In this document: positions 1 through 64,000 of the stretch, one piece after another | How the letters are laid out: each line of letters starts with the position of its first letter | How positions within the stretch are numbered: the first letter of the stretch is position 1 | Program-made: the position numbers and the translations under genes | The notes under the pieces: model-generated | The model's input: the letters and a program-made list of their open reading frames with translations, nothing else | Database searches by the model: none | What the model was told of the DNA's origin: nothing | DNA from: an archaeon | GTDB lineage: Archaea; Nanobdellota; Nanobdellia; Woesearchaeales; UBA9642 | Direction of reading: 5' to 3' | Assembly (NCBI GenBank): GCA_020057295.1 | Contig: JAGVGF010000003.1 | Span: forward strand, 128,001-192,000 | Length of the DNA: 64,000 bases

Positions 1-2117
1 TTCTTAATATACTCAGTTACTTCTTCCTTTTGAAATATTTTAGTGTATAATTCTTCTTGAAACTTTTTTGCAACATCTGTCCAATCTCCACGTACAAACT
101 CCATTCCTGTAAAGTGTAACTCTTCCTTATCATCATCCTTAACTATTAACCCAGCATATCTTTTCTTTGCTCCTTCATCCGATCCTCTGACTGTTGGCAT
201 CAAGAATATCTTGAATAATTTTTCAAATTGTAATTCTACAACACTTTCTCTATGAATCTCTTTTTTTATGTAATCATCAAAGAATTCATTAATGTGTTTC
301 TCTATTTTTTTACCAATCTTTCTTGCATCCTCAGTGTTTTTAGCCTTACTCACTATGAATATAGAGTCTGTATCTCCATAGATTACTTCGTATCCCATCT
401 CCTCGACTTTTTTTATTGCTAATTTGGTTGTTGCTTGACATGTATGCGTTATTGCGTTGCTTATTTCCGGATTGAAAAATCTACATGCAGGATTTCCTAA
501 AACTCCGTAGAATGAATTCATAATTATTTTTAGTGCATATATGGTCTCTGCTGTATCTTTGCGTCTTTTTGCTTCATCACGTTGATGCCAAACATCTTCA
601 ATAACTTTAGGCAGAATTCCTTCCTGATTCTTAAATACTGCACCATTAGCAGTTGTTATATATTTATCTTTGTTTAATATTTTAGGTCTATCTTTTGGAG
701 CAACGTAAGAATATGGATCAATATTATATGTTCTTATAATGCTAGGATATAGACTTTTGAAATCACAAACAAGTATATAGTCATAAAGTCCGGGTTTACT
801 TTGCATTACGAATCCGCCTTTGTTTGGTTCATCTTTTTCTGTAAATTTACTGCTGTTCAAAACAATTTTGCGTTTCTTAGCATATCTTAAGAATAGGCTG
901 TCAAGACTTGCAACACTTGCTCTGACTCTGTCAAGAGTCATTCCTGTTATCAACGATCTTAAAAGTGTTAACTGCATAGAGCCTGTTTTGTATAATATTT
1001 CATAAACGAATTCTGAATCTTGAAGATTATAATCAACAAGTTTCTGCTGATTATGTTTATAATAATTTTCTATATCTTCTCCCTTATGTTCGTGTCCTAT
1101 TATCTTCTTTTTACCTAGAAATTCTTCAGCAGCGGTGTCTAGCTTGTAGTTCTCAAGTTTTACAAAAGAAGTTTTAAGAATATGTATTCCATCTAAGACC
1201 ATTCTTCCAGGAAATTCTGCTGTTGAATCTTTCATGAATTCCTCATTAAGTTCTATCTTGCACGGCCAATCTATTCTTCCTAAAGTAAATGGAACTTTAT
1301 GTTCATCAAATTTTTGTTTAATAATCTTTAAATCAAAATCTATAAGATTCCATCCTGTGATAATATCAGGATCTATTTTATGAACTAATTCATGAAATTT
1401 TTCTAATAATTCCTTTTCATTATTTACAGTTAATGCATTATGTAAAGATTTGCCTAAATCTCTATCTTTTTCGTTAGCTACAATAATTACTTTTTTATAA
1501 TCTTCAGTATACAGTGATATGCAATAGATATTCTTATTTTTTGTATCGGTCTCTATATCTATAGAAAGAACTTTTAATGTTGGTCTCCATTCTATACCCT
1601 TTAGTTTTGGTTCCTCATAAATTCTGTCTACAAATTTTCCTTTCTTAAATTTTCCAGAAAGTTCTAAACTACCTTTTATATCATGATCTATTAAAAATCT
1701 TTGATAAAATCTTATATCTGCTTCATAACAATTAATATCATAATCATCCTCGAGTGTCTTCCTAAGCTTTGGGACATCTGCTGGAAGATCCGCAATAACT
1801 TTAATTACTTCTTCATCACCAAAGTCTTTAAAGTCTGTATATTCGACTTCTGTCATAAAACTCTTAAAGAGTTTGTCTAATCTTTCTTTATGTTTTTTAT
1901 AATTATTTTTTGAAATGTAAAAATAAGGTCTAAATTCGTTTATCGTTAAGAAACTTTCATTATTCTCTAATTTTCCAAATAAATAAACATAGGATTTCTT
2001 AGTTTTTTTCCCATCTACTTCGGATTCAACAATTCTATACGTAGGATATACTACATATCCTTTTAATTTTTCTTTGTTTTCAGAATCTTTTATTATTTCG
2101 TGCTTAGAATCGTGCAT
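1..2117 (-). CDS. polB: Family B DNA polymerase, bacterial Pol II-like (runs off the window start)
   Basis: Not in the ORF track. Manual translation from ATG 2117 (MHDSKHEII...) gives exonuclease motifs SIDIET and ITGWNLIDFD, and polymerase motifs CDFKSLYPSII, KIIMNSFYG, YGDTDS and KKRYAG. Confidence 0.95.
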   Translation of the reverse strand, partial: MHDSKHEIIKDSENKEKLKGYVVYPTYRIVESEVDGKKTKKSYVYLFGKLENNESFLTINEFRPYFYISKNNYKKHKERLDKLFKSFMTEVEYTDFKDFGDEEVIKVIADLPADVPKLRKTLEDDYDINCYEADIRFYQRFLIDHDIKGSLELSGKFKKGKFVDRIYEEPKLKGIEWRPTLKVLSIDIETDTKNKNIYCISLYTEDYKKVIIVANEKDRDLGKSLHNALTVNNEKELLEKFHELVHKIDPDIITGWNLIDFDLKIIKQKFDEHKVPFTLGRIDWPCKIELNEEFMKDSTAEFPGRMVLDGIHILKTSFVKLENYKLDTAAEEFLGKKKIIGHEHKGEDIENYYKHNQQKLVDYNLQDSEFVYEILYKTGSMQLTLLRSLITGMTLDRVRASVASLDSLFLRYAKKRKIVLNSSKFTEKDEPNKGGFVMQSKPGLYDYILVCDFKSLYPSIIRTYNIDPYSYVAPKDRPKILNKDKYITTANGAVFKNQEGILPKVIEDVWHQRDEAKRRKDTAETIYALKIIMNSFYGVLGNPACRFFNPEISNAITHTCQATTKLAIKKVEEMGYEVIYGDTDSIFIVSKAKNTEDARKIGKKIEKHINEFFDDYIKKEIHRESVVELQFEKLFKIFLMPTVRGSDEGAKKRYAGLIVKDDDKEELHFTGMEFVRGDWTDVAKKFQEELYTKIFQKEEVTEYIK

Positions 2118-2184
2118 AAAGAAAATACGTTTATACTGTTTATAATTTTTATTATAATTTATCTAAAGATTGACTTATATTTTA

Positions 2185-3339
2185 TTATTCAAAACAAGGC
2201 CTTAGTGTTTCGCTATCTATTCGTTCTGTGCTGAATATTGCTGTAGCTCTTCCTTTATCTAATTTATCTGGAGACCAATATTCCCAAACTTTCTCGCCTT
2301 TTCTTGTTATTTCAAATATGTGGTCTTTGCGCGATTCTGTGATTAGAAAATTGCCGTTTGGAAGCATTCTTACAGCTCCCTGCGACGCGGAAAAGAAAGT
2401 TTGTTTAATAGGTTTGGCCGTATATTCCCATACTACGTTGTTGTTGATTGGATTAATTTCCATAACACTGCTATATCCTCTATAGAATCCGTTATTGAAT
2501 ATTATTATATTTCCGTTCTCCAATACTTTAGCACTGTGTTGTCCTTCTAGACCTTTATTATAAAACCATATTAGTTCTTGTTTTTCTGGATCTATTATGC
2601 TTATAGCATTTATATGTCTTGAAGAAATTAATATATATCCTTGCTTCAAATATGAGTTATATGTTTTATTAATTACTTCTAAACTGTTTGAGTGTAGCAT
2701 ATCTGAGCTAAATTTGTTTGCATCACTGTATGTTGATGAAGCATTTAATATATACTCCGTGCTTATATTCTTTAACAATATTGATAGTAATGACGTTTTA
2801 CTCATTATTGTTCCATTAATTGATAATACTTGTATTTCATCATCGGATACGTTCATTATCTTGTTTCCTTTTATAAGATATTTATATTTACTGACCAATA
2901 CATATATTGTGTTATTGTATATTTGCATTGAGTGATGAGCATCGATTTTTTTAGTCCACAAATTTTCAGAGTTTTTATTAAATAGTCCTAAAGCAGTATT
3001 TCTCTGCATTGCTAATACACTACAATTTTCCATTAGAACAAAGTGTTTAGCAGGTTCTTTTCCTTTGAATGTTATATTCCATTCATAAACGTATTTGCCG
3101 TTCATGTCCATTGCCACAAGCGCATTATCTTGCCTATAAAATAAATTTATTCCGTTATATGCTTTTTCAGAATCGTATATTGTTACTCCTTTGTTTTTAT
3201 TCAAGTCCATAATAGTATCTGAAAATTTATTCCACACTTGTTTACGAACGTATACGCTATTTAGAAAAAATGTAGATATTAATATTAATCCAATCAAAAC
3301 GATACAGTAAAAGGCAATTATTTTAAATTTGTTATTCAT
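2185..3339 (-). CDS. Arylsulfotransferase (ASST)-like beta-propeller protein with N-terminal membrane anchor
   Basis: Motifs HHS, LHSNS, ISSRH, QHSA, IFNNG and QGAVRMLPNGNFLITE; N-terminal hydrophobic helix. Confidence 0.8.
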   Translation of the reverse strand: MNNKFKIIAFYCIVLIGLILISTFFLNSVYVRKQVWNKFSDTIMDLNKNKGVTIYDSEKAYNGINLFYRQDNALVAMDMNGKYVYEWNITFKGKEPAKHFVLMENCSVLAMQRNTALGLFNKNSENLWTKKIDAHHSMQIYNNTIYVLVSKYKYLIKGNKIMNVSDDEIQVLSINGTIMSKTSLLSILLKNISTEYILNASSTYSDANKFSSDMLHSNSLEVINKTYNSYLKQGYILISSRHINAISIIDPEKQELIWFYNKGLEGQHSAKVLENGNIIIFNNGFYRGYSSVMEINPINNNVVWEYTAKPIKQTFFSASQGAVRMLPNGNFLITESRKDHIFEITRKGEKVWEYWSPDKLDKGRATAIFSTERIDSETLRPCFE

Positions 3340-3412
3340 GTGAACTGCTCCCGCTAGTATACTTTACAGCTCACCCTTTTTTAATATCTTATTGTTATTC
3401 TATTTATAATTT

Positions 3413-3631
3413 TTACTCTTCTTTATCTTCAATTTTGGTTATTGTTATACATTTTACAGGACATGCTTCTTCAGCTTCTTTATTTATCTTAAACTCTGAT
3501 TGTTCGATAGTATCGTTAACTACTTTAGCTTTATCTCCATCAGGAATAAAATTTTCACACACTACAGTGCATGCCTTACATCCTATACATGTCTTTTCAT
3601 CAAGTTCAATTTTATATTTAGCCATACTCAT
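3413..3631 (-). CDS. Single-cluster ferredoxin
   Basis: CIGCKACTVVC and ACPVKCI motifs. Start is ATG 3631 or 3625. Confidence 0.9.
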   Translation of the reverse strand: MSMAKYKIELDEKTCIGCKACTVVCENFIPDGDKAKVVNDTIEQSEFKINKEAEEACPVKCITITKIEDKEE

Positions 3632-3699
3632 AGGACTCAAAAACTGTTTAAAAAGCTTTCTTTAACAAAAGATATAAATAAGTATTCGTAAGATGAAGT

Positions 3700-3930
3700 A
3701 TGAATAAGAATTTTTATATGTTATCTACATTAATATATGCTTTTATTTTTGTTGTAGCATTTGCTCTTAGCATATATTTCGGACTACAGAAACAATGGCT
3801 TCTCATGATTATTGCTATTCTTATGATGTTGACATGTCTTGACAATTTCTTCTGTGGATCTCGAGCTTGTAATGCAGGTTATCATATTAAAACACACTAC
3901 GCATTACCGCCTTTTCTGAAAAAGAAATGA
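3700..3930 (+). CDS. Small two-helix membrane protein, hypothetical
   Basis: Two hydrophobic segments; TATA-like TATAAATA just upstream. Confidence 0.6.
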   Translation: MNKNFYMLSTLIYAFIFVVAFALSIYFGLQKQWLLMIIAILMMLTCLDNFFCGSRACNAGYHIKTHYALPPFLKKK

Positions 3931-3969
3931 TTTAGAAAGATTAATAAATCCTTTTTTACATTTCTTATT

Positions 3970-4626
3970 ATGTCAAATTTGTCGAACACATTTTTTGTTA
4001 AATCTCTGGAAGAGGATTTCTATACTAAAACTCTTAAAGGAACAAAGAAAGTTAATTTTCAAAGCATCTCAGATATTATAACAAAAAAACGGATATTGCC
4101 TAATACTAAAAGTTTCGGTAGAAAAAGACGTCTCAGCACGACTATTTTAAGTAATCACTATCTTAAAACATATCGTCCTCAAGGAATAATATTTCAAACA
4201 AAACAAAAGCCGAAGTATGTCTTGCCTTGTGATCTGGTTCTTTTAAGCAGAGCGGACAAGATTGTTGTTCATTATTACAGAATAAAGAATAATCTACACA
4301 CCTATTACAATCACGAACTGATTGGTGGTTTTGAGGGCTTCGTATTTGAAGATTTTGATTCGATGGTCAAACAATTTCCATCACCTAAAAAAGTTTGGTC
4401 AGTCGTCAATACTTTTAGAAAAAAAGCCGGATATCCTGTTCTTCACAAAGAAAAATATCGCCTTGTAGAATACAATGAAGTTGTTTTTCAAAGTCCTGTA
4501 AACATAACTCCTGTTGCAGTATTCGGATATAGAAAAGAGGCAAGAATAATTGCAAAAAGATTTAATCTTCCTTACTATTCTTCAGCAAAAGACTTCTGGA
4601 AAAAGACGAAGAAAAATTTTAAGTAG
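3970..4626 (+). CDS. Hypothetical basic protein (possible ADP-ribosyltransferase-like fold)
   Basis: 218-aa ORF; LSTT and YNEVVF segments loosely resemble the ART S-T-S and catalytic Glu strands. Confidence 0.55.
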   Translation: MSNLSNTFFVKSLEEDFYTKTLKGTKKVNFQSISDIITKKRILPNTKSFGRKRRLSTTILSNHYLKTYRPQGIIFQTKQKPKYVLPCDLVLLSRADKIVVHYYRIKNNLHTYYNHELIGGFEGFVFEDFDSMVKQFPSPKKVWSVVNTFRKKAGYPVLHKEKYRLVEYNEVVFQSPVNITPVAVFGYRKEARIIAKRFNLPYYSSAKDFWKKTKKNFK

Positions 4627-4638
4627 ATTTGTTTCGAT

Positions 4639-5508
4639 TTACTTCTTCTGATACATGCTTACTCTTAAGATTATTCCATAGATAGGACTTTCTGCTAGAT
4701 GATTTAAATATTTTTTAGCTTCAAATTTACTTTTCAATGCAAAAACGATTCTTTTACTATATATATTATACCTTTTTGATTCCTGTTCTGTTAATTCTCT
4801 GTTAAATGTTATTTCTATGCACCAAAATCCTGCTCTGATAACTTCATCACTAACTACTGCTTTTCCATTTCCAACAAGTTCTATAAATGAATCAGCGTAC
4901 TGCTCGAGTTCTTCGATAAAATGATCTACTATTATCAATGTTTTTCCAGCATTTTTCAATGCATATAATAACTTCCATATTTGTTCGCGTGTATCCTTGT
5001 CAAGCCCTGCCATCGGTTCATCCAATAAGATTATATTAGGATTATGTATAAGACTTATCGCGAGATCTAATCGTTTTTGCATTCCGCCGCTTAGTTGTTT
5101 CGCAAGTTTATTTTCGTGTTCAATCAATCCTACTGTTGTTAACAATGATTTTGTTTGATTTGTTATGCTGTCCTTATTCATATCTGCCATGGTTCCATAG
5201 AATTCCATATTTTCTTTTACTGTAAGATCTTTATAGAAACTACTATGTTGAAAAGAAAAACCTATGTGTTGAAATAGTTTCTCTGGTTGAATTTTTTCCC
5301 CGAGATAATATAATTCTATATTATTTGGTGTTAGCATTCCAGTTATACAATTGAGTAGTGTAGATTTGCCACTGCCGCTTTTCCCTATTATTCCTACCAT
5401 ACTATTCTCTTTTATCTCTATATTAATATTAGAGAATATCTTATTATCTTTAAAATTAAGATTTAAATTTTTTATTTCTAATATATTTATTTTATCTTGA
5501 TTTGTCAT
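4639..5508 (-). CDS. ABC exporter ATP-binding subunit
   Basis: Walker A GKSGSGKST, signature LSGGMQKR, Walker B LLDEP. Confidence 0.93.
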   Translation of the reverse strand: MTNQDKINILEIKNLNLNFKDNKIFSNINIEIKENSMVGIIGKSGSGKSTLLNCITGMLTPNNIELYYLGEKIQPEKLFQHIGFSFQHSSFYKDLTVKENMEFYGTMADMNKDSITNQTKSLLTTVGLIEHENKLAKQLSGGMQKRLDLAISLIHNPNIILLDEPMAGLDKDTREQIWKLLYALKNAGKTLIIVDHFIEELEQYADSFIELVGNGKAVVSDEVIRAGFWCIEITFNRELTEQESKRYNIYSKRIVFALKSKFEAKKYLNHLAESPIYGIILRVSMYQKK

Positions 5509-5509
5509 A

Positions 5510-7354
5510 TTAATTCTTATTTTGGTTCTTTTTGTAAATTTTTGTTATCCATAGTACTATTATCAATACGGCTATTGTTACTATAAATCCTACATTTATA
5601 GGCAATGCTTCACTTGTGACATCTACTGATGAGACATAATTTATTCTCAATAGTTCTGCAAGCATCATAAAAGGATTAATGCTTGTGAAAAAAGCTAAAT
5701 ATTTCGGATACACTTCCAGTGGTATAAGGACATCACTCATCATAAATATTAATATTCCTACAGTTACGGAAACAAATATTGCTGTATCCAACGAATCATA
5801 CATCTCCGCTAGTATAAATCCCACAAGTATCCATATTATTATATACAGTATTATTGTGAAAATTATTATGTGTATATTATGCAATGAATCTAGGCCGAAG
5901 AATAATTTAAATCCTATAAATATCACCAGCAATTCTGTCAAAATAAGGATTAAAACAAATATGAAATCACCCATAACTATATATTTCATATCTGCAAATA
6001 ATTCGTTTCTCTTACTTGCTGCGCTTTTTCGCTCGTAGTATCTTACAGTTAAGCCTATTAACAATGATGTCATCATCACTATGAAACAAATTATTACAGG
6101 AAATAAATATGCTAATTTAGTGTCATTGTTTGTGAATGTTGCTATGGATTGCTTTATAGGATTAGATAATTTATCAGGATTTAGCGCAGCGTTAAGCCCG
6201 TTCATAAGTGATTGTATTTTGTCAATGCTTGCTGTTATCCCTTCCTCTCTTTGTCCTGCGTTATCTAGATTATATCTTTGTGCATCTAGGTATGTTTGTA
6301 TATTTAATTGTCCTGCATTTACATTGTTCACCTCGTTTGAAACTTGCAAGTTATATGTTTGAATTTGTGATTTCGTAGATTCTATTTGTGCTATAGTGTT
6401 TGATATCATAGAGTCAGCGTTTGTTAAATCATTTTCTAATATTGCTAACTGATTGTCATAATCTACAGTCATATAATAGAATGTGGCTTCCATCGAACAT
6501 ATTGATTGTGTATCAGCCGATAACTTGCTATAATCAAAATTCTCTGTTATTGCTGGATAATAATTAGTTCCTTGATTATTACATGTTATTCGCCAAGCAT
6601 TCTGTATATTGTTTCTGGCATTTGACGTTTTGGTTTTGAGAAGAGTTACTTTTTCTCTGTATGCTCTTACTTTTGATTGTTGAAGAATTAAATCCGATTC
6701 TGAATTGCTAATATCGTTGTATGCTTGCTGTAAATTATTTCCTGTAGTTAATAACTGCAATCGAACTCTTGTAGATTCAGCATTTATCTTATCACTTATT
6801 GTGCCGACGTCATTTTTTGTAGAGGATATTAACGTTTTGAAAAATTCCATCTGTTCTTTTGCTTCTCCAAATCCCAGATTTTGCGAATCAGTTGCAAGAC
6901 GCATATTTGATACACTTTGATATATTATCTGACGTTCCATAGTTGATATTATGTTTTTTAGTGTGTCAGATATTATTAGGGTTATTGAAGACCTAGAATA
7001 ATCCAGTATCATCTTAGCATCAAAATGATATCTATCATCCGGATCAGGATATGATATTATAAGACATGCATGTAAGAGATGTTTCTGAAGTAGCGTTGTA
7101 CATTCTTGTTCACTACGTACTTTCACGAGGTTAAGTTTGTCTACATTTTGCAATGCGGTTTCTATCAATGATGTCGACTCAGTATGAGGTGTATATAATC
7201 CTATGTTGATGTTGCTTGTCAATGCACTTGATTGATATGATAATCCTATAAGAATAACGAAGAGTATAGGACCAAATATTATCGCCAGGGTCATCTCAGG
7301 ATTTCTGATTGATGTTTTGTAATTCTTCCTAATCACTGCCCAAAGTTTTCCCAT
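5510..7354 (-). CDS. ABC-2 type permease with long extracellular coiled-coil (YhgE/Pip-like architecture)
   Basis: N-terminal TM helix, long helical Q/N/S-rich region, several C-terminal TM helices; directly upstream of the ATPase gene. Confidence 0.8.
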   Translation of the reverse strand: MGKLWAVIRKNYKTSIRNPEMTLAIIFGPILFVILIGLSYQSSALTSNINIGLYTPHTESTSLIETALQNVDKLNLVKVRSEQECTTLLQKHLLHACLIISYPDPDDRYHFDAKMILDYSRSSITLIISDTLKNIISTMERQIIYQSVSNMRLATDSQNLGFGEAKEQMEFFKTLISSTKNDVGTISDKINAESTRVRLQLLTTGNNLQQAYNDISNSESDLILQQSKVRAYREKVTLLKTKTSNARNNIQNAWRITCNNQGTNYYPAITENFDYSKLSADTQSICSMEATFYYMTVDYDNQLAILENDLTNADSMISNTIAQIESTKSQIQTYNLQVSNEVNNVNAGQLNIQTYLDAQRYNLDNAGQREEGITASIDKIQSLMNGLNAALNPDKLSNPIKQSIATFTNNDTKLAYLFPVIICFIVMMTSLLIGLTVRYYERKSAASKRNELFADMKYIVMGDFIFVLILILTELLVIFIGFKLFFGLDSLHNIHIIIFTIILYIIIWILVGFILAEMYDSLDTAIFVSVTVGILIFMMSDVLIPLEVYPKYLAFFTSINPFMMLAELLRINYVSSVDVTSEALPINVGFIVTIAVLIIVLWITKIYKKNQNKN

Positions 7355-7432
7355 CTTATTAAGTCTCTTTGAGCCTATTTAAAGCTTTTTTATTATTGCG
7401 TAATAACAATTTATATTTTGTTTAGAATTTAA

Positions 7433-7502
7433 ATGCGGTCTCAGGGTGTTTTCTTCGTCCTCATGTTATTTCAGACGGGAATAACTTCATCATTGACCGC
7501 AT
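7433..7502 (-). ncRNA. Box C/D 2'-O-methylation guide sRNA
   Basis: Minus strand reads ATGCGGTC-A-ATGATGA(C)-AGTTATTCCCGT-CTGA(D')-AATAAC-ATGAGGA(C')-CGAAGAAAACACC-CTGA(D)-GACCGCAT, with an 8-bp terminal stem and 12/13-nt guides. A TATA box (minus ATTTATAT, 7523-7530) lies upstream. Nop5 and fibrillarin are encoded in the window. Confidence 0.92.
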
Positions 7503-7630
7503 ACTTAGGATAAGATATTAGAATATAAATGTTGTTCTGTGATTATTTATTCTCTTGTGTAATTTAGTCTGTTTTATTTCCTTACTATTAAATAGTAATA
7601 TTTATATACTCTTTTTTGTTTTCGAGAAAC

Positions 7631-8350
7631 ATGTTTAAGACTCAATCATTACTAAATATAGATGATGCTGTGATGGTTTCAGGATTAGCTCTTGAAGATG
7701 CTCTTAAAGATATCTCTCTTCAATCAGGTGTAAGATTAGAATGCGGAGAACCATCTAAGCCGCAGTCTATGGATCCGCGTTATTCATTTAAGACTACTGT
7801 AGATATTTCTGGGATTGTTGGTGTTTCTAACGCAACAATATGCTTTCTTGAACCTGGTGATGGAACAGGATCAGCAGATGATTATCAGAATGTTAACGCA
7901 AAACCAAATCATGTGCCAAGAAATAAATCAGGATTCGCAGAATTAATGATTCCGATAGGAACATTCTATAATCATCATTTTGTTCCACACCTAGTTTCTT
8001 TAGAAGAAGTAGTATTACAACGTAAAAATCTTAGACATTATGGTTCTCTTGTAATGCATCCTAAGAAATATCAGCAAGCAATAATAGATTTACATGAAGA
8101 TGGTGCAGTAGTTTATGAAACAACACTTATTAGACCAACATTTATTCAAGGAGTCTTTGGAAATCCTCACGCTACACGATTCAATGAAGATATAATTAAC
8201 AATGTTAACTCGTGTTATTGTAATTGGTTACAAGTAGCAGCATTCATTGCTTTACCTAAAGATAATGAAGACGCAAAAAGATTAGTGCGTTACTCATTAA
8301 GAAAAAGAGAAGATTCAGGCATAATATTAACACATCCTAAAGACGAGTAA
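7631..8350 (+). CDS. Hypothetical protein
   Basis: Long ORF; ATG 7631 follows TTTATATA (7601-7608). No family recognised. Confidence 0.7.
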   Translation: MFKTQSLLNIDDAVMVSGLALEDALKDISLQSGVRLECGEPSKPQSMDPRYSFKTTVDISGIVGVSNATICFLEPGDGTGSADDYQNVNAKPNHVPRNKSGFAELMIPIGTFYNHHFVPHLVSLEEVVLQRKNLRHYGSLVMHPKKYQQAIIDLHEDGAVVYETTLIRPTFIQGVFGNPHATRFNEDIINNVNSCYCNWLQVAAFIALPKDNEDAKRLVRYSLRKREDSGIILTHPKDE

Positions 8351-8414
8351 ATTTTTGAAAATTTATCTAGAAATACAAAAAATAAAATCAATAAAATAAA
8401 AAAATTATTCTCGC

Positions 8415-9233
8415 TTACAATAATGGATTTTGTCCACCGTATAATGCGTAGAATTTTCCGTTCTTGAATTCTAATGAGAATATATCTGTCTTTACACTTG
8501 TGCTTCTCATTTTTACGATGCTAACTTCTCTGACAACATTTCTTCTAAATTGCGATAATCTAATATATATTATACCATCACATAAGAAATCTTCTACACC
8601 ATATTCTGAATATCGTGATCCATCAAGTGGCATTTCAGATATTAAGTAAGATGTTACTTGCATCTCTCTCAAAAATTCGAATACATAGAATAGTTCAATT
8701 CTGGGATTCTCGAATTTGGATAAGACGTATAACGCTGATAGAGAGTCTATAACTACCATGTCGACTCCTAAATCTGTTTTTACTTTCTTGATTAAGTTCT
8801 TTATAACATTTAACCATCCAGCATTTTGACTTGTTGCTATCTTTGCATCTTTAATTTCTTTACGTATACATCCTAAGTCTGCAAATATTAGTGTTCCTTT
8901 CTTTGAATTTTTTAGTTGCGCAATATTTGCTCCGATGTTGGATAGGTCGTTGATTAATAAAATATTTACTTTGGTGAGATCGTAGCCCATATTTATTACA
9001 TGATTTAACAATGATGGATAGGATTGTTCTAATGTAAAATATACTGCTGTCTTACCTTTCAGTGCTTCATTGTATAATGTATTAAAGCATACTGATGATT
9101 TCATTGTACCAGCGGCACCACATATTAGTGTGATATATCCTTCTGGTATTCCTCCCTCCATTACTTCATCCAATCCTTGGATGTATAAGGGAATTCTTTT
9201 GATTTCTCCTTGTTTTGTTATTATCCTATCCAT
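8415..9233 (-). CDS. KaiC/RAD55-family RecA-superfamily ATPase
   Basis: GLDEVMEGGIP, Walker A variant GAAGTMKS, TLEQ, Walker B VVIDSLS, C-terminal IVKMR. Confidence 0.9.
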   Translation of the reverse strand: MDRIITKQGEIKRIPLYIQGLDEVMEGGIPEGYITLICGAAGTMKSSVCFNTLYNEALKGKTAVYFTLEQSYPSLLNHVINMGYDLTKVNILLINDLSNIGANIAQLKNSKKGTLIFADLGCIRKEIKDAKIATSQNAGWLNVIKNLIKKVKTDLGVDMVVIDSLSALYVLSKFENPRIELFYVFEFLREMQVTSYLISEMPLDGSRYSEYGVEDFLCDGIIYIRLSQFRRNVVREVSIVKMRSTSVKTDIFSLEFKNGKFYALYGGQNPLL

Positions 9234-9244
9234 TTTTTCCTCAC

Positions 9245-10507
9245 CTACTCCATTTTATGTATTAAATCATTAATTTTTCCTGATTCTGTATTTACAATTA
9301 AATTCTTTTCACTGCTTAAGTAAGCACATCCAACCACTACACCATCAGTTTTGTACTGCCAAATCTTTTTTCCTTTAGTTTTTCCTGGTCCTGAAGTCAT
9401 GGCTTCTCCATAATGTCCTGTTTGTGTAACTATTCCTGAAACTCCAGGAACATAATCTAACACATAACTTCCTTCAGAATCTAAAATGTAAATGTTATGA
9501 TCATAACTTCCAGCAACAATTTCTAGTTTACCGTCATTATCGATGTCTGCTATCAATGGTGATGCTACAACCCAGAAATCTGTCTCGTAACTCCATAATT
9601 TCTTTCCGTTCATATCTAATGCGTAAACACTATTATCGCATGATCCAAAAACTACTTCTTTTTTCTCATCATTATTGATGTCTGCTATAGCAACTTTTGA
9701 ACATACTGCACCATCAGTTTCATAAGTCCATAATAGATTTCCTGTTTCAGTCAGACAATATATGTTGCCATCTGTTGATGCTACAATAATTACTGGAACA
9801 TCGTTTTTTGATAATCTATCGTATGCTACTTGTGCAATAATTTTATCTTTAGTTTTAAACTGCCACACTAATGTTCCCTTCAAATCTAGTGCATGAACAT
9901 ATCCATCATTAGTACCAAATAATATTAGTGGTCTTTGTGATAGTACTATTGTTGGACAAGATTCAACTTCGCTTTTTGCATTATATCGCCATAATAATTG
10001 TCCCTTAGAATTTAGGAAGTATAAATTTTTATCACTCGAACCAAATAATATTCCTGTTTCGCTATTCGCAAACTTTTGTATAAATGGTGTTCCTCTTATT
10101 GAACCTTCAGTTTTAAAATTCCATAGCTCTTTACCTTTTGAATCTAGAACGTATAATTTTCCTGCTTCTGTACCGAATACGATTTCTTTTTTCCCATCAT
10201 TATTTATATCTCCGATATTTGGACTGCTGCTTATACTGTTACTATTTTCTGAATCTAGAAACATTAATTCAACTTCGGAATGGGTTTCATGAGCATCGTA
10301 GGACCATTTTAGTGTTCCATCGATGTTTATGCTCATCAATTTTCCATTTTTTGTACCAAAAATTATCTCTTTTTTTCCATCACCATCAATATCTTCAATG
10401 ACTGGAGAGGATAATAGCAATGAACCAGTATCATAATTCCATTTCTCTTCGAGTCTACCGCTCTTTTGGCCTGTGATGTTTTTGAAAGCGAAAGTAATCT
10501 TGTTCAT
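9245..10507 (-). CDS. PQQ-like/FG-GAP repeat beta-propeller protein without signal peptide
   Basis: Repeated DI[DN]xDxKxE[IV] loops and LWx[YF]xT blades. Confidence 0.85.
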   Translation of the reverse strand: MNKITFAFKNITGQKSGRLEEKWNYDTGSLLLSSPVIEDIDGDGKKEIIFGTKNGKLMSINIDGTLKWSYDAHETHSEVELMFLDSENSNSISSSPNIGDINNDGKKEIVFGTEAGKLYVLDSKGKELWNFKTEGSIRGTPFIQKFANSETGILFGSSDKNLYFLNSKGQLLWRYNAKSEVESCPTIVLSQRPLILFGTNDGYVHALDLKGTLVWQFKTKDKIIAQVAYDRLSKNDVPVIIVASTDGNIYCLTETGNLLWTYETDGAVCSKVAIADINNDEKKEVVFGSCDNSVYALDMNGKKLWSYETDFWVVASPLIADIDNDGKLEIVAGSYDHNIYILDSEGSYVLDYVPGVSGIVTQTGHYGEAMTSGPGKTKGKKIWQYKTDGVVVGCAYLSSEKNLIVNTESGKINDLIHKME

Positions 10508-10727
10508 AATATTATTTCCCCTAATGTGATGTACTTTTGTTCTATATGTATTCTACATATTTAGCTTGTATATCAGTCTTTATAATAAGCATATATAAAT
10601 ATTTTGGAATATACCACCTAATCATGACAAAAATAGAGACTATTCTATAATGATAACTTTTTCTAGGACGCTAGGATTAAATGTTGTGAGGCAAAAATTT
10701 ATATACTGTAACTATTAGATTAATATC

Positions 10728-12188
10728 ATGGGGTTAAAAGAGGAGTTGAGTAAAGAGTTGACTAAAGGTAACTCTATCTATATCATTAAAGCCAACTTAT
10801 TAGGTAGAGGATATCTTGAAGAAGATATCAATTCAGCACTCAGAAGTATAGTCAACGTCAAAGTTGAAGAGAGTAATAAGAATAACAAACTCTTAAGCTG
10901 GAAAGAATTATTCGATAGAATAGGTTACGGATTTGCAAGTCAACAATTCATTAATATATTGTTTGTGCTAAGTGGTGCATCATTATTTCTTGTAGGATTT
11001 ACTAACGGAATAAAAACCGCTATAGTATATTTATTGTCCGGATTTTTAAAAGAATACTCTAGAATAAAATATTTTGGTAAAACATTCATTAGCACCGGAG
11101 GAATAATTTATGGATTCAGCTTCTTGGGAATGGCTTTTGCAGTAGTATTGCATAGTCCTATATTTTTCCTAATATCTTTACTTGTTGGGGCAATAGGTGT
11201 TATAGCACACGGAGATTTATACATTTCATTCTTTAATGCTATATTAAAAAATGAGCGTCGTAAAACATTTTTAAAATTTATTTCATATTTTGGAATGTTT
11301 ATTACAGCTGCATCATTAATGATTGCAGGATTTTTAATGGAATTGTTCCCTGTTAATGGTATTCCATTTAGTATCAATCCGTTATGGCTTAATTTAGTTT
11401 CTCCTATAAATTTCAAAATATATGGTTATTTAATAGCATTTGAAATTACTGCAATAATGTTTATTTTATCAGGATATCTTATGTCTTTTATAGATGAAAA
11501 AAAGGATTCTGTCTATGGATCAACACTTTATATCTCAGCGTTTATGAGAGAGTATGTCAAGGAAGCAACTTCTAACAGTAGAATATTTGTAAAAAATAAA
11601 AAAGTTATATTATTAACTTTTGCTGCAATGTTATTTACTATTGCTCAAGTTGTTGGCAATTCTTATTTTGGAATATTTATTTATGAAAATTTTAAACATC
11701 AATTTCTTGGAGGATTTATGAATGTGGCTGTAATATTTGTTATAGCACTAATAACTTCTTTGAGTGGTGTGATGTTAACAAAAACTTTTGCTAAATCTCT
11801 TGGTGAAGCTCCGATGTTAGTATTTGGAACACTTCTTGTGTCATTATTACCGTTAACAATGTATTTTAATCCTAATCTATACGCTATCGGACTTTCCGTA
11901 GCATTATCTATAATCGGTGGAGCAGTTGTAGGAGTTGCTCAAGGATTAATTGCTGAAAGATTAATGGATGATAAAGAACTTAGTACTTATTTTACAACAA
12001 TGGGATTCTTTTCAATAATACCTACAATAGTGTTGGTTACTTTAGGAGCATTAATTGCGCAAATGTATTCTTTACAAAAATTGTTTTTAGTATTAGGCAT
12101 AGTTTTAGCTTTGGTTGTCATGCCAATATACTTTATTCTAGTTGTTATAATAGATGCAGAATACAGAAGAGATCATGTAAAGAAATAG
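10728..12188 (+). CDS. MFS-type membrane transporter
   Basis: About 12 hydrophobic helices in two halves, preceded by a small soluble N-terminal domain. Confidence 0.75.
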   Translation: MGLKEELSKELTKGNSIYIIKANLLGRGYLEEDINSALRSIVNVKVEESNKNNKLLSWKELFDRIGYGFASQQFINILFVLSGASLFLVGFTNGIKTAIVYLLSGFLKEYSRIKYFGKTFISTGGIIYGFSFLGMAFAVVLHSPIFFLISLLVGAIGVIAHGDLYISFFNAILKNERRKTFLKFISYFGMFITAASLMIAGFLMELFPVNGIPFSINPLWLNLVSPINFKIYGYLIAFEITAIMFILSGYLMSFIDEKKDSVYGSTLYISAFMREYVKEATSNSRIFVKNKKVILLTFAAMLFTIAQVVGNSYFGIFIYENFKHQFLGGFMNVAVIFVIALITSLSGVMLTKTFAKSLGEAPMLVFGTLLVSLLPLTMYFNPNLYAIGLSVALSIIGGAVVGVAQGLIAERLMDDKELSTYFTTMGFFSIIPTIVLVTLGALIAQMYSLQKLFLVLGIVLALVVMPIYFILVVIIDAEYRRDHVKK

Positions 12189-12260
12189 TGTCGAATCAGT
12201 AACACCATTCTATATTGCATTTTCAACTAAATTTTTAAACCCTTTTATATTCTGAAAATC

Positions 12261-13814
12261 ATGGTTGGGGCTAACAATAATTTAAACATTAAAGGTCAAA
12301 TTATTTCAGGTAAATTTGGAGAAATTATTGCTAGACAGAAGTCTGATCAAGAGTTTGAACTTGGTGAAATTCTAGTTTCTGAGAATGATGATTATAAAAT
12401 ATTTTTACAAGTCTATGATTTACAGTATGGTTCACAAATTTCCCAACAAAATCTTGAATTAATATCTGGGATGAGTCTTGAAGAAGATACAGATTTTGAG
12501 TTTATGGACAAAAATTTGCGTAATTACAAGATTGCATTACTGAAAAATTTGATTAGTGTAAATAAAAATGATTCTAAGAATGTTATGATGTCTAAATCTT
12601 TGCCAGCAATGTTTTCTACAGTAAGAACTGTAACTAATGATGATTTATCTTTTCTATCAAAACCGAAAAATCCTTTATTTTTGGGAAATTTAAGAAGTGG
12701 AAGTAAAGCGTTGGATGTTCCAATATATCTTGATGGCGAGCAAGTTTTAACACATCATGTATTGATTTCAGGAACTACTGGTAAAGGTAAGAGTGTTTTA
12801 ATGTCTAATTTATTGTGGGACTCGACAGGAAAAGATTATAATGGCATATTAGTGTTAGATCCACATAACGAATATTATGTTGGCAGTGGTAAAATAGGAT
12901 TAAAAGATCATCCATCAAAAAAAGTTTTATATTTTAGTGTAAAAAATACTATTCCTGGAAGTAAGAGTTTAAAGATTAACATAAGAATTCTACGTCCAGC
13001 ACATTTTGGATGTCTAGATTTTTCTGATGCTCAAGAACAGGCAATGAACGTATACTATAGAGATTATGGTAATAAATGGATTGATTCATTATTATTAGAG
13101 AAACCAATCAAAGTAGGCTTTAATGATGCTACAATAAATGTTCTAAAACGTAGATTAATGTATTTACTTGATATTGATATTGGCGATAGTCAAGTATTCT
13201 GCAACGGAATATTTGATTTTAATGCAGGAGAGGCAACAATAAGTACGGTGTGTGACGGGTTAGAAGATTCTAAAACAGTAATAATTGATACAAGTTCATT
13301 TAGTGGTCAAGTAGAATTACTCGTAGGATCTTTAATTGTTACTGAAATGTTTAATCGCTATAAAAATTATAAGATGCAAGGAAATCTTAATGATAAACCT
13401 GCAATAAGCATCGTGTTGGAAGAGGCTCCAAGAGTTTTAGGAAAAGATGTTTTAGAAAAAGGATCAAACATTTTTTCAACAATTGCACGTGAAGGTAGAA
13501 AGTTTAGGGTAGGATTAATTGCAATAACACAGCTTCCATCATTAATTCCGCGAGATATTCTTGCAAATATTAATACTAAAATAATTTTAGGAACTGAAAT
13601 GGTTCAGGAAAGACAAGCAATCATTGATTCTGCATCTCAAGATTTAAGTTCTGACAGTAGAAATATTGCAAGTTTAGACAAAGGTGAGTGTATTATTTCA
13701 AGTAATTTTGCAAAGTTTGCAATTCCAGTAAAAGTTCCATTCTTTGACGAATTCGTAAAGAAAGACTTAGAAAAAGTAAACAATAGTAAGGAATATGTTG
13801 GTTTATCAGAGTGA
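12261..13814 (+). CDS. herA: HerA-family DNA translocase/helicase
   Basis: HAS-barrel-like N-terminus, [37 protein letters not shown]; adjacent to mre11. Confidence 0.88.
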
Positions 13815-13818
13815 TACT

Positions 13819-15030
13819 ATGAAATTCGCGCACATGGCTGATGTTCATATTGGTTCTTGGAGAGATCCTAAACTTAATGGAATGGCTACTGACGCGTTTG
13901 TTAAAGCTGTAGAATTATCTATCTCTCATAAGGTTGATTTTATTCTAATTGCTGGAGATTTATTTAATACAGCACTTCCGGGAATTGATGGATTAAAGAG
14001 TGTTGTCAAAGAGTTTAAGAAATTAAAAGAAATTAATATCCCTGTATATGTTATACCTGGAAGTCATGATTATTCTCCATCAGGAAAAACTATGATTGAT
14101 GTTCTAGAAGAAGCTGGATTGTTAAAGAATGTGTTTAAAGGAACTGTAGAGAATGATAAATTAAAACTGAAGTTTACTAAAGATGAAAAGACGGGTGTCA
14201 AAATTACAGGTATTTTAGGAAGAAGAGGAACTTTAGAAAAATTATATTATCAAGATCTTGATTTAGAGCATTTAGAAAAAGAATCTGGTAAAAAAATCTT
14301 TATGTTCCATACATCTATAACTGAATTGAAGCCTGGAAAGAAAACGGAAATGGATTCAACAGATATTTCATATCTTCCTAAAGGTTTCGAATATTATGCA
14401 GGAGGACATGTGCATATAGTTAATCAATACTCATTCAAAGATCATAAAAATGTAGTATATCCTGGACCGATATTTCCAGCAAATTTTGAAGAGTTAGAAG
14501 AATTAGGTGTGGGTGGTTTTTTCATTTATGATGATGGAAAGATAATACGAGAAGATATTAACATAAAAAATACTTTCAAGATAACAATCGATTGTGAACA
14601 TAAGAGTCCGGAAGAGATTGAACAAATAATATATGACCAAATAAAAGGAAAAGAATTATTAAATCATATCGTGCTTATTAGAGTTGCTGGAAAATTAAAG
14701 ACAGGAAAAGTTTCTGATATAAACTTTAGAGAAATATTTACTAAATGTTATTCTCAAGGAGCATTCTTCGTAATGCGAAACACTGTAAAAGTTGTCAGTG
14801 CAGAATATGAAGAGATACAAATAGAACAAAAAAATCCTGAAGAAGTAGAAGAAGCAATAATTAAAGAACATTTAGGACAAATAAAAGTTAATGGAATGGA
14901 TTCTGACAAAGAATTAAGATTAACACGTGAAATGATGCACTTATTCAGTTCTGAAAAACATGAAGGCGAAAAAGTCTACGAGTACGAAGATAGAATAAAG
15001 AAAGAGATAGATAGATTACTAGAGCTGTAA
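13819..15030 (+). CDS. mre11: DNA double-strand break repair nuclease Mre11/SbcD
   Basis: Metallophosphoesterase motifs ADVHIG, AGDLF, PGSHD, FH and GGHVH. Start MKFAH at 13819. Confidence 0.9.
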   Translation: MKFAHMADVHIGSWRDPKLNGMATDAFVKAVELSISHKVDFILIAGDLFNTALPGIDGLKSVVKEFKKLKEINIPVYVIPGSHDYSPSGKTMIDVLEEAGLLKNVFKGTVENDKLKLKFTKDEKTGVKITGILGRRGTLEKLYYQDLDLEHLEKESGKKIFMFHTSITELKPGKKTEMDSTDISYLPKGFEYYAGGHVHIVNQYSFKDHKNVVYPGPIFPANFEELEELGVGGFFIYDDGKIIREDINIKNTFKITIDCEHKSPEEIEQIIYDQIKGKELLNHIVLIRVAGKLKTGKVSDINFREIFTKCYSQGAFFVMRNTVKVVSAEYEEIQIEQKNPEEVEEAIIKEHLGQIKVNGMDSDKELRLTREMMHLFSSEKHEGEKVYEYEDRIKKEIDRLLEL

Positions 15031-15045
15031 TTAAATATTATACTC

Positions 15046-15453
15046 TTATTTCTCAACATATTTCTTAAAATTATTTAGAATTGCTTGCCATCCTGTTCTT
15101 TGTAGTTCGATAGAATTTTCTGTTTCTGCTTCGAATGTTATTTCTACATCTGTTTCTGAATTTTTACTAGAAAATTTGATTTCTACCTTTCGTCCGCCTT
15201 CGATTTCATATTTGATTAATTCATGATACTTGACTTCAGAATATACTCCGTTGAAATCAAATCCCATTTTACCGTCTTTTGATTCCATTCGCCACAAAAA
15301 TCTTCCTCCAACTTTCAAATCATTTGTTGCGTGAGGAGTGTGCCAATCATCTGATGCATTATTCCATTGGGTGATATGTTCGGGAATAGTATAGAATTTC
15401 CAAACCTTTTCAATTGGTGCCTTAATTTGTGTCTGAACTGTTATGGTTGTCAT
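15046..15453 (-). CDS. SRPBCC/Aha1-like domain protein
   Basis: APIEKVW...PEHITQW...DLKVGG...GWQAILNNFK. Confidence 0.88.
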   Translation of the reverse strand: MTTITVQTQIKAPIEKVWKFYTIPEHITQWNNASDDWHTPHATNDLKVGGRFLWRMESKDGKMGFDFNGVYSEVKYHELIKYEIEGGRKVEIKFSSKNSETDVEITFEAETENSIELQRTGWQAILNNFKKYVEK

Positions 15454-15477
15454 ATGCTTCTCCAAAATGAACATATT

Positions 15478-16770
15478 TTAAGGATTTACTCTCAACATTG
15501 TTCTTGGAAATGGTATTGCATCCTTAATGTTTTCTAGATGACATATCCAACTGATTAATCTTTCTACACCCATTCCAAAACCACCATGAGGAACTGAACC
15601 ATATTTTCGTGTATCTAGATAGAATGTGTAACTTTCAGGACTTTCGCCCATATCTACAAGTCTTTGTTTTATTTTTTCTAAGTCTGATTCTCTTTCTGAT
15701 CCGCCTATGATTTCTCCGTAACATTCTGGTGCAATAAAATCACATCCATGAACTACATCAGGATTCTTTTCGTCTTCTTTCATATAGAATGCTTTTACAA
15801 CTTTAGGATAATTAGTTACTATAGTAAAATGTCCGTGTAATTTACTTAATTCATCTTCTTCTATAGTTCGTAAATCCTTGCCCCATTCTATATCGATATT
15901 TAATTTGTCGCGTAATTCTTTTATTGCTTCGGTATAAGTCATTCTCATGAATGGTTCATCTCGAACTTTTTCCAAGATTTTTACATCTCTTTCTAGAATT
16001 TTTAATTCTTCAAGATTTTTTTCTAATACTCTTGTTACTGCGTGTTTTATTAATTCTTCACCATAATTTTGAATATCTGTAAAGTTTGCCCATGCAACTT
16101 CCATTTCTGCATGCCAATATTCAGTTAAATGTCTTGATGTCTTAGATTTTTCTGCTCTAAAACTTGGTGCTATAGTATATATTTTTTCTAAACTAAATAT
16201 TGCTGGTTCTGCATATAATTGCCATGTTTGTGCAAGATACACCGGTTTTCCGAAATAGTTTACAGAAAATAATGTGCTACCACCTTCCGCTTGTGTAGCT
16301 TGAAATATTGGACTTTGATATTCGTAAAATCCCTTACTTCTGAAATATTCGTGAATTGCACCAAACACTGTACTTCTAATTTTCATAATCGAAGTCATAT
16401 ATCTTGATCTTAACCATAAATGTTTCATGTCAGCAAGTAATTCTGTTGATTGATCTTTCTGAATTGGCCATCCGACACTTTCACCAATTAACTTTAAACT
16501 TTCAACTTTAACTTCATAACCTGTTGGTGCTCTTTTATCTTCTTTGATTTCACCAACTAATTCTATTGATGCCTCAATATCTGTTTTTTCCGCATCATTC
16601 CAAACTTGTTCTGATACTAATGCCTTTTCTACAACACATTGAATTATGTCTGTAACATCTCTTAGAACTATGAACCTTAAACTATTACTGCCACGAGCTC
16701 TATAACACCATCCTCTCAAATGCACTTTTCCGTGTCCTTGCTTCATAGCATCTTTGATTGATATAAACAT
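15478..16770 (-). CDS. asnS: Asparagine--tRNA ligase
   Basis: N-terminal OB fold; class II motifs FRAEKSKTSRHLTEYW, EIIGGSERE and HGGFGMGVER. Confidence 0.9.
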   Translation of the reverse strand: MFISIKDAMKQGHGKVHLRGWCYRARGSNSLRFIVLRDVTDIIQCVVEKALVSEQVWNDAEKTDIEASIELVGEIKEDKRAPTGYEVKVESLKLIGESVGWPIQKDQSTELLADMKHLWLRSRYMTSIMKIRSTVFGAIHEYFRSKGFYEYQSPIFQATQAEGGSTLFSVNYFGKPVYLAQTWQLYAEPAIFSLEKIYTIAPSFRAEKSKTSRHLTEYWHAEMEVAWANFTDIQNYGEELIKHAVTRVLEKNLEELKILERDVKILEKVRDEPFMRMTYTEAIKELRDKLNIDIEWGKDLRTIEEDELSKLHGHFTIVTNYPKVVKAFYMKEDEKNPDVVHGCDFIAPECYGEIIGGSERESDLEKIKQRLVDMGESPESYTFYLDTRKYGSVPHGGFGMGVERLISWICHLENIKDAIPFPRTMLRVNP

Positions 16771-16874
16771 TTGTAATCCCTCCTAAATACTGTGTAGATT
16801 AATCTATAATTTTAAAATTTTGTTATTATGCCAGACTAAATCATCTAGAACGAAAAAGATGTGATGATAATCAA

Positions 16875-17093
16875 TTACTTCTTTCTCTTCTTAGCTTTTC
16901 TTACTGATTTGTGTACAACTGGGCAAGTGTTAATATCTACTAATGCGTATAATCCGCACCATCCGATAATTCCTGTTAGTAATGCTAGGAATGCTGGTAT
17001 AAACCACCATGCACTATGTATTATAGCTAGTATTACAAATATTACTGCCAATATTATTCTAACGATCCTATCAGCTATTCCAACGTTTTGCAT
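16875..17093 (-). CDS. DUF2892/YgaP-like small membrane protein
   Basis: NVGxxDRxxR...TG..GWCGLY....NTC pattern. Confidence 0.85.
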   Translation of the reverse strand: MQNVGIADRIVRIILAVIFVILAIIHSAWWFIPAFLALLTGIIGWCGLYALVDINTCPVVHKSVRKAKKRKK

Positions 17094-17159
17094 AAAACAT
17101 CACCCAACTACTATACGGTAGAAACTGTTTAAAAAGTTGTTTGTTTTCTCGAGTAAATA

Positions 17160-17693
17160 TTATTTTATTTTATAAATTCTTTCACCGAATTTTTCTCTTA
17201 ATATTGAATGAATTCCCCTATAAGGTATGTGCATTGATGTCTTAAATGGTTCCGAAACATCATCTCCTATAGATATATCCACAACTATCTCGTCTAGCTC
17301 TGGGTAATCGATAATTATTAAGTCGCTAACTTCTTTGCCCATTACTGATTCTCTTGGAAAAGGCGAGCATGTTCCTTTAGACATTCCTGTTGGCATGTAT
17401 CCATTACTAAAATATCTTTTGGCACGTTTAACATCCATTCTGAGTGTTTCGCTAATGATTTTTTTAAAATCTATATTTCCAAACTCAGGGGTTATTATTC
17501 CAATCATTTCATCATTGTAATCTCCAGTATGAAAGTAAAGTGCTTTAACAACACGACTTACATCCCACCCAAGTAATTGTGCTTTTTCTGCACATGTGAT
17601 TGTGGATATACTGTGAACTACTAGTTTACTTTCTATTCCTAATCTTTGTCCTATATCTGTTATATACTGTAATTCTGGATGTAGTGATGTCAT
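17160..17693 (-). CDS. YbaK/ProXp-like aminoacyl-tRNA editing domain protein
   Basis: H..T.TC.EKA..LG.....VVKAL and G...GTCSPF motifs. Confidence 0.75.
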   Translation of the reverse strand: MTSLHPELQYITDIGQRLGIESKLVVHSISTITCAEKAQLLGWDVSRVVKALYFHTGDYNDEMIGIITPEFGNIDFKKIISETLRMDVKRAKRYFSNGYMPTGMSKGTCSPFPRESVMGKEVSDLIIIDYPELDEIVVDISIGDDVSEPFKTSMHIPYRGIHSILREKFGERIYKIK

Positions 17694-17778
17694 AGACTAA
17701 GAACGCAACAATCATTTATAATATTATTCCATAAATAATGGATAAATGTGCAATAAATAGTAATATTTATATATAAAC

Positions 17779-17794
17779 TGGAACATTTGTTCCA
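17779..17794. promoter_or_regulatory. Palindromic operator candidate TGGAACA-TT-TGTTCCA between the TATA box and start of the Lrp gene
   Basis: Perfect 7-bp inverted repeat directly after TTTATATATAA and 2 nt before ATG 17797. Confidence 0.6.
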
Positions 17795-17796
17795 TT

Positions 17797-18249
17797 ATGG
17801 CCACTAAATTGGATGACAAGGACTTAAAGATACTTGAATTGTTGGGGGATCATTCTGAATATACCAATAGACAGATAGCCAAAAAAGTTGCTCTGCCAAT
17901 AACAACTGTTCATAATCGTGTGAAAAAATTACGTAAAGAAGGTATAATTAAGAGATATACTGTTGAACTAGATTATTCCAAAGTTGACAAGAATTTTGTT
18001 GCATATGTTCTTGTATCTGCAGATTTAGAATTGTTAAAACACAAACATAAAAGTCAATATGATTTAATTAGTGATATTAAAAAATTCTATTTTGTTGAGC
18101 GTGTAGATATAGTTACTGGTGGAACAGATTTGGTTGTCATAATGCGTGTTAAAGACGTCCAAGAATTTGATCAATGTCTGTTGACTAAACTTCAAATGGT
18201 GGAAGGAATCGATAAAACACAATCATTAATTGTAATACATGGAAGATAG
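17797..18249 (+). CDS. Lrp/AsnC family transcriptional regulator
   Basis: LDDKDLKIL...HTH TTVHNRVKKL..EGII; C-terminal RAM domain VTGGTDL. Confidence 0.93.
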   Translation: MATKLDDKDLKILELLGDHSEYTNRQIAKKVALPITTVHNRVKKLRKEGIIKRYTVELDYSKVDKNFVAYVLVSADLELLKHKHKSQYDLISDIKKFYFVERVDIVTGGTDLVVIMRVKDVQEFDQCLLTKLQMVEGIDKTQSLIVIHGR

Positions 18250-18368
18250 AAAGATTTCTAATTTTTTATTGTTATTTCCATCTCGTTTTGTGATTTTTTA
18301 TGCTTAATCGAAATAATAGAACTTTTTTCTAAATTTCAATTTTGTTCGAAAATCGAAATATTTAAATA

Positions 18369-18400
18369 GTAAAGCATACTTTACGTTAAGTAAGCTTGAC
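18369..18400. promoter_or_regulatory. Tandem operator candidates (GTxAAG-N4-CTTxAC, twice) for the XRE regulator
   Basis: GTAAAG-CATA-CTTTAC (18369-18384) abuts GTTAAG-TAAG-CTTGAC (18385-18400), immediately after TTTAAATA. Confidence 0.7.
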
Positions 18401-18436
18401 ATTTTGCTGTGAAAAATGTATTTTCAAGAGGATAAC

Positions 18437-18634
18437 ATGACTTTAACAAAAAATAATTTGAAAGAATTTCGAGAAAAGAATAAATTGACACAAGAAGATT
18501 TAGCAGGTAAACTTGACGTTTCAAGACAAACAATAATTTCGATAGAATCTGGCAGATATGTTCCTAGTTTAGAACTAGCATTGAAGTTCGCGAAGCTGTT
18601 CAAATGTAAGGTCGAAGATTTATTCGGATTATAA
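18437..18634 (+). CDS. XRE/Cro-family HTH regulator
   Basis: NNLKEFR...LTQEDLA..LDVSRQTIISIESGRYVPSLELA. Confidence 0.93.
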   Translation: MTLTKNNLKEFREKNKLTQEDLAGKLDVSRQTIISIESGRYVPSLELALKFAKLFKCKVEDLFGL

Positions 18635-18670
18635 TATTAAAAAATTTGTAAAAAATAATTAGGTGAAAGC

Positions 18671-19111
18671 ATGATTGGAAAACCACAATGGTTCAAATAT
18701 AGAATTTTCGGATGGGGCTTAGCTCCAAAAACTTGGCAGGGATGGTTATATGGTGCAATATGGTTTATTGTAATAGTTGCTTCCTCTATATTGACAACAG
18801 GAAGTGCTTCACAACCTTGGGTAGTTGGAGTACTAATCGGAATCTTGATTTTAGATGTTATACACATCATGTTTCAGATGCCAAAAGTAAACGATGAACG
18901 AGAGAATTATCACCAATTAATTATTGAGAGAAACTGCTCATTTGCAGCAATTATTGCGCTTATATGTGTAGCAATATATCAGGCATACCAGAATAGGGCA
19001 CTCATGATAAATAATGGTGCCGTGCCTTTTGATATATCAATAGCTATTGTCTTAGGTGCAATGCTAGCAGCAAAAATAGGATCGACAATATATGTGAAGA
19101 TGAAGATGTAA
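18671..19111 (+). CDS. Four-TM membrane protein (DUF2178-like DERE motif)
   Basis: WF....FGWG..P.TWQGW and DERE between helices; GGTGA RBS. Confidence 0.75.
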   Translation: MIGKPQWFKYRIFGWGLAPKTWQGWLYGAIWFIVIVASSILTTGSASQPWVVGVLIGILILDVIHIMFQMPKVNDERENYHQLIIERNCSFAAIIALICVAIYQAYQNRALMINNGAVPFDISIAIVLGAMLAAKIGSTIYVKMKM

Positions 19112-19145
19112 GAACTATTTTAATTGAGAATCGAGGTGTATTACA

Positions 19146-19517
19146 ATGGAAATTTCAATTTTTTTCGCAAGATTCTTGGGCAGTCTTTTTATCAGTCTAG
19201 GTCTGTTGTCTATTGGAGCAGGATTTTTAGGAAGAGTTATAAAATATACTGAAGACAGGACTATTACTGTTTCTACTGGTTACATCACTTTTTTAATAGG
19301 ATTAGTGACTGTCATCTTACATAATATCTGGGTTGCTGATTGGAGAATTGCAATTACTATTTTAGGTTGGATTACCTTATTCAAGGGAGTTACAAAGATT
19401 GGGTTTCCTGACCATGTCAATAAGCAAGCCCAAAAATTTAAATCACAGCAGAATCTTTGGGCCGTAGTTATACTTCTCTTAGGTGCAGTGCTGTTTTGGA
19501 TGAGTTTTTATTACTGA
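19146..19517 (+). CDS. Four-TM hypothetical membrane protein
   Basis: Hydrophobic helices, HNIW..DWR..IT..GW motif; GAGGTG RBS. Confidence 0.75.
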   Translation: MEISIFFARFLGSLFISLGLLSIGAGFLGRVIKYTEDRTITVSTGYITFLIGLVTVILHNIWVADWRIAITILGWITLFKGVTKIGFPDHVNKQAQKFKSQQNLWAVVILLLGAVLFWMSFYY

Positions 19518-19586
19518 GCATCAGACCCTCACTCAGAAAGATATTTTTTTAATCATCTTTTTAAAACGTCATTCATTCTCTATAAT

Positions 19587-20867
19587 ATGCCCGATAAATC
19601 TAACAAACCTAAAACTAAACGTTTGAAACTTGATCAAAATAGTTCACTATTAGATATTGCTAAAAATGTTAAAAAATTAGATATTACTAAGATTAATTTG
19701 TCCGATATTAAAAAAGAAAAGAATATTGGTTTTGAAATAACACATAAAGATACAAATTCTAAAGCAAGAATTGGTCTATTAAAGACTGTTCACGGAGATT
19801 TTGAAACTCCTTACTTTATGGCTGTTGCAACAAAAGCGACTGGAAAATATATTGGACCAGATGACTATAATACGTGTACTGAAGGAATTATTTGCAACGC
19901 GTTAGTGTTATCCTTAAGACCAGGAAGTTCTCAAATCAAGAAATTTGGTGGAATTCATAAATTTATGAATTATGATAAGCCCGTATTTACAGACTGTGGT
20001 GGTTTTCAAATGGTTAGAGAAAGTTTTATGCAAGACCGATCAAAAAAAGGAATACATTTCAAAAGTCCTTTTGACGGAAAACGTTTTGTTCTAACTCCTG
20101 AAAAAATTATGAATATAGAAACAGATATTGGTGCTGATTGTATAATGATGCTTGATGATCTTGCTCCTTACGGTTCTACTAAAGAAGAATTTGAAAGATC
20201 TGTAGAAAATACACATAATTGGGGAACGCATTCACTGATATTACACAGCAATCCTGATCAATTCTTATACGGGATAGTTCAGGGTGGATTTTTTAAGGAT
20301 TTAAGAGAAAAAAGTGCAAAATATATTGGATCATTGCCATTTGATGGACTTGCAATAGGCGGAGTAGCTATTGGAGAGACTCGTGAAGAAATGTATGATG
20401 CAATACATGCAGCAGTTCCTTTTCTTCCAGAAAATAAGCCTAAACATTTGCTTGGTGTCGGAAGTCCAGATGATATTGTTGAATGCGTTTCTTTGGGGAT
20501 GGATACTTTTGATTCAATATTTCCTACACAAAATGCTAGGCATGGAACAATATTTACATGGGATGGAAGATTAGATTTGATGAGTGCACAATTTGAATCT
20601 GATGAGAATTCTATAGATGCAAATTGTACATGTTTAACATGTAAAACTTACACAAGAGCTTACATAAGACATTTGCTAAAACTAGGTGAAGGATCTGGTA
20701 GAAGATATGCTCAAATACATAATCTACAATTTATGAAAGATTTAATGCAGAAAATCAGATTGAGCATTAAAGATGGAACGTTTATTGATTTGAAAACAGA
20801 TATTATAAAAAAATATCGAAAGAATATAGATCCAAAAAATTTAATCGGCGTAAAAGTTAAAAGATAG
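19587..20867 (+). CDS. tgt: tRNA-guanine transglycosylase, bacterial (queuosine-34) type
   Basis: TDCGGFQ, FKSPFDG, GIVQGG, AIGG, LGVG, FDSIFPTQNARHG, Zn site CxCxxC...H; no archaeosine-type C-terminal PUA extension. Confidence 0.92.
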   Translation: MPDKSNKPKTKRLKLDQNSSLLDIAKNVKKLDITKINLSDIKKEKNIGFEITHKDTNSKARIGLLKTVHGDFETPYFMAVATKATGKYIGPDDYNTCTEGIICNALVLSLRPGSSQIKKFGGIHKFMNYDKPVFTDCGGFQMVRESFMQDRSKKGIHFKSPFDGKRFVLTPEKIMNIETDIGADCIMMLDDLAPYGSTKEEFERSVENTHNWGTHSLILHSNPDQFLYGIVQGGFFKDLREKSAKYIGSLPFDGLAIGGVAIGETREEMYDAIHAAVPFLPENKPKHLLGVGSPDDIVECVSLGMDTFDSIFPTQNARHGTIFTWDGRLDLMSAQFESDENSIDANCTCLTCKTYTRAYIRHLLKLGEGSGRRYAQIHNLQFMKDLMQKIRLSIKDGTFIDLKTDIIKKYRKNIDPKNLIGVKVKR

Positions 20868-20915
20868 ATTTTTCTTAAGCAAAACCTTTATTAATTAGTC
20901 GTATTAAGATTTACC

Positions 20916-21764
20916 ATGTCAATTTTAAATTGGGTTCAATCATTTGGTATAGATAAAGAAAAGGATGCAATTATAGCATCATTTGATGCATATAAACAGT
21001 TGAGTGTGAGTGTTGCAGCGAAAAACCGTTCACTAAATGAAGTTAAAAAAATATTTTATTTAAGCAGAACGCATAACTCTAAGAAGAATGTTGAAGAATT
21101 AAATCAATTATTTTTACAATTTAAGTTAAACTTGTATAGTCAAATGGATTATATCTCTTTATTAAACGCTTCTATGCATGATCATATTAACGCATTCCAT
21201 AATTACGAACATAATGGTTCACATTTATTGTTTAGAGTATATAATGATATTCATGGAGGATTAGTTAATATTAGTTCAGAATTGACAACATTATTAGCAC
21301 TTTTAGATTCAGAAAAATATATTCCTTCATTAGATCAAATCATTAATTCTGATATATTCATTAAATTATTTAATGAGGAACGTCAAGTGTATAAACGTAT
21401 TAATAAATATATTTCTGCAATGATTGAGTCTGTTGCTGAATTAGATAATACTTGGACTGTAGCGATTGATGATGCAAAGAATGTTATGGATACATCCGCA
21501 TGGCTTGGCGCACTAACGGGTTTAATCAGTTCGGTTGTTTTTGCAGAATTACTAGTGTCTGTGATTTCAGATGAAGCATTATACAAGGGAGCAACTCTTG
21601 TATGTATTGGTGTCGGAGCAAAAGCGATAGCCTTATTGAAAAATAGCGATTTGAATAAACATCCTGTAACTTCAATGCTTAAGAATGATAGAAAAATTTT
21701 AGAAGAAACTTTACAGAAGGCTACAACATTAAATCAGAAGTGGCAAGAAATTTCTAAACAATAA
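20916..21764 (+). CDS. Hypothetical helical protein with C-terminal hydrophobic hairpin
   Basis: 282-aa ORF with two hydrophobic segments near the C-terminus. Confidence 0.65.
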   Translation: MSILNWVQSFGIDKEKDAIIASFDAYKQLSVSVAAKNRSLNEVKKIFYLSRTHNSKKNVEELNQLFLQFKLNLYSQMDYISLLNASMHDHINAFHNYEHNGSHLLFRVYNDIHGGLVNISSELTTLLALLDSEKYIPSLDQIINSDIFIKLFNEERQVYKRINKYISAMIESVAELDNTWTVAIDDAKNVMDTSAWLGALTGLISSVVFAELLVSVISDEALYKGATLVCIGVGAKAIALLKNSDLNKHPVTSMLKNDRKILEETLQKATTLNQKWQEISKQ

Positions 21765-21765
21765 T

Positions 21766-22509
21766 CTATTTTATCTTCTTAAAAAATCCCATTAATGCAT
21801 AGGATTCTCTTTTGCTTAGAAATGATTTATTAATCATCTTTTTCCATACTATTCTTTGCGTATCTTTCTTTTTTTCGTTTAGAAAATGCATTTTATCCAT
21901 TGTTTCATCAAGTAATTTCATTAATTGTTTTTTTTCTGGTTCGCTTATAGGATTGATGTGTGAAATTATGCTTTCTTCACTAATTTTTTTAAATATTTCA
22001 TAAAGTATTATTGTTGTTGCATGACTCAAATTCATTGTACCATATTTTTTACTCGTAGGAATTGTTACACTAAAATCCATTAATTCTATTTCTTCATTAT
22101 TTAATCCAGATCCCTCTCTCCCCATTACAATTCCAATATCGATATTTTTCTTTTTACTTTTCTTGCTTGTGTTTATTTCTAGTTCTGATAATCTTTCTGC
22201 TAATTGTATTGGTGTGATAGGACTTCGAAGAACATTATAATCTCTGCCTATTCTTGCTGTTGTTGCTATAAGATAATCAAAATTTTTTCTTAACTTTTTT
22301 AAAATTTTAGAATCATATTTCTTTATGACTTCAATATTATCAACTAAATCGTTAGCCCATTTTGCTCTATTTCTAAGATCTTGCGAGTTTGTGTCGAATT
22401 TTGGACCAACTAGTAATAAATTTTCAAAATTAAAATTCTTCATAACTCTACATATGGCTCCAGTATTGCCTGCATTCTCTGGTTCGATTAGTATTACAGT
22501 AACATTCAT
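21766..22509 (-). CDS. trmJ: TrmJ/TrmH-family SPOUT RNA methyltransferase
   Basis: EPENAGNTGAICRVMKNF, GREGSGL.NEE, IP....YGTMNLSHA. Confidence 0.88.
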   Translation of the reverse strand: MNVTVILIEPENAGNTGAICRVMKNFNFENLLLVGPKFDTNSQDLRNRAKWANDLVDNIEVIKKYDSKILKKLRKNFDYLIATTARIGRDYNVLRSPITPIQLAERLSELEINTSKKSKKKNIDIGIVMGREGSGLNNEEIELMDFSVTIPTSKKYGTMNLSHATTIILYEIFKKISEESIISHINPISEPEKKQLMKLLDETMDKMHFLNEKKKDTQRIVWKKMINKSFLSKRESYALMGFFKKIK

Positions 22510-22610
22510 GGTTTTAGTATTAGTTTTGACTTAATAAAGCTTTTTACGTATTCTATGCATGTTTAAACAAAAACCAGAATATTTAAATAAATGGGTGTTT
22601 TTAGAGTGCT

Positions 22611-23522
22611 ATGAAAACGGCACGTAGACGATTAGTTCAACAAGGTGAATCTACATTAATGGTGAGTCTGCCCGCTCCATGGATTAAACTAAACAATCTA
22701 GAGAAAGGTTCTGAAGTTAGTATTGATCCATTAAATTCTGATTTACTAATTAGTGCAAAGAAACAAGATTACAAATCTGAAACTTCCATAAAAATTTTAG
22801 GACACACAGAATCAGCAATAAGAACAATAGTTACAAACACTTATAGAGTAGGTTATGATAGAATACGTGTAGAATATGGAGACAAGAAACAACTTGAAGT
22901 TGTAGAAACTGTCGTAAAAAATATGCTTATTGGTTTTGAAATTGTTTCAAGAGGTCAAGGATACTGCATCATTGAGAATATTACAGAACCATCCGAAGAA
23001 CAATTTGATAATATCTTAAGCAAAATATTCTATAACATTGAAGAATTATTTACGATTACAAAAGAACGTTTAGAGCAAAAAATTCCTGAAGAAAGTTATG
23101 AAGCAATACAAGAAAGATTACAAAAATATGATAATTATTGTAAAAGAATAATATCTAAACAAAAATTTTCAAACAATAAATCAGAATTTTTATGGGCCTT
23201 TTTAGCAATACTTTTACACGCGCACAGAGAATTACATCATTTAAACAAGTTTTTACCGAAAGATTACAAGACATCAGTAGAAGTTAAAGATTTATTTAAT
23301 ATAAATCATGAAATATTTGAGTTAATAAAAAAAGCATACTTCGAAAAAAACACCTCATATCTTGTAAAAGTTCATGAGTTAGAGAAATCAACAATATATG
23401 ACAAAGGATACAAATTACTTCAAATAAAAAAGGGACCTGATGCTGTTGTAATATATCATTTGTTGATTAGCATGAGAGAATTCTATCAATCAAATAGTCC
23501 GTTACATGGGATAATACTTTAG
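22611..23522 (+). CDS. AbrB-domain/PhoU-like regulator
   Basis: N-terminal RRLVQQGESTLMVSLPAPW (AbrB), Y..GYD.I, GFEIV, helical PhoU-like C-terminus. Confidence 0.85.
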   Translation: MKTARRRLVQQGESTLMVSLPAPWIKLNNLEKGSEVSIDPLNSDLLISAKKQDYKSETSIKILGHTESAIRTIVTNTYRVGYDRIRVEYGDKKQLEVVETVVKNMLIGFEIVSRGQGYCIIENITEPSEEQFDNILSKIFYNIEELFTITKERLEQKIPEESYEAIQERLQKYDNYCKRIISKQKFSNNKSEFLWAFLAILLHAHRELHHLNKFLPKDYKTSVEVKDLFNINHEIFELIKKAYFEKNTSYLVKVHELEKSTIYDKGYKLLQIKKGPDAVVIYHLLISMREFYQSNSPLHGIIL

Positions 23523-23547
23523 AATTTTTATGTTCTTATAATTATAA

Positions 23548-25953
23548 TTATTTTTTACCTGTTCCTTCCATCATTTTACGATAATTTTGTGTAACTTCCT
23601 CTCTTTTAATATCTCTCATAATATCCGTTGCTTCTCTTGAATATCTCATTACCTTGCTGGAAAAACTTGTATCAGGTATTATTTTTTCGAATCTACTTAA
23701 ATATTTCATTTCTCCACCCATATCTTGCGATCCTGTAGACTCTCTGCTGATTGGCAAAAATGTTTGATTCAAAATATGTCCATTTTTATAAGCTATAGTT
23801 TGTAATGTTAATTCCTTAGCTGAAGGACCTTTAGGGAAATTAGGTTTAATATCTCTAACATTAGACCATCCATCACATTCATTAAATTTTTCCATATATC
23901 CTATTTCTGGAATTCTTACTACATATTTTATATCTTTATTTACAGTCATGAGACTATAATCTGATTGTCTTCCATCAAATGCTTTAAACTTTATTTCTGG
24001 ATCCCAATAATATGAGTGATTGTCGAATTCTTGTAATGATATCGCTGATGTAGAGTCTTTTAACCCATCACTTCCTATATTATTTAATATTATAGGTATT
24101 GTTTTTCTAATGACTGGTTTATCTTTGCCGTTAAATAAAATTTTTGGTGTGACTTTGTAATCTTGTTCTTTTGATAACCATTCTTTTTGATATAACGTGT
24201 CAACTGTAGGATATAATTCTATTACTAAATTACGAACTGTTCCTTCCGGAACGTTTTCTGGTAATTTTATACCCCAAAGATCTGCATAATATCCATACAT
24301 TCCCATTTCCGGTTGAAAGTCAACATCAACAGGTACTACTGATATATTGTGTATTATATCGCTACTATCAGATGTACTAGGTTCTACTCCCTCAAAATAA
24401 ACTTTACCGGAAAATCTTGTATCAAATCTTAATGATTTGGATATTGGAAGGAAATATGCATGTACATTAACAGACAATCTTGTTCCCTGATTAGCAATAT
24501 AAGCTTTTGGATTTTCCATACTTGATTGATTAGTACTATAAATCATAGTAGATACTCTAAAGAAATTATTTTCTATCTCGTTTGTCTTGTCAACCCAATT
24601 AGATTCGACTTTAAATAATTCAGCAGGTTTTTCACGTAATACTTCATATCCTAAGAATAATTGTGATGCAATCATTGCTGTTCCCAGAGTTCTTGTTGCG
24701 TATCTTTTAGTTTTACTTAACCAATCACTTGTTCCGTGTTTTTTCCAGTCTTTTATGAAATCTTGAGTAGAACTGTATCTATATATTTCGTTAGAACTTA
24801 GTGCTCTCTGTAGTACTTCATTATATTTTCTTGCATGTTTTGGAACTTCGTTGTATAATGCCAACTTTAAAGTGTAATCATAAAGCTCTTTTTTAAATAT
24901 GCCTTTCTCATCGAATAGATTTTCTTCTTTTGTGAATCTTGTTTTCAATATCTTTGCTGTTCCTGTTGATGGATCTATAGAGAATATTTGTTCTCCGACA
25001 AGCATTTCTAAAAAATCTTTTGCAATAGAATATACTTCAGTTTTATCTGTATATGGTAAGGTTATTCCCTTATTTGCTGCTGGAATCATCAAAATATCTG
25101 CTACTTGTGTTGCTCCCATCGTTGCTTGAGGTTTTATTGTAGGATGAGATTTATAACATGCATTTGCAAAATCTGTTACAATCGCTTCTAATTTTTCTGA
25201 ATCTTTCTTTTTCTTGAATACTGATCCGATTTTCTTAATACTGTCTCTTATTTCTTCGTATGCTCCTTTCCATGTGTCTTCATATTTTTTCTCTTCAGGT
25301 CTTCTTAGGTTTGTTATTATATTTCTTAGAGAAAAATCTCTATGATATGTGTCTTTTTGATCGATATATCCTAAAGCATCAAGAATATCAGAACTTAACG
25401 TGTCAAATTCTTTTCTTGTTAATGGTTTATCTTTTAATTCTGGTAACAGTAAATTTATTGAACGATATCCTTCGAAATATTTTTCTGCACTTATGAAATG
25501 TTCTTTTCCAGCATCATCTGTGGTTATCCAAAAATCTAGTACAGGACTTATGTGATGTTTGTATGCTTCCGGCCCTAAATCTACAAGTGTATCGAAATCA
25601 TTTAATGTTGTGCATCCTTGTTCATAATGTATTTTTGCTCTTCTTCCTAATATTTGTTTTCTATCTTTTTTTAAAATTCTTTTTTGTTTTCCTCTATCTT
25701 TTGAACCATAGTCTGCTATGAAGCAAGCTCTTGGTCCTGCTGTGGAAGGAGTTCCTTCTGGAGGAAGATATGTTAAATTATGATATAATTTTTTCCCTTT
25801 TAATTTTTCTTCTTGTCTTAATGCCTTTTCAATAATTAATTGTTCTCCAATTATTTCGTTTGTTAATGGAATTACATTAGGAGATGTTTCTATTAATGCA
25901 CCTTCAGTATTTACCACTAATTCTAAATCCGAAACTTCTTCATGCACGCTCAT
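23548..25953 (-). CDS. Divergent Hanks-type Ser/Thr kinase-like transmembrane protein with uncharacterised C-terminal domain
   Basis: RILKK (beta3 Lys), HRDFSLRN, TDFA, TEVYSIA, subdomain XI R; hydrophobic TLGTAMIASQLFLGY followed by about 360 aa of beta-rich sequence. Confidence 0.8.
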   Translation of the reverse strand: MSVHEEVSDLELVVNTEGALIETSPNVIPLTNEIIGEQLIIEKALRQEEKLKGKKLYHNLTYLPPEGTPSTAGPRACFIADYGSKDRGKQKRILKKDRKQILGRRAKIHYEQGCTTLNDFDTLVDLGPEAYKHHISPVLDFWITTDDAGKEHFISAEKYFEGYRSINLLLPELKDKPLTRKEFDTLSSDILDALGYIDQKDTYHRDFSLRNIITNLRRPEEKKYEDTWKGAYEEIRDSIKKIGSVFKKKKDSEKLEAIVTDFANACYKSHPTIKPQATMGATQVADILMIPAANKGITLPYTDKTEVYSIAKDFLEMLVGEQIFSIDPSTGTAKILKTRFTKEENLFDEKGIFKKELYDYTLKLALYNEVPKHARKYNEVLQRALSSNEIYRYSSTQDFIKDWKKHGTSDWLSKTKRYATRTLGTAMIASQLFLGYEVLREKPAELFKVESNWVDKTNEIENNFFRVSTMIYSTNQSSMENPKAYIANQGTRLSVNVHAYFLPISKSLRFDTRFSGKVYFEGVEPSTSDSSDIIHNISVVPVDVDFQPEMGMYGYYADLWGIKLPENVPEGTVRNLVIELYPTVDTLYQKEWLSKEQDYKVTPKILFNGKDKPVIRKTIPIILNNIGSDGLKDSTSAISLQEFDNHSYYWDPEIKFKAFDGRQSDYSLMTVNKDIKYVVRIPEIGYMEKFNECDGWSNVRDIKPNFPKGPSAKELTLQTIAYKNGHILNQTFLPISRESTGSQDMGGEMKYLSRFEKIIPDTSFSSKVMRYSREATDIMRDIKREEVTQNYRKMMEGTGKK

Positions 25954-26114
25954 GCTGCACCTTCAGGATTTTCAACTTCTCTTAGAATTTCAATTGTAAC
26001 TTTAACCATTGTTCTTGGTTTTAGTTCTTGCTCTAACATTCTGGGTATAACTAGGATTGACTGTTTGCCGTGCTTGGCAATCTTTTTTGTTAATATAAAT
26101 TCTTTTTTTTCCAT
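25950..26114 (-). CDS. Small AbrB/SpoVT-type DNA-binding protein (54 aa)
   Basis: Manual translation MEKKEFILTKKIAKHGKQSILVIPRMLEQELKPRTMVKVTIEILREVENPEGAA; stop overlaps the kinase start (ATGA). Confidence 0.85.
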   Translation of the reverse strand: MEKKEFILTKKIAKHGKQSILVIPRMLEQELKPRTMVKVTIEILREVENPEGAA

Positions 26115-26158
26115 GCTATCCCAACCATGTATAAAAAATTAAGAAAAAAATTATAAAA

Positions 26159-27007
26159 TTATTTGAATGTGTACTTTACTGTGAATCTTTGATTCGTTTG
26201 TGGTTCTAACTTTCCTGATCCCTTGTTTGTGAATGAAGGATTCCATGATATAGACACATTATCGTTCGCCATATATTCTAAATTTCCTTCACCATAACTT
26301 GTTTCAGGTCCATCTTTAGAACTTAAGTTTACTTCGTAAAATCCTGACACTTTCAAACTTGGAGTGACTGTCGCCTCTGCATATACTCCTGTTATGCTTG
26401 TGTTTGGAACTTCTTTTCCGTGTGTATCTATTAATACTGGTGTGAAATATCCTTTTACAAATGAATCTTTAATAGGACTTACACTTAGATGTGCTCCAAC
26501 TCCTATTCTTGCAGGCATTCCTGTTCCGTAGATTAATTGATTGTCAAGACCTACATTTATTCCTGCAACGCTTGTTACATCTTTTGATAAAGTGTTTCTA
26601 CCAAATATCGTAGTTCCACCATTTACATAAAATTCAGTCCAATTATATCCGCTAATATCTGCTGGTAATCCGTAAAAAGTGTTTGTTCTTCCGTATGTAT
26701 GTTCGGGTTTTGTTCCTTGAACCCATTCGAAATTACCTGAATAGTTATCTACAGGTTGAACTGTTGGTGTAGGATTTGTTAAAGTATCTGACTGTGCTTT
26801 GTCTGAAGAATTTTCATTGAAGTATTGTCTTACTTTATTTTCCCACTTAAGTATTTCGTTATTTTGTTCTCTGGTAATTTCTCCTTTGAAAACAGGTCTA
26901 TGTTTCAATAATGCGTCAAATGTTGAATCTGATTTCACTTGCGCGCCAGCTGTATTTATTGCTAAAAATGTTAATAATGCCATTAAACTTGTTTTTATTT
27001 TACTCAT
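26159..27007 (-). CDS. Secreted beta-strand-rich protein, outer-membrane beta-barrel-like
   Basis: Signal peptide ending AGA-Q; alternating amphipathic strands; C-terminus FTVKYTFK. Confidence 0.65.
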   Translation of the reverse strand: MSKIKTSLMALLTFLAINTAGAQVKSDSTFDALLKHRPVFKGEITREQNNEILKWENKVRQYFNENSSDKAQSDTLTNPTPTVQPVDNYSGNFEWVQGTKPEHTYGRTNTFYGLPADISGYNWTEFYVNGGTTIFGRNTLSKDVTSVAGINVGLDNQLIYGTGMPARIGVGAHLSVSPIKDSFVKGYFTPVLIDTHGKEVPNTSITGVYAEATVTPSLKVSGFYEVNLSSKDGPETSYGEGNLEYMANDNVSISWNPSFTNKGSGKLEPQTNQRFTVKYTFK

Positions 27008-27027
27008 ATTATCCCCTCCGCTAAAAT

Positions 27028-27045
27028 TAACTACTATGTAGTAAT
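27028..27045. promoter_or_regulatory. Operator candidate TAACTAC-TAT-GTAGTAAT
   Basis: Near-perfect copy of the palindrome at 32393-32411, between TATA and RBS of the 27007 gene. Confidence 0.6.
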
Positions 27046-27260
27046 ATGTATAAAATATACATATTTATATAGTTTACGGTTTTTACCACTTAGCAATAGT
27101 TAATTAGCTGTTTGTCGTCTATATTTCTTGTCATTTTTGTTGTTAAATTGTGTTTTTTCTTAGTTTAAACATTTATAGAAATATATATAGTTTATACAAA
27201 ATGTTTATATGTTAGATGTGTATTCACTTAGTAGTAATAATTATTTAGGGGGATAGCAAA

Positions 27261-28376
27261 ATGAAAATAACAAATATACTTACTAGCATTGCACTTATGA
27301 GTGCATTAACATTCGGATACAAAGCGAATGCACAGGAAATTACTCCTGTAAAGATTTCTACATCAACAGACATTCAACAAACTAGTCTTAGAAATGGTAT
27401 TAGATTACATAGAACACAACTAGACATGGGAGATGTTACAATAAAGTACGATGCGAAAACAAATCTTAATCCAAGTGTTTCTAAGGATAATTTAAGCGAT
27501 GTCGGTGGAATATATGTTAGCAATATCATAAAGAAAGATAACTTCAATGTAGGAGCAGGATTAACTCAATTAGGAAATTGGGATTCAAAAAGTCAAGCTG
27601 TATTATATGGTTGGGCTGAATTAAATTATGATCAAGTCAAAGTAAAATTGGAAAAAGGACACAGTATAAGAATGACTGCTCCGATGGAATTTGATATAGT
27701 GACTGTATCAAATAGTAAATATTCTGACAATATAAATGCTATAGGCCAAGTATTTTTGATATCCAATAATGGATCAATGTACAATGGAATAGCAGGAAAA
27801 GATGCAAGCGGAAATAATAATAAAGAATTTCACGGATACTTAACTGTTGGAAATAATACTCTTACTGCAACTATAGCTGAAGAGGAAGGTACATCTCATG
27901 TATTAGGTATGGGAAAATATCTTAAAGATGTAGGAGCATTAATGTGGCTTAGAACAGACAGGTCCAAAAGAGATTGGGCATTAAGAGGAAAATTAGGATT
28001 TGGAAATATAGATGAAAAATTCTTCTCATACAACACAATGGTCGGAACTAACGATTTATTCTTACAGCCTCAATTGTATGAAGGACACTTAAGTCCCGGA
28101 ACTACAAGAGGAGATGCATCATTATCATTAACAGCCGTAGGCAATGGAAAGACTACTTCATTAGAATTAGTTCCTGGAATAAGAACTGATGTTGTATGTG
28201 TTGGTGCAGGAACATATACAGAATTCAAAAACAATCAATCAGTTACAGGATTATCTGGCGGAGTATTCAAGAAATTCTCTGTATCAGGACTTGAAGCTAG
28301 TGTTGAAGTAAATTACAAAAGCATCGGTGCAAATAAAGGATTCAATGCATACGTAACAACAAGTTATAAATTTTAA
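27261..28376 (+). CDS. Secreted beta-strand-rich protein, outer-membrane beta-barrel-like
   Basis: Signal peptide ending ANA-Q; Gly/aromatic-rich alternating strands; C-terminus YVTTSYKF. Confidence 0.65.
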   Translation: MKITNILTSIALMSALTFGYKANAQEITPVKISTSTDIQQTSLRNGIRLHRTQLDMGDVTIKYDAKTNLNPSVSKDNLSDVGGIYVSNIIKKDNFNVGAGLTQLGNWDSKSQAVLYGWAELNYDQVKVKLEKGHSIRMTAPMEFDIVTVSNSKYSDNINAIGQVFLISNNGSMYNGIAGKDASGNNNKEFHGYLTVGNNTLTATIAEEEGTSHVLGMGKYLKDVGALMWLRTDRSKRDWALRGKLGFGNIDEKFFSYNTMVGTNDLFLQPQLYEGHLSPGTTRGDASLSLTAVGNGKTTSLELVPGIRTDVVCVGAGTYTEFKNNQSVTGLSGGVFKKFSVSGLEASVEVNYKSIGANKGFNAYVTTSYKF

Positions 28377-28391
28377 TAAGGAGGAATAAAA

Positions 28392-28907
28392 ATGAACTAT
28401 ATAATTCCTCCATCGGAAAATTTTGACAGGAAATATTTGACTGAACTACATCATAATTCAAGATTAATTCTTGTAGATGATGTTGCAAAAAATACGACCG
28501 GTCTTGTAGGAATAGTTTCAAATCCTGTGCGCGTTGGTGGTCTTAGAAGACAACCTATAACGGTGAATTTTCTTGAGGATAAAGAAAAAATTCCGTTATT
28601 AAGTGGAATTGATCAAACTTTTTTTGATATTTCATATTTATTTCAGGGTGTAGACATAGGTTTTGTTGAAGAATCTAGAACTTTTGAAAATAAATTTAAT
28701 GAAATAATTCGCGGAGTATATGATAAGAATCGTGAAAGTATAGTCTGTTTTTACGATGTGCCGAAAACAAGATCTCAGAGAGTATCTGGAATGAAATCTG
28801 TTTATCCATTATATACAAAAGAAGGATGGAAACTTTTAGAACAGTATCAAGAAGAACAGCGAGTTATAAGAGAAGAAGCAGCAATGATGATGGTTCCTCC
28901 ATTCTAA
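28392..28907 (+). CDS. Hypothetical protein
   Basis: AGGAGG RBS; co-oriented with the upstream gene. Confidence 0.7.
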   Translation: MNYIIPPSENFDRKYLTELHHNSRLILVDDVAKNTTGLVGIVSNPVRVGGLRRQPITVNFLEDKEKIPLLSGIDQTFFDISYLFQGVDIGFVEESRTFENKFNEIIRGVYDKNRESIVCFYDVPKTRSQRVSGMKSVYPLYTKEGWKLLEQYQEEQRVIREEAAMMMVPPF

Positions 28908-28920
28908 GGTGAAATAATCT

Positions 28921-30117
28921 TTACATCTTAAAGAATATGCTTTTGATTATTGGTGCGAATATTAATATTAGGATTAATGCTAATGTTATTAGGCTTATTG
29001 TTAACCATATTTTTATTCCTTTATCTTTTCCGTTAGTGTTTATTAATGCCTTATGTAACATTCTTCCACCATCTACTGGACCTAATGGTAATAAATTAGC
29101 AAGGCCAATTCCTAAACTTAATACTACTACTAATTCTGTTAAATTAATTAAGAAGTATAGTATATAGTATATTCCCTTATACCACCATACTTGTGATTTT
29201 AGTTCGTAATTGTCTGTTATCCCGTATATTCCTATATATCCTTTTGTTGAATCTTTAGGACTTGGAGCAGTTATTAGCGTGATTGTCTTATTTGCATTTC
29301 CTATCGTTATTGTTTCATTAGGTTTAACACACGATAATTGTTCTGTTAAATGTTGAGAATTTTTTATTGGAATTCCGTTTAATGTAGTGTATGGAACATT
29401 CTGTTCTATACCATATTTTTGTGCAGGATATCCTTCTTGTAATTGATTGAATGATATTCCAGTTTCAGTAACCATTGTAGAAGTTATTGGATTTAGTACT
29501 AGTAATAATAATATTGCAGCAAATACTGCAAGTATTCCGTTAAAGAATGGTCCGCTAGCAAATATTGATTGTTGAACTACAGAATCTTTCTTTACTAGAT
29601 TTTTTTCGTCAGGTTCTACAAATGCTCCTATTAATGGACCGAAAAATACTATTCCTGTATTTTTAATTTTTAATCCATTAGCTCGCGCAACTATACCATG
29701 ACCGAACTCGTGAAATACAACTACAATAAATAGTGCGATTATACCATACCAGAATGGAATAAATATTGGGCTTCCGGGAATCTGTATGCCTGGAATTACA
29801 AGCGACATTGTTGGTGGTGCTAAGGGTACAAACAATAATTCATACATTCCTTTAATAATATATCCAGATATGACAATCATTCCAAGGAATCCTACGCCTA
29901 TAGCTGAATTTCCAACAATTTTTACAAATTCTTTATGTTTATCTGCAAATTTGTTGATCCATCTAATACCAAAATCTGTACGATATAAGAATATGAATCC
30001 GCTCTCTACTTGAAATTTTTTCTTATTAAGAATTATAATTACGGCTATTAGCAGGTAAAATAGTAGAACCCACTTATATGTTAAAATAAAATTTAATAGT
30101 CCATTGATGAATGCCAT
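28921..30117 (-). CDS. Site-2 protease (M50) with PDZ-like insert
   Basis: HEFGH, GAFVEPD, NLLPLGPVDGG; multiple TM helices. Confidence 0.93.
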   Translation of the reverse strand: MAFINGLLNFILTYKWVLLFYLLIAVIIILNKKKFQVESGFIFLYRTDFGIRWINKFADKHKEFVKIVGNSAIGVGFLGMIVISGYIIKGMYELLFVPLAPPTMSLVIPGIQIPGSPIFIPFWYGIIALFIVVVFHEFGHGIVARANGLKIKNTGIVFFGPLIGAFVEPDEKNLVKKDSVVQQSIFASGPFFNGILAVFAAILLLLVLNPITSTMVTETGISFNQLQEGYPAQKYGIEQNVPYTTLNGIPIKNSQHLTEQLSCVKPNETITIGNANKTITLITAPSPKDSTKGYIGIYGITDNYELKSQVWWYKGIYYILYFLINLTELVVVLSLGIGLANLLPLGPVDGGRMLHKALINTNGKDKGIKIWLTISLITLALILILIFAPIIKSIFFKM

Positions 30118-30149
30118 GATTGTAAAAGAAATAAGTGATATTTAAATCT

Positions 30150-30311
30150 TTACTTCTTCCTAACTGGTCTTAAAGCTCTGCCATTACATTTTCTACAAGT
30201 AACTTCTTTTGCTAATATCTTCATGTTGTCAGATCTAATTTTAGTTTTACATCTTCTACATACAAAGACGTTCTTGTATAATCGTACTTGAGCTTCTGGA
30301 AATTTAACCAT
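30150..30311 (-). CDS. rpl40e: 50S ribosomal protein L40e
   Basis: Not in the ORF track. Manual translation MVKFPEAQVRLYKNVFVCRRCKTKIRSDNMKILAKEVTCRKCNGRALRPVRKK (CxxC...CRKC...LRP). Confidence 0.9.
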   Translation of the reverse strand: MVKFPEAQVRLYKNVFVCRRCKTKIRSDNMKILAKEVTCRKCNGRALRPVRKK

Positions 30312-30348
30312 TTTTTTGCCTCGTTTATGATATTATTGTAATTAAAAT

Positions 30349-30747
30349 TTATTCAGCTTTAATTTGCTTCATTACTCTATCGTTTAATATTTCCCAATAG
30401 ACTACAGTATTGCCTTCTTTTAATTCCGCTTTTAATTCTTCTGGGATTTTTAAGTCGAATGTTTCGAAAGATTCTGAATCCATAACGTTAGCACTTGATC
30501 CATTGATACTTAATACTTGAGCATTTTTCTTCTCAATTATTGGAACATCAATATTATCGTGACCTGGCATTACTAATTCTCTCTTCTTTCCATCAATCAT
30601 ACCTACAGCAGTAAGTCTGACTTTAGCATGACCGTGTTTTCCTGGTCTTGAAGTTTGAGTATCAGATACAATAGATGCTACACCATCTATAACTACATAA
30701 TTTCCTTTCTGTAATGTTGCTACACTCTTTGGTACAGTTTCACCCAT
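30349..30747 (-). CDS. eif5a: Translation factor aIF5A
   Basis: Hypusine motif SRPGKHGHAK. Confidence 0.96.
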   Translation of the reverse strand: MGETVPKSVATLQKGNYVVIDGVASIVSDTQTSRPGKHGHAKVRLTAVGMIDGKKRELVMPGHDNIDVPIIEKKNAQVLSINGSSANVMDSESFETFDLKIPEELKAELKEGNTVVYWEILNDRVMKQIKAE

Positions 30748-30847
30748 AATTTCACCTATAGTTAATCAATATGATATTATTTAGGAGTTTTGGAGCATTT
30801 AAAAATGTTGTGGGTGATAAATGAATTTCACCATGTAGAATAAACAC

Positions 30848-31558
30848 TTACCTATGAGCATTATATTGGTCATGAACTGATAATAGCAGGTTTAAAAAAC
30901 TCTTTTCGTGTGAGTACTCATATTGTCCCCTATTTTTTAAGAAGAATGGTTTTCCTGATGCAAATATCATTCCAAAAGTAAATATTAAAGACGGATTACG
31001 TTCATCCCATGTAAATTCTACATGTGCTGCTTCTCTTAATTGCTCGCGTGTTTCTAATAATAGTTTATATGTTGTTTCTGAAACACTGTCGACAATTTTT
31101 GGAACATTTAAATTGTGAGTTCCATACTTTACCATTACTAATCCTGCAACGTTTCCTAAAGGATGATTGATAAAGTAAGAACCGTTTACAAGATTTATTG
31201 GTGTTTCTTTCATGAATGCCATTCCAGTATCAGCAATACTTCCTTTACTTGTTGGATTAAATACTGCATCAACAGTTCCAGCACTTCCGATTGCTAATCT
31301 ATGCGCCTCGAATATTCTTACCATTTTTACATCGTCTTGTGCTGTATGTCTGTATGGATCATAAACTTTGAATCCATCGTTTTTTCTTTTGTCGACATGA
31401 GTTTGTATTGCTTGTCTTTCTTTTTCTTCAATTCCTGTAACAGATGATAAGAAATATACTCTTTTTTCTTTCTGCGCTTTGAAGAATTCTTCTACTTCTT
31501 TAATATTAGCAGGATTAAATGATCCTTCTTTCAACCATAAACTCGATTCTAAACTCAT
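30848..31558 (-). CDS. Nucleoside 2-deoxyribosyltransferase (NDT)-like protein with degenerate second repeat
   Basis: RVYF, GFKVYDP, AI..A, SKGSIADTGMAF...P; echoed by SLIFTFGMIFASGKP. Confidence 0.65.
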   Translation of the reverse strand: MSLESSLWLKEGSFNPANIKEVEEFFKAQKEKRVYFLSSVTGIEEKERQAIQTHVDKRKNDGFKVYDPYRHTAQDDVKMVRIFEAHRLAIGSAGTVDAVFNPTSKGSIADTGMAFMKETPINLVNGSYFINHPLGNVAGLVMVKYGTHNLNVPKIVDSVSETTYKLLLETREQLREAAHVEFTWDERNPSLIFTFGMIFASGKPFFLKNRGQYEYSHEKSFLNLLLSVHDQYNAHR

Positions 31559-31599
31559 ACTACTAGAAAATAGTTATTATTTTAAAAAGTTGTCTATTA

Positions 31600-32298
31600 T
31601 TAGAATCCTAATAATCTTTTTAGAGAATATTTTTTCTTACGAAGCCATGTATTTAATTCTGATTCCAGCATTCCGAATTTCCTTTCATCATGTCTAAATG
31701 CTGTGGTGTGTGCTTGATGTCGCCCATTCTTAATTTTAAATGTATGTTTCTTATGTAATAACTCGTGATACATTACATAATCTAAAAATTTTTGCTCAGA
31801 GTCAGGCAAATCTTTGAAGATAGTACTCATATATATAGTGTCCGTACTATACTCGTAACTTCCAAGTTTATGAAAACTTTCACTTGCAAATACTAGATTG
31901 GGCTTTTCAATATTTCCTTCGAATAATCTTTCATTTATTCTCTTGTATGATTCTTCTAATTGTGGATCAAAGTCGTGTTTTTTGGCATATTTTGATAATC
32001 CTTTCATGAAACTTTCATATAACTTCATTTCTGATGTGCTTATACTTCTTAGTTTTGTCATCTTTACAATAAGACTTTGTAATAATCCTATCTGTATATC
32101 TTCATCTACATTTTTCCATTCGCGGGAAAGATTGAATTGAATAATGTTTTTACTGTATCTTATATTGCCATTATAATTATTGAAGTGGCCTGAATATTTT
32201 AGTGAGATTCTTCTATTTTGTATTATTTCCTTGCTTGATAAGAATTCTATGCTCGTGACTGCTTTCAAAGCTATTTTGTCTATATTATCCATATTCAA
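31600..32298 (-). CDS. SprT/YgjP(DUF45)-like zinc metallopeptidase
   Basis: LGSY, LDYVMYHELLH...H...F. Confidence 0.8.
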   Translation of the reverse strand: MNMDNIDKIALKAVTSIEFLSSKEIIQNRRISLKYSGHFNNYNGNIRYSKNIIQFNLSREWKNVDEDIQIGLLQSLIVKMTKLRSISTSEMKLYESFMKGLSKYAKKHDFDPQLEESYKRINERLFEGNIEKPNLVFASESFHKLGSYEYSTDTIYMSTIFKDLPDSEQKFLDYVMYHELLHKKHTFKIKNGRHQAHTTAFRHDERKFGMLESELNTWLRKKKYSLKRLLGF

Positions 32299-32392
32299 GG
32301 TTTATGTGAGATGTTTAATAAGTTTATGTATAAGATATTGTTCTTACTTGAAAGTGACTATAAATCGAAACATTTATATATAAGTTATACTT

Positions 32393-32411
32393 ATTACTAC
32401 TAAGTAGTAAT
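32393..32411. promoter_or_regulatory. Perfect palindromic operator candidate ATTACTAC-TAA-GTAGTAAT
   Basis: 8-bp inverted repeat downstream of TTTATATA (32373-32380), over the probable transcription start. Confidence 0.7.
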
Positions 32412-32431
32412 TATTTGATTTGGGGGTATAC

Positions 32432-33562
32432 ATGAATGATGTTTTAGAGAAGGAAAGAGTAATAGTTCAAGAAAAACCTTTTCAAAGAAATTGGACTCAC
32501 GAATATTTAGATCAATTGCTAGATACATTACCACAAATTAATTCTCATAATCCATCTAATCCAGAATGGCGTGAAACACCATTAATAAAATTAGATCTTA
32601 ACAATTACGGTTCTAAAAAGAGAAATGTAAGAGTTCTTGTAAAAAATGAGGCTGACAGAACAAGTAATCCTGAAGGTCTTCTAAAAAATAGAATGGCACA
32701 CGAAGTTGAACCAGTATTTTATAGACATGTAGCAGAACATTTATGGAGACAAAAACTTAATGGACAGTTGCATTTAATTCCATTACCATTACAAACTATG
32801 TGCACAGCAGGAAATGCCGGAATGGTTCTAGCAAAAGCTGCAGAAAAATATGGTTTACCTCCTGTAAAATTATTACTTGACATTCACACTCCTTCAAACA
32901 TTCTTGAAGCATTAAAAAAATCAAGGGCAGATATTTATCTTGCACCCTTAGATAGAAATGTTTTCACAGGAAAAGATGAACCTTACAGCCCATTACAACT
33001 AAGAATTTTAACGAACAATAATACGGGATTTGATACGACTTCTTCACATTCACCGATTAATCCTTTCAAGGATTACTATGATTGGCATTGGCATGAAATA
33101 TTTAATAAGCAACCATCAAGAGTTTATGGTCCATTCGGTACAGGAGATTGGTTCTCAAATGGAATAACATGGCAGAGAGAAACAGTCTATAATGGAGAAA
33201 CACGTAAAGATCCAAGATTAACTGCAGATATTTCTAGAGTAACAGATATTAGTATACTTGCTGCAGAGCCTGAATTACAAACAAGTTTAGCAAGAAAACT
33301 TACAGGATTAAAACCTTTCTTATATTATACAGAGAACGATATTACAGCTATGAAATTATCACGCTTCACAGGAAAAGATACAGGAGTTTACAAAATAAGT
33401 GAAGATTATTTGAAAGAAGGATTCAACATATTAAGTCATGTTGTAGAAACTTCATATGACGGATCTTCAGGAATGGCACTTTTAGTCAAAGATTTTGATG
33501 AAGGAAAATTAAAACCTGGAGAAACATATATTGCAGTAAATACTGGGAGGGGACTAGTATGA
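32432..33562 (+). CDS. Divergent PLP-dependent fold-type II enzyme (threonine synthase/cysteine synthase superfamily)
   Basis: ETPL, VKNE..NPEGLLKNR (PLP Lys), TAGNAG, PFGTG, AAEP, VNTG; GGGGG RBS before ATG 32432. Confidence 0.78.
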   Translation: MNDVLEKERVIVQEKPFQRNWTHEYLDQLLDTLPQINSHNPSNPEWRETPLIKLDLNNYGSKKRNVRVLVKNEADRTSNPEGLLKNRMAHEVEPVFYRHVAEHLWRQKLNGQLHLIPLPLQTMCTAGNAGMVLAKAAEKYGLPPVKLLLDIHTPSNILEALKKSRADIYLAPLDRNVFTGKDEPYSPLQLRILTNNNTGFDTTSSHSPINPFKDYYDWHWHEIFNKQPSRVYGPFGTGDWFSNGITWQRETVYNGETRKDPRLTADISRVTDISILAAEPELQTSLARKLTGLKPFLYYTENDITAMKLSRFTGKDTGVYKISEDYLKEGFNILSHVVETSYDGSSGMALLVKDFDEGKLKPGETYIAVNTGRGLV

Positions 33563-33708
33563 AATACAAAGTCTGCATCTCAGTGGATGAAGAAACGTTA
33601 TTAAAAATCAGAGAACATATACGTAAAGGTAAATTCAGAAATAGATCTCACGCTTTCGAATACGCAATTTCTAAAGAATTCATAGCACAAGGTGATGCTC
33701 ATGAGTAA
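33559..33708 (+). CDS. Ribbon-helix-helix DNA-binding protein (49 aa)
   Basis: Manual translation MKYKVCISVDEETLLKIREHIRKGKFRNRSHAFEYAISKEFIAQGDAHE; overlaps both neighbours. Confidence 0.85.
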   Translation: MKYKVCISVDEETLLKIREHIRKGKFRNRSHAFEYAISKEFIAQGDAHE

Positions 33709-35827
33709 ATCATTAAAAGTTTCACTACAAAAATTACTTGGTAGTAGAGCACACTATTCTTATTTGAGCGATGTTGTATTTCCAGAATTAGAACAACTAG
33801 TGGCTGATAATATTATTGTTCCTCAAGAATTACGTAAAATAAGAGAGAACGTCGAATCTAAAGGTGTTGGTATATTAAATCCTGAAGTATCTTTTAGATC
33901 AGACATAACACGTAATACTTATGAGGCTGATGGTTGGATTGCTGAAACAGTTAATGAACTTGCTCCAGGAGTAAATGTTTCACACATTATTAAGAAATGT
34001 TCATCTAAAGAAGATTTCAAACGTAGTGTTAGAACTTATAGATCACTCGAAAGTGCATTAAAAGATACTCCTTATCAAGGCAAAATTCCTAAACATTTTT
34101 ACGCTATAAAATCAAAAAAAATTATTGACGCGCCTTTTGTAAAGGGAAAAATACTTTCAAGAGAATTAGATGAAAGTTCACAAGAAGACAAAGAAGCGTA
34201 TCTAAAAGGATGTATTGCAGATTATATAGATTTTTACAAATTTTTGAATCAACCTGAAGTTTCTCAGAAATTAGATTTAGGGCAATTATCAGATTTTAAT
34301 GAATTTTTCTTCTTCAAGTATTCAAAGAGCGGACCATTATTCCAATTATATCAGAGGGATATCGGTAATGATCTGAATACCGTTGGTAAGAAAGTTATTC
34401 AAGGAGACTTAGTTCCAACTAACGTTCTACACGGTGCAGAAAATGCATCTGATTTTTCATATGTAGATTGGGGTAATGCAGTAAACAATGGATTTTTAGA
34501 ATTTGATATAGGATATTTATTAAAAAAATCTAAAGTAACTCCTGAAGTTGAAGAGAAATTAGCAAGATATGCTGCAGAATTAGCTTATGATACTTCTGAA
34601 GATAGAGAAAGATCATTTAAGATATATACAAAAAATATGATTACACAAGAATTATTATCTGCTAGAAGATATGTTGATAGATCAAAATCTAAGGATATAA
34701 TTGACTCGGATCAAAGAGTTTCTTTAGAGAATATGGCTTTAGTAAATTATAATCGTGCAGTTGCAAGAACAAGAACTGCTGTAAATCGTGGAATTGTTAG
34801 TCAAGAATTTTTGAATGCTTTAGTTGATCAACCTATCGATGGATTAAAAGTTGTAGAAAATTATGATCACTTACTAAAAGATTGGGATCCAGATGGGTCT
34901 ATGTCGCAAGACAATTTAGTTCCAAAAGATATTACAAAAGCAGAACAATATGATCCAAAAAAGAATTTGAAAGCTATAAAGAAAAGCATATTCCGTGAAA
35001 GATCCCGTTCATTGACTTATTCAGCCTTGAAAATATTTGCTGTAGTCAGCGCTCTAAGTATGGCTGGAGGAATAATCTATAATCAGAATAGGGAAACTGA
35101 AATGCTAAAGGAAGATGCTGAAAAGACAAGAATAAGTTATCTTCAAGATAACACCACAAATTTATACGAAAGTTTATTCAGACGTCAATTCGATCTGGTT
35201 TCGAGAAGATTTGCCGAGGGATACAAGCAACTTAGTTTTAGAGAGAACGACACGAGAATTGACAGTGTAGCAAAAAAATATCAACTTGATCCACAATTAA
35301 TAAGGAATATAATGAAGGTCAATAGAGTATATGCTGGATACACTACTTTGGCTAGTGACCAAACCCTTGATGTTGAGGGAATCAGTGTTGCTGATTGTAT
35401 ATCTATGGCTGACTCAATTAATGAAACGAGACGTATGAGTACGTTTTATTTGCGTGATAATGAGGTAGAATCACTTGATCCTGTCAAGAATCTTGAGGCC
35501 TGTGCGCAAAGATTAAGTAAATATTTTAAAGAAGAAAAAGAAAAAACACCTCTAGAATCTGTAGGTTCATATGAAATATATGTCACAGAGCTCAATAAGC
35601 GTGTCTTAACAAGATTTTTCTTTCCATTTACGGAGAAAAAAGAACTTAATGTTGGAGAAAAAAGTTATCACATGCCTTATGGAGATTTCAGCGAATTAGA
35701 AATGAAAGATATACGTGATAGGGTTGTTAGACAGTTAGTCTATAATGCGATGTATGGAATATCTCACGGCGCGGAGTTCGGGCATTTGTATAGTTCATCA
35801 TTAAAAACCCCTCCGGATAATTTTTAA
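33701..35827 (+). CDS. APH/choline-kinase-like phosphotransferase + TM helix + lytic transglycosylase (SLT)-like domain
   Basis: IIKK, QGDLVPTNVL, YVDWG, FDIGYL; TM IFAVVSALSMAGGII; IDSVAKKYQLDPQLIRNIMKVN...DPVKNLEACAQRL. Confidence 0.75.
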   Translation: MSKSLKVSLQKLLGSRAHYSYLSDVVFPELEQLVADNIIVPQELRKIRENVESKGVGILNPEVSFRSDITRNTYEADGWIAETVNELAPGVNVSHIIKKCSSKEDFKRSVRTYRSLESALKDTPYQGKIPKHFYAIKSKKIIDAPFVKGKILSRELDESSQEDKEAYLKGCIADYIDFYKFLNQPEVSQKLDLGQLSDFNEFFFFKYSKSGPLFQLYQRDIGNDLNTVGKKVIQGDLVPTNVLHGAENASDFSYVDWGNAVNNGFLEFDIGYLLKKSKVTPEVEEKLARYAAELAYDTSEDRERSFKIYTKNMITQELLSARRYVDRSKSKDIIDSDQRVSLENMALVNYNRAVARTRTAVNRGIVSQEFLNALVDQPIDGLKVVENYDHLLKDWDPDGSMSQDNLVPKDITKAEQYDPKKNLKAIKKSIFRERSRSLTYSALKIFAVVSALSMAGGIIYNQNRETEMLKEDAEKTRISYLQDNTTNLYESLFRRQFDLVSRRFAEGYKQLSFRENDTRIDSVAKKYQLDPQLIRNIMKVNRVYAGYTTLASDQTLDVEGISVADCISMADSINETRRMSTFYLRDNEVESLDPVKNLEACAQRLSKYFKEEKEKTPLESVGSYEIYVTELNKRVLTRFFFPFTEKKELNVGEKSYHMPYGDFSELEMKDIRDRVVRQLVYNAMYGISHGAEFGHLYSSSLKTPPDNF

Positions 35828-36729
35828 TTAATATTCAGTAACTGTCCCATTATTTTTATGATATGTTCTGTGATAGTTTCAAAATGTTTTAATATTATTA
35901 TTTCGGAATTTTTTATTTTAGAATTTTCTAATTGTTTGTTTATTTCTTTTATTATTTTGTCTCTCTCTACAGCTATTTGTACAGCTTGATCGAAGTTGAA
36001 TTTTAGAAATAATTTTTGCATCTCTTTATTGTAACTATTTATATTTTGATATATTGAAATAAATTCTTTATTTAATTGCATATTGTTTTCTGTAATGTAT
36101 TTGTTTAGCTTTTTATATTCGTCCGCTATCTCTTCTATCAAAAACAATGCGCAATACAGTACTGCTGTTTTCTTATGATCTGAATGTCCCTTCTTGTTTA
36201 GTATTCTAAAACAATAGTCTGTGAATTTATTGATATTTTTTTCAATATCTGATGTGTATTCTAAGTCTGTATTTTTTTCTTGAATTGTTTTTAGGCTTTC
36301 ATCAGATAATGTGTTGAGTAGATATAATACTCTTTTTATTATATTTTCAAAATTGTCTTCTCCTGCGGATGCCATATCTTTGATTATTATTCTGTCTTTT
36401 CCTTGATCTATTATTTCTACTCCTATTAATTCGTCAACTCTTCGTTGTATGATTCTTGATTTATCTAGTGTATCAAATATTACTTCTATTTCATCATTGC
36501 CTTTTAGATATCTTGAAACTAAAATTCTTTTCATTAACTTATCATATTTTGATAGATCTATTATTTCTCTTACTACTGAGCCTTTTCCATCTGTTGTAAT
36601 TACTAAACTACTGTTTTCTTGTTCTACGTTTATCTCATCGCCAGGCTTCAAATTTGTTGTTTTGAACCATTTACTTGGTAGACTTATGACCATTGTTGCT
36701 GGTCCTAATTTCATTATTTTCCGCTTCAT
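35824..36729 (-). CDS. AbrB-domain/PhoU-like regulator
   Basis: MKRKIMKLGPATMVISLPSKW..LKPGDEI, YLKGNDEI, GVEII, INKFTDYCFR; paralogue of 22611-23522. Confidence 0.87.
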   Translation of the reverse strand: MKRKIMKLGPATMVISLPSKWFKTTNLKPGDEINVEQENSSLVITTDGKGSVVREIIDLSKYDKLMKRILVSRYLKGNDEIEVIFDTLDKSRIIQRRVDELIGVEIIDQGKDRIIIKDMASAGEDNFENIIKRVLYLLNTLSDESLKTIQEKNTDLEYTSDIEKNINKFTDYCFRILNKKGHSDHKKTAVLYCALFLIEEIADEYKKLNKYITENNMQLNKEFISIYQNINSYNKEMQKLFLKFNFDQAVQIAVERDKIIKEINKQLENSKIKNSEIIILKHFETITEHIIKIMGQLLNIN

Positions 36730-36845
36730 AACAATGGTTAAGCACAAATAATATATAAATATTTCGAATTTATCTATATATCTATATACATATATAGTAT
36801 ATATTAAAAAAATATATATAAGTGGTTGCTGTTTCTATATTAAAC

Positions 36846-36945
36846 GTCACTACTACAAAGATACAACCATTGTTCGGGGGTAAAAACGTGTAGTGCCAAA
36901 TGGGGGATAGCAAACAAGACAGAAATGTCAAAAAACTATTTCTCA
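36846..36945 (+). promoter_or_regulatory. Structured 5' leader (candidate cis-regulatory RNA) of the liv cluster
   Basis: CACTAC/GTAGTG stem; TGGGGGATAG/CTATTTCTCA stem with G-U pairs enclosing a GACA-GAAA-TGTC GNRA hairpin. Confidence 0.45.
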
Positions 36946-36967
36946 AAAAAATTCACATTAAAAAACT

Positions 36968-37079
36968 ACGGGGGAAAAATAAAATGAATAAAACAATAAT
37001 TGGAATGTTTAGTTTATTTTTAGTAGCTTTATTTATAGTTGGATGTACACAAACACCAACTGGACCAACAGGTCAAGTA
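36968..37079 (+). repeat. 112-bp direct repeat, copy 1 (RBS + lipoprotein signal peptide)
   Basis: Matches 38154-38265 with 5 mismatches. Confidence 0.95.
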
Positions 37080-38123
37080 ATAGATAATAGCAATATACAA
37101 ACAGCAACACCAACAGTAGCAAAACAAACAATAGTTATCGGTCAATCTGCAGTATTAACTGGCGATTTAGCAAGTTTAGGCCAAGGTGCGGCTAACTCAG
37201 CAGCATTAGCCTTATCAAAACTTCCAGCAGATACAAAATATAATTATAAAATAATTTTAGAAGATGATAGGCTTGACGGAAAAACAGCAGCATCTATTGC
37301 ACAAAAATTTGTAACATCAGATAATGTTGATGCAATCATAAGTTTCAGTTCAGGAATGGGTAATGTATTTAGTCCTATAACTGAATCTAATAAAATTATA
37401 CATTGTGGAATTGCATCAGATAAAGCAATTGCTAATGGAACATATAATTTCTTACATTGGACAACTCCAGAAGAAGAAAATAAAGTAATGATTAGAGAAT
37501 TGAAAGTACGTAATGTTACAAGAATAGGATTTCTAGCGATGAATCAGCAAGGAGCAATTGCAATATTAGATAATATTAGATTACAGGCTGAGCCTGTTGG
37601 AATAAAAGTTGAAAGTCAAATATACAATCCTGGAGAAAAAGATTTCAAGACTATATTATTGAAATTTCAGGAGCAAAATGTAGACTATATTGTACTACAG
37701 GCATTTAGTCCTGAACTAGAAATATTTGCAAAGCAGTACAAGGAATTAGACGTTAAAACACCAATGACCAGTATTGAATCTTTCGAGTTCAGTGATCAAC
37801 CACAATTATTCGAAGGATTATGGTATGTTCAATCAGCAGATGCAACTTCAGAGTTTAGAACTAATTACAAAGCAACATACGGTAAAGACTTCAAACCAGG
37901 ATCACCAAATGCTTACGATTGTGTAAATCTAATAGTTAAAGCATACGAAACTGCTGGAAACGGAAAAACAAAGCCAGCACAGGATGTTGTAGCAAAAGAA
38001 TTTGCTAAGATACAAAACTTTCCTGGAGCATTAGGACCACTAACTGTAGATCAAAATCATATCGTACAAAGTCATGCAGTCGTTAGAGTAATAACAAACG
38101 GAACACCAATAACAATCGACTAA
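36984..38123 (+). CDS. LivJ/K-family ABC substrate-binding lipoprotein
   Basis: Lipobox FIVGC, LTGDLASLG, EDD, D..T.L.K, AYD, FPGALG. Start MNKT follows a GGGGG RBS. Confidence 0.9.
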   Translation: MNKTIIGMFSLFLVALFIVGCTQTPTGPTGQVIDNSNIQTATPTVAKQTIVIGQSAVLTGDLASLGQGAANSAALALSKLPADTKYNYKIILEDDRLDGKTAASIAQKFVTSDNVDAIISFSSGMGNVFSPITESNKIIHCGIASDKAIANGTYNFLHWTTPEEENKVMIRELKVRNVTRIGFLAMNQQGAIAILDNIRLQAEPVGIKVESQIYNPGEKDFKTILLKFQEQNVDYIVLQAFSPELEIFAKQYKELDVKTPMTSIESFEFSDQPQLFEGLWYVQSADATSEFRTNYKATYGKDFKPGSPNAYDCVNLIVKAYETAGNGKTKPAQDVVAKEFAKIQNFPGALGPLTVDQNHIVQSHAVVRVITNGTPITID

Positions 38124-38153
38124 ACATGGAATTTTTTTATATTAAATAATATA

Positions 38154-38265
38154 ACGGGGGAAAAATAAAATGAATAAAACAATAATTGGAATTTTTAGTT
38201 TATTTGTAGTTTGTTTATTTATAGTTGGATGTACACAAACACCAACTGGACCAACAGGTCAAGTA
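38154..38265 (+). repeat. 112-bp direct repeat, copy 2
   Basis: Matches 36968-37079. Confidence 0.95.
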
Positions 38266-39324
38266 GTAACTAATACACAAGCAGTAAAGACTCAAGAACC
38301 AATCAAGTTCGGTATAATTATGCCATTGACTGGCGATGCAGCAAGCATAGGACAATCTGTAGTTAATGCAGTAAATTTAGCTGCTGAAGAGATCAATGCA
38401 AAAGGCGGCATTGATGGAAGAAAAGTAGTAATCCTAGCGGAAGATGGTAAATGTAATGGTAAAGATGCAGTAAACGCAATGAACAAATTAGTATCTGTGG
38501 ACAGTATACATTACATGATTGGTGCAGGATGCAGTTCAGAAACATTAGCAGTAGTACCCATTGCAGAAGCAAATAAAGTAGTAATGTTAAGTCCAGCAAG
38601 TTCAAACCCTTCGATAACTAATTCAGGAGATTATATATTTAGAGATTATCCTTCTGATTCGTTTGCAGGAGATTTCGCAGCAAAATACATATATGATGGT
38701 GGCGCAAGAACAGTTGCAATAGCATCTTGTCAAAGTGATTATTGTACTGCAATCGGAGATGTTTTCGCAAAGAAATTCAAGCAGCTTGGTGGAAAAGTAG
38801 TCTTTAATGAACAATTCCCAATGACGACAACAGATATGAAGACAATATTATCAAAGATAAAGGATGTAAATCCTGATATGATATATATGCCATCATACAC
38901 AGAATCAACAATACTAGCATTCAAGCAGGCTAAAGAATTAGGAATACCGTCCGACAAATTTTTCGGAGGAGATGCATGGGATGATCCAAAGATATGGACT
39001 AGCACAAGTGGATTTTCCGATGGTGCAAAATATACTTTAGTAGGAGCAGATGTTCCACAAGAATTCAAACAAAAATATGTTAACAAGTATGGTCCAGATA
39101 TGGCATTAACTTTAGGAGCAACTCAAGGTTATGATGCATTATACGTCTTCAAGAAAGTAATAGAACAAGCAGGAGACAATCCAGAAGCCGTAAAGACAGC
39201 ATTATACGATGTCCAAAACTATCATGGATATTCTGGAACAATAAGTTTTGACAGTAACGGAGACTTAAAGGAATCACAATATAGTGTGATGACTATAAAG
39301 AACGGAAAAGCTGTGAAAGAATAA
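38170..39324 (+). CDS. LivJ/K-family ABC substrate-binding lipoprotein
   Basis: Lipobox, PLTGDAASIG, EINAKGGIDG, EDGKC, CSSETLA, YIFR, GYD. Confidence 0.93.
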   Translation: MNKTIIGIFSLFVVCLFIVGCTQTPTGPTGQVVTNTQAVKTQEPIKFGIIMPLTGDAASIGQSVVNAVNLAAEEINAKGGIDGRKVVILAEDGKCNGKDAVNAMNKLVSVDSIHYMIGAGCSSETLAVVPIAEANKVVMLSPASSNPSITNSGDYIFRDYPSDSFAGDFAAKYIYDGGARTVAIASCQSDYCTAIGDVFAKKFKQLGGKVVFNEQFPMTTTDMKTILSKIKDVNPDMIYMPSYTESTILAFKQAKELGIPSDKFFGGDAWDDPKIWTSTSGFSDGAKYTLVGADVPQEFKQKYVNKYGPDMALTLGATQGYDALYVFKKVIEQAGDNPEAVKTALYDVQNYHGYSGTISFDSNGDLKESQYSVMTIKNGKAVKE

Positions 39325-39398
39325 ATATTTTTATTTTTTTTATTTAGTATTACAATAATTATAATAGAAATGATAATAGATTTTTGGGGGAAATTAAA

Positions 39399-39914
39399 AT
39401 GACAAAGAATTATGAATTAACTGTTCAACCAGGATTGGTTGTTAGAGAAACATACACTGTAAAGTTTGATAAAATATCAAAACAACAGGCGCCACAAGTA
39501 GATGGTTCGTTCAAAGCACCTTATGTTGCAACTGTAGAAGTTCCATTAGGTGAAGAAGGCGTTTCAGTAATCTCAGATGGTAGCGAGTTTATTGCAGATT
39601 TCAGAAAAAGAGGTAATAACACACCAAAGAGAATATTGAATCTAGGCAAATTAGTCTATAAAATTATAGCTAGTGAATGTGGAGCAATATTCAGTAAGAC
39701 AGACAAGAGTGTAGTTTCATACACCGGATTGCCTGTAGAAGCCGAAGAAGCTGTAAAACGTGCTGAAGAAGATTTCAAGAAAGCATGGAGTGCATACAAC
39801 GATGCAAGATTCTTACCAGAAGAGCGAACAGTACTTACAAAAAGAGAAATGGTACGTGTAACTCCTAAAGGTATAGAAAGAGTTCCTGCAGAAACATTAG
39901 ACGATAAGATGTAA
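39399..39914 (+). CDS. Hypothetical protein
   Basis: GGGGGA RBS before ATG 39399. No family recognised. Confidence 0.7.
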   Translation: MTKNYELTVQPGLVVRETYTVKFDKISKQQAPQVDGSFKAPYVATVEVPLGEEGVSVISDGSEFIADFRKRGNNTPKRILNLGKLVYKIIASECGAIFSKTDKSVVSYTGLPVEAEEAVKRAEEDFKKAWSAYNDARFLPEERTVLTKREMVRVTPKGIERVPAETLDDKM

Positions 39915-39983
39915 TCTTATCAATTTTTTATTTTTTTATTTTTAATATTATAATCACAATCAAAAAATAATGTTGGGGAAAAC

Positions 39984-40655
39984 ATGAAAACACCTTACTA
40001 TCACAACTATATTCAAGCCGTGGATCATCCATTGCCTGAATTGAAAGAGACATTCGAAAGAGAGACAGGTCTCTTATTAACATATGTGATAGAAACTACA
40101 GAGGCAGGCTCTACAATTGTAGATTTAGGTTGCGGAATAGGAAGACCATTAATCGATTTAGCTTTTTCGTATGCAACAAGAGAATATTTTGGAATAGATA
40201 ACGATCCTAATATGATTCGAATAGCTAAAAGACGTAGAAACAGGGGAAATGTAAGATACAGAATTAATTTATCGACGCAAAATTTTTTGGAATCAAATAT
40301 AGATAGTGCTTTTTCAAATTTAACATATTCAACATATAATTCCATCGGTCATCTAACTGATATTGAAAAGGAATTATTGATTAAAGAAAAATCTAGAATA
40401 ACACGTTCGGAAGGACATGTTATTACTGTAACTTGGAATAGAGATGAAAGAACAACAGAATTTTTACAGAAATACTATCCACATATAGGATTAAAAATAA
40501 TCTATTCTAGCGAAAATGGGACTGTTACAGATCAAGGGTCTTTTGATAGAGTACATCCGAGCAGAATAATGGATTTGTATAAGAGATTTAACATAAAACC
40601 TGTAGATGTTCAAGATTTAGGTTTATGGACCGCAGTCATAGGAAGAAAACAATAG
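39984..40655 (+). CDS. Class I SAM-dependent methyltransferase
   Basis: IVDLGCGIGR, GID...MI..A, NSIGH. Confidence 0.88.
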   Translation: MKTPYYHNYIQAVDHPLPELKETFERETGLLLTYVIETTEAGSTIVDLGCGIGRPLIDLAFSYATREYFGIDNDPNMIRIAKRRRNRGNVRYRINLSTQNFLESNIDSAFSNLTYSTYNSIGHLTDIEKELLIKEKSRITRSEGHVITVTWNRDERTTEFLQKYYPHIGLKIIYSSENGTVTDQGSFDRVHPSRIMDLYKRFNIKPVDVQDLGLWTAVIGRKQ

Positions 40656-40667
40656 GAGGAAATTAAA

Positions 40668-41846
40668 ATGAATAAAAAATTTGATAAAAATTTTTGGTAT
40701 GTTTTTGGAACATCAGTTGGCATAATTGTAGTTGCTGTACTGATTGTTATGATGATTGTAGATTTAAGTACAACTAAAGGACTAACAGGTCAAGTAATAA
40801 AAAATAAAGATTCTATAAAATTAGGTCTTATCACTCCATTGACTGGTGATGCAGCATCATTTGGTCAAGCTGAATTAGATGCAACAAATATTGCTATAGA
40901 TGAAATTAATTCTAAAGGCGGAGTTAATGGTAGATTATTACAATTAATCCCTGAAGATGGAAGATGTAATGGAAGAGATGCAACAAGTGCTGCTCAGAAA
41001 TTAATTAATATAGATAAAGTAAGAATTATTTTAGGCGGAGCATGCAGTGGAGAAACATTAGCAATCGCACCAATATCAGAACCAAGCAAGATAATATTAT
41101 TTGCCGCATTCTCTAGCAGTCCAAAAATAAGTGATGCAGGAGAGTATATTTTCAGAAATAGTCCAACAGATAATGATTGGGCACCAATAATGGCTGAAAC
41201 GTTAACAAAACAAGGTTATAAAAAAGTTGCAGTTGTAACAGAAAATACAGATTATGCAATGGGTGTTAGAGATATATTCAAAGTAAAATTTAAGGAACTT
41301 GGTGGAACAATAGTTGCTGATGAAGTATACAGTCAAGGATCCAAGGATTTCAGAACACAAATACTAAAAGTAAAAGATGGAAATCCTGATGTAATATTCG
41401 TAAATCCGCAAGATGATGTATCAGGCGCGTTGCTTGCAAAACAATTAAGAGAATTAGGAGTAAATACTCCATTTTATAGTGCATTCTTCTTAAGCAGTCC
41501 AAAAGCTATAGAATTAGCAGGATCTGCAGTCGAAGGAGCAACATACTTAGATGTAAGAGATTTGAGTACAAATGCAGGGAAAGCTCTTATTGAAGAATAT
41601 AAGAGAGAAAAAGGAACTCCTGTAAGTGAATTTATCATAGGAGCAAATTATGATAGAGTTTACATAATTAAGGGAGCTCTAGAAAAATGTTCTGAAGATA
41701 CTACTTGTATTAAGAATTATCTTTACACTATAAAAAATTACGAAGGAGTAATCGGAACATACGGTTTCAAAAGTAATGGCGATATGGACACAGTGTTCTT
41801 ATCGATGAAAAGAATCGTAAATGGAACTTCAATCGTACTAGAATAA
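40668..41846 (+). CDS. LivJ/K-family ABC substrate-binding protein with TM anchor
   Basis: TM helix + LTGQVI, PLTGDAASFG, EINSKGGVNG, CSGETLA, YIFR. Confidence 0.93.
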   Translation: MNKKFDKNFWYVFGTSVGIIVVAVLIVMMIVDLSTTKGLTGQVIKNKDSIKLGLITPLTGDAASFGQAELDATNIAIDEINSKGGVNGRLLQLIPEDGRCNGRDATSAAQKLINIDKVRIILGGACSGETLAIAPISEPSKIILFAAFSSSPKISDAGEYIFRNSPTDNDWAPIMAETLTKQGYKKVAVVTENTDYAMGVRDIFKVKFKELGGTIVADEVYSQGSKDFRTQILKVKDGNPDVIFVNPQDDVSGALLAKQLRELGVNTPFYSAFFLSSPKAIELAGSAVEGATYLDVRDLSTNAGKALIEEYKREKGTPVSEFIIGANYDRVYIIKGALEKCSEDTTCIKNYLYTIKNYEGVIGTYGFKSNGDMDTVFLSMKRIVNGTSIVLE

Positions 41847-41862
41847 GCTTATTTATTTTCAA

Positions 41863-41918
41863 GGCGGCACGAGTTTATGCTATCCCTAATAGTAATTTAC
41901 ATAAATTCACGTGCCGCC
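41863..41918 (+). other. GC-rich intercistronic stem-loop
   Basis: GGCGGCACG/CGTGCCGCC (9 bp) plus AGTTTATG/CATAAATT; inner CTAT/ATAG. Confidence 0.7.
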
Positions 41919-41941
41919 GAGATACTTTAAAGAGATGAAAA

Positions 41942-42037
41942 ATGAAAATATTTACAAAAATATTATTGTTGTCATACGCGACAGTTTTTGTAGTGTCAGC
42001 AATAGTAGATATTATATTAAAAAGCTTAAAAGGATAA
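41942..42037 (+). CDS. Putative 31-aa hydrophobic small protein upstream of livH
   Basis: MKIFTKILLLSYATVFVVSAIVDIILKSLKG; GAGATGA RBS-like element upstream. Confidence 0.45.
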   Translation: MKIFTKILLLSYATVFVVSAIVDIILKSLKG

Positions 42038-42071
42038 AAATATAAACACATTATGCCAAAAAGAGGTAAAT

Positions 42072-42953
42072 ATGATACTTGCACAATTAATTGCTAACAG
42101 CATCATCATTGGTAGCATTTATGCATTAGTTGCTGCAGGCTTCGCGTTAGTCTATTCTACAAATAAATTCATGCACTTTGCACATGGTGTTATGGTTGCA
42201 TTTAGTGGATACATGTTATTTTTGATGTTTTCTATATTAGGCGTAAATTTTTACATATCTTGTTTTATTACTTTAATACTTGCAGGATTATTAGGTTGGA
42301 TTTCTTATAGGGTTGTTTATGAACCTTTACAGAAACGTAAATCTTCTAATGTTATACTATTAATAGCATCATTAGGATTATTAATATTGTTAGAGAATAC
42401 TTTAATGATTTTTTTTGGTCCAGACATAAAGACTATAAATTATTTCGGCATCGCTAAAGGAATAGATATTCTAGGAGCAATAGTTACTCCTATACAGATT
42501 GCAATTATAATAATCACGTTAGTTTTACTTGTAGGATTATATTTTTTTATGAATAAATCTAAGATTGGTAGAAATATGCGTGCAGTAGCAGATAATAAAG
42601 AATTAACAAGTATAACGGGAATAAATTATAGATCTATTGCAGATTTATCATTCATAATAGGTTCAGTGCTTGCTGGAATTGCAGGAATACTTATAGCAAT
42701 AGAACAAAATTTGACTCCAGCAATGGGTACTGGATTAATAATTAAAGGATTTACTGGAGCGGTAATTGGAAGTATAATGTCTGTTCCAGGATCAATAATT
42801 GGAAGTTACATCCTAGGATTTGCAGAAAATTTTGGAGTATGGTTTTTACCATCAGAATATAAAGATGCGATAGCATTCATATTATTATTTATATTCCTAT
42901 TATTCAAACCAAACGGACTTTTCGGAGTAGACAAAGGAGTAAGAAACAAGTGA
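42072..42953 (+). CDS. livH: Branched-chain amino acid ABC permease
   Basis: GSIYALVAAGFALVY..FAHG, GRNMRAVADN, KPNGLFG. Confidence 0.93.
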   Translation: MILAQLIANSIIIGSIYALVAAGFALVYSTNKFMHFAHGVMVAFSGYMLFLMFSILGVNFYISCFITLILAGLLGWISYRVVYEPLQKRKSSNVILLIASLGLLILLENTLMIFFGPDIKTINYFGIAKGIDILGAIVTPIQIAIIIITLVLLVGLYFFMNKSKIGRNMRAVADNKELTSITGINYRSIADLSFIIGSVLAGIAGILIAIEQNLTPAMGTGLIIKGFTGAVIGSIMSVPGSIIGSYILGFAENFGVWFLPSEYKDAIAFILLFIFLLFKPNGLFGVDKGVRNK

Positions 42954-42957
42954 AAAA

Positions 42958-43833
42958 ATGATAGAAGCATACCTTATACATTTACTAATCCTGGTAGGAA
43001 TTTATAGTGTATTAGCTGTAAGTCTAAATTTAGCTCTAGGAAATACCGGATTAATGAATATGGGTCATATTGCATTTTTCGGAATAGGAGCTTACACTTC
43101 TGTAATATTCACGAAAGATTTGGGTGTTCCATTCTTTGCAGCATTTCTGATTGCTGGACTATTAACGAGTGTATTTGGATTTATACTAGTGTATGCTACG
43201 AGAAAATTACGTGGAGATTATCTTGCTCTTGCAACTTTAGGATTTAGCTTCGTGATTTATAGTTTAATGCTTAATTGGAGTTCTGTAACAAGAGGACCAT
43301 TAGGAATACCTGGAATAAGTAAACCTTGCTTCTTCGGATTATGTATCGCTAATAATTTACAATATCTAATATTTGTGTTAATAATCTCAGCAATATCAAT
43401 TGCTATAATGTATATTATTGTAAATTCTAGTTTTGGAAAGTTACTTGCTGCAACAAGAGATGATGATATTGGATTGAGAGCATTAGGAAAAAATACATTC
43501 ATGTTAAAATCAAAGGCATTGATGATATCGGCTTTCTTTGCTGGCATTGCAGGAAGTTTATTTGCACACTACATAACTTATATTGATCCATCATCATTCA
43601 TGCTTTCAGAAGTTATACTAATATTTACTATAGTTATTGTTGGAGGAATAGCTTCAATAAAGGGAAGTATTGTATCAACATTCCTTATAATATTAATTCC
43701 TGAATTGTTAAGATTCCTTAACATTCCAAGCAGTGTGCTTGGACCAGCAAGACAGATAATTTATGCATTAATACTTTTAGTGATAGTTTTATGGAGGCCT
43801 AAAGGTTTATTTGGAAAAATAGATCTTGAATAA
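42958..43833 (+). CDS. livM: Branched-chain amino acid ABC permease
   Basis: SLNLALGNTG...GHIAFFGIGAY, LRGDYLALATLGF, RPKGLFG. Confidence 0.93.
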   Translation: MIEAYLIHLLILVGIYSVLAVSLNLALGNTGLMNMGHIAFFGIGAYTSVIFTKDLGVPFFAAFLIAGLLTSVFGFILVYATRKLRGDYLALATLGFSFVIYSLMLNWSSVTRGPLGIPGISKPCFFGLCIANNLQYLIFVLIISAISIAIMYIIVNSSFGKLLAATRDDDIGLRALGKNTFMLKSKALMISAFFAGIAGSLFAHYITYIDPSSFMLSEVILIFTIVIVGGIASIKGSIVSTFLIILIPELLRFLNIPSSVLGPARQIIYALILLVIVLWRPKGLFGKIDLE

Positions 43834-43845
43834 TTAAGTGAAAAA

Positions 43846-44589
43846 ATGATATTGCAAATAACTAATTTAACAAAACATTATGGAGGAATTCATGCACTTG
43901 ATAAGTGCACATTAGATATTGCTCCTAAAAAGATAACTGCAATAATTGGTCCAAATGGTTCAGGAAAAACTACGTTGTTCGATGCAATAACTAAACTAAT
44001 AACAGTAGATGAAGGACGAGTAGTTTTAAATGGTAAGGACATAACTAACATGAATGATTATGATATTGCAAAATCAGGAATTTCAAGAACATTCCAACAA
44101 GTTAGATTATTCAAAAATTTAACAATCAAAGAGCATCTAGAAATCGCGTTAAGAGTTGATGACGAAAAATTATTCAAAGTTTTATTAAATAAGGTATTTA
44201 TTAAAGAAAAAAATAATACTCACAAAATTAAAGAAATTCTTGCACTAGTGGGTTTAGACAAACCTCTTGAAACTTATGCTTCAGATTTAAGTTATGGGCA
44301 ACGTAAACTTTTAGATTTAGCAATAGCTATTGCAAAACCACATACAATATTATTATTGGATGAGCCTGTGGCAGGAGTAAATCCAAAATTAAGAGTAGAA
44401 ATTGTCAACATAATAAAGAAGTTAAAATCTTTAGGAGAAACAATTGTGTTAATAGAGCACGATATGAATTTTGTAATGGGTCTAGCAGATACAGTGTTTG
44501 TATTAGAGGCAGGACGGGTGATTGCGAATGGAAAACCATCAGAAATACAAAACAACAAAAGAGTATTAGAGGCATATTTAGGAGGATAA
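43846..44589 (+). CDS. livG: Branched-chain amino acid ABC ATPase
   Basis: GPNGSGKTT, RTFQ, LSYGQ, LLDEP, IEHDM, EAYLG. Confidence 0.94.
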   Translation: MILQITNLTKHYGGIHALDKCTLDIAPKKITAIIGPNGSGKTTLFDAITKLITVDEGRVVLNGKDITNMNDYDIAKSGISRTFQQVRLFKNLTIKEHLEIALRVDDEKLFKVLLNKVFIKEKNNTHKIKEILALVGLDKPLETYASDLSYGQRKLLDLAIAIAKPHTILLLDEPVAGVNPKLRVEIVNIIKKLKSLGETIVLIEHDMNFVMGLADTVFVLEAGRVIANGKPSEIQNNKRVLEAYLGG

Positions 44590-44613
44590 ATACTTAAGAG
44601 TATTAAAATTAAA

Positions 44614-45321
44614 ATGTTATCAATAAAAAATTTACATGCAGGATATAATGGACTGAAAGTCCTGAAGGGCATAGATGTACATGTCAAACCAAATGAGATA
44701 GTTGCATTAATAGGTCCGAATGGCGCAGGAAAATCTACTGTCATAAAAGCAATATTCAACATAGCAAACGTTTATGATGGTAAAATTATTTTTAAAGATA
44801 AAGATATAACTAATATGAAAACACATCAGTTAATGAAATTAGGAATAAGTTATGTAAACCAAGGAAGAATAAATTTTGGAAATCTTACTGTTGAAGAAAA
44901 TCTTACAATAGGCGCAGATTCAATCCATGATTCTAGTGTAGTAAAGAAAAATTTAGATGCAGTATATAAGAAATTTCCTGTACTTAAAGAGAGAAGAAAA
45001 AGTTTAGCTTACGGATTAAGCGGTGGGCAACAACAAATGTTAGCGTTAGGAAGAGCATTAATGCACAAGCCATCATTATTATTACTTGATGAACCATCGT
45101 TAGGATTAAGCCCGTTATTACAGAAACAATTATTCAAAATAATTCAAGACTTGCGCGATGATGGAATTTCTATATTAATTGTTGAACAGAATGCTAAGCG
45201 AGCTATAGAAATGGCTGACAGAACTTATGTTCTTGAAGATGGTAAAATTGCATTGATGGGCGGAAAAGATATCGTAAACCATGAAAAGATAAAAAGTGTA
45301 TATCTTGGCGGTAGATATTAA
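44614..45321 (+). CDS. livF: Branched-chain amino acid ABC ATPase
   Basis: GPNGAGKST, LSGGQQQMLA, LDEPSLGLSP, VEQN, YLGG. Confidence 0.94.
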   Translation: MLSIKNLHAGYNGLKVLKGIDVHVKPNEIVALIGPNGAGKSTVIKAIFNIANVYDGKIIFKDKDITNMKTHQLMKLGISYVNQGRINFGNLTVEENLTIGADSIHDSSVVKKNLDAVYKKFPVLKERRKSLAYGLSGGQQQMLALGRALMHKPSLLLLDEPSLGLSPLLQKQLFKIIQDLRDDGISILIVEQNAKRAIEMADRTYVLEDGKIALMGGKDIVNHEKIKSVYLGGRY

Positions 45322-45388
45322 TGGACATATCAATAAACTAAATATTACTTAGTACTTATTTTTCTAGAGGTGAGTTAGGGAAAAATGA

Positions 45389-45931
45389 ATGGGCTTAGAA
45401 AAATTAATCAAAAACGAGAACACGAGAACTGTCGTAGCGGATGTTACTGCACAAATAACTAATGCTCTTATATTTGGATCTTTCTTAGATTATAATGCTG
45501 GTCTGAGGACATTCTGGCCTTTTTTTACTTCAAGATTACTTAATACATCTATCGCTGCTTCAACAGCAGATCATTACAACAAGATACGCGAATATTTTTA
45601 TGATAAAACAAATACAAATGATGCTAGCGGTTTTTGGAGAAAATACTTTGTAGAACTTGCAGCGTTTAACACTTTACCAACGATGGGATATGGTGTAGCT
45701 CTAGGAATTGTAAGCATTGCTTCATCTTATATGACGGATTTTAAAATAGATAGTAATACATTAAATAAAGCATTACATGATGGATGGCACGCGTACACAA
45801 GCATCGTCCTATATACTCCTGTGACATCTATTCTTACATCGAAATGGAATGATTGGTTCAGAAAAATGTTTAATGTATATACTCCTGCCGAGAAATCAAC
45901 ACTACATCATATGAAAGATATTACGCCATAA
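45389..45931 (+). CDS. L-alanine exporter AlaE-like membrane protein
   Basis: AD..A...G...SRL......Y..IR pattern and a second half ...ELAAF resemble AlaE. Confidence 0.6.
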   Translation: MGLEKLIKNENTRTVVADVTAQITNALIFGSFLDYNAGLRTFWPFFTSRLLNTSIAASTADHYNKIREYFYDKTNTNDASGFWRKYFVELAAFNTLPTMGYGVALGIVSIASSYMTDFKIDSNTLNKALHDGWHAYTSIVLYTPVTSILTSKWNDWFRKMFNVYTPAEKSTLHHMKDITP

Positions 45932-45963
45932 GATTTATTATAATTAATAATTATTTTTTAAAA

Positions 45964-47100
45964 TTATTCTCTATGTAGTTCGTATCTTAATATCGCAGCG
46001 ATTTTTCCTATCTCTCTTAATTGTACCCCTTCACGTGTTTCTATCGAGATAAGATTCACTTGAGAACTCATTTTTTCAGCTTCTTCTGTAAATTCATCTA
46101 TTACTTCATCTTCTAATGATTCTGATAATAATAATGTGTCTACCGCTCCTAGTTTTATGCATTGCATAACTTCATCTTTACCATATGCTGCCCTCATAGG
46201 GCTCTTTCCTAGAGTGTCAAAGAATTTTTGCATTATCTTCTTTTCTTCCCCAACTTCTTCTTCGGCAAGAATATCTTCTGACTTTTCCACTAACTCTTGT
46301 AATCCAAATTCTTCTGTATACGATAAATCTTTTATTCCTATAATTTTCTTTTTAACTTCATTAGTAATAAATGCGCCGTCTGCAAACTCATACTTTGTTG
46401 GTCCAGGACCACCTATTATTATACCTTTTAATTCCGGCCCCATATTTAGAAATTGGTCTTTCATTATCTCTCCAATCTTTTTATAGAATGCTTTTGCAGC
46501 AAGTTCCCTGTTCTGTGCGAATCTTACTGAAGACTGTCCACCAGCTCTCATCTTTCCCGGAACCATCGAATCTTCTTTAACTAATGGTATAATTGTTTTT
46601 CCTTTTAATATAGCAACAGTTGCATCACGCTTATCCATCACTACTAAACCATATATTGTCCTATCTTGAGATAATTCTATTAATGGATCGAGAATAAATT
46701 CTTTATCACAGCGATATATTCTGATATTAATTGGTGATGGTGGCTCTATAGACCATACGCGATAATCTTGAAATCCGTCCCTTTCAGCAACATTTCCAGC
46801 GAACGCGGCAAGTCCATATGCTGGAGTTCTTCCTATCTGTTTCAAATGCTGAATCATTCTTTCAAGTGCAGAAATAACATTATCTCGTGTGCCTTTACTT
46901 TTAATGTTAGAAGCAGTTCCCTGTTCTTGTTGCAAATGATTAATAACACTAATTAAATCATAACCCGAAGGTACATAAACTGATACTAATTCTGTATGTC
47001 TACCCTTAAAATTTATTAGTTCTTTAACAAAATGTTTCAGTTTCTGTCTCTGTTGCGGTGTTATCTTTCCCTTTCCTTCCTTTGTAGCTTCATTTGCCAT
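45964..47100 (-). CDS. prf1: Peptide chain release factor aRF1
   Basis: GRHTELVS, ASNIKS, YRCD, AGGQS. Confidence 0.96.
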   Translation of the reverse strand: MANEATKEGKGKITPQQRQKLKHFVKELINFKGRHTELVSVYVPSGYDLISVINHLQQEQGTASNIKSKGTRDNVISALERMIQHLKQIGRTPAYGLAAFAGNVAERDGFQDYRVWSIEPPSPINIRIYRCDKEFILDPLIELSQDRTIYGLVVMDKRDATVAILKGKTIIPLVKEDSMVPGKMRAGGQSSVRFAQNRELAAKAFYKKIGEIMKDQFLNMGPELKGIIIGGPGPTKYEFADGAFITNEVKKKIIGIKDLSYTEEFGLQELVEKSEDILAEEEVGEEKKIMQKFFDTLGKSPMRAAYGKDEVMQCIKLGAVDTLLLSESLEDEVIDEFTEEAEKMSSQVNLISIETREGVQLREIGKIAAILRYELHRE

Positions 47101-47146
47101 ATTATTAGAATAAGAGGATGGTTTTTAAATGTTATTGCCTTACTTG

Positions 47147-47698
47147 CTAAGAATTTACTTTAATGTTTAATGCAGTCGTATTAGCTCTTTTTAATTTTTC
47201 GAATTCTGCTTTTAACTCTTCCCATTGAGTTCCTATACTCATTTTATTATATCTAGATAGGATTGGATGCATCATTCCAGGAATATTCCTGTTGCTTGCT
47301 ATGTATTGCCAATAGTCATATAATTGTTCTAACTCTTCTAACAATTCATTATTATCATCAACAACATTTTTGAAAGTGATATTTTGATTCGTAATTTTAG
47401 ACATTTTATCTATAATATTATCTCTATCTGTTTTTATTTTTTCCATGCTTTTTGTCAATGTATCTCTCATAATCGTCGCAATTTGCATCAAAACTACAGG
47501 TCTTTCAATAAGCATCTTAGGAGTTTCATTATGATGTTGATTAAAAAACAATCCCAAGCCAGAATCGAAGTTATCTCTAACCTTTTGTATGTCTTGATTT
47601 TGATTAACAACTGCTACCTTAAATTGTTCAATTCCAGCTTTCTCGTTCACCCAAGAATTCTCTCCAGCCTTAGCGCGTGCAATGTTTGGTGTTACCAT
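47147..47698 (-). CDS. Hypothetical helical protein
   Basis: 183-aa ORF. No family recognised. Confidence 0.6.
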   Translation of the reverse strand: MVTPNIARAKAGENSWVNEKAGIEQFKVAVVNQNQDIQKVRDNFDSGLGLFFNQHHNETPKMLIERPVVLMQIATIMRDTLTKSMEKIKTDRDNIIDKMSKITNQNITFKNVVDDNNELLEELEQLYDYWQYIASNRNIPGMMHPILSRYNKMSIGTQWEELKAEFEKLKRANTTALNIKVNS

Positions 47699-47770
47699 AC
47701 ATATTCAATTAAGTCATGAATATTTAAATTTTGTCAAAAATTTTATAAACAATACAATTAATCCATACAT

Positions 47771-48658
47771 ATGGAGTTCAGACATTCTACAGGATTGTTT
47801 CAAGAAGGAAAGGCTGTAAAGTATTATGATGATGTAGAATCATTAAATGTATCTTTAGAACAATTCAATAATCCTTTACCAATATCGCGTTTAGCATTAA
47901 AAGAGTTACGTAAAGTAGAATATAAAGAAAAGATTATTCATGCAAACATGCTTCTTGTAAAGAAATTAATTGCTGATTCCGTAAATACTGATACACATAT
48001 TATCCAAGCTATCAATTCCATTGAAGAATTAGATAAAGTATGTAATACACTTGTTAAAAGAATCAGGGAATGGTATGGATATTATTATCCTGAATTAGAA
48101 CATCAAATCCAGGATAATGAGGCATTCATTAAATTACTATTAGAAAAGTCTAAAAACGAATTTATGGTTGAGTCGAATCAGCAAGTTTCTATGGGTCCAG
48201 ATTTAGATCCTAAAGATTTAGACACAATATTAACATTTGCAAGACAAGTTGATGATTTATATCTTCAAAGATCAAAATTAGTAACATATATTGATAATGT
48301 CATGATTAAATATTGTCCAAACATGTACTCATTAACAGGAGCAATTATAGGAGCAAAACTACTTGAGAGAGCAAGATCATTAAAACATTTAGCAATGCTA
48401 CCAAGTTCAACAGTACAATTACTCGGAGCAGAGAAAGCATTATTCAGACATTTACGTAATAAAAATATTAGGCCACCAAAACATGGTTTAATATTAAGTC
48501 ATCCATTAGTGATGGGTGCACGAAGAGATATGCGTGGAACAGCAGCAAGGCTATTTGCATCAAAAGTTAGTATTGCAGCAAAGATAGATTACTTCCACGG
48601 AGAATTCATAGGAGATAAATTACTCCAAGAACTAGAGAAAAAATTGAAAGGAAAATAA
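47771..48658 (+). CDS. nop5: C/D box RNP protein Nop5 (Nop56/58)
   Basis: REWYG.Y.PEL, PSSTVQLLGAEKALFRHL, PPKHG. Confidence 0.95.
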   Translation: MEFRHSTGLFQEGKAVKYYDDVESLNVSLEQFNNPLPISRLALKELRKVEYKEKIIHANMLLVKKLIADSVNTDTHIIQAINSIEELDKVCNTLVKRIREWYGYYYPELEHQIQDNEAFIKLLLEKSKNEFMVESNQQVSMGPDLDPKDLDTILTFARQVDDLYLQRSKLVTYIDNVMIKYCPNMYSLTGAIIGAKLLERARSLKHLAMLPSSTVQLLGAEKALFRHLRNKNIRPPKHGLILSHPLVMGARRDMRGTAARLFASKVSIAAKIDYFHGEFIGDKLLQELEKKLKGK

Positions 48659-48659
48659 A

Positions 48660-49361
48660 ATGCCAGAGATAAAACAGTTTAAACATTTCAAGGGAGTATA
48701 TTGTATTGGTAGTGGTAATCGAACTACTTTGCTCACTAAGAATCTTGTTCCTGGAAAAATTGTTTATGGAGAATCATTATTTTATGATAAGGATGCTGAA
48801 GGTAATAAAGTAGAATATCGTGAATGGGATCCTGAACGTTCAAAACTTGGCGCTGCTTTAATGCGTGAAGTTAGTCAGATTAGTATTAAAGAAAATGATT
48901 ATGTATTATATCTTGGGTGCTCTACTGGAACTACTGTTAGTCACGTTTCTGATATTGTTGGAAAGAATGGTTTAGTTTACGCACTTGATTTTGCACCAAG
49001 AGTGTTAAGAGATATGGTATTTGTTGCTGAAGATAGAACTAATATAGCACCAATAATGGCTGACGCAAATAAACCAGATACGTACGCGCATTTGATATCT
49101 GAAGTAGACACAGTATTTATGGATATTGCACAGAAGAATCAGGCTGAAATATTTATTAAAAATTGTCAATTATATCTTAAAGAAGGCGGATTTGGACTAC
49201 TTGCTGTAAAGGCAAGAAGTGTTGATGTAACAAGATATCCTAAGGATGTATTCAGACAAATACGTGCACTTTTAGAGAAAGAAATGACAATCACAGATTA
49301 CAGAGAATTAGATCCTTATGAGATGGATCATGCAATATTTGTTGTTAAGAAGAAAATATAA
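48660..49361 (+). CDS. flpA: Fibrillarin rRNA/tRNA 2'-O-methyltransferase
   Basis: YREWDPERSKL, VLYLG..GTTVSHVSD, DIAQ..Q. Confidence 0.96.
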   Translation: MPEIKQFKHFKGVYCIGSGNRTTLLTKNLVPGKIVYGESLFYDKDAEGNKVEYREWDPERSKLGAALMREVSQISIKENDYVLYLGCSTGTTVSHVSDIVGKNGLVYALDFAPRVLRDMVFVAEDRTNIAPIMADANKPDTYAHLISEVDTVFMDIAQKNQAEIFIKNCQLYLKEGGFGLLAVKARSVDVTRYPKDVFRQIRALLEKEMTITDYRELDPYEMDHAIFVVKKKI

Positions 49362-49411
49362 ATTACTAAAAGATTAATTCTTAAAATAATATAAAAATAA
49401 AAATATTTTAT

Positions 49412-50296
49412 TTAGTTTAATGATGGTCTGTAATTTATTCCCTTATTTAACAAGTCTAGTTGTTTAACAACTTCTATAGCATATTCTTTTGGAGCATTTT
49501 CTGCTAATTTCCATGGATGTGTTATTCCTGAAGAACTATTTATTCTTGCAAGACCGCCATTATATGTTCCGTTATGCAATGCATTTCTTATTCTCATTAA
49601 ATCTCCTTCTTGATCGCCTACGCCAGGAATTAATAATGGTATTCCGCAAAATGATCCATCATCTACAATTATTTCTAAATCTTTTGGGTGTGTTGCTCCA
49701 AATACCATTCCAACATTTGAGTGTGGTCTTGCCCAATCAAGAACTTTACTTGCAACAACACCATACAATTGTCTTCCTTGTGATGTTCCAAGTAGTTGAA
49801 AATCTTCAGATCCTTTGTTTGATGTTAATGTTAAAACATAAACTCCTTTTTCTGGAGATAAATCTGCAAATGGCATTACGGAATCAGTTCCCATATATCC
49901 ATGAACTGTTACTGCATCAACATTCCAATTAATTAATCCCGCTATTGCATAATTTTTTGATGATTTACCAATATCTCCTCGCTTAAAATCTAGTATTATA
50001 GGAACATTTGGAAGTTCTTTTCTAACCATTTGTATTCCGTGTGCGAGTGTTAATGATCCTTCAAAATTCCCTTCGTGAGGTTTGTCGTGAATTTCGTAAA
50101 ATCCGTGATTGAATTTAATCGCTCCTGGAAGAACTCCTTGATGATTCATTTTTGTAAATACTTTGTATAAGAATTCTAGTGATTTATCATTAAAACTTCC
50201 TTTTTCTGGTATTGCGCCATCTACTAGATCTAGTCCCATACATGCTATGCTTTCATTTTCTAATGCAGAACGTATTAATTTATCTTTGAAATCCAT
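49412..50296 (-). CDS. pyrF: Orotidine-5'-phosphate decarboxylase
   Basis: GLD, DFKRGDIGKS, TSN, GAT, LIPGVG.Q, NSS. Confidence 0.93.
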   Translation of the reverse strand: MDFKDKLIRSALENESIACMGLDLVDGAIPEKGSFNDKSLEFLYKVFTKMNHQGVLPGAIKFNHGFYEIHDKPHEGNFEGSLTLAHGIQMVRKELPNVPIILDFKRGDIGKSSKNYAIAGLINWNVDAVTVHGYMGTDSVMPFADLSPEKGVYVLTLTSNKGSEDFQLLGTSQGRQLYGVVASKVLDWARPHSNVGMVFGATHPKDLEIIVDDGSFCGIPLLIPGVGDQEGDLMRIRNALHNGTYNGGLARINSSSGITHPWKLAENAPKEYAIEVVKQLDLLNKGINYRPSLN

Positions 50297-50352
50297 TTTA
50301 TTTACCTCGTTATTTAGTCTGATAATTTATCTTTGTATAATTATTTTATAAA

Positions 50353-51075
50353 CTATTTTTTTACTTGAGGAAATCCGTGTTTTTCTCCCCAACCAAATGG
50401 ATCTTCACGCCATTCTTCTAACATTTTTAGTTGTTCAGAAGTTATCTTTTTGTCATCTAATGCAATTTGTAATAATCTATCATATGTCAATATAGGTATC
50501 AATTTGCATGGTTCTGTTAATTTATGCCCTTCTTTATTGTATGCTTCTGTTCCTGCAAACATTGCTTGTGCTTTTGGCAGACCATAACTGAATATTGAAA
50601 CGCAGAAATTTATCTTTCCATTAGCATCTCTTATTCCTTGAACGGCATTTACAGAACTTCCTCCTGTAGACACAAGATCTTCTATTAGAATTACTGTTCT
50701 TCCTTCCAAATCTTTATCTTCTGATAAACCTTCTATTCTATTTTTTAAACCATGATCTTTAGGTTTTTCTCTAATATAAATAAATGGAGAATTTTTAAGG
50801 TTTGCAAGTGTTGTAGCTGGAGAAATTCCTGCAGTACTTGTTCCTGCTATGACTGTTCCGTCATTATAATCTGTTTGTGTTAATGCATTGTTTAATGCAT
50901 GTGCAACCATTAATCTGTCTTGTGGTTCAAATAATAGCAATCTATTATCGTTATATATTGGCATAAAAAATCCTGATGCCCATTGAAATGGTTTTTCGGG
51001 TCTTAATATTATTCCGCCTATTTGTAAAGATCTTCTAGCTATTCTCTCACTAAATCCGTTATATTCAATTGCCAT
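50353..51075 (-). CDS. pyrE: Orotate phosphoribosyltransferase
   Basis: PFQWASG..PIYNDNR, R...KDHG, IEDLVSTGGS. Confidence 0.95.
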   Translation of the reverse strand: MAIEYNGFSERIARRSLQIGGIILRPEKPFQWASGFFMPIYNDNRLLLFEPQDRLMVAHALNNALTQTDYNDGTVIAGTSTAGISPATTLANLKNSPFIYIREKPKDHGLKNRIEGLSEDKDLEGRTVILIEDLVSTGGSSVNAVQGIRDANGKINFCVSIFSYGLPKAQAMFAGTEAYNKEGHKLTEPCKLIPILTYDRLLQIALDDKKITSEQLKMLEEWREDPFGWGEKHGFPQVKK

Positions 51076-51185
51076 GACAATCCCCCCATAAAATATGAAT
51101 AAGATTCCTTATAGTATAAGCTTTATATATTTTACTATTCTGAAGTGTATACACTATCTTTGTTTTTTAATTTTTTTTATGAGAA

Positions 51186-51764
51186 TTAATGTAATAGTAA
51201 TACTCTCTTTTTTTCAAATTCTACTTCTTTAGGTTTATATGGTATAGAACTGACCCACACAATGTTTGCATGAACATTTTCTAAAGATCTAACTAATTCA
51301 GGCATGTAACTTCCATTAAGGTGAGGATCTATTATTACTACTCTCTTGTCTTTAAACTCTTGATAAGAAGTTTCTACCCTCATAGGATTTGGGATGTATG
51401 TAAAAGTTCTTTGATGAATATTGGCCACATGTGTTCCTCTTACAAGACCGTAGGGTACAGTGCCTATAACTATATCGAGTTCCTTATCAATACCGTCTTG
51501 TAATAAATCTGTTAAATCTTCGTTATGTTTGTCTTTGACTAACACCAAAGATTTATTTGTTGTCAATGCTAATGTTGTTCCTGCGATTAATGCAGTATAA
51601 TTTGCAACGACTATAATATCAAAGTTAGGAGGTATTTGAGAAAACAACATCTGATCTAATTTTCTACGATCATGATACTCATTTATTTTTGGAAGCGTGT
51701 ATGTCTCAGGCACTCTCAACGAGACTGCATCATCAGGTAACATTACTCCAGCGATAATTTTCAT
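51186..51764 (-). CDS. Degenerate PRTase-fold protein
   Basis: Two copies of a DI[IV]...G..[LV]A.....[LY][VI] segment; KDKRVVIIDP in place of the PRPP motif. Confidence 0.55.
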   Translation of the reverse strand: MKIIAGVMLPDDAVSLRVPETYTLPKINEYHDRRKLDQMLFSQIPPNFDIIVVANYTALIAGTTLALTTNKSLVLVKDKHNEDLTDLLQDGIDKELDIVIGTVPYGLVRGTHVANIHQRTFTYIPNPMRVETSYQEFKDKRVVIIDPHLNGSYMPELVRSLENVHANIVWVSSIPYKPKEVEFEKKRVLLLH

Positions 51765-51867
51765 ACATGTGGGAATTCAAAATCTTTTATAAGATTTACT
51801 ATTTTTTTGAGTGACATCTAAACCTTTTTTCCTTAAACTTTATAAAACATTATCTATTATTTTAATT

Positions 51868-53274
51868 ATGGTTCCTATTAGACTACATAATACTTTGACA
51901 AGAAAGAAAGAAGATTTTATTCCCATTAAGGAAGGTCACGTAGGGCTATATACTTGTGGACCGACAGTTTACTGGTTTGCGCATATTGGAAATTTACGAA
52001 CATACATATTTGAAGATTTACTCAAGAGAATGTTCTTATACAATAATTATCAAGTTAAACATGTAATGAATATTACAGATGTCGGTCACTTAACATCAGA
52101 TGCTGATGAAGGCGAAGACAAAATGTTGCTTGGTGCAAAGCGTGAAGGTAAAACTGTATGGGATATTGCAAAATTCTATGAACAAGCATTCTTTAATGAT
52201 ACTAAAAAATTAAATATTCTAGATCCAGATATCACATGTAGAGCTACAGAACATATTAAAGAAATGGTTCATTTAATTGAAAAACTTGAAAAAAATAAAA
52301 TAACTTACTCAGTTGATGGTAATATATATTATGATATAAGTAAGTTCAAAGCATATGGAAAATTAGCAAATATCAACCTTGAAGATTTAAAAGCTGGTGC
52401 AAGAATAGAAGTTGATAAGAATAAACATAATCCTCATGATTTTGTATTATGGTTTACTAAAAGTAAATTTCAAGATCAAGAAATGAAGTGGCCTAGTCCT
52501 TGGGGTGTAGGTTATCCTGGATGGCATATTGAATGTTCAGCAATGAGTATGAAATATCTTGGAGAAAATTTTGATATACATTGTGGAGGAATAGATCATA
52601 TAAGTGTACATCATACTAATGAAATTGCACAATCAGAAGGTGCTACTGGACATAAATGGGTTAATTATTGGTTGCACGGAGAATTCTTAGTAATGGACAA
52701 AGGTAAAATGTCTAAATCTAGTGGAGAGATATTAACTGTTGAAACATTAGAAAAACATGGCTACAATGCAATGGATTATAGATATTTATGTTTAAACACA
52801 CATTATAAAACTCCGTTAACATTCAGTTATGATTCTCTTGACGCGGCAAAAACTGCGTTTCAAAGTCTTAAGAGTAAAGTCTTAGAATTAAAAAATAGTT
52901 CTGGACATTTAAAAATCGAACATAAAATAGATATGGATAAATATCGGCGTGAATTTTTAGAGGCTATTAATGATGATTTAAATATTCCAAAAGCTTTAGG
53001 GTTATTGTGGACTCTGCCTAAGGATAAAGAGTTGAATAATAAAGAAAAGTACGATTTAATTCTAGAATTTGATAAAGTCTTCGGATTAGAATTAACACAT
53101 GTTAAAGAGGAAAAAATCGAAGTTCCTTATGAAATTTTAGAATTAGTTAAAGAACGTGAACATGCACGTAAAACTAAAGATTGGAAGAAATCCGACGAAT
53201 TAAGAGATTTAATAGCTGGTAAAGGCTATGCTGTTGACGATGCTGCTCAAGGTTCTAAAGTTAGAAAATTATAG
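51868..53274 (+). CDS. cysS: Cysteine--tRNA ligase
   Basis: CGPTVY..AHIGN, PGWHIECSAM, HHTNE, KMSKS; ATG at 51868. Confidence 0.97.
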   Translation: MVPIRLHNTLTRKKEDFIPIKEGHVGLYTCGPTVYWFAHIGNLRTYIFEDLLKRMFLYNNYQVKHVMNITDVGHLTSDADEGEDKMLLGAKREGKTVWDIAKFYEQAFFNDTKKLNILDPDITCRATEHIKEMVHLIEKLEKNKITYSVDGNIYYDISKFKAYGKLANINLEDLKAGARIEVDKNKHNPHDFVLWFTKSKFQDQEMKWPSPWGVGYPGWHIECSAMSMKYLGENFDIHCGGIDHISVHHTNEIAQSEGATGHKWVNYWLHGEFLVMDKGKMSKSSGEILTVETLEKHGYNAMDYRYLCLNTHYKTPLTFSYDSLDAAKTAFQSLKSKVLELKNSSGHLKIEHKIDMDKYRREFLEAINDDLNIPKALGLLWTLPKDKELNNKEKYDLILEFDKVFGLELTHVKEEKIEVPYEILELVKEREHARKTKDWKKSDELRDLIAGKGYAVDDAAQGSKVRKL

Positions 53275-53359
53275 GATAAAATAGAATTTCTAAGATAATC
53301 CTAGAATAAAATGAAGCAATTATCGTCAATTTTATAAACAATATTCTATTATATAGATT

Positions 53360-54046
53360 ATGAGTATTTCGCCTAAACTAAAGACTGCTGTACTATTTTC
53401 TGGAGGGAAAGATTCAGGCCTCGCTCTCTCATATGCATTGGAACATACTGATGTTAAATGTTTGATAATTATGGTTTCTCAAAATCTTGAAAGTTACATG
53501 TTTCACACTCCAAATATTAAATGGGCACAAGTTCAAGCTAAAGCTATAGGAATTCCGTTTATTATTCAAGAAACTAAAGGTGTTAAAGAAAAAGAATTAA
53601 AAGATTTAGAAAAAGCCATAAAGTTAGCAAAAACAAAATATAAGATTCAAGGAATAGTTACTGGAGCAATAGAATCTGTATATCAAGCATCACGTGTTCA
53701 AACAATAACTAATGATTTAGATCTTGAATGTTTCAATCCGTTATGGCAATGTGATCAGATAGAATTATTAAAAGAGTTATTAGATAAAAAATTTGAGATA
53801 ATAATTATAGGAGTTTTTGGTTATGGTCTTGAGAAGTTGATTGGTAAAACAATTGATAGGGTATTCATTGAAGAAGTGAAATTTTTGAAGGATAGATTAA
53901 AGATTAATCCTGCAGGGGAAGGCGGAGAATTTGAAAGTTTCATGCTAAATGCTCCCTATTATACAAAGCGTTTAGAAATAATTAAAAGCACAATGACTGT
54001 CGATAAAGAAGGCGGAAAAATAATGATTATTGAAGAGTTAAAATGA
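53360..54046 (+). CDS. Diphthine--ammonia ligase family PP-loop ATPase (Dph6/DUF71)
   Basis: FSGGKDS, SYMFH, GAI.S.YQ..R, PLW, GEGGEFES. Confidence 0.9.
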   Translation: MSISPKLKTAVLFSGGKDSGLALSYALEHTDVKCLIIMVSQNLESYMFHTPNIKWAQVQAKAIGIPFIIQETKGVKEKELKDLEKAIKLAKTKYKIQGIVTGAIESVYQASRVQTITNDLDLECFNPLWQCDQIELLKELLDKKFEIIIIGVFGYGLEKLIGKTIDRVFIEEVKFLKDRLKINPAGEGGEFESFMLNAPYYTKRLEIIKSTMTVDKEGGKIMIIEELK

Positions 54047-56520
54047 AAATTATAGATTTTATTCAACCTCATAAAACTAAATTAGTTAAGACAGCAATAG
54101 CTATAACTATACTTGTTATTTTATTAATTATAGGATTATTATTACTACAAATAAATTTTCTAATTGGTGAGGAAATACGTGTGAGTGTAAATCCCGAGTA
54201 TTCTACTATTCAAACTACCAGTCCTTCTCTTTTAGAATTTTCCACATCTGTAACTATATATAACAAATTCGTATGCAGTGCCGAGTGTTCATATACTTTA
54301 GCAGATCTATCTCATGATACTATTTTAGATAATGGAACTTTTAATTCTAAAGCATATAATAATAAACGTTATACAAAAAATATTCAATTAGCGGATTATG
54401 GTTATGGTAGAAATCTATATAGTTATACTATTAAGTGTGGTAATATTCCCACAACTTTGTGCCCATCATCTAATATTACTGTCGTACGAGAATCTCTTAT
54501 GATTGTAGAATATAGTCCTTCTAAGGAACAGATTTCGGCACTAACAGAATTGAGAAAATCTTATGATAATATTAGCATCGCATTATCTTCTTCATGGAAA
54601 AATATTGATTACGCAATTAATGTGACTAAAGAATTTAATGATATAAAGTTTGACACTAATAAATTATATTCCCTAAAGTCAACACTTGATTACGTGAAAA
54701 CCGATTTTAACGATGTACTAAATGTCTGGCGTAGCGATAATTACATTTTGGCTAAAGATTCTTTATCTACAAAGATATTAGTTGCAAGATCTAATATGTT
54801 ATTTGATGATTCAAAAAAACAGATTTCAGAAATAATTAGTATTATTAATAAATATAATTTTGTGATTACTCAATTATCCTATGTCAATAATGATATAGTT
54901 TTATATCCTTCATTATATTCGAAAAGTTATTTACTTAACGATTCTGTTGTTGAAAATCAAATGTTTAATACTGTAAAAGATGTTAATATCTTAATCACGG
55001 GATTCAATAGTAATGGTTACGATAATTATGATGTTGTTCTGAGTCAAATATCAGACATAAACAAAGAAGTTATATCTACAAACAACAAGATAGTTAGCGA
55101 TTACCCTCTTCTAAAAAAATATTATCCATCATTATATGTTTATTCTGGAATAACTTGTATGCTTAATAACACTAATTGTGATAGAAAATATACTTCTGTG
55201 CCATTAAATATTACTGACATGAACTTAATTCTAGATACTCTCTGTTCTGATAGTAAATCAATATTAAACACTCCACCTATAAATAGTAATACTACTGGCT
55301 TAGACTCGGAAGAATCATTATTATTTGAATATTATTTGTTGAATGATTATAAATCAAAATATGCAGATAATGATAATATTAATTTAGTTACAGCATATCA
55401 AGAAAATATAAGTAATACTTTGTTCTTAGCATATAATATTACTATAAATCAGAAATCACTTAATAACTACAAATTTAATAAAGCACAATTCTCGTTTTAT
55501 AATAATGATGTAGTTCTTCGTGACGTGGTTAAATTATATAATTTGTGCAATGCTGATGTTTCTAGAAATAATTTTGTTAGTGTTGTAAAATTATCTAAAT
55601 CTTATAAGTACATGCCTAATATTTCTACCACGGAATTTAATGTTGTTATTCCTGAACAGCCTATAAGTGCGGAGAAATGTTGTATATATGGTGAATGCTT
55701 GTCCTGTAAGAATAATAATAACAATTCTAAGAATCCTTTAATATTATTGCATGGACATTCTTTTAATAAAGATGATACAGCATATCAATCTATAGAAATA
55801 TTTAATTTCTATGCTCATAATTTCTCTTCTAGTAAGGAATATTATTTTGGTGGAACTCTTGTACGAAACACTAATAGCACTTTAGGTCCTGAAATTTTAG
55901 GAGGATATAATGTTCCAGTACTAGTGAAACCGACTTATTATATTGATACATACAGCGATATTTTAGGATTAAAATCTAGTGAGTCAAAAAATGGTAATAT
56001 TGACACGTATGCATTAAGACTTAAAGATATTATAGATTATACATTATATACTACGGGTGCTAGCAAGGTTGACATTGTTGCGCATTCAATGGGCGGAATA
56101 GTTGTAAGAAGATATGTTCATATATTTGGTAATCAGCATATAGGCAAGGTTATACTAATAGCTACTCCTAATAGCGGTATTGATGATCATTCATATATTA
56201 TATGTAAAATTTTTGGCGCAATAAACGAATGCGATGACATGAAATCAGATAGTTTATTCTTAAAAAAACTTAACGATCCAATAAATCAACAAAAAATTCA
56301 AGAATTATACTTGGTTATTGGTAGAGGATGTGATACTAACGGGGTTGATGGTGATGGGGTTGTTACTGTGAATAGTTCTTTAATTAGTGGTGTATCTTCA
56401 AGTAACATTCTTTTTGTCAACGGTTCATGTACTACAACAACTCCTCTACATAATGCTTTATTAAATCCTGGATTGTATCCTGAAGCATTATCTTATGTGC
56501 GTGAGGTATTATCAAAATGA
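54043..56520 (+). CDS. Membrane-anchored protein with long stalk and C-terminal alpha/beta-hydrolase (lipase/PGAP1-like) domain
   Basis: N-terminal TM; ILLHG, AHSMGG nucleophile elbow, IATPN.G, DGVV, LH. Confidence 0.85.
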   Translation: MKIIDFIQPHKTKLVKTAIAITILVILLIIGLLLLQINFLIGEEIRVSVNPEYSTIQTTSPSLLEFSTSVTIYNKFVCSAECSYTLADLSHDTILDNGTFNSKAYNNKRYTKNIQLADYGYGRNLYSYTIKCGNIPTTLCPSSNITVVRESLMIVEYSPSKEQISALTELRKSYDNISIALSSSWKNIDYAINVTKEFNDIKFDTNKLYSLKSTLDYVKTDFNDVLNVWRSDNYILAKDSLSTKILVARSNMLFDDSKKQISEIISIINKYNFVITQLSYVNNDIVLYPSLYSKSYLLNDSVVENQMFNTVKDVNILITGFNSNGYDNYDVVLSQISDINKEVISTNNKIVSDYPLLKKYYPSLYVYSGITCMLNNTNCDRKYTSVPLNITDMNLILDTLCSDSKSILNTPPINSNTTGLDSEESLLFEYYLLNDYKSKYADNDNINLVTAYQENISNTLFLAYNITINQKSLNNYKFNKAQFSFYNNDVVLRDVVKLYNLCNADVSRNNFVSVVKLSKSYKYMPNISTTEFNVVIPEQPISAEKCCIYGECLSCKNNNNNSKNPLILLHGHSFNKDDTAYQSIEIFNFYAHNFSSSKEYYFGGTLVRNTNSTLGPEILGGYNVPVLVKPTYYIDTYSDILGLKSSESKNGNIDTYALRLKDIIDYTLYTTGASKVDIVAHSMGGIVVRRYVHIFGNQHIGKVILIATPNSGIDDHSYIICKIFGAINECDDMKSDSLFLKKLNDPINQQKIQELYLVIGRGCDTNGVDGDGVVTVNSSLISGVSSSNILFVNGSCTTTTPLHNALLNPGLYPEALSYVREVLSK

Positions 56521-57086
56521 TTTTAATTGTTAATATATGTAATAATTTATTGCATTATCAAGAATTTGTAAGACCTATAGAGGACATAATTCGAAATACA
56601 GAAGAGCCTTTCATAACTAGGCATTATACGGAATTAACCTCTAAGGATGTGTATGATTCTCATAGAATAATTATTACTGGAACATCGCTTCAAGATTTTG
56701 AATATTCTAAACATTTAGATAAATTCAAGTTTATATCTGATGAATTATTGAAAAACGATTCTTCAAAGAAACCAATACTCGGTATTTGTGGTGGGATGCA
56801 GATATTGTGTTTGATGCGTGGATGTAAGCTTGTTAAAGGTTTAGAAATTGGTTTAGTTAAAGCAAAATTTTCAGCTGAATTTCTTGGAATGAATGGCGAA
56901 AAGGACGTTTACTCATTGCATAATATGGTTGTTAAAAAGGATAATGCTTTAGAAAAACATTTCCATATCTATGCTTCAACAAAATATGTTCAAGCTGTTA
57001 AAGATAAACATTATAAAATTTATGGTGTATTATTTCATCCTGAGGTTCGCAACAAAGATATTATACGACGTTTTTTATGTGTATGA
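56517..57086 (+). CDS. Class I glutamine amidotransferase
   Basis: PILGICGGMQ and FHPE (Cys-His-Glu triad). Confidence 0.9.
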   Translation: MILIVNICNNLLHYQEFVRPIEDIIRNTEEPFITRHYTELTSKDVYDSHRIIITGTSLQDFEYSKHLDKFKFISDELLKNDSSKKPILGICGGMQILCLMRGCKLVKGLEIGLVKAKFSAEFLGMNGEKDVYSLHNMVVKKDNALEKHFHIYASTKYVQAVKDKHYKIYGVLFHPEVRNKDIIRRFLCV

Positions 57087-57140
57087 TAGTAAAATTTTTA
57101 AGTGTATAAGCAAGGTTTTCATTGAGGTTTTATTTATCTG

Positions 57141-60100
57141 ATGGTGAGGCACAATCTAGTAATAATATTAGTAATAGCACTGTTAGCTTTTAGCATATTT
57201 TCTATTAATGTATCTGGTACTAGTTTTAAAAATGATGATAAAAGATATCGTAATATAGAAGATAAAATAAGTAGCGAAGGATATGCTAATGTCATTATAG
57301 TTTTTGAAGATGAACAATCAAGTGAGCAATCGGTTAGTGATAGAGACACTAAAGGTAGATTATTGCATACAGCATCACAAGATATTCAAGATACACGTTA
57401 TATTCAAGACGTGCTTGTGTCGAATGTAAACGGATTTGATAAAAAATCTGATTTGGATATAATAAATGGTTATGCTGGAAAGTTAACTGTTCAAGGATTG
57501 AATGATTTAACAGTAAAGTCTAAAAATTCTGGTAAAAAATTTAAAGTTTATGAAGATAAAATATTGCATATTTTAGATGTAGATTCTAATACCCTGACAG
57601 ATCTTAATATAAGTACATCAGCTGTGAATGCAAATTATTCTTGGAATGTTATGAATATAACTGGAAGAAATATAAGTATAGCTGTGATTGATACAGGAAT
57701 ATATTATAATAATTCAGATCTTGGAGGATGTTACGGTAATGGTACTAATACTAGTTGTAGAGTATTTGATGGTTACGACTTCGTCAACAGCGACTATAAT
57801 CCTATAGATGACAACGGACATGGTACACATGTTGCTGGAATAATAGGAGCTAATGGAACAATTAAAGGAGTTGCTCCTGAAGTTACTATTTATGCATTAA
57901 AAGCTTGTAGTGTTGGAGGTTCATGTCTTACTTCAAATATACTTCAAGCAATTAGTTGGGCAGAAAATCATTCGATTAAAATAATTAGTATGTCTATTGG
58001 AGGATGGGTTTCTAATACTGATGAAGGAAATAGCGGTAAAGATCCTTTGTCTCTTGCTGTGGATAGCGCTTTCAATAATGGCATAGTTGTTGTAGTAGCT
58101 GGAGGAAATAGTGGTGCAGGAATATCTACTATAAATGCTCCTGGAGCTTCTGAAAAAGCTATAACTGTAGGAGCTGTTAACGATGCAGGAACTATAAGCA
58201 CTGGCGATGATACTGTAGCAAGTTTTAGTAGTTTAGGTCCTTCTGCATTTGGAAGATTAGATCCTGATATTACTGCACCGGGTGTTAATATTCAGTCAAC
58301 ACGTGCAGGAAATTTAACTCCTTCAAATTTTGTTTGTAATGGAAATTATTGTACTGCATCAGGAACAAGTATGGCTGCTCCTTTTGTTGCAGGAGCTGTA
58401 GCTTTATTATTAGAAAATTATCCTTCCTTGACACCTTCGCAGGTTAGAGCTATTATTATGCAATCTTCAAAAGATGTTTCTGGAAAAGTATTTCAGAAAG
58501 GAACAGGAGAACTAGATTTACAGAATTTGTTCCAATCACATGTTTATGCTAATGTACAATCAGCTAATCCTTACGGGATTAGTGTGATAAATGATAGATG
58601 GGAGTTTGTTATAACTCCTTATTCTACTAACTATGCAAATATTACTATAATAAACAATAATAATTATAATATTACTTTTAACACTTCTATAGATTCTATA
58701 AGTAATATGGAAAATTCTCAGACATTAAATATTTCACAATTACAATTACCCTTAAGTTTTAATGTGACCAATAGTAGTAATTATACTTTTATGATAAATT
58801 TTACATTGTCAAATTTCACTAGTATTTATGCTACAACTTATGGTGGAGCAATTATTCTTTCAGGACTTGGTAATAACGGTTCTAATAATATTACTAAAAC
58901 ATTACGCGTTCCTATAGTAATCACAGTTCCTATAATGAATTATGGATTATTGAGTAGAACAATGACTAATAATCCTAATAATGCTCCTTTAGATAATGAG
59001 GATGTATATTTCTACGCTTATTATAATAATAATTCCCGTAATCCTAAGGTTCAGATTAACTGGTCGAGTTCATCAAACGATTTACGTTTATATTTATATA
59101 ATTCTACAGGAGATTTTGATGTAAATTCTAAAACTCTGTTAACAACTACACAGTCTGTTAATACTTTTAAGAATGATGTTTTTAAGTGGTTTAGGATTGA
59201 TGGTTATGATTTTTCTCCACCAATAACATTTAATATTAATATTACAGAACTAGGAAATACTGCACCAACAATAGTAAATATTACTGATGTGAATGATACA
59301 TACAATTCTACAAATGGTTCAACTACTTTGTTAAGATTTTTACGTGGAACAAACATTACAATAAAAGTTAATTATACTGATAGTGATAATGATAGTGTTA
59401 CGGTATCATTGAACGATTCTAGATATAATTTAATCAATTCTTCAAATAATTATGCATTATATCAACTAGATTATAATTCAAGTCTTCCAAGCAATCACAC
59501 AGCACTTGTTACGTTGACAGACACTTATGGTGCATCTTCAACATATTATGTTAATATTTTATTATATACAACAATTAATATTCTAAGTTTTACGCCTTCA
59601 AACACAACAGTTTATGTGCGTAGAAATGACACCATTAATTTTACACAGTATACTACAGAATCTAATGCTTTAACATTATATTATTATTGGTTTATTAATA
59701 CAACATTGAACGCTACTACACAAAATTTTACTTTCAACACGACAGGATATGTCGCTACCAATTATAATATAACATTCACAGTATCCAATAATGCCTCGAT
59801 TAATACTACCAACGAAACTGTTACATGGAATGTTTTTATTGATGATCAAGGACCAACTGTAAATATAATAAGTCCTAATATAACACAAAATTATTCAAAA
59901 ATATATATTAATTATACTTCTACAGATTCTCTTTCTGGAGTATCATCATGCTGGTATTATATTAACATAACAAATACTTCAATCAATACCACTTCTGGTT
60001 CATGTTCTAATATCTCAATATATCTTCCTAATGGAGATTATACGCTGATTTTATATTCTAATGATACTGTAGGAAATGTAGGTTATAACAATTTAACATT

Positions 60101-61214
60101 TAACTTAAATGATACGGTTGCGCCAGTAATTACAAACCCTTTGCCTAGTGCAACGCAAAGTGCTGGTGTGATTAGCGTTACTTTAAGTGTGATTACAGAC
60201 GAAAATGCTACATGTAAATATAGCACAACGAATGTGAATTATTCTCTCATGACAGGTTCATTTACAGACTCTGTTACAAATCATTCTACGAGTTACAGTG
60301 TTGCTGACGGATCAACAAATACTATATTTGTACGTTGCAGCGATATGTCTAATAATTCCAATAATTTATCTACAAATATTTCTTTTAGTGTCAATAGTCC
60401 TGCGCCCGTTTCTACTTCGGGCGGTGGCGGTGGTGGAGGCGGTTCAATACAAAGATCTGTTGATACAATAACAAGTAGTATCGATACAGTACATGTGGGT
60501 GAGACAAGCATCGCTGTAGATAGTTCTACCATTCCATTAAGCAGGATATCTTTTGAAACAAACGATGTTGCAGAAAAAGTCAAATTCACAATTAGTAAAG
60601 TAAATTCTCCCGCAAATACTTATAGTGATAATAACAATAAAGTTTATGCATATGTTAGTGTTGATCATGTAAATCTTCCAGAGAGTATTGTAAAAAGTGC
60701 AAAAATATACTTCGATGTAACATCTGCATGGCTCTCAAATAATAATATAAATAAAGAATATGTGAAACTTGTAAGGTTTAATAATTATGATAGTACATGG
60801 AATGTTTTATCTACAGAATTATTGAACGAAGTTGATGGAAAATTATATTATGTTGCAAATAGTCCCGGATTAAGCTTATACGCTATAAGTTATCAATTGC
60901 CCGTAATTAATGATACAAGTGCTATAATTATTCCCAATATTACTACGGAAAATGTTACTCGAGATAATACTATAAGAATCCTTGACTCAAATAATTCTAA
61001 CGTTTCTAATAATCAGAAAACTAATAAACAGGTAAATAACTCTAATTTCTATACACAAATGGTTGTTGTTATATTGTTTAGTGTGTTTGTACTTGTATTG
61101 TTAGTAGGATTTATTGTGCGTCAAAGATCTACCAAAGAGTATGAGGAAGAAATTATTCGAGAAACAAATAATGAGCTTAAAAGCAGTAAGATGCCTCGAA
61201 ATAAAATGAAGTGA
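57141..61214 (+). CDS. Surface S8 subtilisin-like protease with Ig-like repeats, PGF-pre-PGF-like domain and C-terminal TM
   Basis: Signal peptide, propeptide, VIDTG / HGTHVAG / GTSMAAP triad, many N-x-S/T sequons, poly-Gly linker, SPGLSLYAI, C-terminal helix. Confidence 0.93.
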   Translation: MVRHNLVIILVIALLAFSIFSINVSGTSFKNDDKRYRNIEDKISSEGYANVIIVFEDEQSSEQSVSDRDTKGRLLHTASQDIQDTRYIQDVLVSNVNGFDKKSDLDIINGYAGKLTVQGLNDLTVKSKNSGKKFKVYEDKILHILDVDSNTLTDLNISTSAVNANYSWNVMNITGRNISIAVIDTGIYYNNSDLGGCYGNGTNTSCRVFDGYDFVNSDYNPIDDNGHGTHVAGIIGANGTIKGVAPEVTIYALKACSVGGSCLTSNILQAISWAENHSIKIISMSIGGWVSNTDEGNSGKDPLSLAVDSAFNNGIVVVVAGGNSGAGISTINAPGASEKAITVGAVNDAGTISTGDDTVASFSSLGPSAFGRLDPDITAPGVNIQSTRAGNLTPSNFVCNGNYCTASGTSMAAPFVAGAVALLLENYPSLTPSQVRAIIMQSSKDVSGKVFQKGTGELDLQNLFQSHVYANVQSANPYGISVINDRWEFVITPYSTNYANITIINNNNYNITFNTSIDSISNMENSQTLNISQLQLPLSFNVTNSSNYTFMINFTLSNFTSIYATTYGGAIILSGLGNNGSNNITKTLRVPIVITVPIMNYGLLSRTMTNNPNNAPLDNEDVYFYAYYNNNSRNPKVQINWSSSSNDLRLYLYNSTGDFDVNSKTLLTTTQSVNTFKNDVFKWFRIDGYDFSPPITFNINITELGNTAPTIVNITDVNDTYNSTNGSTTLLRFLRGTNITIKVNYTDSDNDSVTVSLNDSRYNLINSSNNYALYQLDYNSSLPSNHTALVTLTDTYGASSTYYVNILLYTTINILSFTPSNTTVYVRRNDTINFTQYTTESNALTLYYYWFINTTLNATTQNFTFNTTGYVATNYNITFTVSNNASINTTNETVTWNVFIDDQGPTVNIISPNITQNYSKIYINYTSTDSLSGVSSCWYYINITNTSINTTSGSCSNISIYLPNGDYTLILYSNDTVGNVGYNNLTFNLNDTVAPVITNPLPSATQSAGVISVTLSVITDENATCKYSTTNVNYSLMTGSFTDSVTNHSTSYSVADGSTNTIFVRCSDMSNNSNNLSTNISFSVNSPAPVSTSGGGGGGGGSIQRSVDTITSSIDTVHVGETSIAVDSSTIPLSRISFETNDVAEKVKFTISKVNSPANTYSDNNNKVYAYVSVDHVNLPESIVKSAKIYFDVTSAWLSNNNINKEYVKLVRFNNYDSTWNVLSTELLNEVDGKLYYVANSPGLSLYAISYQLPVINDTSAIIIPNITTENVTRDNTIRILDSNNSNVSNNQKTNKQVNNSNFYTQMVVVILFSVFVLVLLVGFIVRQRSTKEYEEEIIRETNNELKSSKMPRNKMK

Positions 61215-61218
61215 TATT

Positions 61219-61776
61219 ATGAGAATGTTCCTATCAATTAATTTAAGTAAAGAAATTGTTACAGAATTATCTAGGTTACAGCATGCTATACGAAGCAATT
61301 TATCCTCTGTAGATAAGTTGCTGCTTGTAAAGCCTGAATCTATTCATTTAACACTAAAATTCTTTGCAGATGTAGACAAGAGCAAATTACCTCAAATTCT
61401 TGAAGCACTACGATCTGTTGCTTTGAGTATAGAAAAATTTTCTATAGATACAGATAAATTAAACTATTTTACAGCACCAAACGGTAGACCACGAGTTGTG
61501 TTCTTATCATTTAAAAAATCTGTTCAATTATCAAAATTACATGAAGATATAGGATTGAAACTTGCACCATTAGGATTTAATAAAGATGAATTTAAATCGC
61601 ACGCGACTTTATTTAGGGTAAAATTCTTACGAGATAAATTCAGACTTATAGAGATATTAAAGCATGTAAAAGTCGAACCACTAAAACTAGAAATAAATTC
61701 AATAGAGTTATTTGAAAGTGTTCTAATGGAATCTGGTCCAACATATACTCTTGTTGAGAAATTTGAATTGAAATAA
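61219..61776 (+). CDS. thpR: RNA 2',3'-cyclic phosphodiesterase (2H family)
   Basis: MRMF, HLTLKF, HATLFR, S.L...GP.Y. Confidence 0.92.
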   Translation: MRMFLSINLSKEIVTELSRLQHAIRSNLSSVDKLLLVKPESIHLTLKFFADVDKSKLPQILEALRSVALSIEKFSIDTDKLNYFTAPNGRPRVVFLSFKKSVQLSKLHEDIGLKLAPLGFNKDEFKSHATLFRVKFLRDKFRLIEILKHVKVEPLKLEINSIELFESVLMESGPTYTLVEKFELK

Positions 61777-61815
61777 AGAGTAAACTATTTATATCCTTTT
61801 TCTAACATATTCCTT

Positions 61816-63147
61816 ATGAACTGGTATTTAGTTTTTTTCATATTGTATATTCTAATTGTTGTTATAATAGGTATAATCTCTTCCCGCAAAGAATCTGAAG
61901 ATGGATTCATGATTGCCGACCGTAAAGTTCAAGGATTTCAAGTTGCAGCCACAATGAGTGCAGGATTCTTCGATGGAGCAACGCTTGCGATTTACACAGC
62001 ATATATCTATATGTATGGACTGTCCGCCATTTGGTTATTTGTAGGTTTAGCTCTTGGTTTTTTGCTTGTTAAAAAATACGCTCCAATTATAAAGAAAAAG
62101 GCTGATAAACTAAAAGTATATTCTATGCCCGAATATTTTTATAAGGCATTTGGAAAAGATAACGGTCTGATGTTTTCCTTTTTTTTAATATTGCAATTCT
62201 TCTTGCTTTTGACAGTAAATTTGATAGTAAGTGGTAAGATTTTATCCATGATATTTCCTATATCATACAATTTAGCTGTTATAATCGGCGGAATCGTAAT
62301 ATTAACATACTTATTGTTAGCAGGATTCAAAGCTGTGATTAAGACGGATTTTTTTCAGTTAATGATAATGTTTCTTATGACACTTGGCGTTGCAATAATT
62401 TTATTTGGAGATATCAAAGCTATTCCAGTATCCGAATTCAATCTTACAAGTCTAGGAATTGGAAATATAATAGGTTTTCTTATAATTGCAGGCGTGGGTC
62501 TTTTAGTGGCACCAGATCTTTGGCAGAGGATATTTGCAACAAAAGATAGAAAAAATCTTGATAGAGGCCTCTCATACTCGTCAATAATAGTAATATTACT
62601 AGGGTTGCTACTTAGTATTATAGGTTTAATCACTAAAAATAATTTTCCAAATATAGCATCTGAAGACGCATTAGTGATAGGATTTTCTAGCTTATTACCG
62701 GCAGGAATTCTAGTAGCGCTTGGTATGGTTTTATTATATGCTGTAGCATTATCGTCATCAGATACAGCAACGTTTGTTGTATCTTCTATTGTGACAAGAG
62801 ATTTGAAAAATTATTCTAGAAAAAATTCTACTGAATCAATGAAAAAATTAACAAGAATATTTATGATGATTTTTGTTGCTCTTGCTGTAATTCTTGGAAT
62901 ATTTTATCAAAACGTTATGAGTCTAGGATTTTCTCTCGCAAGTCTTAATCTTGCATTAGTTCCTGTTGTCTTCGGATCATTTTACTGGAAATTAAAAGAA
63001 CGAGCAGTATTCTGGTCATTAATATTGGCATTTTTAAGCATCTTAATATTATTTATCTTTGGACAACTCGATCCACAAACTGCTGTAATATCACTGCCTG
63101 TAGCTTTGATATCGCTGTTTGTGTTGCAGAAGGTGTTTAAGAAATAA
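61816..63147 (+). CDS. Sodium:solute symporter family protein
   Basis: F.IADR, GFKAVIKTD..Q, WQRIFA, A.SS.D; about 13 TM helices. Confidence 0.9.
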   Translation: MNWYLVFFILYILIVVIIGIISSRKESEDGFMIADRKVQGFQVAATMSAGFFDGATLAIYTAYIYMYGLSAIWLFVGLALGFLLVKKYAPIIKKKADKLKVYSMPEYFYKAFGKDNGLMFSFFLILQFFLLLTVNLIVSGKILSMIFPISYNLAVIIGGIVILTYLLLAGFKAVIKTDFFQLMIMFLMTLGVAIILFGDIKAIPVSEFNLTSLGIGNIIGFLIIAGVGLLVAPDLWQRIFATKDRKNLDRGLSYSSIIVILLGLLLSIIGLITKNNFPNIASEDALVIGFSSLLPAGILVALGMVLLYAVALSSSDTATFVVSSIVTRDLKNYSRKNSTESMKKLTRIFMMIFVALAVILGIFYQNVMSLGFSLASLNLALVPVVFGSFYWKLKERAVFWSLILAFLSILILFIFGQLDPQTAVISLPVALISLFVLQKVFKK

Positions 63148-63153
63148 ACATAA

Positions 63154-63597
63154 TTATTTTCTGATATAGAATTCTTTTCTATTGTAGTTTTCTAGAACTT
63201 TAGCGCTTGGAAAATACATAGGGCTAGGAAGTTCTTTTAAATCAAACCATTTCCATTCTGTAATTTCGTCTGGTTCCATAACTTGTGGTTCTCCCTCGAA
63301 TTCTTCCGCAAATAGTCCTATTGTTATGAAATGTGCTGTTTCTATAATATCTTGATTAACACAAATCACTTTAACGTTCTTTAATTTTATTCCTGTTTCT
63401 TCAAGAACTTCTCTTGCAGCTCCTTCCTCAAATGTCTCTCCAAAATTTAATTTTCCACCAGGCATAGTCCATTTTCCTGCACCATTTAGTTGACTTGATG
63501 CTTTTTCTGGATCGTCATGTCTTTTTCCTAGTAGTATCTTACCATATCTTAGAATCATGACACCAAATCCTGCTCCTATTTTCTTTTTTTCTTCCAT
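63154..63597 (-). CDS. NUDIX hydrolase
   Basis: Nudix box GGKLNFGETFEEGAAREVLEETG. Confidence 0.93.
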   Translation of the reverse strand: MEEKKKIGAGFGVMILRYGKILLGKRHDDPEKASSQLNGAGKWTMPGGKLNFGETFEEGAAREVLEETGIKLKNVKVICVNQDIIETAHFITIGLFAEEFEGEPQVMEPDEITEWKWFDLKELPSPMYFPSAKVLENYNRKEFYIRK

Positions 63598-63603
63598 TTT
63601 AAC

Positions 63604-64000
63604 CTATATCTCTATCTTCTGTTCTCCAAACTCTAACTTCTTTACGTTATGTGCAGAAATAATGTCGTGTTGGATTGGTTTGAACTTCTCGTTGATAACA
63701 AGTCTTTGTACTTCGTCTTTCAAACTCTTGCCTTTTTCTTTCTTTGATTTCCATATGAAACTATTTAATTCTGAGATTTCATCTTTTGTTATATTTACAT
63801 CTGTATATAATTTCCATTCTTTAACAAATGGTTCGAAGTGAATGTCCTTACCGCGTATTTCTTTATAGATTTTGTATGTTATTAATGGCATGATTGGTGC
63901 AAGCATGTTTAACACTGAATCAAGTATTTTGTTTAATGAATATATTGCTGCATGTTGTTGTTCTTTTGTGAATTCTTTATTTTGATTATATGCTCTATTC
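63604..64000 (-). CDS. valS: Valine--tRNA ligase, C-terminal part (5' end outside the window)
   Basis: Frame stays open to the window end: NRAYN...AAIYSL...LAPIMPLIT...IH, a class Ia anticodon-binding domain of archaeal ValRS type. Confidence 0.75.
   Translation of the reverse strand, partial: NRAYNQNKEFTKEQQHAAIYSLNKILDSVLNMLAPIMPLITYKIYKEIRGKDIHFEPFVKEWKLYTDVNITKDEISELNSFIWKSKKEKGKSLKDEVQRLVINEKFKPIQHDIISAHNVKKLEFGEQKIEI

What the first reader, a model, noticed from the sequence alone, without database searches (positions are those of the whole stretch)
22611..36729. Candidate bacteria-sensing/host-contact regulon: twin transmembrane-kinase loci, beta-barrels and a shared operator
Seen in sequence: two mirror-image loci about 10 kb apart. 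Locus A is beta-barrel-like gene > AbrB mini-gene > TM Hanks-like kinase. Locus B is PLP enzyme > RHH mini-gene > TM APH-like kinase with an SLT-like ectodomain. In both, a small DNA-binding gene overlaps the kinase start, and the kinase gene ends tail-to-tail with an AbrB-PhoU regulator paralogue. Both promoters carry TTACTAC-N3-GTAGTAA. Inference: one-pass receptor kinases, a peptidoglycan-like sensor and OMP-like proteins could form a co-regulated system by which a small archaeon detects and exploits bacterial cells. I know of no description of this arrangement, but novelty needs a literature and database check.
Basis: partly seen in the sequence, partly recalled or inferred. Interest (0 to 1): 0.85.

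Follow-up and report, generated by a model that had tools for sequence, protein, structure and literature searches.

The report
Archaeal membrane-kinase cassettes with mini-regulators
A small Woesearchaeota-type archaeon carries two copies of a conserved three-gene cassette (a tiny DNA-binding protein, a membrane kinase with an outside sensor domain, and an AbrB-PhoU regulator) that probably lets it sense something outside the cell and switch surface and uptake genes, but what it senses has not been shown.

Summary
The two loci, the gene overlaps, the tail-to-tail AbrB-PhoU paralogues and the palindrome are all at the stated coordinates.

Fold calls mostly hold:
- kinB is APH/choline-kinase-like. 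Its ectodomain resembles a lytic transglycosylase (SLT), but the catalytic Glu column is Asn in 28 of 39 relatives and never Glu.
- kinA is a divergent Hanks-like kinase with only a weak membrane segment.
- The 371-aa neighbour models as a porin-like beta-barrel.
- The 282-aa 'barrel' could not be folded.

The cassette is conserved. All 11 Woesearchaeota-type genomes with a clear kinB-type kinase have a convergent AbrB-PhoU gene, and 10 have an overlapping mini-gene. Two weaker loci had neither. Parts are swapped between genomes: RHH or AbrB-like mini-gene, APH-like or true Pkinase domain on the same SLT-like ectodomain.

The palindrome is real (10 intergenic sites at 2 mismatches or fewer; controls average 1.3) but not private to the two loci. 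Its GTAGTA/TACTAC core recurs upstream of RHH-led operons in 7 of 8 genomes, so the RHH is the likeliest binder. A second box pair (ATGTATA/TATACAT) tracks the AbrB-like mini-gene.

The best reading is a receptor-kinase signalling cassette with autoregulating mini-repressors. 'Senses bacteria' remains untested.

The parts
22611..23522 (+). AbrB-PhoU_A: regulator with an N-terminal AbrB/MazE/SpoVT DNA-binding domain and a helical C-terminal part, tail-to-tail with kinA
   Evidence: Pfam MazE_antitoxin E 8e-6. It is 1 of 4 paralogues in the genome. Orthologues sit convergent to kinA in L039 and divergent from barrel371-like genes in G084, G010 and G078. At family level, 9 of 101 homologues carry PhoU PF01895, and sources name them 'phosphate uptake regulator PhoU'.
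23548..25953 (-). kinA: 801-aa divergent Hanks-like kinase (about aa 70-405), a weak hydrophobic segment (aa 422-440) and a C-terminal domain of about 350 aa with unknown fold
   Evidence: Pfam Pkinase is weak: E 0.0027, 17.6 bits against a cut-off of 31.7. 3 of 4 homologues carry PF00069. HRD...N and D-F-A are invariant in 5 of 5. The Atlas search of the C-terminal part gave no usable hit.
25950..26114 (-). miniAbrB: 54-aa putative AbrB-like DNA-binding protein, translationally coupled to kinA
   Evidence: Its stop overlaps the kinA start by 4 nt. The family is 59-88% identical to the window's copy across 6 loci and is found in front of kinases in L039, L040, G008, G023, G016 and G044. The AbrB fold is only suggested: no Pfam hit; hhalign against the AbrB-PhoU N-terminus gives E 0.049, probability 1%.
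26159..27007 (-). barrel282: 282-aa secreted protein rich in Gly/Ser/Thr/Asn, first gene of the locus A operon; fold not established
   Evidence: A signal-peptide-like N-terminus and the C-terminus ...KYTFK can be read in the sequence. No Pfam hit. Homologues occur in 5 of 200 other genomes of the order. No relation to barrel371 and no PDB sequence match.
27028..27044 (.). Palindrome TAACTAC-TAT-GTAGTAA (RHH-type operator, 1 mismatch) in the locus A promoter
   Evidence: It is conserved in the near-identical strain L040. It lies between the box pair and the Shine-Dalgarno sequence.
27046..27062 (.). Second palindrome ATGTATA-AAA-TATACAT (miniAbrB-type operator) between the TATA box and the first palindrome
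   Evidence: It is the only intergenic pair of these boxes in the genome. The same box pair stands at miniAbrB-led operons in L039, G016 and G008, and one box in G023. Background is 0.028 per 100 nt.
27231..27237 (+). Half-site GTAGTAA upstream of barrel371, between its TATA-like box and Shine-Dalgarno sequence
   Evidence: Read. Conserved in L040. It is a half-site only, so weak on its own.
27261..28376 (+). barrel371: 371-aa secreted protein modelled as a porin-like beta-barrel of about 19 strands
   Evidence: AlphaFold2 model from 7 sequences: pLDDT 67.9, pTM 0.64. In the VIA-align wide search the 50 rows shown are membrane beta-barrels, mostly bacterial outer-membrane proteins, with maltoporin at Z 14.1. 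Foldseek is weak: best E 1.5e-3. Strand amphipathicity is 2.68 against 1.53 +/- 0.26, and 0 of 2000 shuffles reach it. A paralogue lies on C5.
32394..32410 (.). Exact palindrome TTACTAC-TAA-GTAGTAA, 13 nt downstream of the TATA box TTTATATA (32373-32380), in the locus B promoter
   Evidence: Genome-wide enrichment is shown.
32432..33562 (+). PLP-fold (PALP-like) enzyme; not part of the conserved cassette
   Evidence: Pfam PALP E 8.6e-7, 29 bits against a cut-off of 35. It is absent from this position in G001, L035-L038 and G060. Homologues occur in 9 of 200 other genomes. In G094 its closest homologue follows an RHH mini-gene.
33559..33708 (+). RHH: 49-aa ribbon-helix-helix protein, translationally coupled to kinB
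   Evidence: Pfam RHH_1 E 1.1e-3 for this copy, 19.3 bits against a cut-off of 20.5. 5 of 6 orthologues match, best E 9.7e-5. It overlaps the kinase start here and in G001, L035-L038 and G060.
33692..35827 (+). kinB: cytoplasmic APH/choline-kinase-like kinase (about aa 1-400), one membrane helix (aa 444-462) and an extracellular SLT-like domain without catalytic Glu (about aa 505-680)
   Evidence: 58 representative relatives. 30 of 39 match Pfam APH. Model pLDDT 84.6. Foldseek to APH/ChoK/MTR-kinase/NahK structures gives E about 1e-5. The family profile matches MltC 9vi7 at E 1.1e-4. The Glu column is N in 28 of 39 and E in 0 of 39, while the kinase residues K98, D236, N241 and D256 are kept in 36-39 of 39.
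35824..36729 (-). AbrB-PhoU_B: regulator convergent with kinB (4-nt overlap) and divergent from LivJ-type binding-protein genes
   Evidence: Pfam MazE_antitoxin. Orthologues of 47-60% identity, 80% in close relatives, stand convergent to the kinase in every kinB-type locus examined.
36900..39324 (+). Two LivJ-type periplasmic-binding-protein genes (36900-38123 and 38170-39324), divergent from AbrB-PhoU_B
   Evidence: Pfam Peripla_BP_6 E 1.5e-32 and 2.4e-59. The same divergent arrangement can be read in L036, L037 and L038.
7582..7598 (.). A further 2-mismatch copy of the palindrome (TTACTAT-TAA-ATAGTAA), just upstream of a TATA box, outside the reported range
   Evidence: genome coordinate C1:135582. 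The downstream 244-aa ORF has no Pfam hit.

Best explanation
These are two copies, alike in architecture but not in sequence, of a signalling cassette typical of Woesearchaeota-type archaea.

What each cassette contains:
- A tiny protein made of a DNA-binding domain only: RHH of 46-57 aa, or AbrB-like of 43-58 aa.
- A membrane kinase, translationally coupled to the tiny protein. Its kinase domain (APH-like or Hanks-type) is cytoplasmic and its C-terminal domain is outside the cell.
- A convergent AbrB-PhoU regulator. That regulator in turn sits head-to-head with genes for surface or uptake proteins: porin-like barrels or LivJ-type binding proteins.

Proposed mechanism (inferred, not shown):
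1. A ligand binds the ectodomain. In kinB this is a lytic-transglycosylase fold that has lost its catalytic Glu, so it would bind glycan strands rather than cut them.
2. Binding changes kinase activity inside the cell.
3. The kinase phosphorylates its co-translated mini-repressor, the AbrB-PhoU protein, or both.
4. Transcription of the cassette and of surface and uptake genes changes.

The mini-proteins are autorepressors whose operators overlap the transcription start:
- GTAGTA/TACTAC boxes go with the RHH. In this genome they form the 17-bp palindrome, which has about 10 intergenic sites.
- A pair of ATGTATA/TATACAT boxes goes with the AbrB-like protein.

The locus A promoter carries both operators in tandem. 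Cassette B's RHH would therefore cross-regulate cassette A, the LivJ-type gene on contig 3 and a few other promoters.
For: Shown here:

(1) Fold and motif assignments.
- kinB: 30 of 39 relatives match Pfam APH. Foldseek probability is 1.0 to APH, choline-kinase and sugar-kinase structures. K98, D236, N241 and D256 are kept in 36-39 of 39.
- kinB membrane topology: one hydrophobic helix at a fixed position in 30 of 39 relatives, with 5 Lys/Arg on the N-terminal side.
- kinB ectodomain: the family profile matches MltC at E 1.1e-4, and the catalytic-Glu column is Asn in 28 of 39 and Glu in 0 of 39. 17 of 30 Atlas neighbours are SLT clusters.

(2) Synteny.
- A convergent AbrB-PhoU gene is present in all 11 genomes with a clear kinB-type kinase: G000, G001, L035=G303, L036=G110, L037, L038, G060, G016, G044, G254, G061.
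- An overlapping mini-gene is present in 10 of these 11: RHH in 7, AbrB-like in 2, an unassigned 58-aa ORF in 1.
- Sources.
- The kinA cassette is complete in L039. The mini-gene plus kinase is also found in L040, G008 and G023.

(3) Swapped parts.
- G254 and G044 carry a true Pkinase domain (E 1.8e-31 and 1.3e-21) on the same transmembrane plus SLT-like C-terminal part, in the same three-gene context.
- G016 pairs an AbrB-like mini-gene with an APH-like kinase.
- This argues that the two kinase folds do the same job, which would be signalling.

(4) Cis elements.
- The palindrome has 4 of 4 sites intergenic at 1 mismatch or fewer, and 10 of 15 at 2 or fewer. For 210 palindromes of the same composition the means are 0.09 and 1.3, and the next best values are 2 and 6.
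- 7 of the 10 intergenic sites lie 6-18 nt after a TATA-like box.
- GTAGTA/TACTAC occurs 9 times in the 90 nt upstream of RHH-led operons, in 7 of 8 genomes. Background is 0.044 per 90 nt.
- Two ATGTATA/TATACAT boxes stand after the TATA box of miniAbrB-led operons in 4 genomes, and one box in a fifth. Background is 0.028 per 100 nt.

(5) Links between AbrB-PhoU and surface genes.
- AbrB-PhoU_A orthologues are divergent from barrel371-like genes in G084, G010 and G078.
- AbrB-PhoU_B is divergent from LivJ-type genes here and in L036-L038.

Precedent: Bacillus Hanks kinases phosphorylate AbrB (PMC6213207, passages and table seen).
Against: - No phosphorylation, DNA binding or ligand binding was tested, so every functional arrow is inferred.
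- APH-family members are mostly small-molecule kinases. The best fold matches are all small-molecule kinases, including the sugar kinase NahK.
- kinA's membrane segment is marginal in this genome and its C-terminal domain has no recognisable fold.
- The exact 17-bp palindrome is not enriched in most relatives: 0-1 sites per genome in 19 of 20 against 0-6 for the reversed control. Only G022 has 5.
- The hexamer and heptamer boxes were chosen after seeing this genome, and orthologous promoters are not independent.
- A TrmB-family regulator lies head-to-head with one of the four best sites, and TrmB proteins bind TACT...AGTA palindromes. The RHH is therefore not the only candidate binder.
- PhoU is not detectable in the window's own AbrB-PhoU proteins.
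- The families are sparse. Full-length kinB occurs in 3 of 300 other genomes sampled in the order, and kinA in 3 of 40 relatives and only weakly.
- Two weak kinase loci, L069 and L070, had no AbrB-PhoU or mini-gene in their 1.5-kb flanks.
Confidence: 0.5

Rival explanations
1. Glycan or amino-sugar salvage rather than signalling. kinB is a membrane-anchored small-molecule kinase, like the anomeric sugar kinases of the APH family, and phosphorylates imported sugars. Its SLT-like domain captures glycan strands outside the cell. The RHH is simply the operon's repressor.
For: - The fold matches are all small-molecule kinases (PsiK, choline kinase, MTR kinase, NahK with GlcNAc, aminoglycoside kinases), E 1.5e-5 to 1.7e-4.
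- 30 of 39 relatives match Pfam APH and 6 match Choline_kinase.
- The cassette sits next to uptake genes: LivJ-type binding proteins.
Against: - The same SLT-like ectodomain, in the same three-gene context, is fused to a true Ser/Thr Pkinase domain in G254 and G044.
- Fusing a small-molecule kinase through one helix to an outside binding domain has no obvious purpose.
- The catalytic Glu needed to release sugars from a glycan strand is missing in 39 of 39.
- The top PDB sequence match of the family profile is a Ser/Thr protein kinase, E 4e-5.
Confidence: 0.15
2. Independent neighbours with no joint function. Compact genomes place small regulators, kinases and AbrB-PhoU genes side by side. The palindrome belongs to a general regulator, for example one of the many TrmB-family proteins, and has no link to the cassettes.
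For: - The genome encodes 11 TrmB-domain matches over the Pfam cut-off.
- One TrmB-family gene is divergent from the LivJ-type gene that carries one of the four best sites.
- Pyrococcus TrmB binds TACTN3AGTA at the promoter of a binding-protein gene (PMC4158304, passages seen).
- A barrel282 homologue in G078 is divergent from a TrmB-like gene, with CTACTA-AC-TAGTAG between them.
- AbrB-PhoU genes also pair with unrelated genes: inositol monophosphatase and a histidine phosphatase on C5.
Against: - The three-gene order, the 4-17-nt overlaps and the convergent overlap persist while the kinases diverge to 23-41% identity and even change kinase fold.
- The cis boxes follow the mini-gene type across genomes whatever the downstream gene is. 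This includes RHH followed by PLP in G094.
- The TrmB-like paralogues' own promoters carry different palindromes.
Confidence: 0.2
3. A toxin-antitoxin-like or defence module. The kinase is a toxin or effector, as in HipA-type kinase toxins, held in check by an RHH or AbrB-type antitoxin that also represses the operon.
For: - A small RHH or AbrB/MazE-type gene overlapping a larger downstream gene, with a palindromic operator, is the classic type II layout. This comparison is recalled, not tested.
- The distribution is sparse and patchy, and the kinases diverge fast.
- 18 of 39 kinB relatives give weak hits to TCAD9, a domain named from conflict systems.
Against: - The mini-proteins are 43-58 aa, which is a bare DNA-binding domain with no tail to wrap a toxin.
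- The kinases carry a membrane helix and a large outside domain.
- The flanking genes are housekeeping and syntenic: M50 protease, eIF5A and an RNA methyltransferase-like gene. There are no mobile-element genes in the flanks read.
Confidence: 0.08

Closest known systems
PASTA-domain Ser/Thr receptor kinases of bacteria (PknB, PrkC, Stk1)
   Same: Both are single-pass proteins with a cytoplasmic kinase and an outside domain of a cell-wall-binding type. Both control cell-surface functions. [quoted passage not shown]
   Different: The outside domain here is a catalytically dead lytic-transglycosylase fold, not PASTA. The kinase may be APH-like instead of Hanks-type. The host is an archaeon that is not known to make peptidoglycan (recalled). 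The gene comes with a co-translated mini DNA-binding protein and an AbrB-PhoU neighbour.
Phosphorylation of AbrB by Hanks-type kinases PrkC, PrkD and YabT in Bacillus subtilis
   Same: A Ser/Thr kinase acts on an AbrB-type DNA-binding protein to change gene expression (PMC6213207, text and table passages seen).
   Different: In Bacillus the genes are not linked and AbrB is a global regulator. Here the kinase and two AbrB-type or RHH proteins are fixed neighbours, and phosphorylation is only inferred.
[quoted passage not shown] 2021, PMC8204110)
   Same: An SLT-type domain exposed on the surface of the same archaeal group, read by those authors as binding or degrading bacterial cell walls (abstract and two passages seen).
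   Different: Those are proteins of up to about 3000 aa thought to be enzymes. Here the domain is the ectodomain of a kinase of about 700 aa and lacks the catalytic Glu. The paper's supplementary family tables could not be opened, so overlap with its families cannot be excluded.
Archaeal AbrB-PhoU regulators ('phosphate uptake regulator PhoU', PhoU-family transcription factors)
   Same: The N-terminal AbrB/MazE domain matches in 10 of 10. Homologues are named PhoU by NCBI and JGI, and 9 of 101 carry PF01895. PhoU-family factors form a sizeable family in Pyrococcus furiosus (PMC6316755, passages seen).
   Different: PhoU is not detectable in the window's own proteins by Pfam, NCBIfam or PDB profile. 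No link to kinases came up in the searches run.
TrmB and its operator TACTN3AGTA at the malE promoter (Pyrococcus furiosus)
   Same: A palindrome built on TACT...AGTA, at the promoter of a binding-protein gene, with the regulator gene nearby and repression by blocking polymerase recruitment (PMC4158304, passages seen).
   Different: The spacing differs: TACT-N7-AGTA, or CTAC-N3-GTAG. The box follows RHH genes across genomes. The binder has not been identified.
Type II toxin-antitoxin modules with RHH or AbrB/MazE antitoxins, and kinase toxins such as HipA (recalled)
   Same: A small RHH or AbrB-type gene overlaps a larger downstream gene, and a palindromic operator sits at the promoter.
   Different: The mini-proteins have no toxin-binding extension. 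The large protein is a membrane protein with an ectodomain. The flanks are conserved and chromosomal.
Outer-membrane porins of diderm bacteria
   Same: barrel371 has a signal-peptide-like start and ends in an aromatic residue (...SYKF). It models as a barrel of about 19 amphipathic strands whose best structural matches are maltoporin, MtrB, MOMP and Occ porins.
   Different: The host is an archaeon. No Omp85/BamA match was found in the genome, although the same search found it in 7 control diderm genomes. The model has middling confidence (pLDDT 68, from 7 sequences). There is no sequence match to any porin family.

Membership tests
APH / choline-kinase-like kinases (Pfam PF01636 clan) - kinB | Bilobal kinase fold | tested here: met
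   Model pLDDT 84.6. Foldseek probability 1.0 and E 1.5e-5 to 1e-4 against PsiK, choline kinase, MTR kinase, NahK and APH(2'') structures.
APH / choline-kinase-like kinases (Pfam PF01636 clan) - kinB | Catalytic motif HxDxxxxN, the Mg-binding Asp and the beta3 Lys | tested here: met
   D236 in 38 of 39, N241 in 36 of 39, D256 in 39 of 39 and K98 in 37 of 39. The window's copy has Q instead of the His, which is H in 35 of 39.
APH / choline-kinase-like kinases (Pfam PF01636 clan) - kinB | Match to the Pfam model | tested here: inconclusive
   The window's own protein has no hit, but 30 of 39 relatives match APH, best E 5.4e-13.
Family 1 lytic transglycosylases / SLT (PF01464) - kinB ectodomain | Lysozyme-like SLT fold and sequence motifs | tested here: met
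   The family profile matches MltC 9vi7 at E 1.1e-4 over profile positions 502-671. 3 of 39 relatives give weak Pfam SLT hits, best E 0.0027. 17 of 30 Atlas neighbours are SLT clusters at score 0.91. The domain was not searched alone by structure.
Family 1 lytic transglycosylases / SLT (PF01464) - kinB ectodomain | Catalytic glutamate (E-S motif) | tested here: not met
   The column aligned to the Glu of MltC's I-E-S holds N in 28 of 39, E in 0 of 39 and D in 1 of 39. The domain has the fold but is not an active member.
Hanks-type protein kinases (PF00069) - kinA | Catalytic loop HRD..N and the DFG Asp | tested here: met
   YHRDxSLRN and D-(F/Y/C)-A-N are invariant at H204, R205, D206, N211 and D261 in 5 of 5. 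The Gly of DFG is replaced by Ala.
Hanks-type protein kinases (PF00069) - kinA | Pfam gathering score and the beta3 Lys | tested here: inconclusive
   The window's copy scores 17.6 bits against a cut-off of 31.7. 3 of 4 homologues carry a precomputed PF00069. The candidate Lys (K94) is K in 4 of 5. No structure was predicted.
Single-pass receptor kinases | One membrane helix between kinase and sensor domain, with the kinase inside the cell | tested here: met
   This holds for kinB: KD 1.81 at aa 444-462, with 5 Lys/Arg on the N-terminal flank against 2 on the C-terminal flank, and 30 of 39 relatives at 1.6 or more at the same place. For kinA it is inconclusive: KD 0.86, with 3 of 5 relatives at 1.5 or more.
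Ribbon-helix-helix (CopG/Arc/MetJ) - 49-aa gene | Match to RHH_1 and the pattern of N-terminal strand plus two helices | tested here: met
   5 of 6 orthologues match RHH_1, best E 9.7e-5. The window's copy scores 19.3 bits against a cut-off of 20.5. The conserved F-R-N-K-S-H-x-I-E-Y stretch is seen.
AbrB/SpoVT/MazE swapped-hairpin - 54-aa gene | Match to an AbrB-type model | tested here: inconclusive
   No Pfam or NCBIfam hit. hhalign places it in register with the AbrB domain of the AbrB-PhoU family, but only at E 0.049, probability 1%.
Archaeal AbrB-PhoU regulators | N-terminal AbrB/MazE domain | tested here: met
   PF04014 in 10 of 10 aligned members, best E 4.6e-8.
Archaeal AbrB-PhoU regulators | C-terminal PhoU domain (PF01895) | tested here: inconclusive
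   Not detected in the window's proteins or in the 10-member set. 9 of 101 homologues carry PF01895, and several are named PhoU by their sources.
Outer-membrane-type beta-barrels - barrel371 | Closed antiparallel barrel with amphipathic strands | tested here: met
   Model pLDDT 67.9. The 50 rows shown by VIA-align are membrane barrels, Z 14.1 down to 8.6. Foldseek gives only E 1.5e-3. Amphipathicity exceeds all 2000 shuffles. The model has middling confidence.
Outer-membrane-type beta-barrels - barrel371 | Barrel-assembly machinery (Omp85/BamA) in the same genome | tested here: not met
   No PF01103 match in the genome, which is rated 100% complete. The same search finds it in 7 of 14 control genomes.
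Outer-membrane-type beta-barrels - barrel282 | Barrel fold | not tested
There is no relation to barrel371, no PDB sequence match and no Pfam hit.
Type II toxin-antitoxin | Antitoxin with a toxin-binding extension beyond the DNA-binding domain | tested here: not met
   The mini-proteins are 43-58 aa, which is the length of the DNA-binding domain alone.

The most novel reading that the evidence does not exclude
Woesearchaeota use receptor kinases whose outside domain is a catalytically dead lytic transglycosylase to detect peptidoglycan strands of neighbouring bacteria. This would be an archaeal counterpart of PASTA kinases and plant LysM receptor kinases. Through co-translated mini-repressors, the kinases would switch on porin-like beta-barrels and uptake systems. 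Since the archaeon has no outer membrane and no Omp85, the barrels might insert into the partner's envelope to draw nutrients.
Probability: 0.15. Interest if true: 0.9.

Novelty: new variant of a known kind. Interest (0 to 1): 0.68.

Why it matters
DPANN archaea are thought to live attached to other cells, yet how they perceive a partner is unknown, and signalling in archaea beyond two-component systems is poorly charted. This locus offers several things to work on:
- A compact, conserved and testable signalling unit: an outside sensor domain of a cell-wall-binding fold, a kinase that can be either of two folds, two candidate DNA-binding targets, and defined operators.
- A concrete regulatory circuit, in which cassette B's RHH acts on cassette A's promoter.
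- Porin-like barrels in an organism without the usual assembly machinery, which raises the question of where such proteins sit.

Each point can be tested with recombinant proteins, without culturing the organism.

Tried and rejected
- Complex prediction of the kinB kinase domain (aa 1-400) with the RHH: 'no answer', score 0.00, controls not run. This is not evidence either way.
- Sequencing runs: no RNA holder was listed. Expression and co-expression could therefore not be tested.
- Atlas search of the kinA C-terminal domain: no usable hit.
- PDB sequence searches:
  - kinA gave only E 0.3 or weaker to VRK1 and SLK.
  - kinB alone gave nothing.
  - AbrB-PhoU_B alone and the AbrB-PhoU profile gave nothing meaningful.
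  - The barrel282 profile gave nothing.
- NCBIfam gave nothing useful for the 10 proteins.
- barrel282 against barrel371: no relation, as a single sequence or as a profile.
- The exact palindrome in 20 relatives: 0-1 sites in 19 of them, 5 in G022, and 0-6 for the reversed control. I therefore dropped the idea of a clade-wide 17-bp operator and looked at core boxes in orthologous promoters instead.
- The half-site alone is not enriched between genes: 12 of 115 TTACTAC and 13 of 110 GTAGTAA are intergenic, and about 10% of the genome is intergenic.
- The TrmB-family neighbour at the contig 3 site was considered as the binder and kept as a rival. The closest G000 relative of the G078 TrmB-like gene is a different paralogue. 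The paralogues' own promoters carry other palindromes.
- Literature: I found no description of the cassette, of an SLT-like ectodomain on an archaeal kinase, or of porin-like barrels in Woesearchaeota in searches. These cover only the held library.

Full report
**What is there.**
The window is G000:C1:128001-192000, from a 1.2-Mb, 31% GC genome in 6 contigs. Related records are titled Candidatus Woesearchaeota. An eIF5A gene lies between the two loci, which I read from the sequence.

Locus A, minus strand:
- A 282-aa secreted protein, 26159-27007.
- A 54-aa mini-gene, 25950-26114, which overlaps the kinase start by 4 nt.
- An 801-aa kinase-like protein, 23548-25953.
- A 303-aa AbrB-domain protein on the plus strand, 22611-23522, which meets the kinase tail-to-tail.

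Locus B, plus strand:
- A PLP-fold enzyme, 32432-33562.
- A 49-aa RHH gene, 33559-33708, which overlaps the kinase start.
- A 711-aa protein, 33692-35827.
- A roughly 301-aa AbrB-domain protein on the minus strand, 35824-36729, which meets the kinase tail-to-tail with a 4-nt overlap.

TTACTAC-N3-GTAGTAA is exact at 32394-32410 and has one mismatch at 27028-27044.

**Folds.**

*kinB.* It has 58 representative relatives among 1.84 billion proteins.
- Of 39 aligned relatives, 30 match Pfam APH, 6 match Choline_kinase and 3 match SLT weakly.
- The model (pLDDT 84.6) matches APH, choline-kinase, MTR-kinase and NahK structures at E about 1e-5.
- The catalytic Lys, Asp, Asn and Asp are kept in 36-39 of 39.
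- One hydrophobic helix sits at a fixed place in 30 of 39. Positive charges lie on the kinase side, so the kinase is inside the cell and the C-terminal domain is outside.
- The family profile matches lytic transglycosylase MltC (9vi7) at E 1.1e-4 and a phage tape-measure protein at E 0.01.
- In the printed alignment, the Glu of MltC's I-E-S falls on a column that is Asn in 28 of 39 relatives and never Glu.
- The ectodomain therefore has the SLT fold but cannot be an active transglycosylase of the usual kind.

*kinA.*
- It has only 4 near-length homologues among 5.8 billion proteins, and 3 of them carry PF00069.
- HRD..N and D-F-A are invariant.
- Its own Pfam score is below the cut-off.
- Its hydrophobic segment is weak.
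- Its C-terminal 350 aa have no recognisable relative.

*Mini-genes and regulators.*
- The RHH call is sound: 5 of 6 orthologues match.
- The 'AbrB' call for the 54-aa gene is only suggestive.
- The two large regulators belong to the archaeal AbrB-PhoU family at family level.
- PhoU is not detectable in these copies.
- They are 2 of 4 paralogues in the genome.

*Barrels.*
- The 371-aa gene divergent from locus A (27261-28376) models as a barrel of about 19 strands (pLDDT 67.9, from 7 sequences).
- The 50 rows shown by the Foldseek-independent search are membrane beta-barrels, with maltoporin at Z 14.1. Foldseek itself is weak.
- The strands are amphipathic beyond all 2000 shuffles.
- The genome has no Omp85 match.

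**Is the arrangement conserved?** Yes. This is the main result.

*kinB-type kinases.*
- RHH, kinase and a convergent AbrB-PhoU gene are found in G001, in L035, L036, L037 and L038 and in G060.
- L062 and L064 are the same DNA as L035 and L036.
- G016, a different genus, has a 43-aa homologue of the locus A mini-gene overlapping a 972-aa APH-like kinase, with a convergent AbrB protein.
- G044 and G254 have a true Pkinase domain (E 1.3e-21 and 1.8e-31) joined to the C-terminal part of the kinB family. Each has an overlapping 58-aa mini-gene and a convergent AbrB-PhoU gene.
- G061 has the kinase and AbrB-PhoU, but no mini-gene was found.
- Two weak, partial kinase matches, L069 and L070, had neither neighbour in their 1.5-kb flanks.
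- The PLP gene is present only in this genome's cassette. In G094 its closest homologue follows an RHH mini-gene with no kinase.

*kinA.*
- L039 has the complete set: a barrel371-like gene, divergent; then mini-gene, kinase and a convergent AbrB-PhoU_A orthologue.
- L040, a strain with 89% identity, repeats the window's layout up to the end of its contig.
- G008 has a barrel371-family gene (hhalign 97.6%), the mini-gene and a 332-aa kinase, but no AbrB-PhoU.
- G023 has the mini-gene and the kinase at a contig end.
- AbrB-PhoU_A orthologues lie head-to-head with barrel371-like genes in G084, G010 and G078, which have no kinase at that place.
- AbrB-PhoU_B lies head-to-head with LivJ-type binding-protein genes here and in L036-L038.

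*Frequency.* The families are sparse.
- Full-length kinB: 3 of 300 other genomes sampled in the order (the raw tally of 126 of 301 is mostly generic kinase-motif hits).
- kinA: 3 of 40 relatives.
- barrel371: 3 of 200.
- barrel282: 5 of 200.

**The motif.**
- Genome-wide there are 4 sites at 1 mismatch or fewer, all intergenic, and 15 at 2 or fewer, of which 10 are intergenic.
- For the 210 palindromes with the same half-site composition, the intergenic means are 0.09 and 1.3, and the next best values are 2 and 6.
- Seven of the ten intergenic sites lie 6-18 nt after a TATA-like box, which is across the expected transcription start. Three lie just upstream of one.
- Downstream genes include the two cassettes, a LivJ-type binding protein on contig 3, RmlC, and several proteins without a family.
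- One of these, a 432-aa protein on contig 4, has a homologue next to the barrel, mini-gene and kinase cluster of G008.
- The operator is therefore real, but it defines a set of about ten promoters, not a private link between the two loci.
- As a 17-mer it is not enriched in 19 of 20 relatives.

**Who binds it?**
- I compared orthologous promoters. The core hexamer GTAGTA/TACTAC occurs 9 times in the 90 nt upstream of RHH-led operons, in 7 of 8 genomes. Leaving this genome out, that is 7 hits in 6 of 7. Background is 0.044 per 90 nt.
- G094, where the RHH precedes the PLP gene, has CTAC-CGG-GTAGTA.
- In the same way, operons led by the AbrB-like mini-gene carry two ATGTATA/TATACAT boxes, 3-4 nt apart, right after the TATA box. 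This holds in G000, L039, G016 and G008. G023 has one box and G044 a degenerate pair. Background is 0.028 per 100 nt.
- In G000 the only intergenic pair is at 27046-27062.
- So the cis boxes track the type of mini-gene, which points to autoregulation by each mini-protein.
- The locus A promoter carries both operators in tandem (27028-27044 and 27046-27062). This suggests that cassette B's RHH also controls cassette A.
- Caveats: the boxes were chosen after seeing this genome, and a TrmB-family gene next to the contig 3 site is a fair alternative binder.

**How it most likely works.** It is a transmembrane signalling unit. An outside ligand acts on the ectodomain, the kinase acts on its co-made mini-repressor and/or the AbrB-PhoU protein, and transcription of the cassette and of surface and uptake genes changes. 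The strongest argument for signalling over metabolism is that one and the same ectodomain and gene context carry either an APH-like or a true Ser/Thr kinase domain. What is shown is anatomy, conservation and cis-element co-occurrence. Every functional arrow is inferred. The ligand is unknown. A dead SLT fold suggests a glycan strand, and peptidoglycan is the obvious candidate, given earlier readings of SLT proteins in this group (PMC8204110). Pseudomurein, chitin-like glycans or the cell's own surface glycans are not excluded.

**Novelty.** Receptor Ser/Thr kinases with wall-binding ectodomains are known, as are AbrB phosphorylation, RHH autorepressors and AbrB-PhoU regulators. The searches run did not find:
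- the fixed three-gene cassette with swappable parts;
- an SLT-like pseudo-enzyme as a kinase ectodomain in archaea;
- porin-like barrels tied to such cassettes.
I rate it a new variant of a known kind, of good interest, with the host-sensing reading still open.

Noticed in passing
G000 contig 3, 137742-138440 (L003:5740-6441, minus) and the genome at large: The 1.2-Mb genome has 11 TrmB-domain matches over the Pfam cut-off. These include about six paralogues of roughly 240 aa. Several of their own promoters carry distinct TGT...ACA-type palindromes.
   Followed up: partly
G000 contig 4, 75945-77243 (L004:5946-7244): A 432-aa protein without a Pfam family carries a 2-mismatch copy of the palindrome in its promoter. 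Two homologous genes lie directly upstream of the barrel, mini-gene and kinase cluster in G008 (26% identity, E 1e-32). By eye it has an LHDFKEDL stretch that recalls HD-domain hydrolases. That resemblance was not tested.
   Followed up: partly
L055 (G094:C51) 1326-2538: A 47-aa RHH mini-gene, 43% identical to the window's, sits immediately upstream of the closest homologue of the PLP enzyme, with no kinase. The RHH mini-gene therefore leads different operons in different genomes.
   Followed up: partly
L001 (G000:C5:44000-62000) 6952-9402 and 12162-14393: A third AbrB-PhoU paralogue is divergent from an inositol-monophosphatase gene and a histidine-phosphatase gene. About 4.4 kb away, the barrel371 paralogue is divergent from a double-wHTH Lrp/AsnC-type regulator, with TACTAT-N6-ATAGTA in the spacer.
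   Followed up: partly
L043 (G010), L049 (G078), L018 (G008) barrel homologues: Some barrel371-like and barrel282-like proteins start with a shared ...AL(S/A)G(Q/S)PDT(T/A)xLEQK... stretch instead of a classical signal peptide. This hints at a common targeting or anchoring signal for two otherwise unrelated families.
   Followed up: no
window 28392-28907: A 171-aa ORF without a family follows barrel371 here. A homologue follows it in the related strain L040 (2046-2561), so it may be a partner of the barrel.
   Followed up: no
L063 (G060:C30) 608-1510: The AbrB-PhoU gene convergent with the kinase is split there into a 66-aa ORF and a 231-aa ORF. This could be a frameshift, a stop or an assembly error.
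   Followed up: no
L034 and L036 record titles: Two of the related MAG records are titled 'uncultured Methanosarcinales archaeon', while the others say Woesearchaeota or just archaeon. The gene content matches the Woesearchaeota-type loci, so those labels look doubtful.
   Followed up: no
G000 contig 2, 69786-69802 (L005): One of the four best palindrome sites follows a TATA-like box on the plus strand, but no plus-strand ORF follows it. It lies between the 3' end of a PKD-domain protein gene and the promoter of a 418-aa NEW3/FixG_C-like protein gene. It may mark a non-coding transcript or act upstream of the minus-strand promoter.
   Followed up: no

Follow-up and report, generated by a model that had tools for sequence, protein, structure and literature searches.

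What do outer-membrane-type beta-barrel proteins do in an archaeon? The question is raised by two divergent genes in the stretch of DNA analysed here (the window: 64,000 nucleotides, positions 128,001 to 192,000 of contig JAGVGF010000003.1, assembly GCA_020057295.1, order Woesearchaeales). Gene A lies at 26159..27007 on the minus strand and encodes 282 amino acids; gene B lies at 27261..28376 on the plus strand and encodes 371. Both were called as real open reading frames with exactly the coordinates of an earlier note on this DNA, and the gap between them is 253 bp. To our knowledge, every membrane in which barrels of this type are known, be it of diderm bacteria, mitochondria or plastids, also contains an Omp85 insertase. 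Very probably, both genes are native to a small DPANN-type archaeon, itself probably a symbiont, and their products, unrelated to each other, are Sec-exported proteins that fold like bacterial outer-membrane channels, A being a 12-stranded barrel similar to Tsx, KdgM and NanC and B a larger one.

Both proteins carry Sec signal peptides with glutamine at position +1, as the earlier note had described. Judged by their sequences, they are expected to be cleaved by signal peptidase I after Ala-Gly-Ala in A (INTAGA/QVKS; signal peptide 1-22, cut before Gln23) and after Ala-Asn-Ala in B (YKANA/QEIT; cut before Gln25). The Ala-Gln step was invariant in an alignment of four sequences per family. Past the signal peptide neither protein has an internal transmembrane helix, the best 19-residue Kyte-Doolittle mean being 0.88 in A and B alike in a scan that is a heuristic of our own. 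The C-termini had been read correctly as FTVKYTFK in A and YVTTSYKF in B. Their likening to the BAM beta-signal suits B; in A, phenylalanine stands at position -2 and the terminal residue is a lysine, not an aromatic one. An ending in F-K or F-Q was found in six of ten members of the A family, while 12 of 37 members of the B family end in F and 22 of 37 in F, Y or L.

Behind its signal peptide, protein A comprises a helical N-terminal extension (about residues 28-65) and a low-confidence linker, followed by a 12-stranded beta-barrel at residues 89-280. This architecture comes from an AlphaFold2 model of middling confidence (pLDDT 62.3, pTM 0.51; the remaining four models reached 35-52), which bore out the predicted barrel. 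The alternation within its strands was likewise confirmed. Across the 12 modelled strands, 42 of the 66 residues on one face are hydrophobic and 2 are charged, compared with 17 hydrophobic and 15 charged residues among the 68 on the other, polar face. The difference between the faces was 2.13, as against 1.18 +/- 0.25 after permutation within strands, and was reached by one of 2000 permutations.

In a comparison with 48,161 chains by VIA-align, residues 85-282 of A superposed best on the nucleoside channel Tsx (PDB 1tlw; Z 18.2, rmsd 3.2, 191 residues aligned, 13% identity), followed by the KdgM/NanC group (PDB 4pr7, 2wjr and 8xua; Z 16.6, 16.5 and 15.6), with 171 residues aligned for KdgM (Z 16.6) and 182 for NanC (Z 16.5). 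A has as many strands as these channels and, like them, is small and of monomer-like shape, with 171-191 residues aligned, but there is no sequence relation, the identity in the structural alignments being 8-13%. A differs from them by its helical N-terminal extension and terminal lysine, by its occurrence in an archaeon that lacks Omp85 and, in other genomes, by an adjoining TrmB regulator. The model thus gives A the 12-stranded barrel of the KdgM/NanC and Tsx families, whereas no match to their profiles was found (for KdgM we take the Pfam entry to be PF06178). More generally, A matched no Pfam family at E<=1 and no NCBIfam entry, and the A-family profile matched no PDB sequence at E<=10. 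A search with Foldseek returned 65 PDB matches at E<=0.001, of which those listed are membrane barrels, one of them designed. In the VIA-align comparison, the best soluble protein of the 50 entries listed scored Z 9.4 over 133 residues. A further likeness is to the amyloid secretion channel FapF (PDB 5o65; Z 14.0, 186 residues aligned), in which a 12-stranded barrel also stands behind an N-terminal helical part; it differs in that it has no sequence relation to A and that no fap-like operon surrounds A.

For protein B the evidence for a barrel is indirect, so that the earlier description of both proteins as exported and barrel-like rests on a model of its own for A and on the model of a homologue for B. 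Behind the signal peptide, the mature N-terminus of B is conserved (STxTD/TET); the body is all beta, and the protein closes with the C-terminus given above. Its own AlphaFold2 model, made from an alignment of four sequences, was unusable (pLDDT 30.8); it was built of hairpins throughout, with about 18 hairpin strands. Its relatives numbered 49 among 1.84 billion representatives, none of 37 family members matched Pfam, B itself had no NCBIfam match, and the B-family profile found no PDB sequence at E<=10. The Atlas model of the homologue P0022 (pLDDT 0.57) appears to be a large barrel. This model, which is the homologue's and not that of B, matched clusters of the PapC-type usher (PF00577), of BBP2_2 'beta-barrel porin 2' (PF10082) and of DUF6029 from Ignavibacteriota with TM values of 0.56-0.65 over 270-310 residues. 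When features from a language model were compared, P0022 also resembled OmpG porin clusters (score 0.89). In contrast to these large outer-membrane barrel families, the B family lacks any Pfam match and is found in Woesearchaeota-type archaea and Patescibacteria-type bacteria.

The genes appear to be at home in this genome. The organism is archaeal, as its small-subunit rRNA scored 1391.8 bits with the archaeal model and 1065.8 with the bacterial one, and the records of its relatives are labelled Woesearchaeota. The genome (G000) is 100% complete with 0.46% contamination, the contig measures 251 kb with even GC, and B has genes for aIF5A and for an M50 protease no more than 2 kb away. GC3 is 0.201 in A and 0.199 in B compared with 0.203 +/- 0.034 for 705 open reading frames of the genome. 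Between G000 and a relative (G001), B showed a dN of 0.175, a dS of about 1.24 and a pN/pS of 0.26, which indicates purifying selection. Together with homologues in relatives beside archaeal-type regulators, these values support the integration of the genes. Neither a soluble beta-sandwich nor a chimeric assembly, the outcomes that the earlier note had named against itself, was found. Collections of plasmids and phages held no match to A or B. Contigs of a groundwater metagenome (X1; 0.14 share of words) contributed 15 pieces of a relative to the window, two at >=99%, four at 95-99% and nine at 90-95% likeness, none of them spanning the region.

The expression signals say less about this than had been proposed. 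The AT-rich intergenic region (27008..27260, without strand) contains the upstream regions of both genes, and TATA-like words do occur in it, but not above background. TTTATA precedes 280 of 909 open reading frames in this genome of 31% GC; since such words are common, those before A and B show little. The ATG of A is preceded at 5 nt by GGAGGGG and that of B at 9 nt by GGGGG, and the 16S 3' end of the genome is GGATCACCTCCT. Shine-Dalgarno words of the GGGG type are indeed enriched before native genes (62 of 909, compared with 10 in a control window), yet the main native type is GGTG, with 150 of 909. Behind AGGAGG, 15 bp downstream of B, begins an open reading frame of 171 amino acids (28392..28907, plus strand) with neither a signal peptide nor a family match; it was not found at the other B loci examined.

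The idea of a divergent pair as a unit did not hold. The two families are unrelated (BLASTP E 2.2; hhalign 21% probability, over the signal peptide only) and are adjacent in this genome only, A lying at differing genomic places in G000, G008 and G001. Family A is present in 12 and family B in seven of 301 genomes of the order (4% and 2%); six of the seven holders of B also carry A, and three genera are involved. The homologue loci range from 29 to 62% GC, match their local GC and include one in a single-contig genome (G114). A and B are orphan families, accessory and patchy, in a few per cent of the genomes of the order. Family B is moreover cross-domain, being common to archaea of the order and Patescibacteria-type bacteria. 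P0022 is labelled Patescibacteria, and another homologue (L057) has bL20, IF-3, Pth, bacterial TopA and EngA as neighbours. In the B-family tree, all 13 metagenome rows, four of them bacterial on checking, form one clade with 10 unlabelled rows (SH-aLRT 97) that contains no archaeal row.

Both families are accompanied by candidate regulators. A TrmB regulator stands beside A at 7 of 13 A loci, scoring 47.5-58.9 bits in all four neighbours scored, and an Lrp/AsnC regulator adjoins the loci of a B paralogue (B2) and one A locus. After B2, a gene with a lipobox, marking a lipoprotein, was found in G000 and G001. The conserved neighbours of B-family genes are two further families. F3 is represented in the window by a 303-aa protein (22611..23522, plus strand) with an AbrB/MazE-type N-terminal DNA-binding domain (MazE_antitoxin 26.1 bits, cut-off 24.7) and a helical part of 250 residues, and by a paralogue at 35824-36747 on the minus strand. 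F4 is represented by an 801-aa protein (23548..25953, minus strand), a Ser/Thr kinase of the Hanks type that is degenerate and has a large C-terminal part. Its Pkinase score of 17.6 bits is below cut-off, while orthologues beside B genes reached 111.7 and 64.4 bits and have one membrane helix each. F3 lies at most one gene from B in five of nine B loci and farther away in two more, and the order B, F3, F4 recurs at four loci (L034, L035, L036 and L039).

Which membrane could receive such barrels? In the complete genome no match to Omp85/BamA (PF01103) was found at E<=1, and Omp85 was above cut-off in none of the 11 barrel-holding genomes (G000 and 10 more), in a search that was positive in seven diderm control genomes. 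Its absence is equally compatible with both proposals of the earlier note, insertion by a host BAM and an unusual envelope. A 436-aa open reading frame (L021) was considered as a diverged Omp85 and gave no match; one of 437 aa in G008, unrelated to L021, reached 13.5 bits to Omp85, below cut-off. LpxC was likewise missing from G000. Besides A and two B paralogues, the genome holds three more barrel-like open reading frames, L020 (unrelated to A), L021 and L028. Among its other products are a lytic transglycosylase of the SLT type (43.1 bits), which carries a hydrophobic segment at the N-terminus, and five proteins with a sorting domain of the type IX secretion system (T9SS). The outer-membrane components PorV and SprA of that system (NF033710, TIGR04189) had no match in G000, the SprA search being one without a positive control. 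Glutamine at +1 was dropped as an exclusive mark of the barrels and T9SS proteins, as it proved not to be exclusive by crude signal-peptide heuristics. An N-terminal PDTT..LEQK was rejected as a general sorting signal; as a DNA pattern it matched four known genes only, in five genomes.

Our preferred, still tentative, account of how A and B work sees in them accessory tools that serve contact with a partner cell. Once exported and cleaved, the barrels would enter a lipid membrane other than the cytoplasmic one of the archaeon. The likeliest target would be a bacterial partner's outer membrane where the two cells touch, and there the barrels might serve as solute channels feeding the symbiont. 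A could be switched by the linked TrmB-type regulator, and B by the linked membrane Ser/Thr kinase and AbrB-like protein. What points to a host membrane is the lack of Omp85 and LpxC in the archaeon itself, the SLT enzyme, the T9SS sorting domains without PorV, and the patchy distribution. On the other side, we know of no route by which an archaeal Sec substrate would reach a bacterial periplasm or membrane. Bacterial hosts have been proposed for some Woesearchaeota by Castelle et al. (2021, PMC8204110). A bolder form of the account, which we consider rather improbable, is that this archaeon and the Patescibacteria with family B export proteins built for handling by a diderm host, whose BAM would insert the barrels and whose secretion system would handle the T9SS-tagged cargo.

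As destinations, the membrane of a partner and an outer layer belonging to the archaeon come out almost level, the partner being narrowly ahead. A and B may, with some likelihood but against the balance of probability, be the archaeon's own porins, that is, regulated nutrient channels in an undescribed outer lipid layer that would also exist in the Patescibacteria with family B; insertion would then proceed without Omp85, either spontaneously or through a further factor. The several different barrel-like open reading frames and the lipoprotein after B2 look like an outer-membrane proteome of the archaeon's own. The adjoining TrmB and Lrp/AsnC regulators, of sugar and amino-acid type, fit nutrient porins of the cell itself at least as well as a role in the host, and KdgM, NanC and Tsx, whose folds come nearest, are channels for the uptake of specific substrates. 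There are also reports of diderm archaea, ARMAN and Altiarchaeum among them (PMC8871954). The absence of Omp85 and LpxC described above argues against own porins. So does the rarity of the two families, which would be odd for a basic feature of the envelope, although this objection lapses if other lineages use other barrel families. Moreover, the few Patescibacteria described so far are monoderm (PMC8871954, PMC13278184).

It is unlikely, though worth weighing, that the exported barrels never enter a lipid bilayer and act instead as surface- or S-layer-binding or adhesin modules or as secreted carriers. Such a role would agree with the absence of any insertion machinery found, with the helical extension of A, which could serve as a tether, and with the only moderate confidence of the models; the T9SS sorting domains without their machinery also indicate that bacterial envelope modules can persist in a new context. 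Against it, the two strand faces of A have the composition of a lipid belt round a polar lumen, and the few soluble entries among those listed for A scored lower than the membrane barrels.

We give still less credence to A and B as weapons, placed like pore-forming toxins into the membrane of a competitor or prey to cause leakage. The patchy accessory distribution, common to two groups of ultra-small symbionts, and the wall-cutting SLT enzyme would suit an attack, but no immunity gene is conserved beside A or B across the loci compared and the closest folds are uptake channels. Besides, the beta pore-forming toxins known to us are assemblies of numerous soluble subunits, unlike a monomeric barrel of 12-18 strands. 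Last, an artefact (a chimeric contig, bacterial contamination of the bin, or fresh bacterial imports without function) is already close to refuted and highly improbable, since the bacterial-looking signal peptides and C-termini and the bacterial relatives of B are outweighed by the long contig of even GC with its archaeal neighbours, the native GC3, the selection on B, the low contamination, the homologues beside archaeal-type regulators in 12 (A) and 7 (B) genomes of the order and the lack of plasmid or phage matches.

Our search of the literature brought up no account of such barrels from either DPANN archaea or Patescibacteria; the supplements of PMC8204110 and PMC12228718, outside the scope of that search, may list relevant families. 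Two unrelated families of outer-membrane-type barrels are native to archaeal genomes without Omp85 and tied to archaeal-type regulators, and one of them is common to Patescibacteria. If the proteins are indeed built for handling by a host, a symbiont would equip the envelope of its host with pores and surface proteins of the symbiont's making, a cross-domain mimicry of envelope sorting signals. A and B, together with the linked regulators and the kinase, offer concrete handles for experimental study. Either these ultra-small cells possess an outer lipid layer with a novel mode of barrel assembly, or they place barrels in the membrane of a partner; both outcomes, if true, would add something new to the cell biology of half the diversity of archaea.

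A and B lie divergently, as the earlier note had claimed, and are separated by 253 bp, A at 26159..27007 on the minus strand (282-aa ORF) and B at 27261..28376 on the plus strand (371-aa ORF). Their genome (G000) comprises 1.20 Mb in 6 contigs (C1-C6) at 31% GC, with a completeness of 100% and a contamination of 0.46%, and its SSU rRNA scored 1391.8 bits with the archaeal model versus 1065.8 bits with the bacterial model. Genes no more than 2.5 kb from B code for an M50 protease (96.1 bits) as well as for aIF5A (57.2 and 25.8 bits). Further genes of the window have ordinary housekeeping roles, e.g. TGT (415.6 bits) or, at 239.8 bits, an aminoacyl-tRNA synthetase of class II. Both N-termini run from a charged n-region through a hydrophobic core to A-G-A in A or A-N-A in B, each followed by Gln, and the A-Q pair is invariant in the 4-sequence alignments of either family. 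The signal peptides with cleavage before Gln proposed previously could be read from the proteins and from their relatives; the Q-rule is the subject of PMC5837995 and PMC10653852. The proposed absence of an internal transmembrane helix was likewise confirmed, since the highest hydropathy mean past the signal peptide was 0.88 in A and B alike (our own heuristic, 19-residue window). In some lineages a different N-terminus, bearing the motif ..G(Q/S)PDTT(A/V)LEQK, takes the place of the A-Q signal peptide. The motif is common to members of both unrelated families, namely L034:7998-9272, L038:6212-7351 and L039:7992-9089 in family B and L049:7992-8753 in family A, and a DNA pattern of PDTT..LEQK matched these 4 genes alone in the 5 genomes searched.

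For A, AF2 on a 4-sequence alignment gave a model with a pLDDT of 62.3 and a pTM of 0.51 (119 residues at 70-90; the remaining four models reached 35-52), in which helices 28-35 and 46-65 precede 12 strands within 89-280. Comparison with 48,161 PDB representatives by VIA-align revealed Tsx as the best match (Z 18.2, rmsd 3.2, 191 aligned), followed by KdgM (Z 16.6), NanC (16.5), VhGalP (15.6) and FapF (14.0), and the best soluble protein among the matches listed had Z 9.4 over 133 residues. Foldseek at E<=0.001 found 65 matches in the PDB; those listed were all membrane barrels, one of them designed. Moreover, over the 12 strands in a 10-sequence alignment, 42/66 positions of one face are hydrophobic and 2 charged, versus 17/68 hydrophobic and 15 charged on the opposite face. 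This difference of 2.13 compares with 1.18 +/- 0.25 in within-strand permutations, and 1 of 2000 permutations was as high. On this mid-confidence model the pattern is predicted to form a lipid-facing belt around a polar lumen, which is in line with the barrel suggested for A by the earlier note. A would resemble the Tsx and KdgM/NanC channels in shape and in its inferred way of working, whereas it falls outside the sequence definition of those families.

The same suggestion for B holds in part. Its own AF2 model (pLDDT 30.8) has hairpins throughout and is unusable, but the ESM Atlas model of the homologue P0022 (pTM 0.53, pLDDT 0.57) resembles outer-membrane barrels. Structurally close to it are clusters of PapC-type ushers, DUF6029 and BBP2_2 porins as well as of unnamed proteins (TM 0.56-0.65 over 268-310 residues), and by language-model features it matched OmpG porin clusters at 0.89. 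From this mid-confidence homologue model, B is probably a large barrel. An exhaustive profile search of 1.84 billion representatives yielded 49 relatives at E<=0.001. No named family fits B: none of the 37 aligned members matched Pfam, and the family profile had no sequence match in the PDB. As read from this alignment, the signal peptide ends in a small residue followed by Gln in 30/37 sequences, and the C-terminal residue is Phe in 12/37 and F, Y or L in 22/37.

For P0022, NCBI gives a 'Patescibacteria group bacterium' as the source (88-kb contig), and the related P0063 is assigned to '[bacterium]' (510-kb contig). Scanning metagenomes with a 4-sequence alignment of this subgroup retrieved 18 loci, a sample biased by its query. 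The neighbours on the 976-kb contig L057 comprise bL20, IF-3, Pth, bacterial topoisomerase I and EngA; UvrA is found on L067 and an S26 signal peptidase on L069. The bacterial nature was checked for these three loci and, via its label, for L054, and is deduced from shared gene order for the others. A conserved, N-terminally anchored protein of 371-376 aa with no Pfam match (L054:2605-3729, L057:8792-9922, L061:2030-3148, L067:8815-9930) directly precedes the B homologue at the bacterial loci; the B copy of L061 is split into two frames. In a quick IQ-TREE of 54 rows, unrooted and hence neutral on the direction of transfer, from which rows <320 aa, the split L061 copy and database duplicates of genome-derived rows were left out, all 13 metagenome rows and 10 unlabelled ones formed one clade (SH-aLRT 97). 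The 10 archaeal rows were placed outside it, in two groups or more, and a single 13-row clade (99) contained the two paralogues of G000. As judged from sequence, family B crosses domains, occurring in Woesearchaeales archaea and Patescibacteria-type bacteria.

Among 301 evenly sampled genomes of the order (G000 being one of them), family A was present in 12 (9 genera, among them the single-contig genome G114) and family B in 7 (4 genera). A and B are unrelated (BLASTP E 2.2; hhalign 21% probability, confined to the signal peptide) and are adjacent in G000 only. The 'divergent pair' described before is real in G000 but consists of unrelated families whose adjacency is peculiar to this genome. 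Separate contigs carry them in G010 and G008, with A of G008 in a stretch that shares synteny with G000 C6:110-112 kb, and G001 has an A-like fragment beside a TrmB-like gene. Nevertheless, 6/7 B holders also carry A (G000, G010, G008, G078, G295, G303), which counts as three lineages (three genera) rather than six because the holders are kin. A third barrel-like family, represented by L020 (G000 C1:51199-51936, 245 aa, ending QISKQF), occurs in 9/301 genomes including G000, G039, G295 and G303, a count that takes in the unpublished G260.

F3, a protein about 300 aa long with an AbrB/MazE domain, is at most one gene from B at 5/9 B loci, four of which show the order B, F3, membrane Ser/Thr kinase (F4). 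Two F4 orthologues scored 111.7 and 64.4 bits for Pkinase, with one membrane helix each. In the window, F3 (22611-23522) and a degenerate F4 (23548-25953, Pkinase 17.6 bits) sit just past A, so that A seems to have entered between F4 and B. Another kinase-like protein (711 aa, without a match in Pfam) is paired with an AbrB-like protein at 33692-36747, 5 kb from B, and the counterpart of this pair in G303 (L037:3755-6798) directly flanks a B homologue. The paralogue B2 (C5:56161-57231, within L040, C5:55828-57231) has an orthologue in G001 (L041); in both genomes it is divergent from a double-wHTH Lrp/AsnC-type regulator and precedes a gene for a lipobox protein some 100 aa long. For family A, a TrmB-family regulator is adjacent or one gene off at 7/13 loci (47.5-58.9 bits in 4/4 tested), and one more locus is divergent from an Lrp-type regulator.

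The search for a BamA homologue advised by the earlier note was negative: G000 had no Omp85 (PF01103) match at E<=1, and 10 further barrel holders (90-100% complete) had none over the cut-off, while positive controls matched in 7 diderms. LpxC and PorV were not found in G000 either, nor was SprA, whose search had no positive control. In five G000 proteins a type-A sorting domain of the T9SS exceeds the Pfam cut-off (30.6-39.6 bits; L022 C4:172242-172967, L023 C3:175469-177571, L024 C3:181642-183441, L025 C5:13771-14499, L029 C2:256789-257841), and the domain does so in 34/301 genomes of the order, including the single-contig G034 (4 copies). On C5 (about 31.0-32.1 kb, minus strand) G000 encodes an SLT lytic transglycosylase (342 aa, 43.1 bits), a murein-cutting enzyme within an archaeon, in which a hydrophobic N-terminal segment follows DRKTFLK. 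Further barrel-like exported ORFs are L021 (C4:170910-172220, 436 aa, ending AGYIF), whose family comprises G000 and one marginal match, and L028 (C2:72364-73707, 447 aa; OMP_b-brl 17.2 bits, under the cut-off). An open frame of G008 (G008:C6, L072:1861-3171, minus strand, 437 aa, ending ALIGINF, A-Y-A-Q site; Omp85 13.5 bits, under the cut-off) is unrelated to L021 by BLASTP and may be yet another barrel family.

Which membrane A and B would occupy we infer from these data. We tentatively put first, at rather less than even chances, that they might act as channels in the membrane of a partner cell. The genes are patchy, mobile within genomes and co-occurring as a set; family B is common to two unrelated groups of ultra-small symbionts; G000 has an enzyme that cuts murein, and bacterial sorting tags but not the machinery reading them; a membrane sensor kinase is linked to B; and bacterial hosts have already been proposed for some Woesearchaeota (Castelle et al. 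2021, PMC8204110), in a paper whose main text lacks the words outer membrane, porin and barrel. Almost as likely, though itself doubtful, are channels in an outer layer of the archaeon. Several barrel families and a lipoprotein in G000, the nutrient-type regulators, uptake channels as nearest folds and reports of diderm archaea such as ARMAN and Altiarchaeum (in PMC8871954) would fit such a layer; the missing Omp85, the low frequency of the families in the order and the description, in PMC8871954 and PMC13278184, of the few Patescibacteria studied as monoderm speak against it.

A chimeric assembly, named in the earlier note as an outcome that would overturn its reading, or a fresh import is very unlikely given a GC3 of 0.201 (A) and 0.199 (B) versus 0.203 +/- 0.034 in 705 ORFs >=200 aa, a pN/pS of 0.26 between B and its 72%-identical G001 orthologue (dN 0.175, dS about 1.24, near saturation), homologues across the order and no match in plasmid and phage collections. 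The 20 loci retrieved span 29-62% GC, and at L030/L035 (62%, the sole high-GC locus read closely) the codons of the barrel gene are GC-rich. Among relatives, P0068 bears the label 'Candidatus Woesearchaeota archaeon' and P0057 that of 'archaeon'. The same-genus G001 contig L003 is titled 'Methanosarcinales archaeon' and an A-family member 'Candidatus Woesearchaeota archaeon'; at least one label is likely wrong.

Our literature searches, supplements aside, found no published account of such barrels in DPANN archaea/Woesearchaeota or Patescibacteria; a possible distant PopA relative in Altiarchaeales is mentioned in PMC12228718. Our study adds the cross-domain family B, the co-occurrence of A and B, their linkage to regulators and a kinase, and an Omp85 check across 11 genomes.
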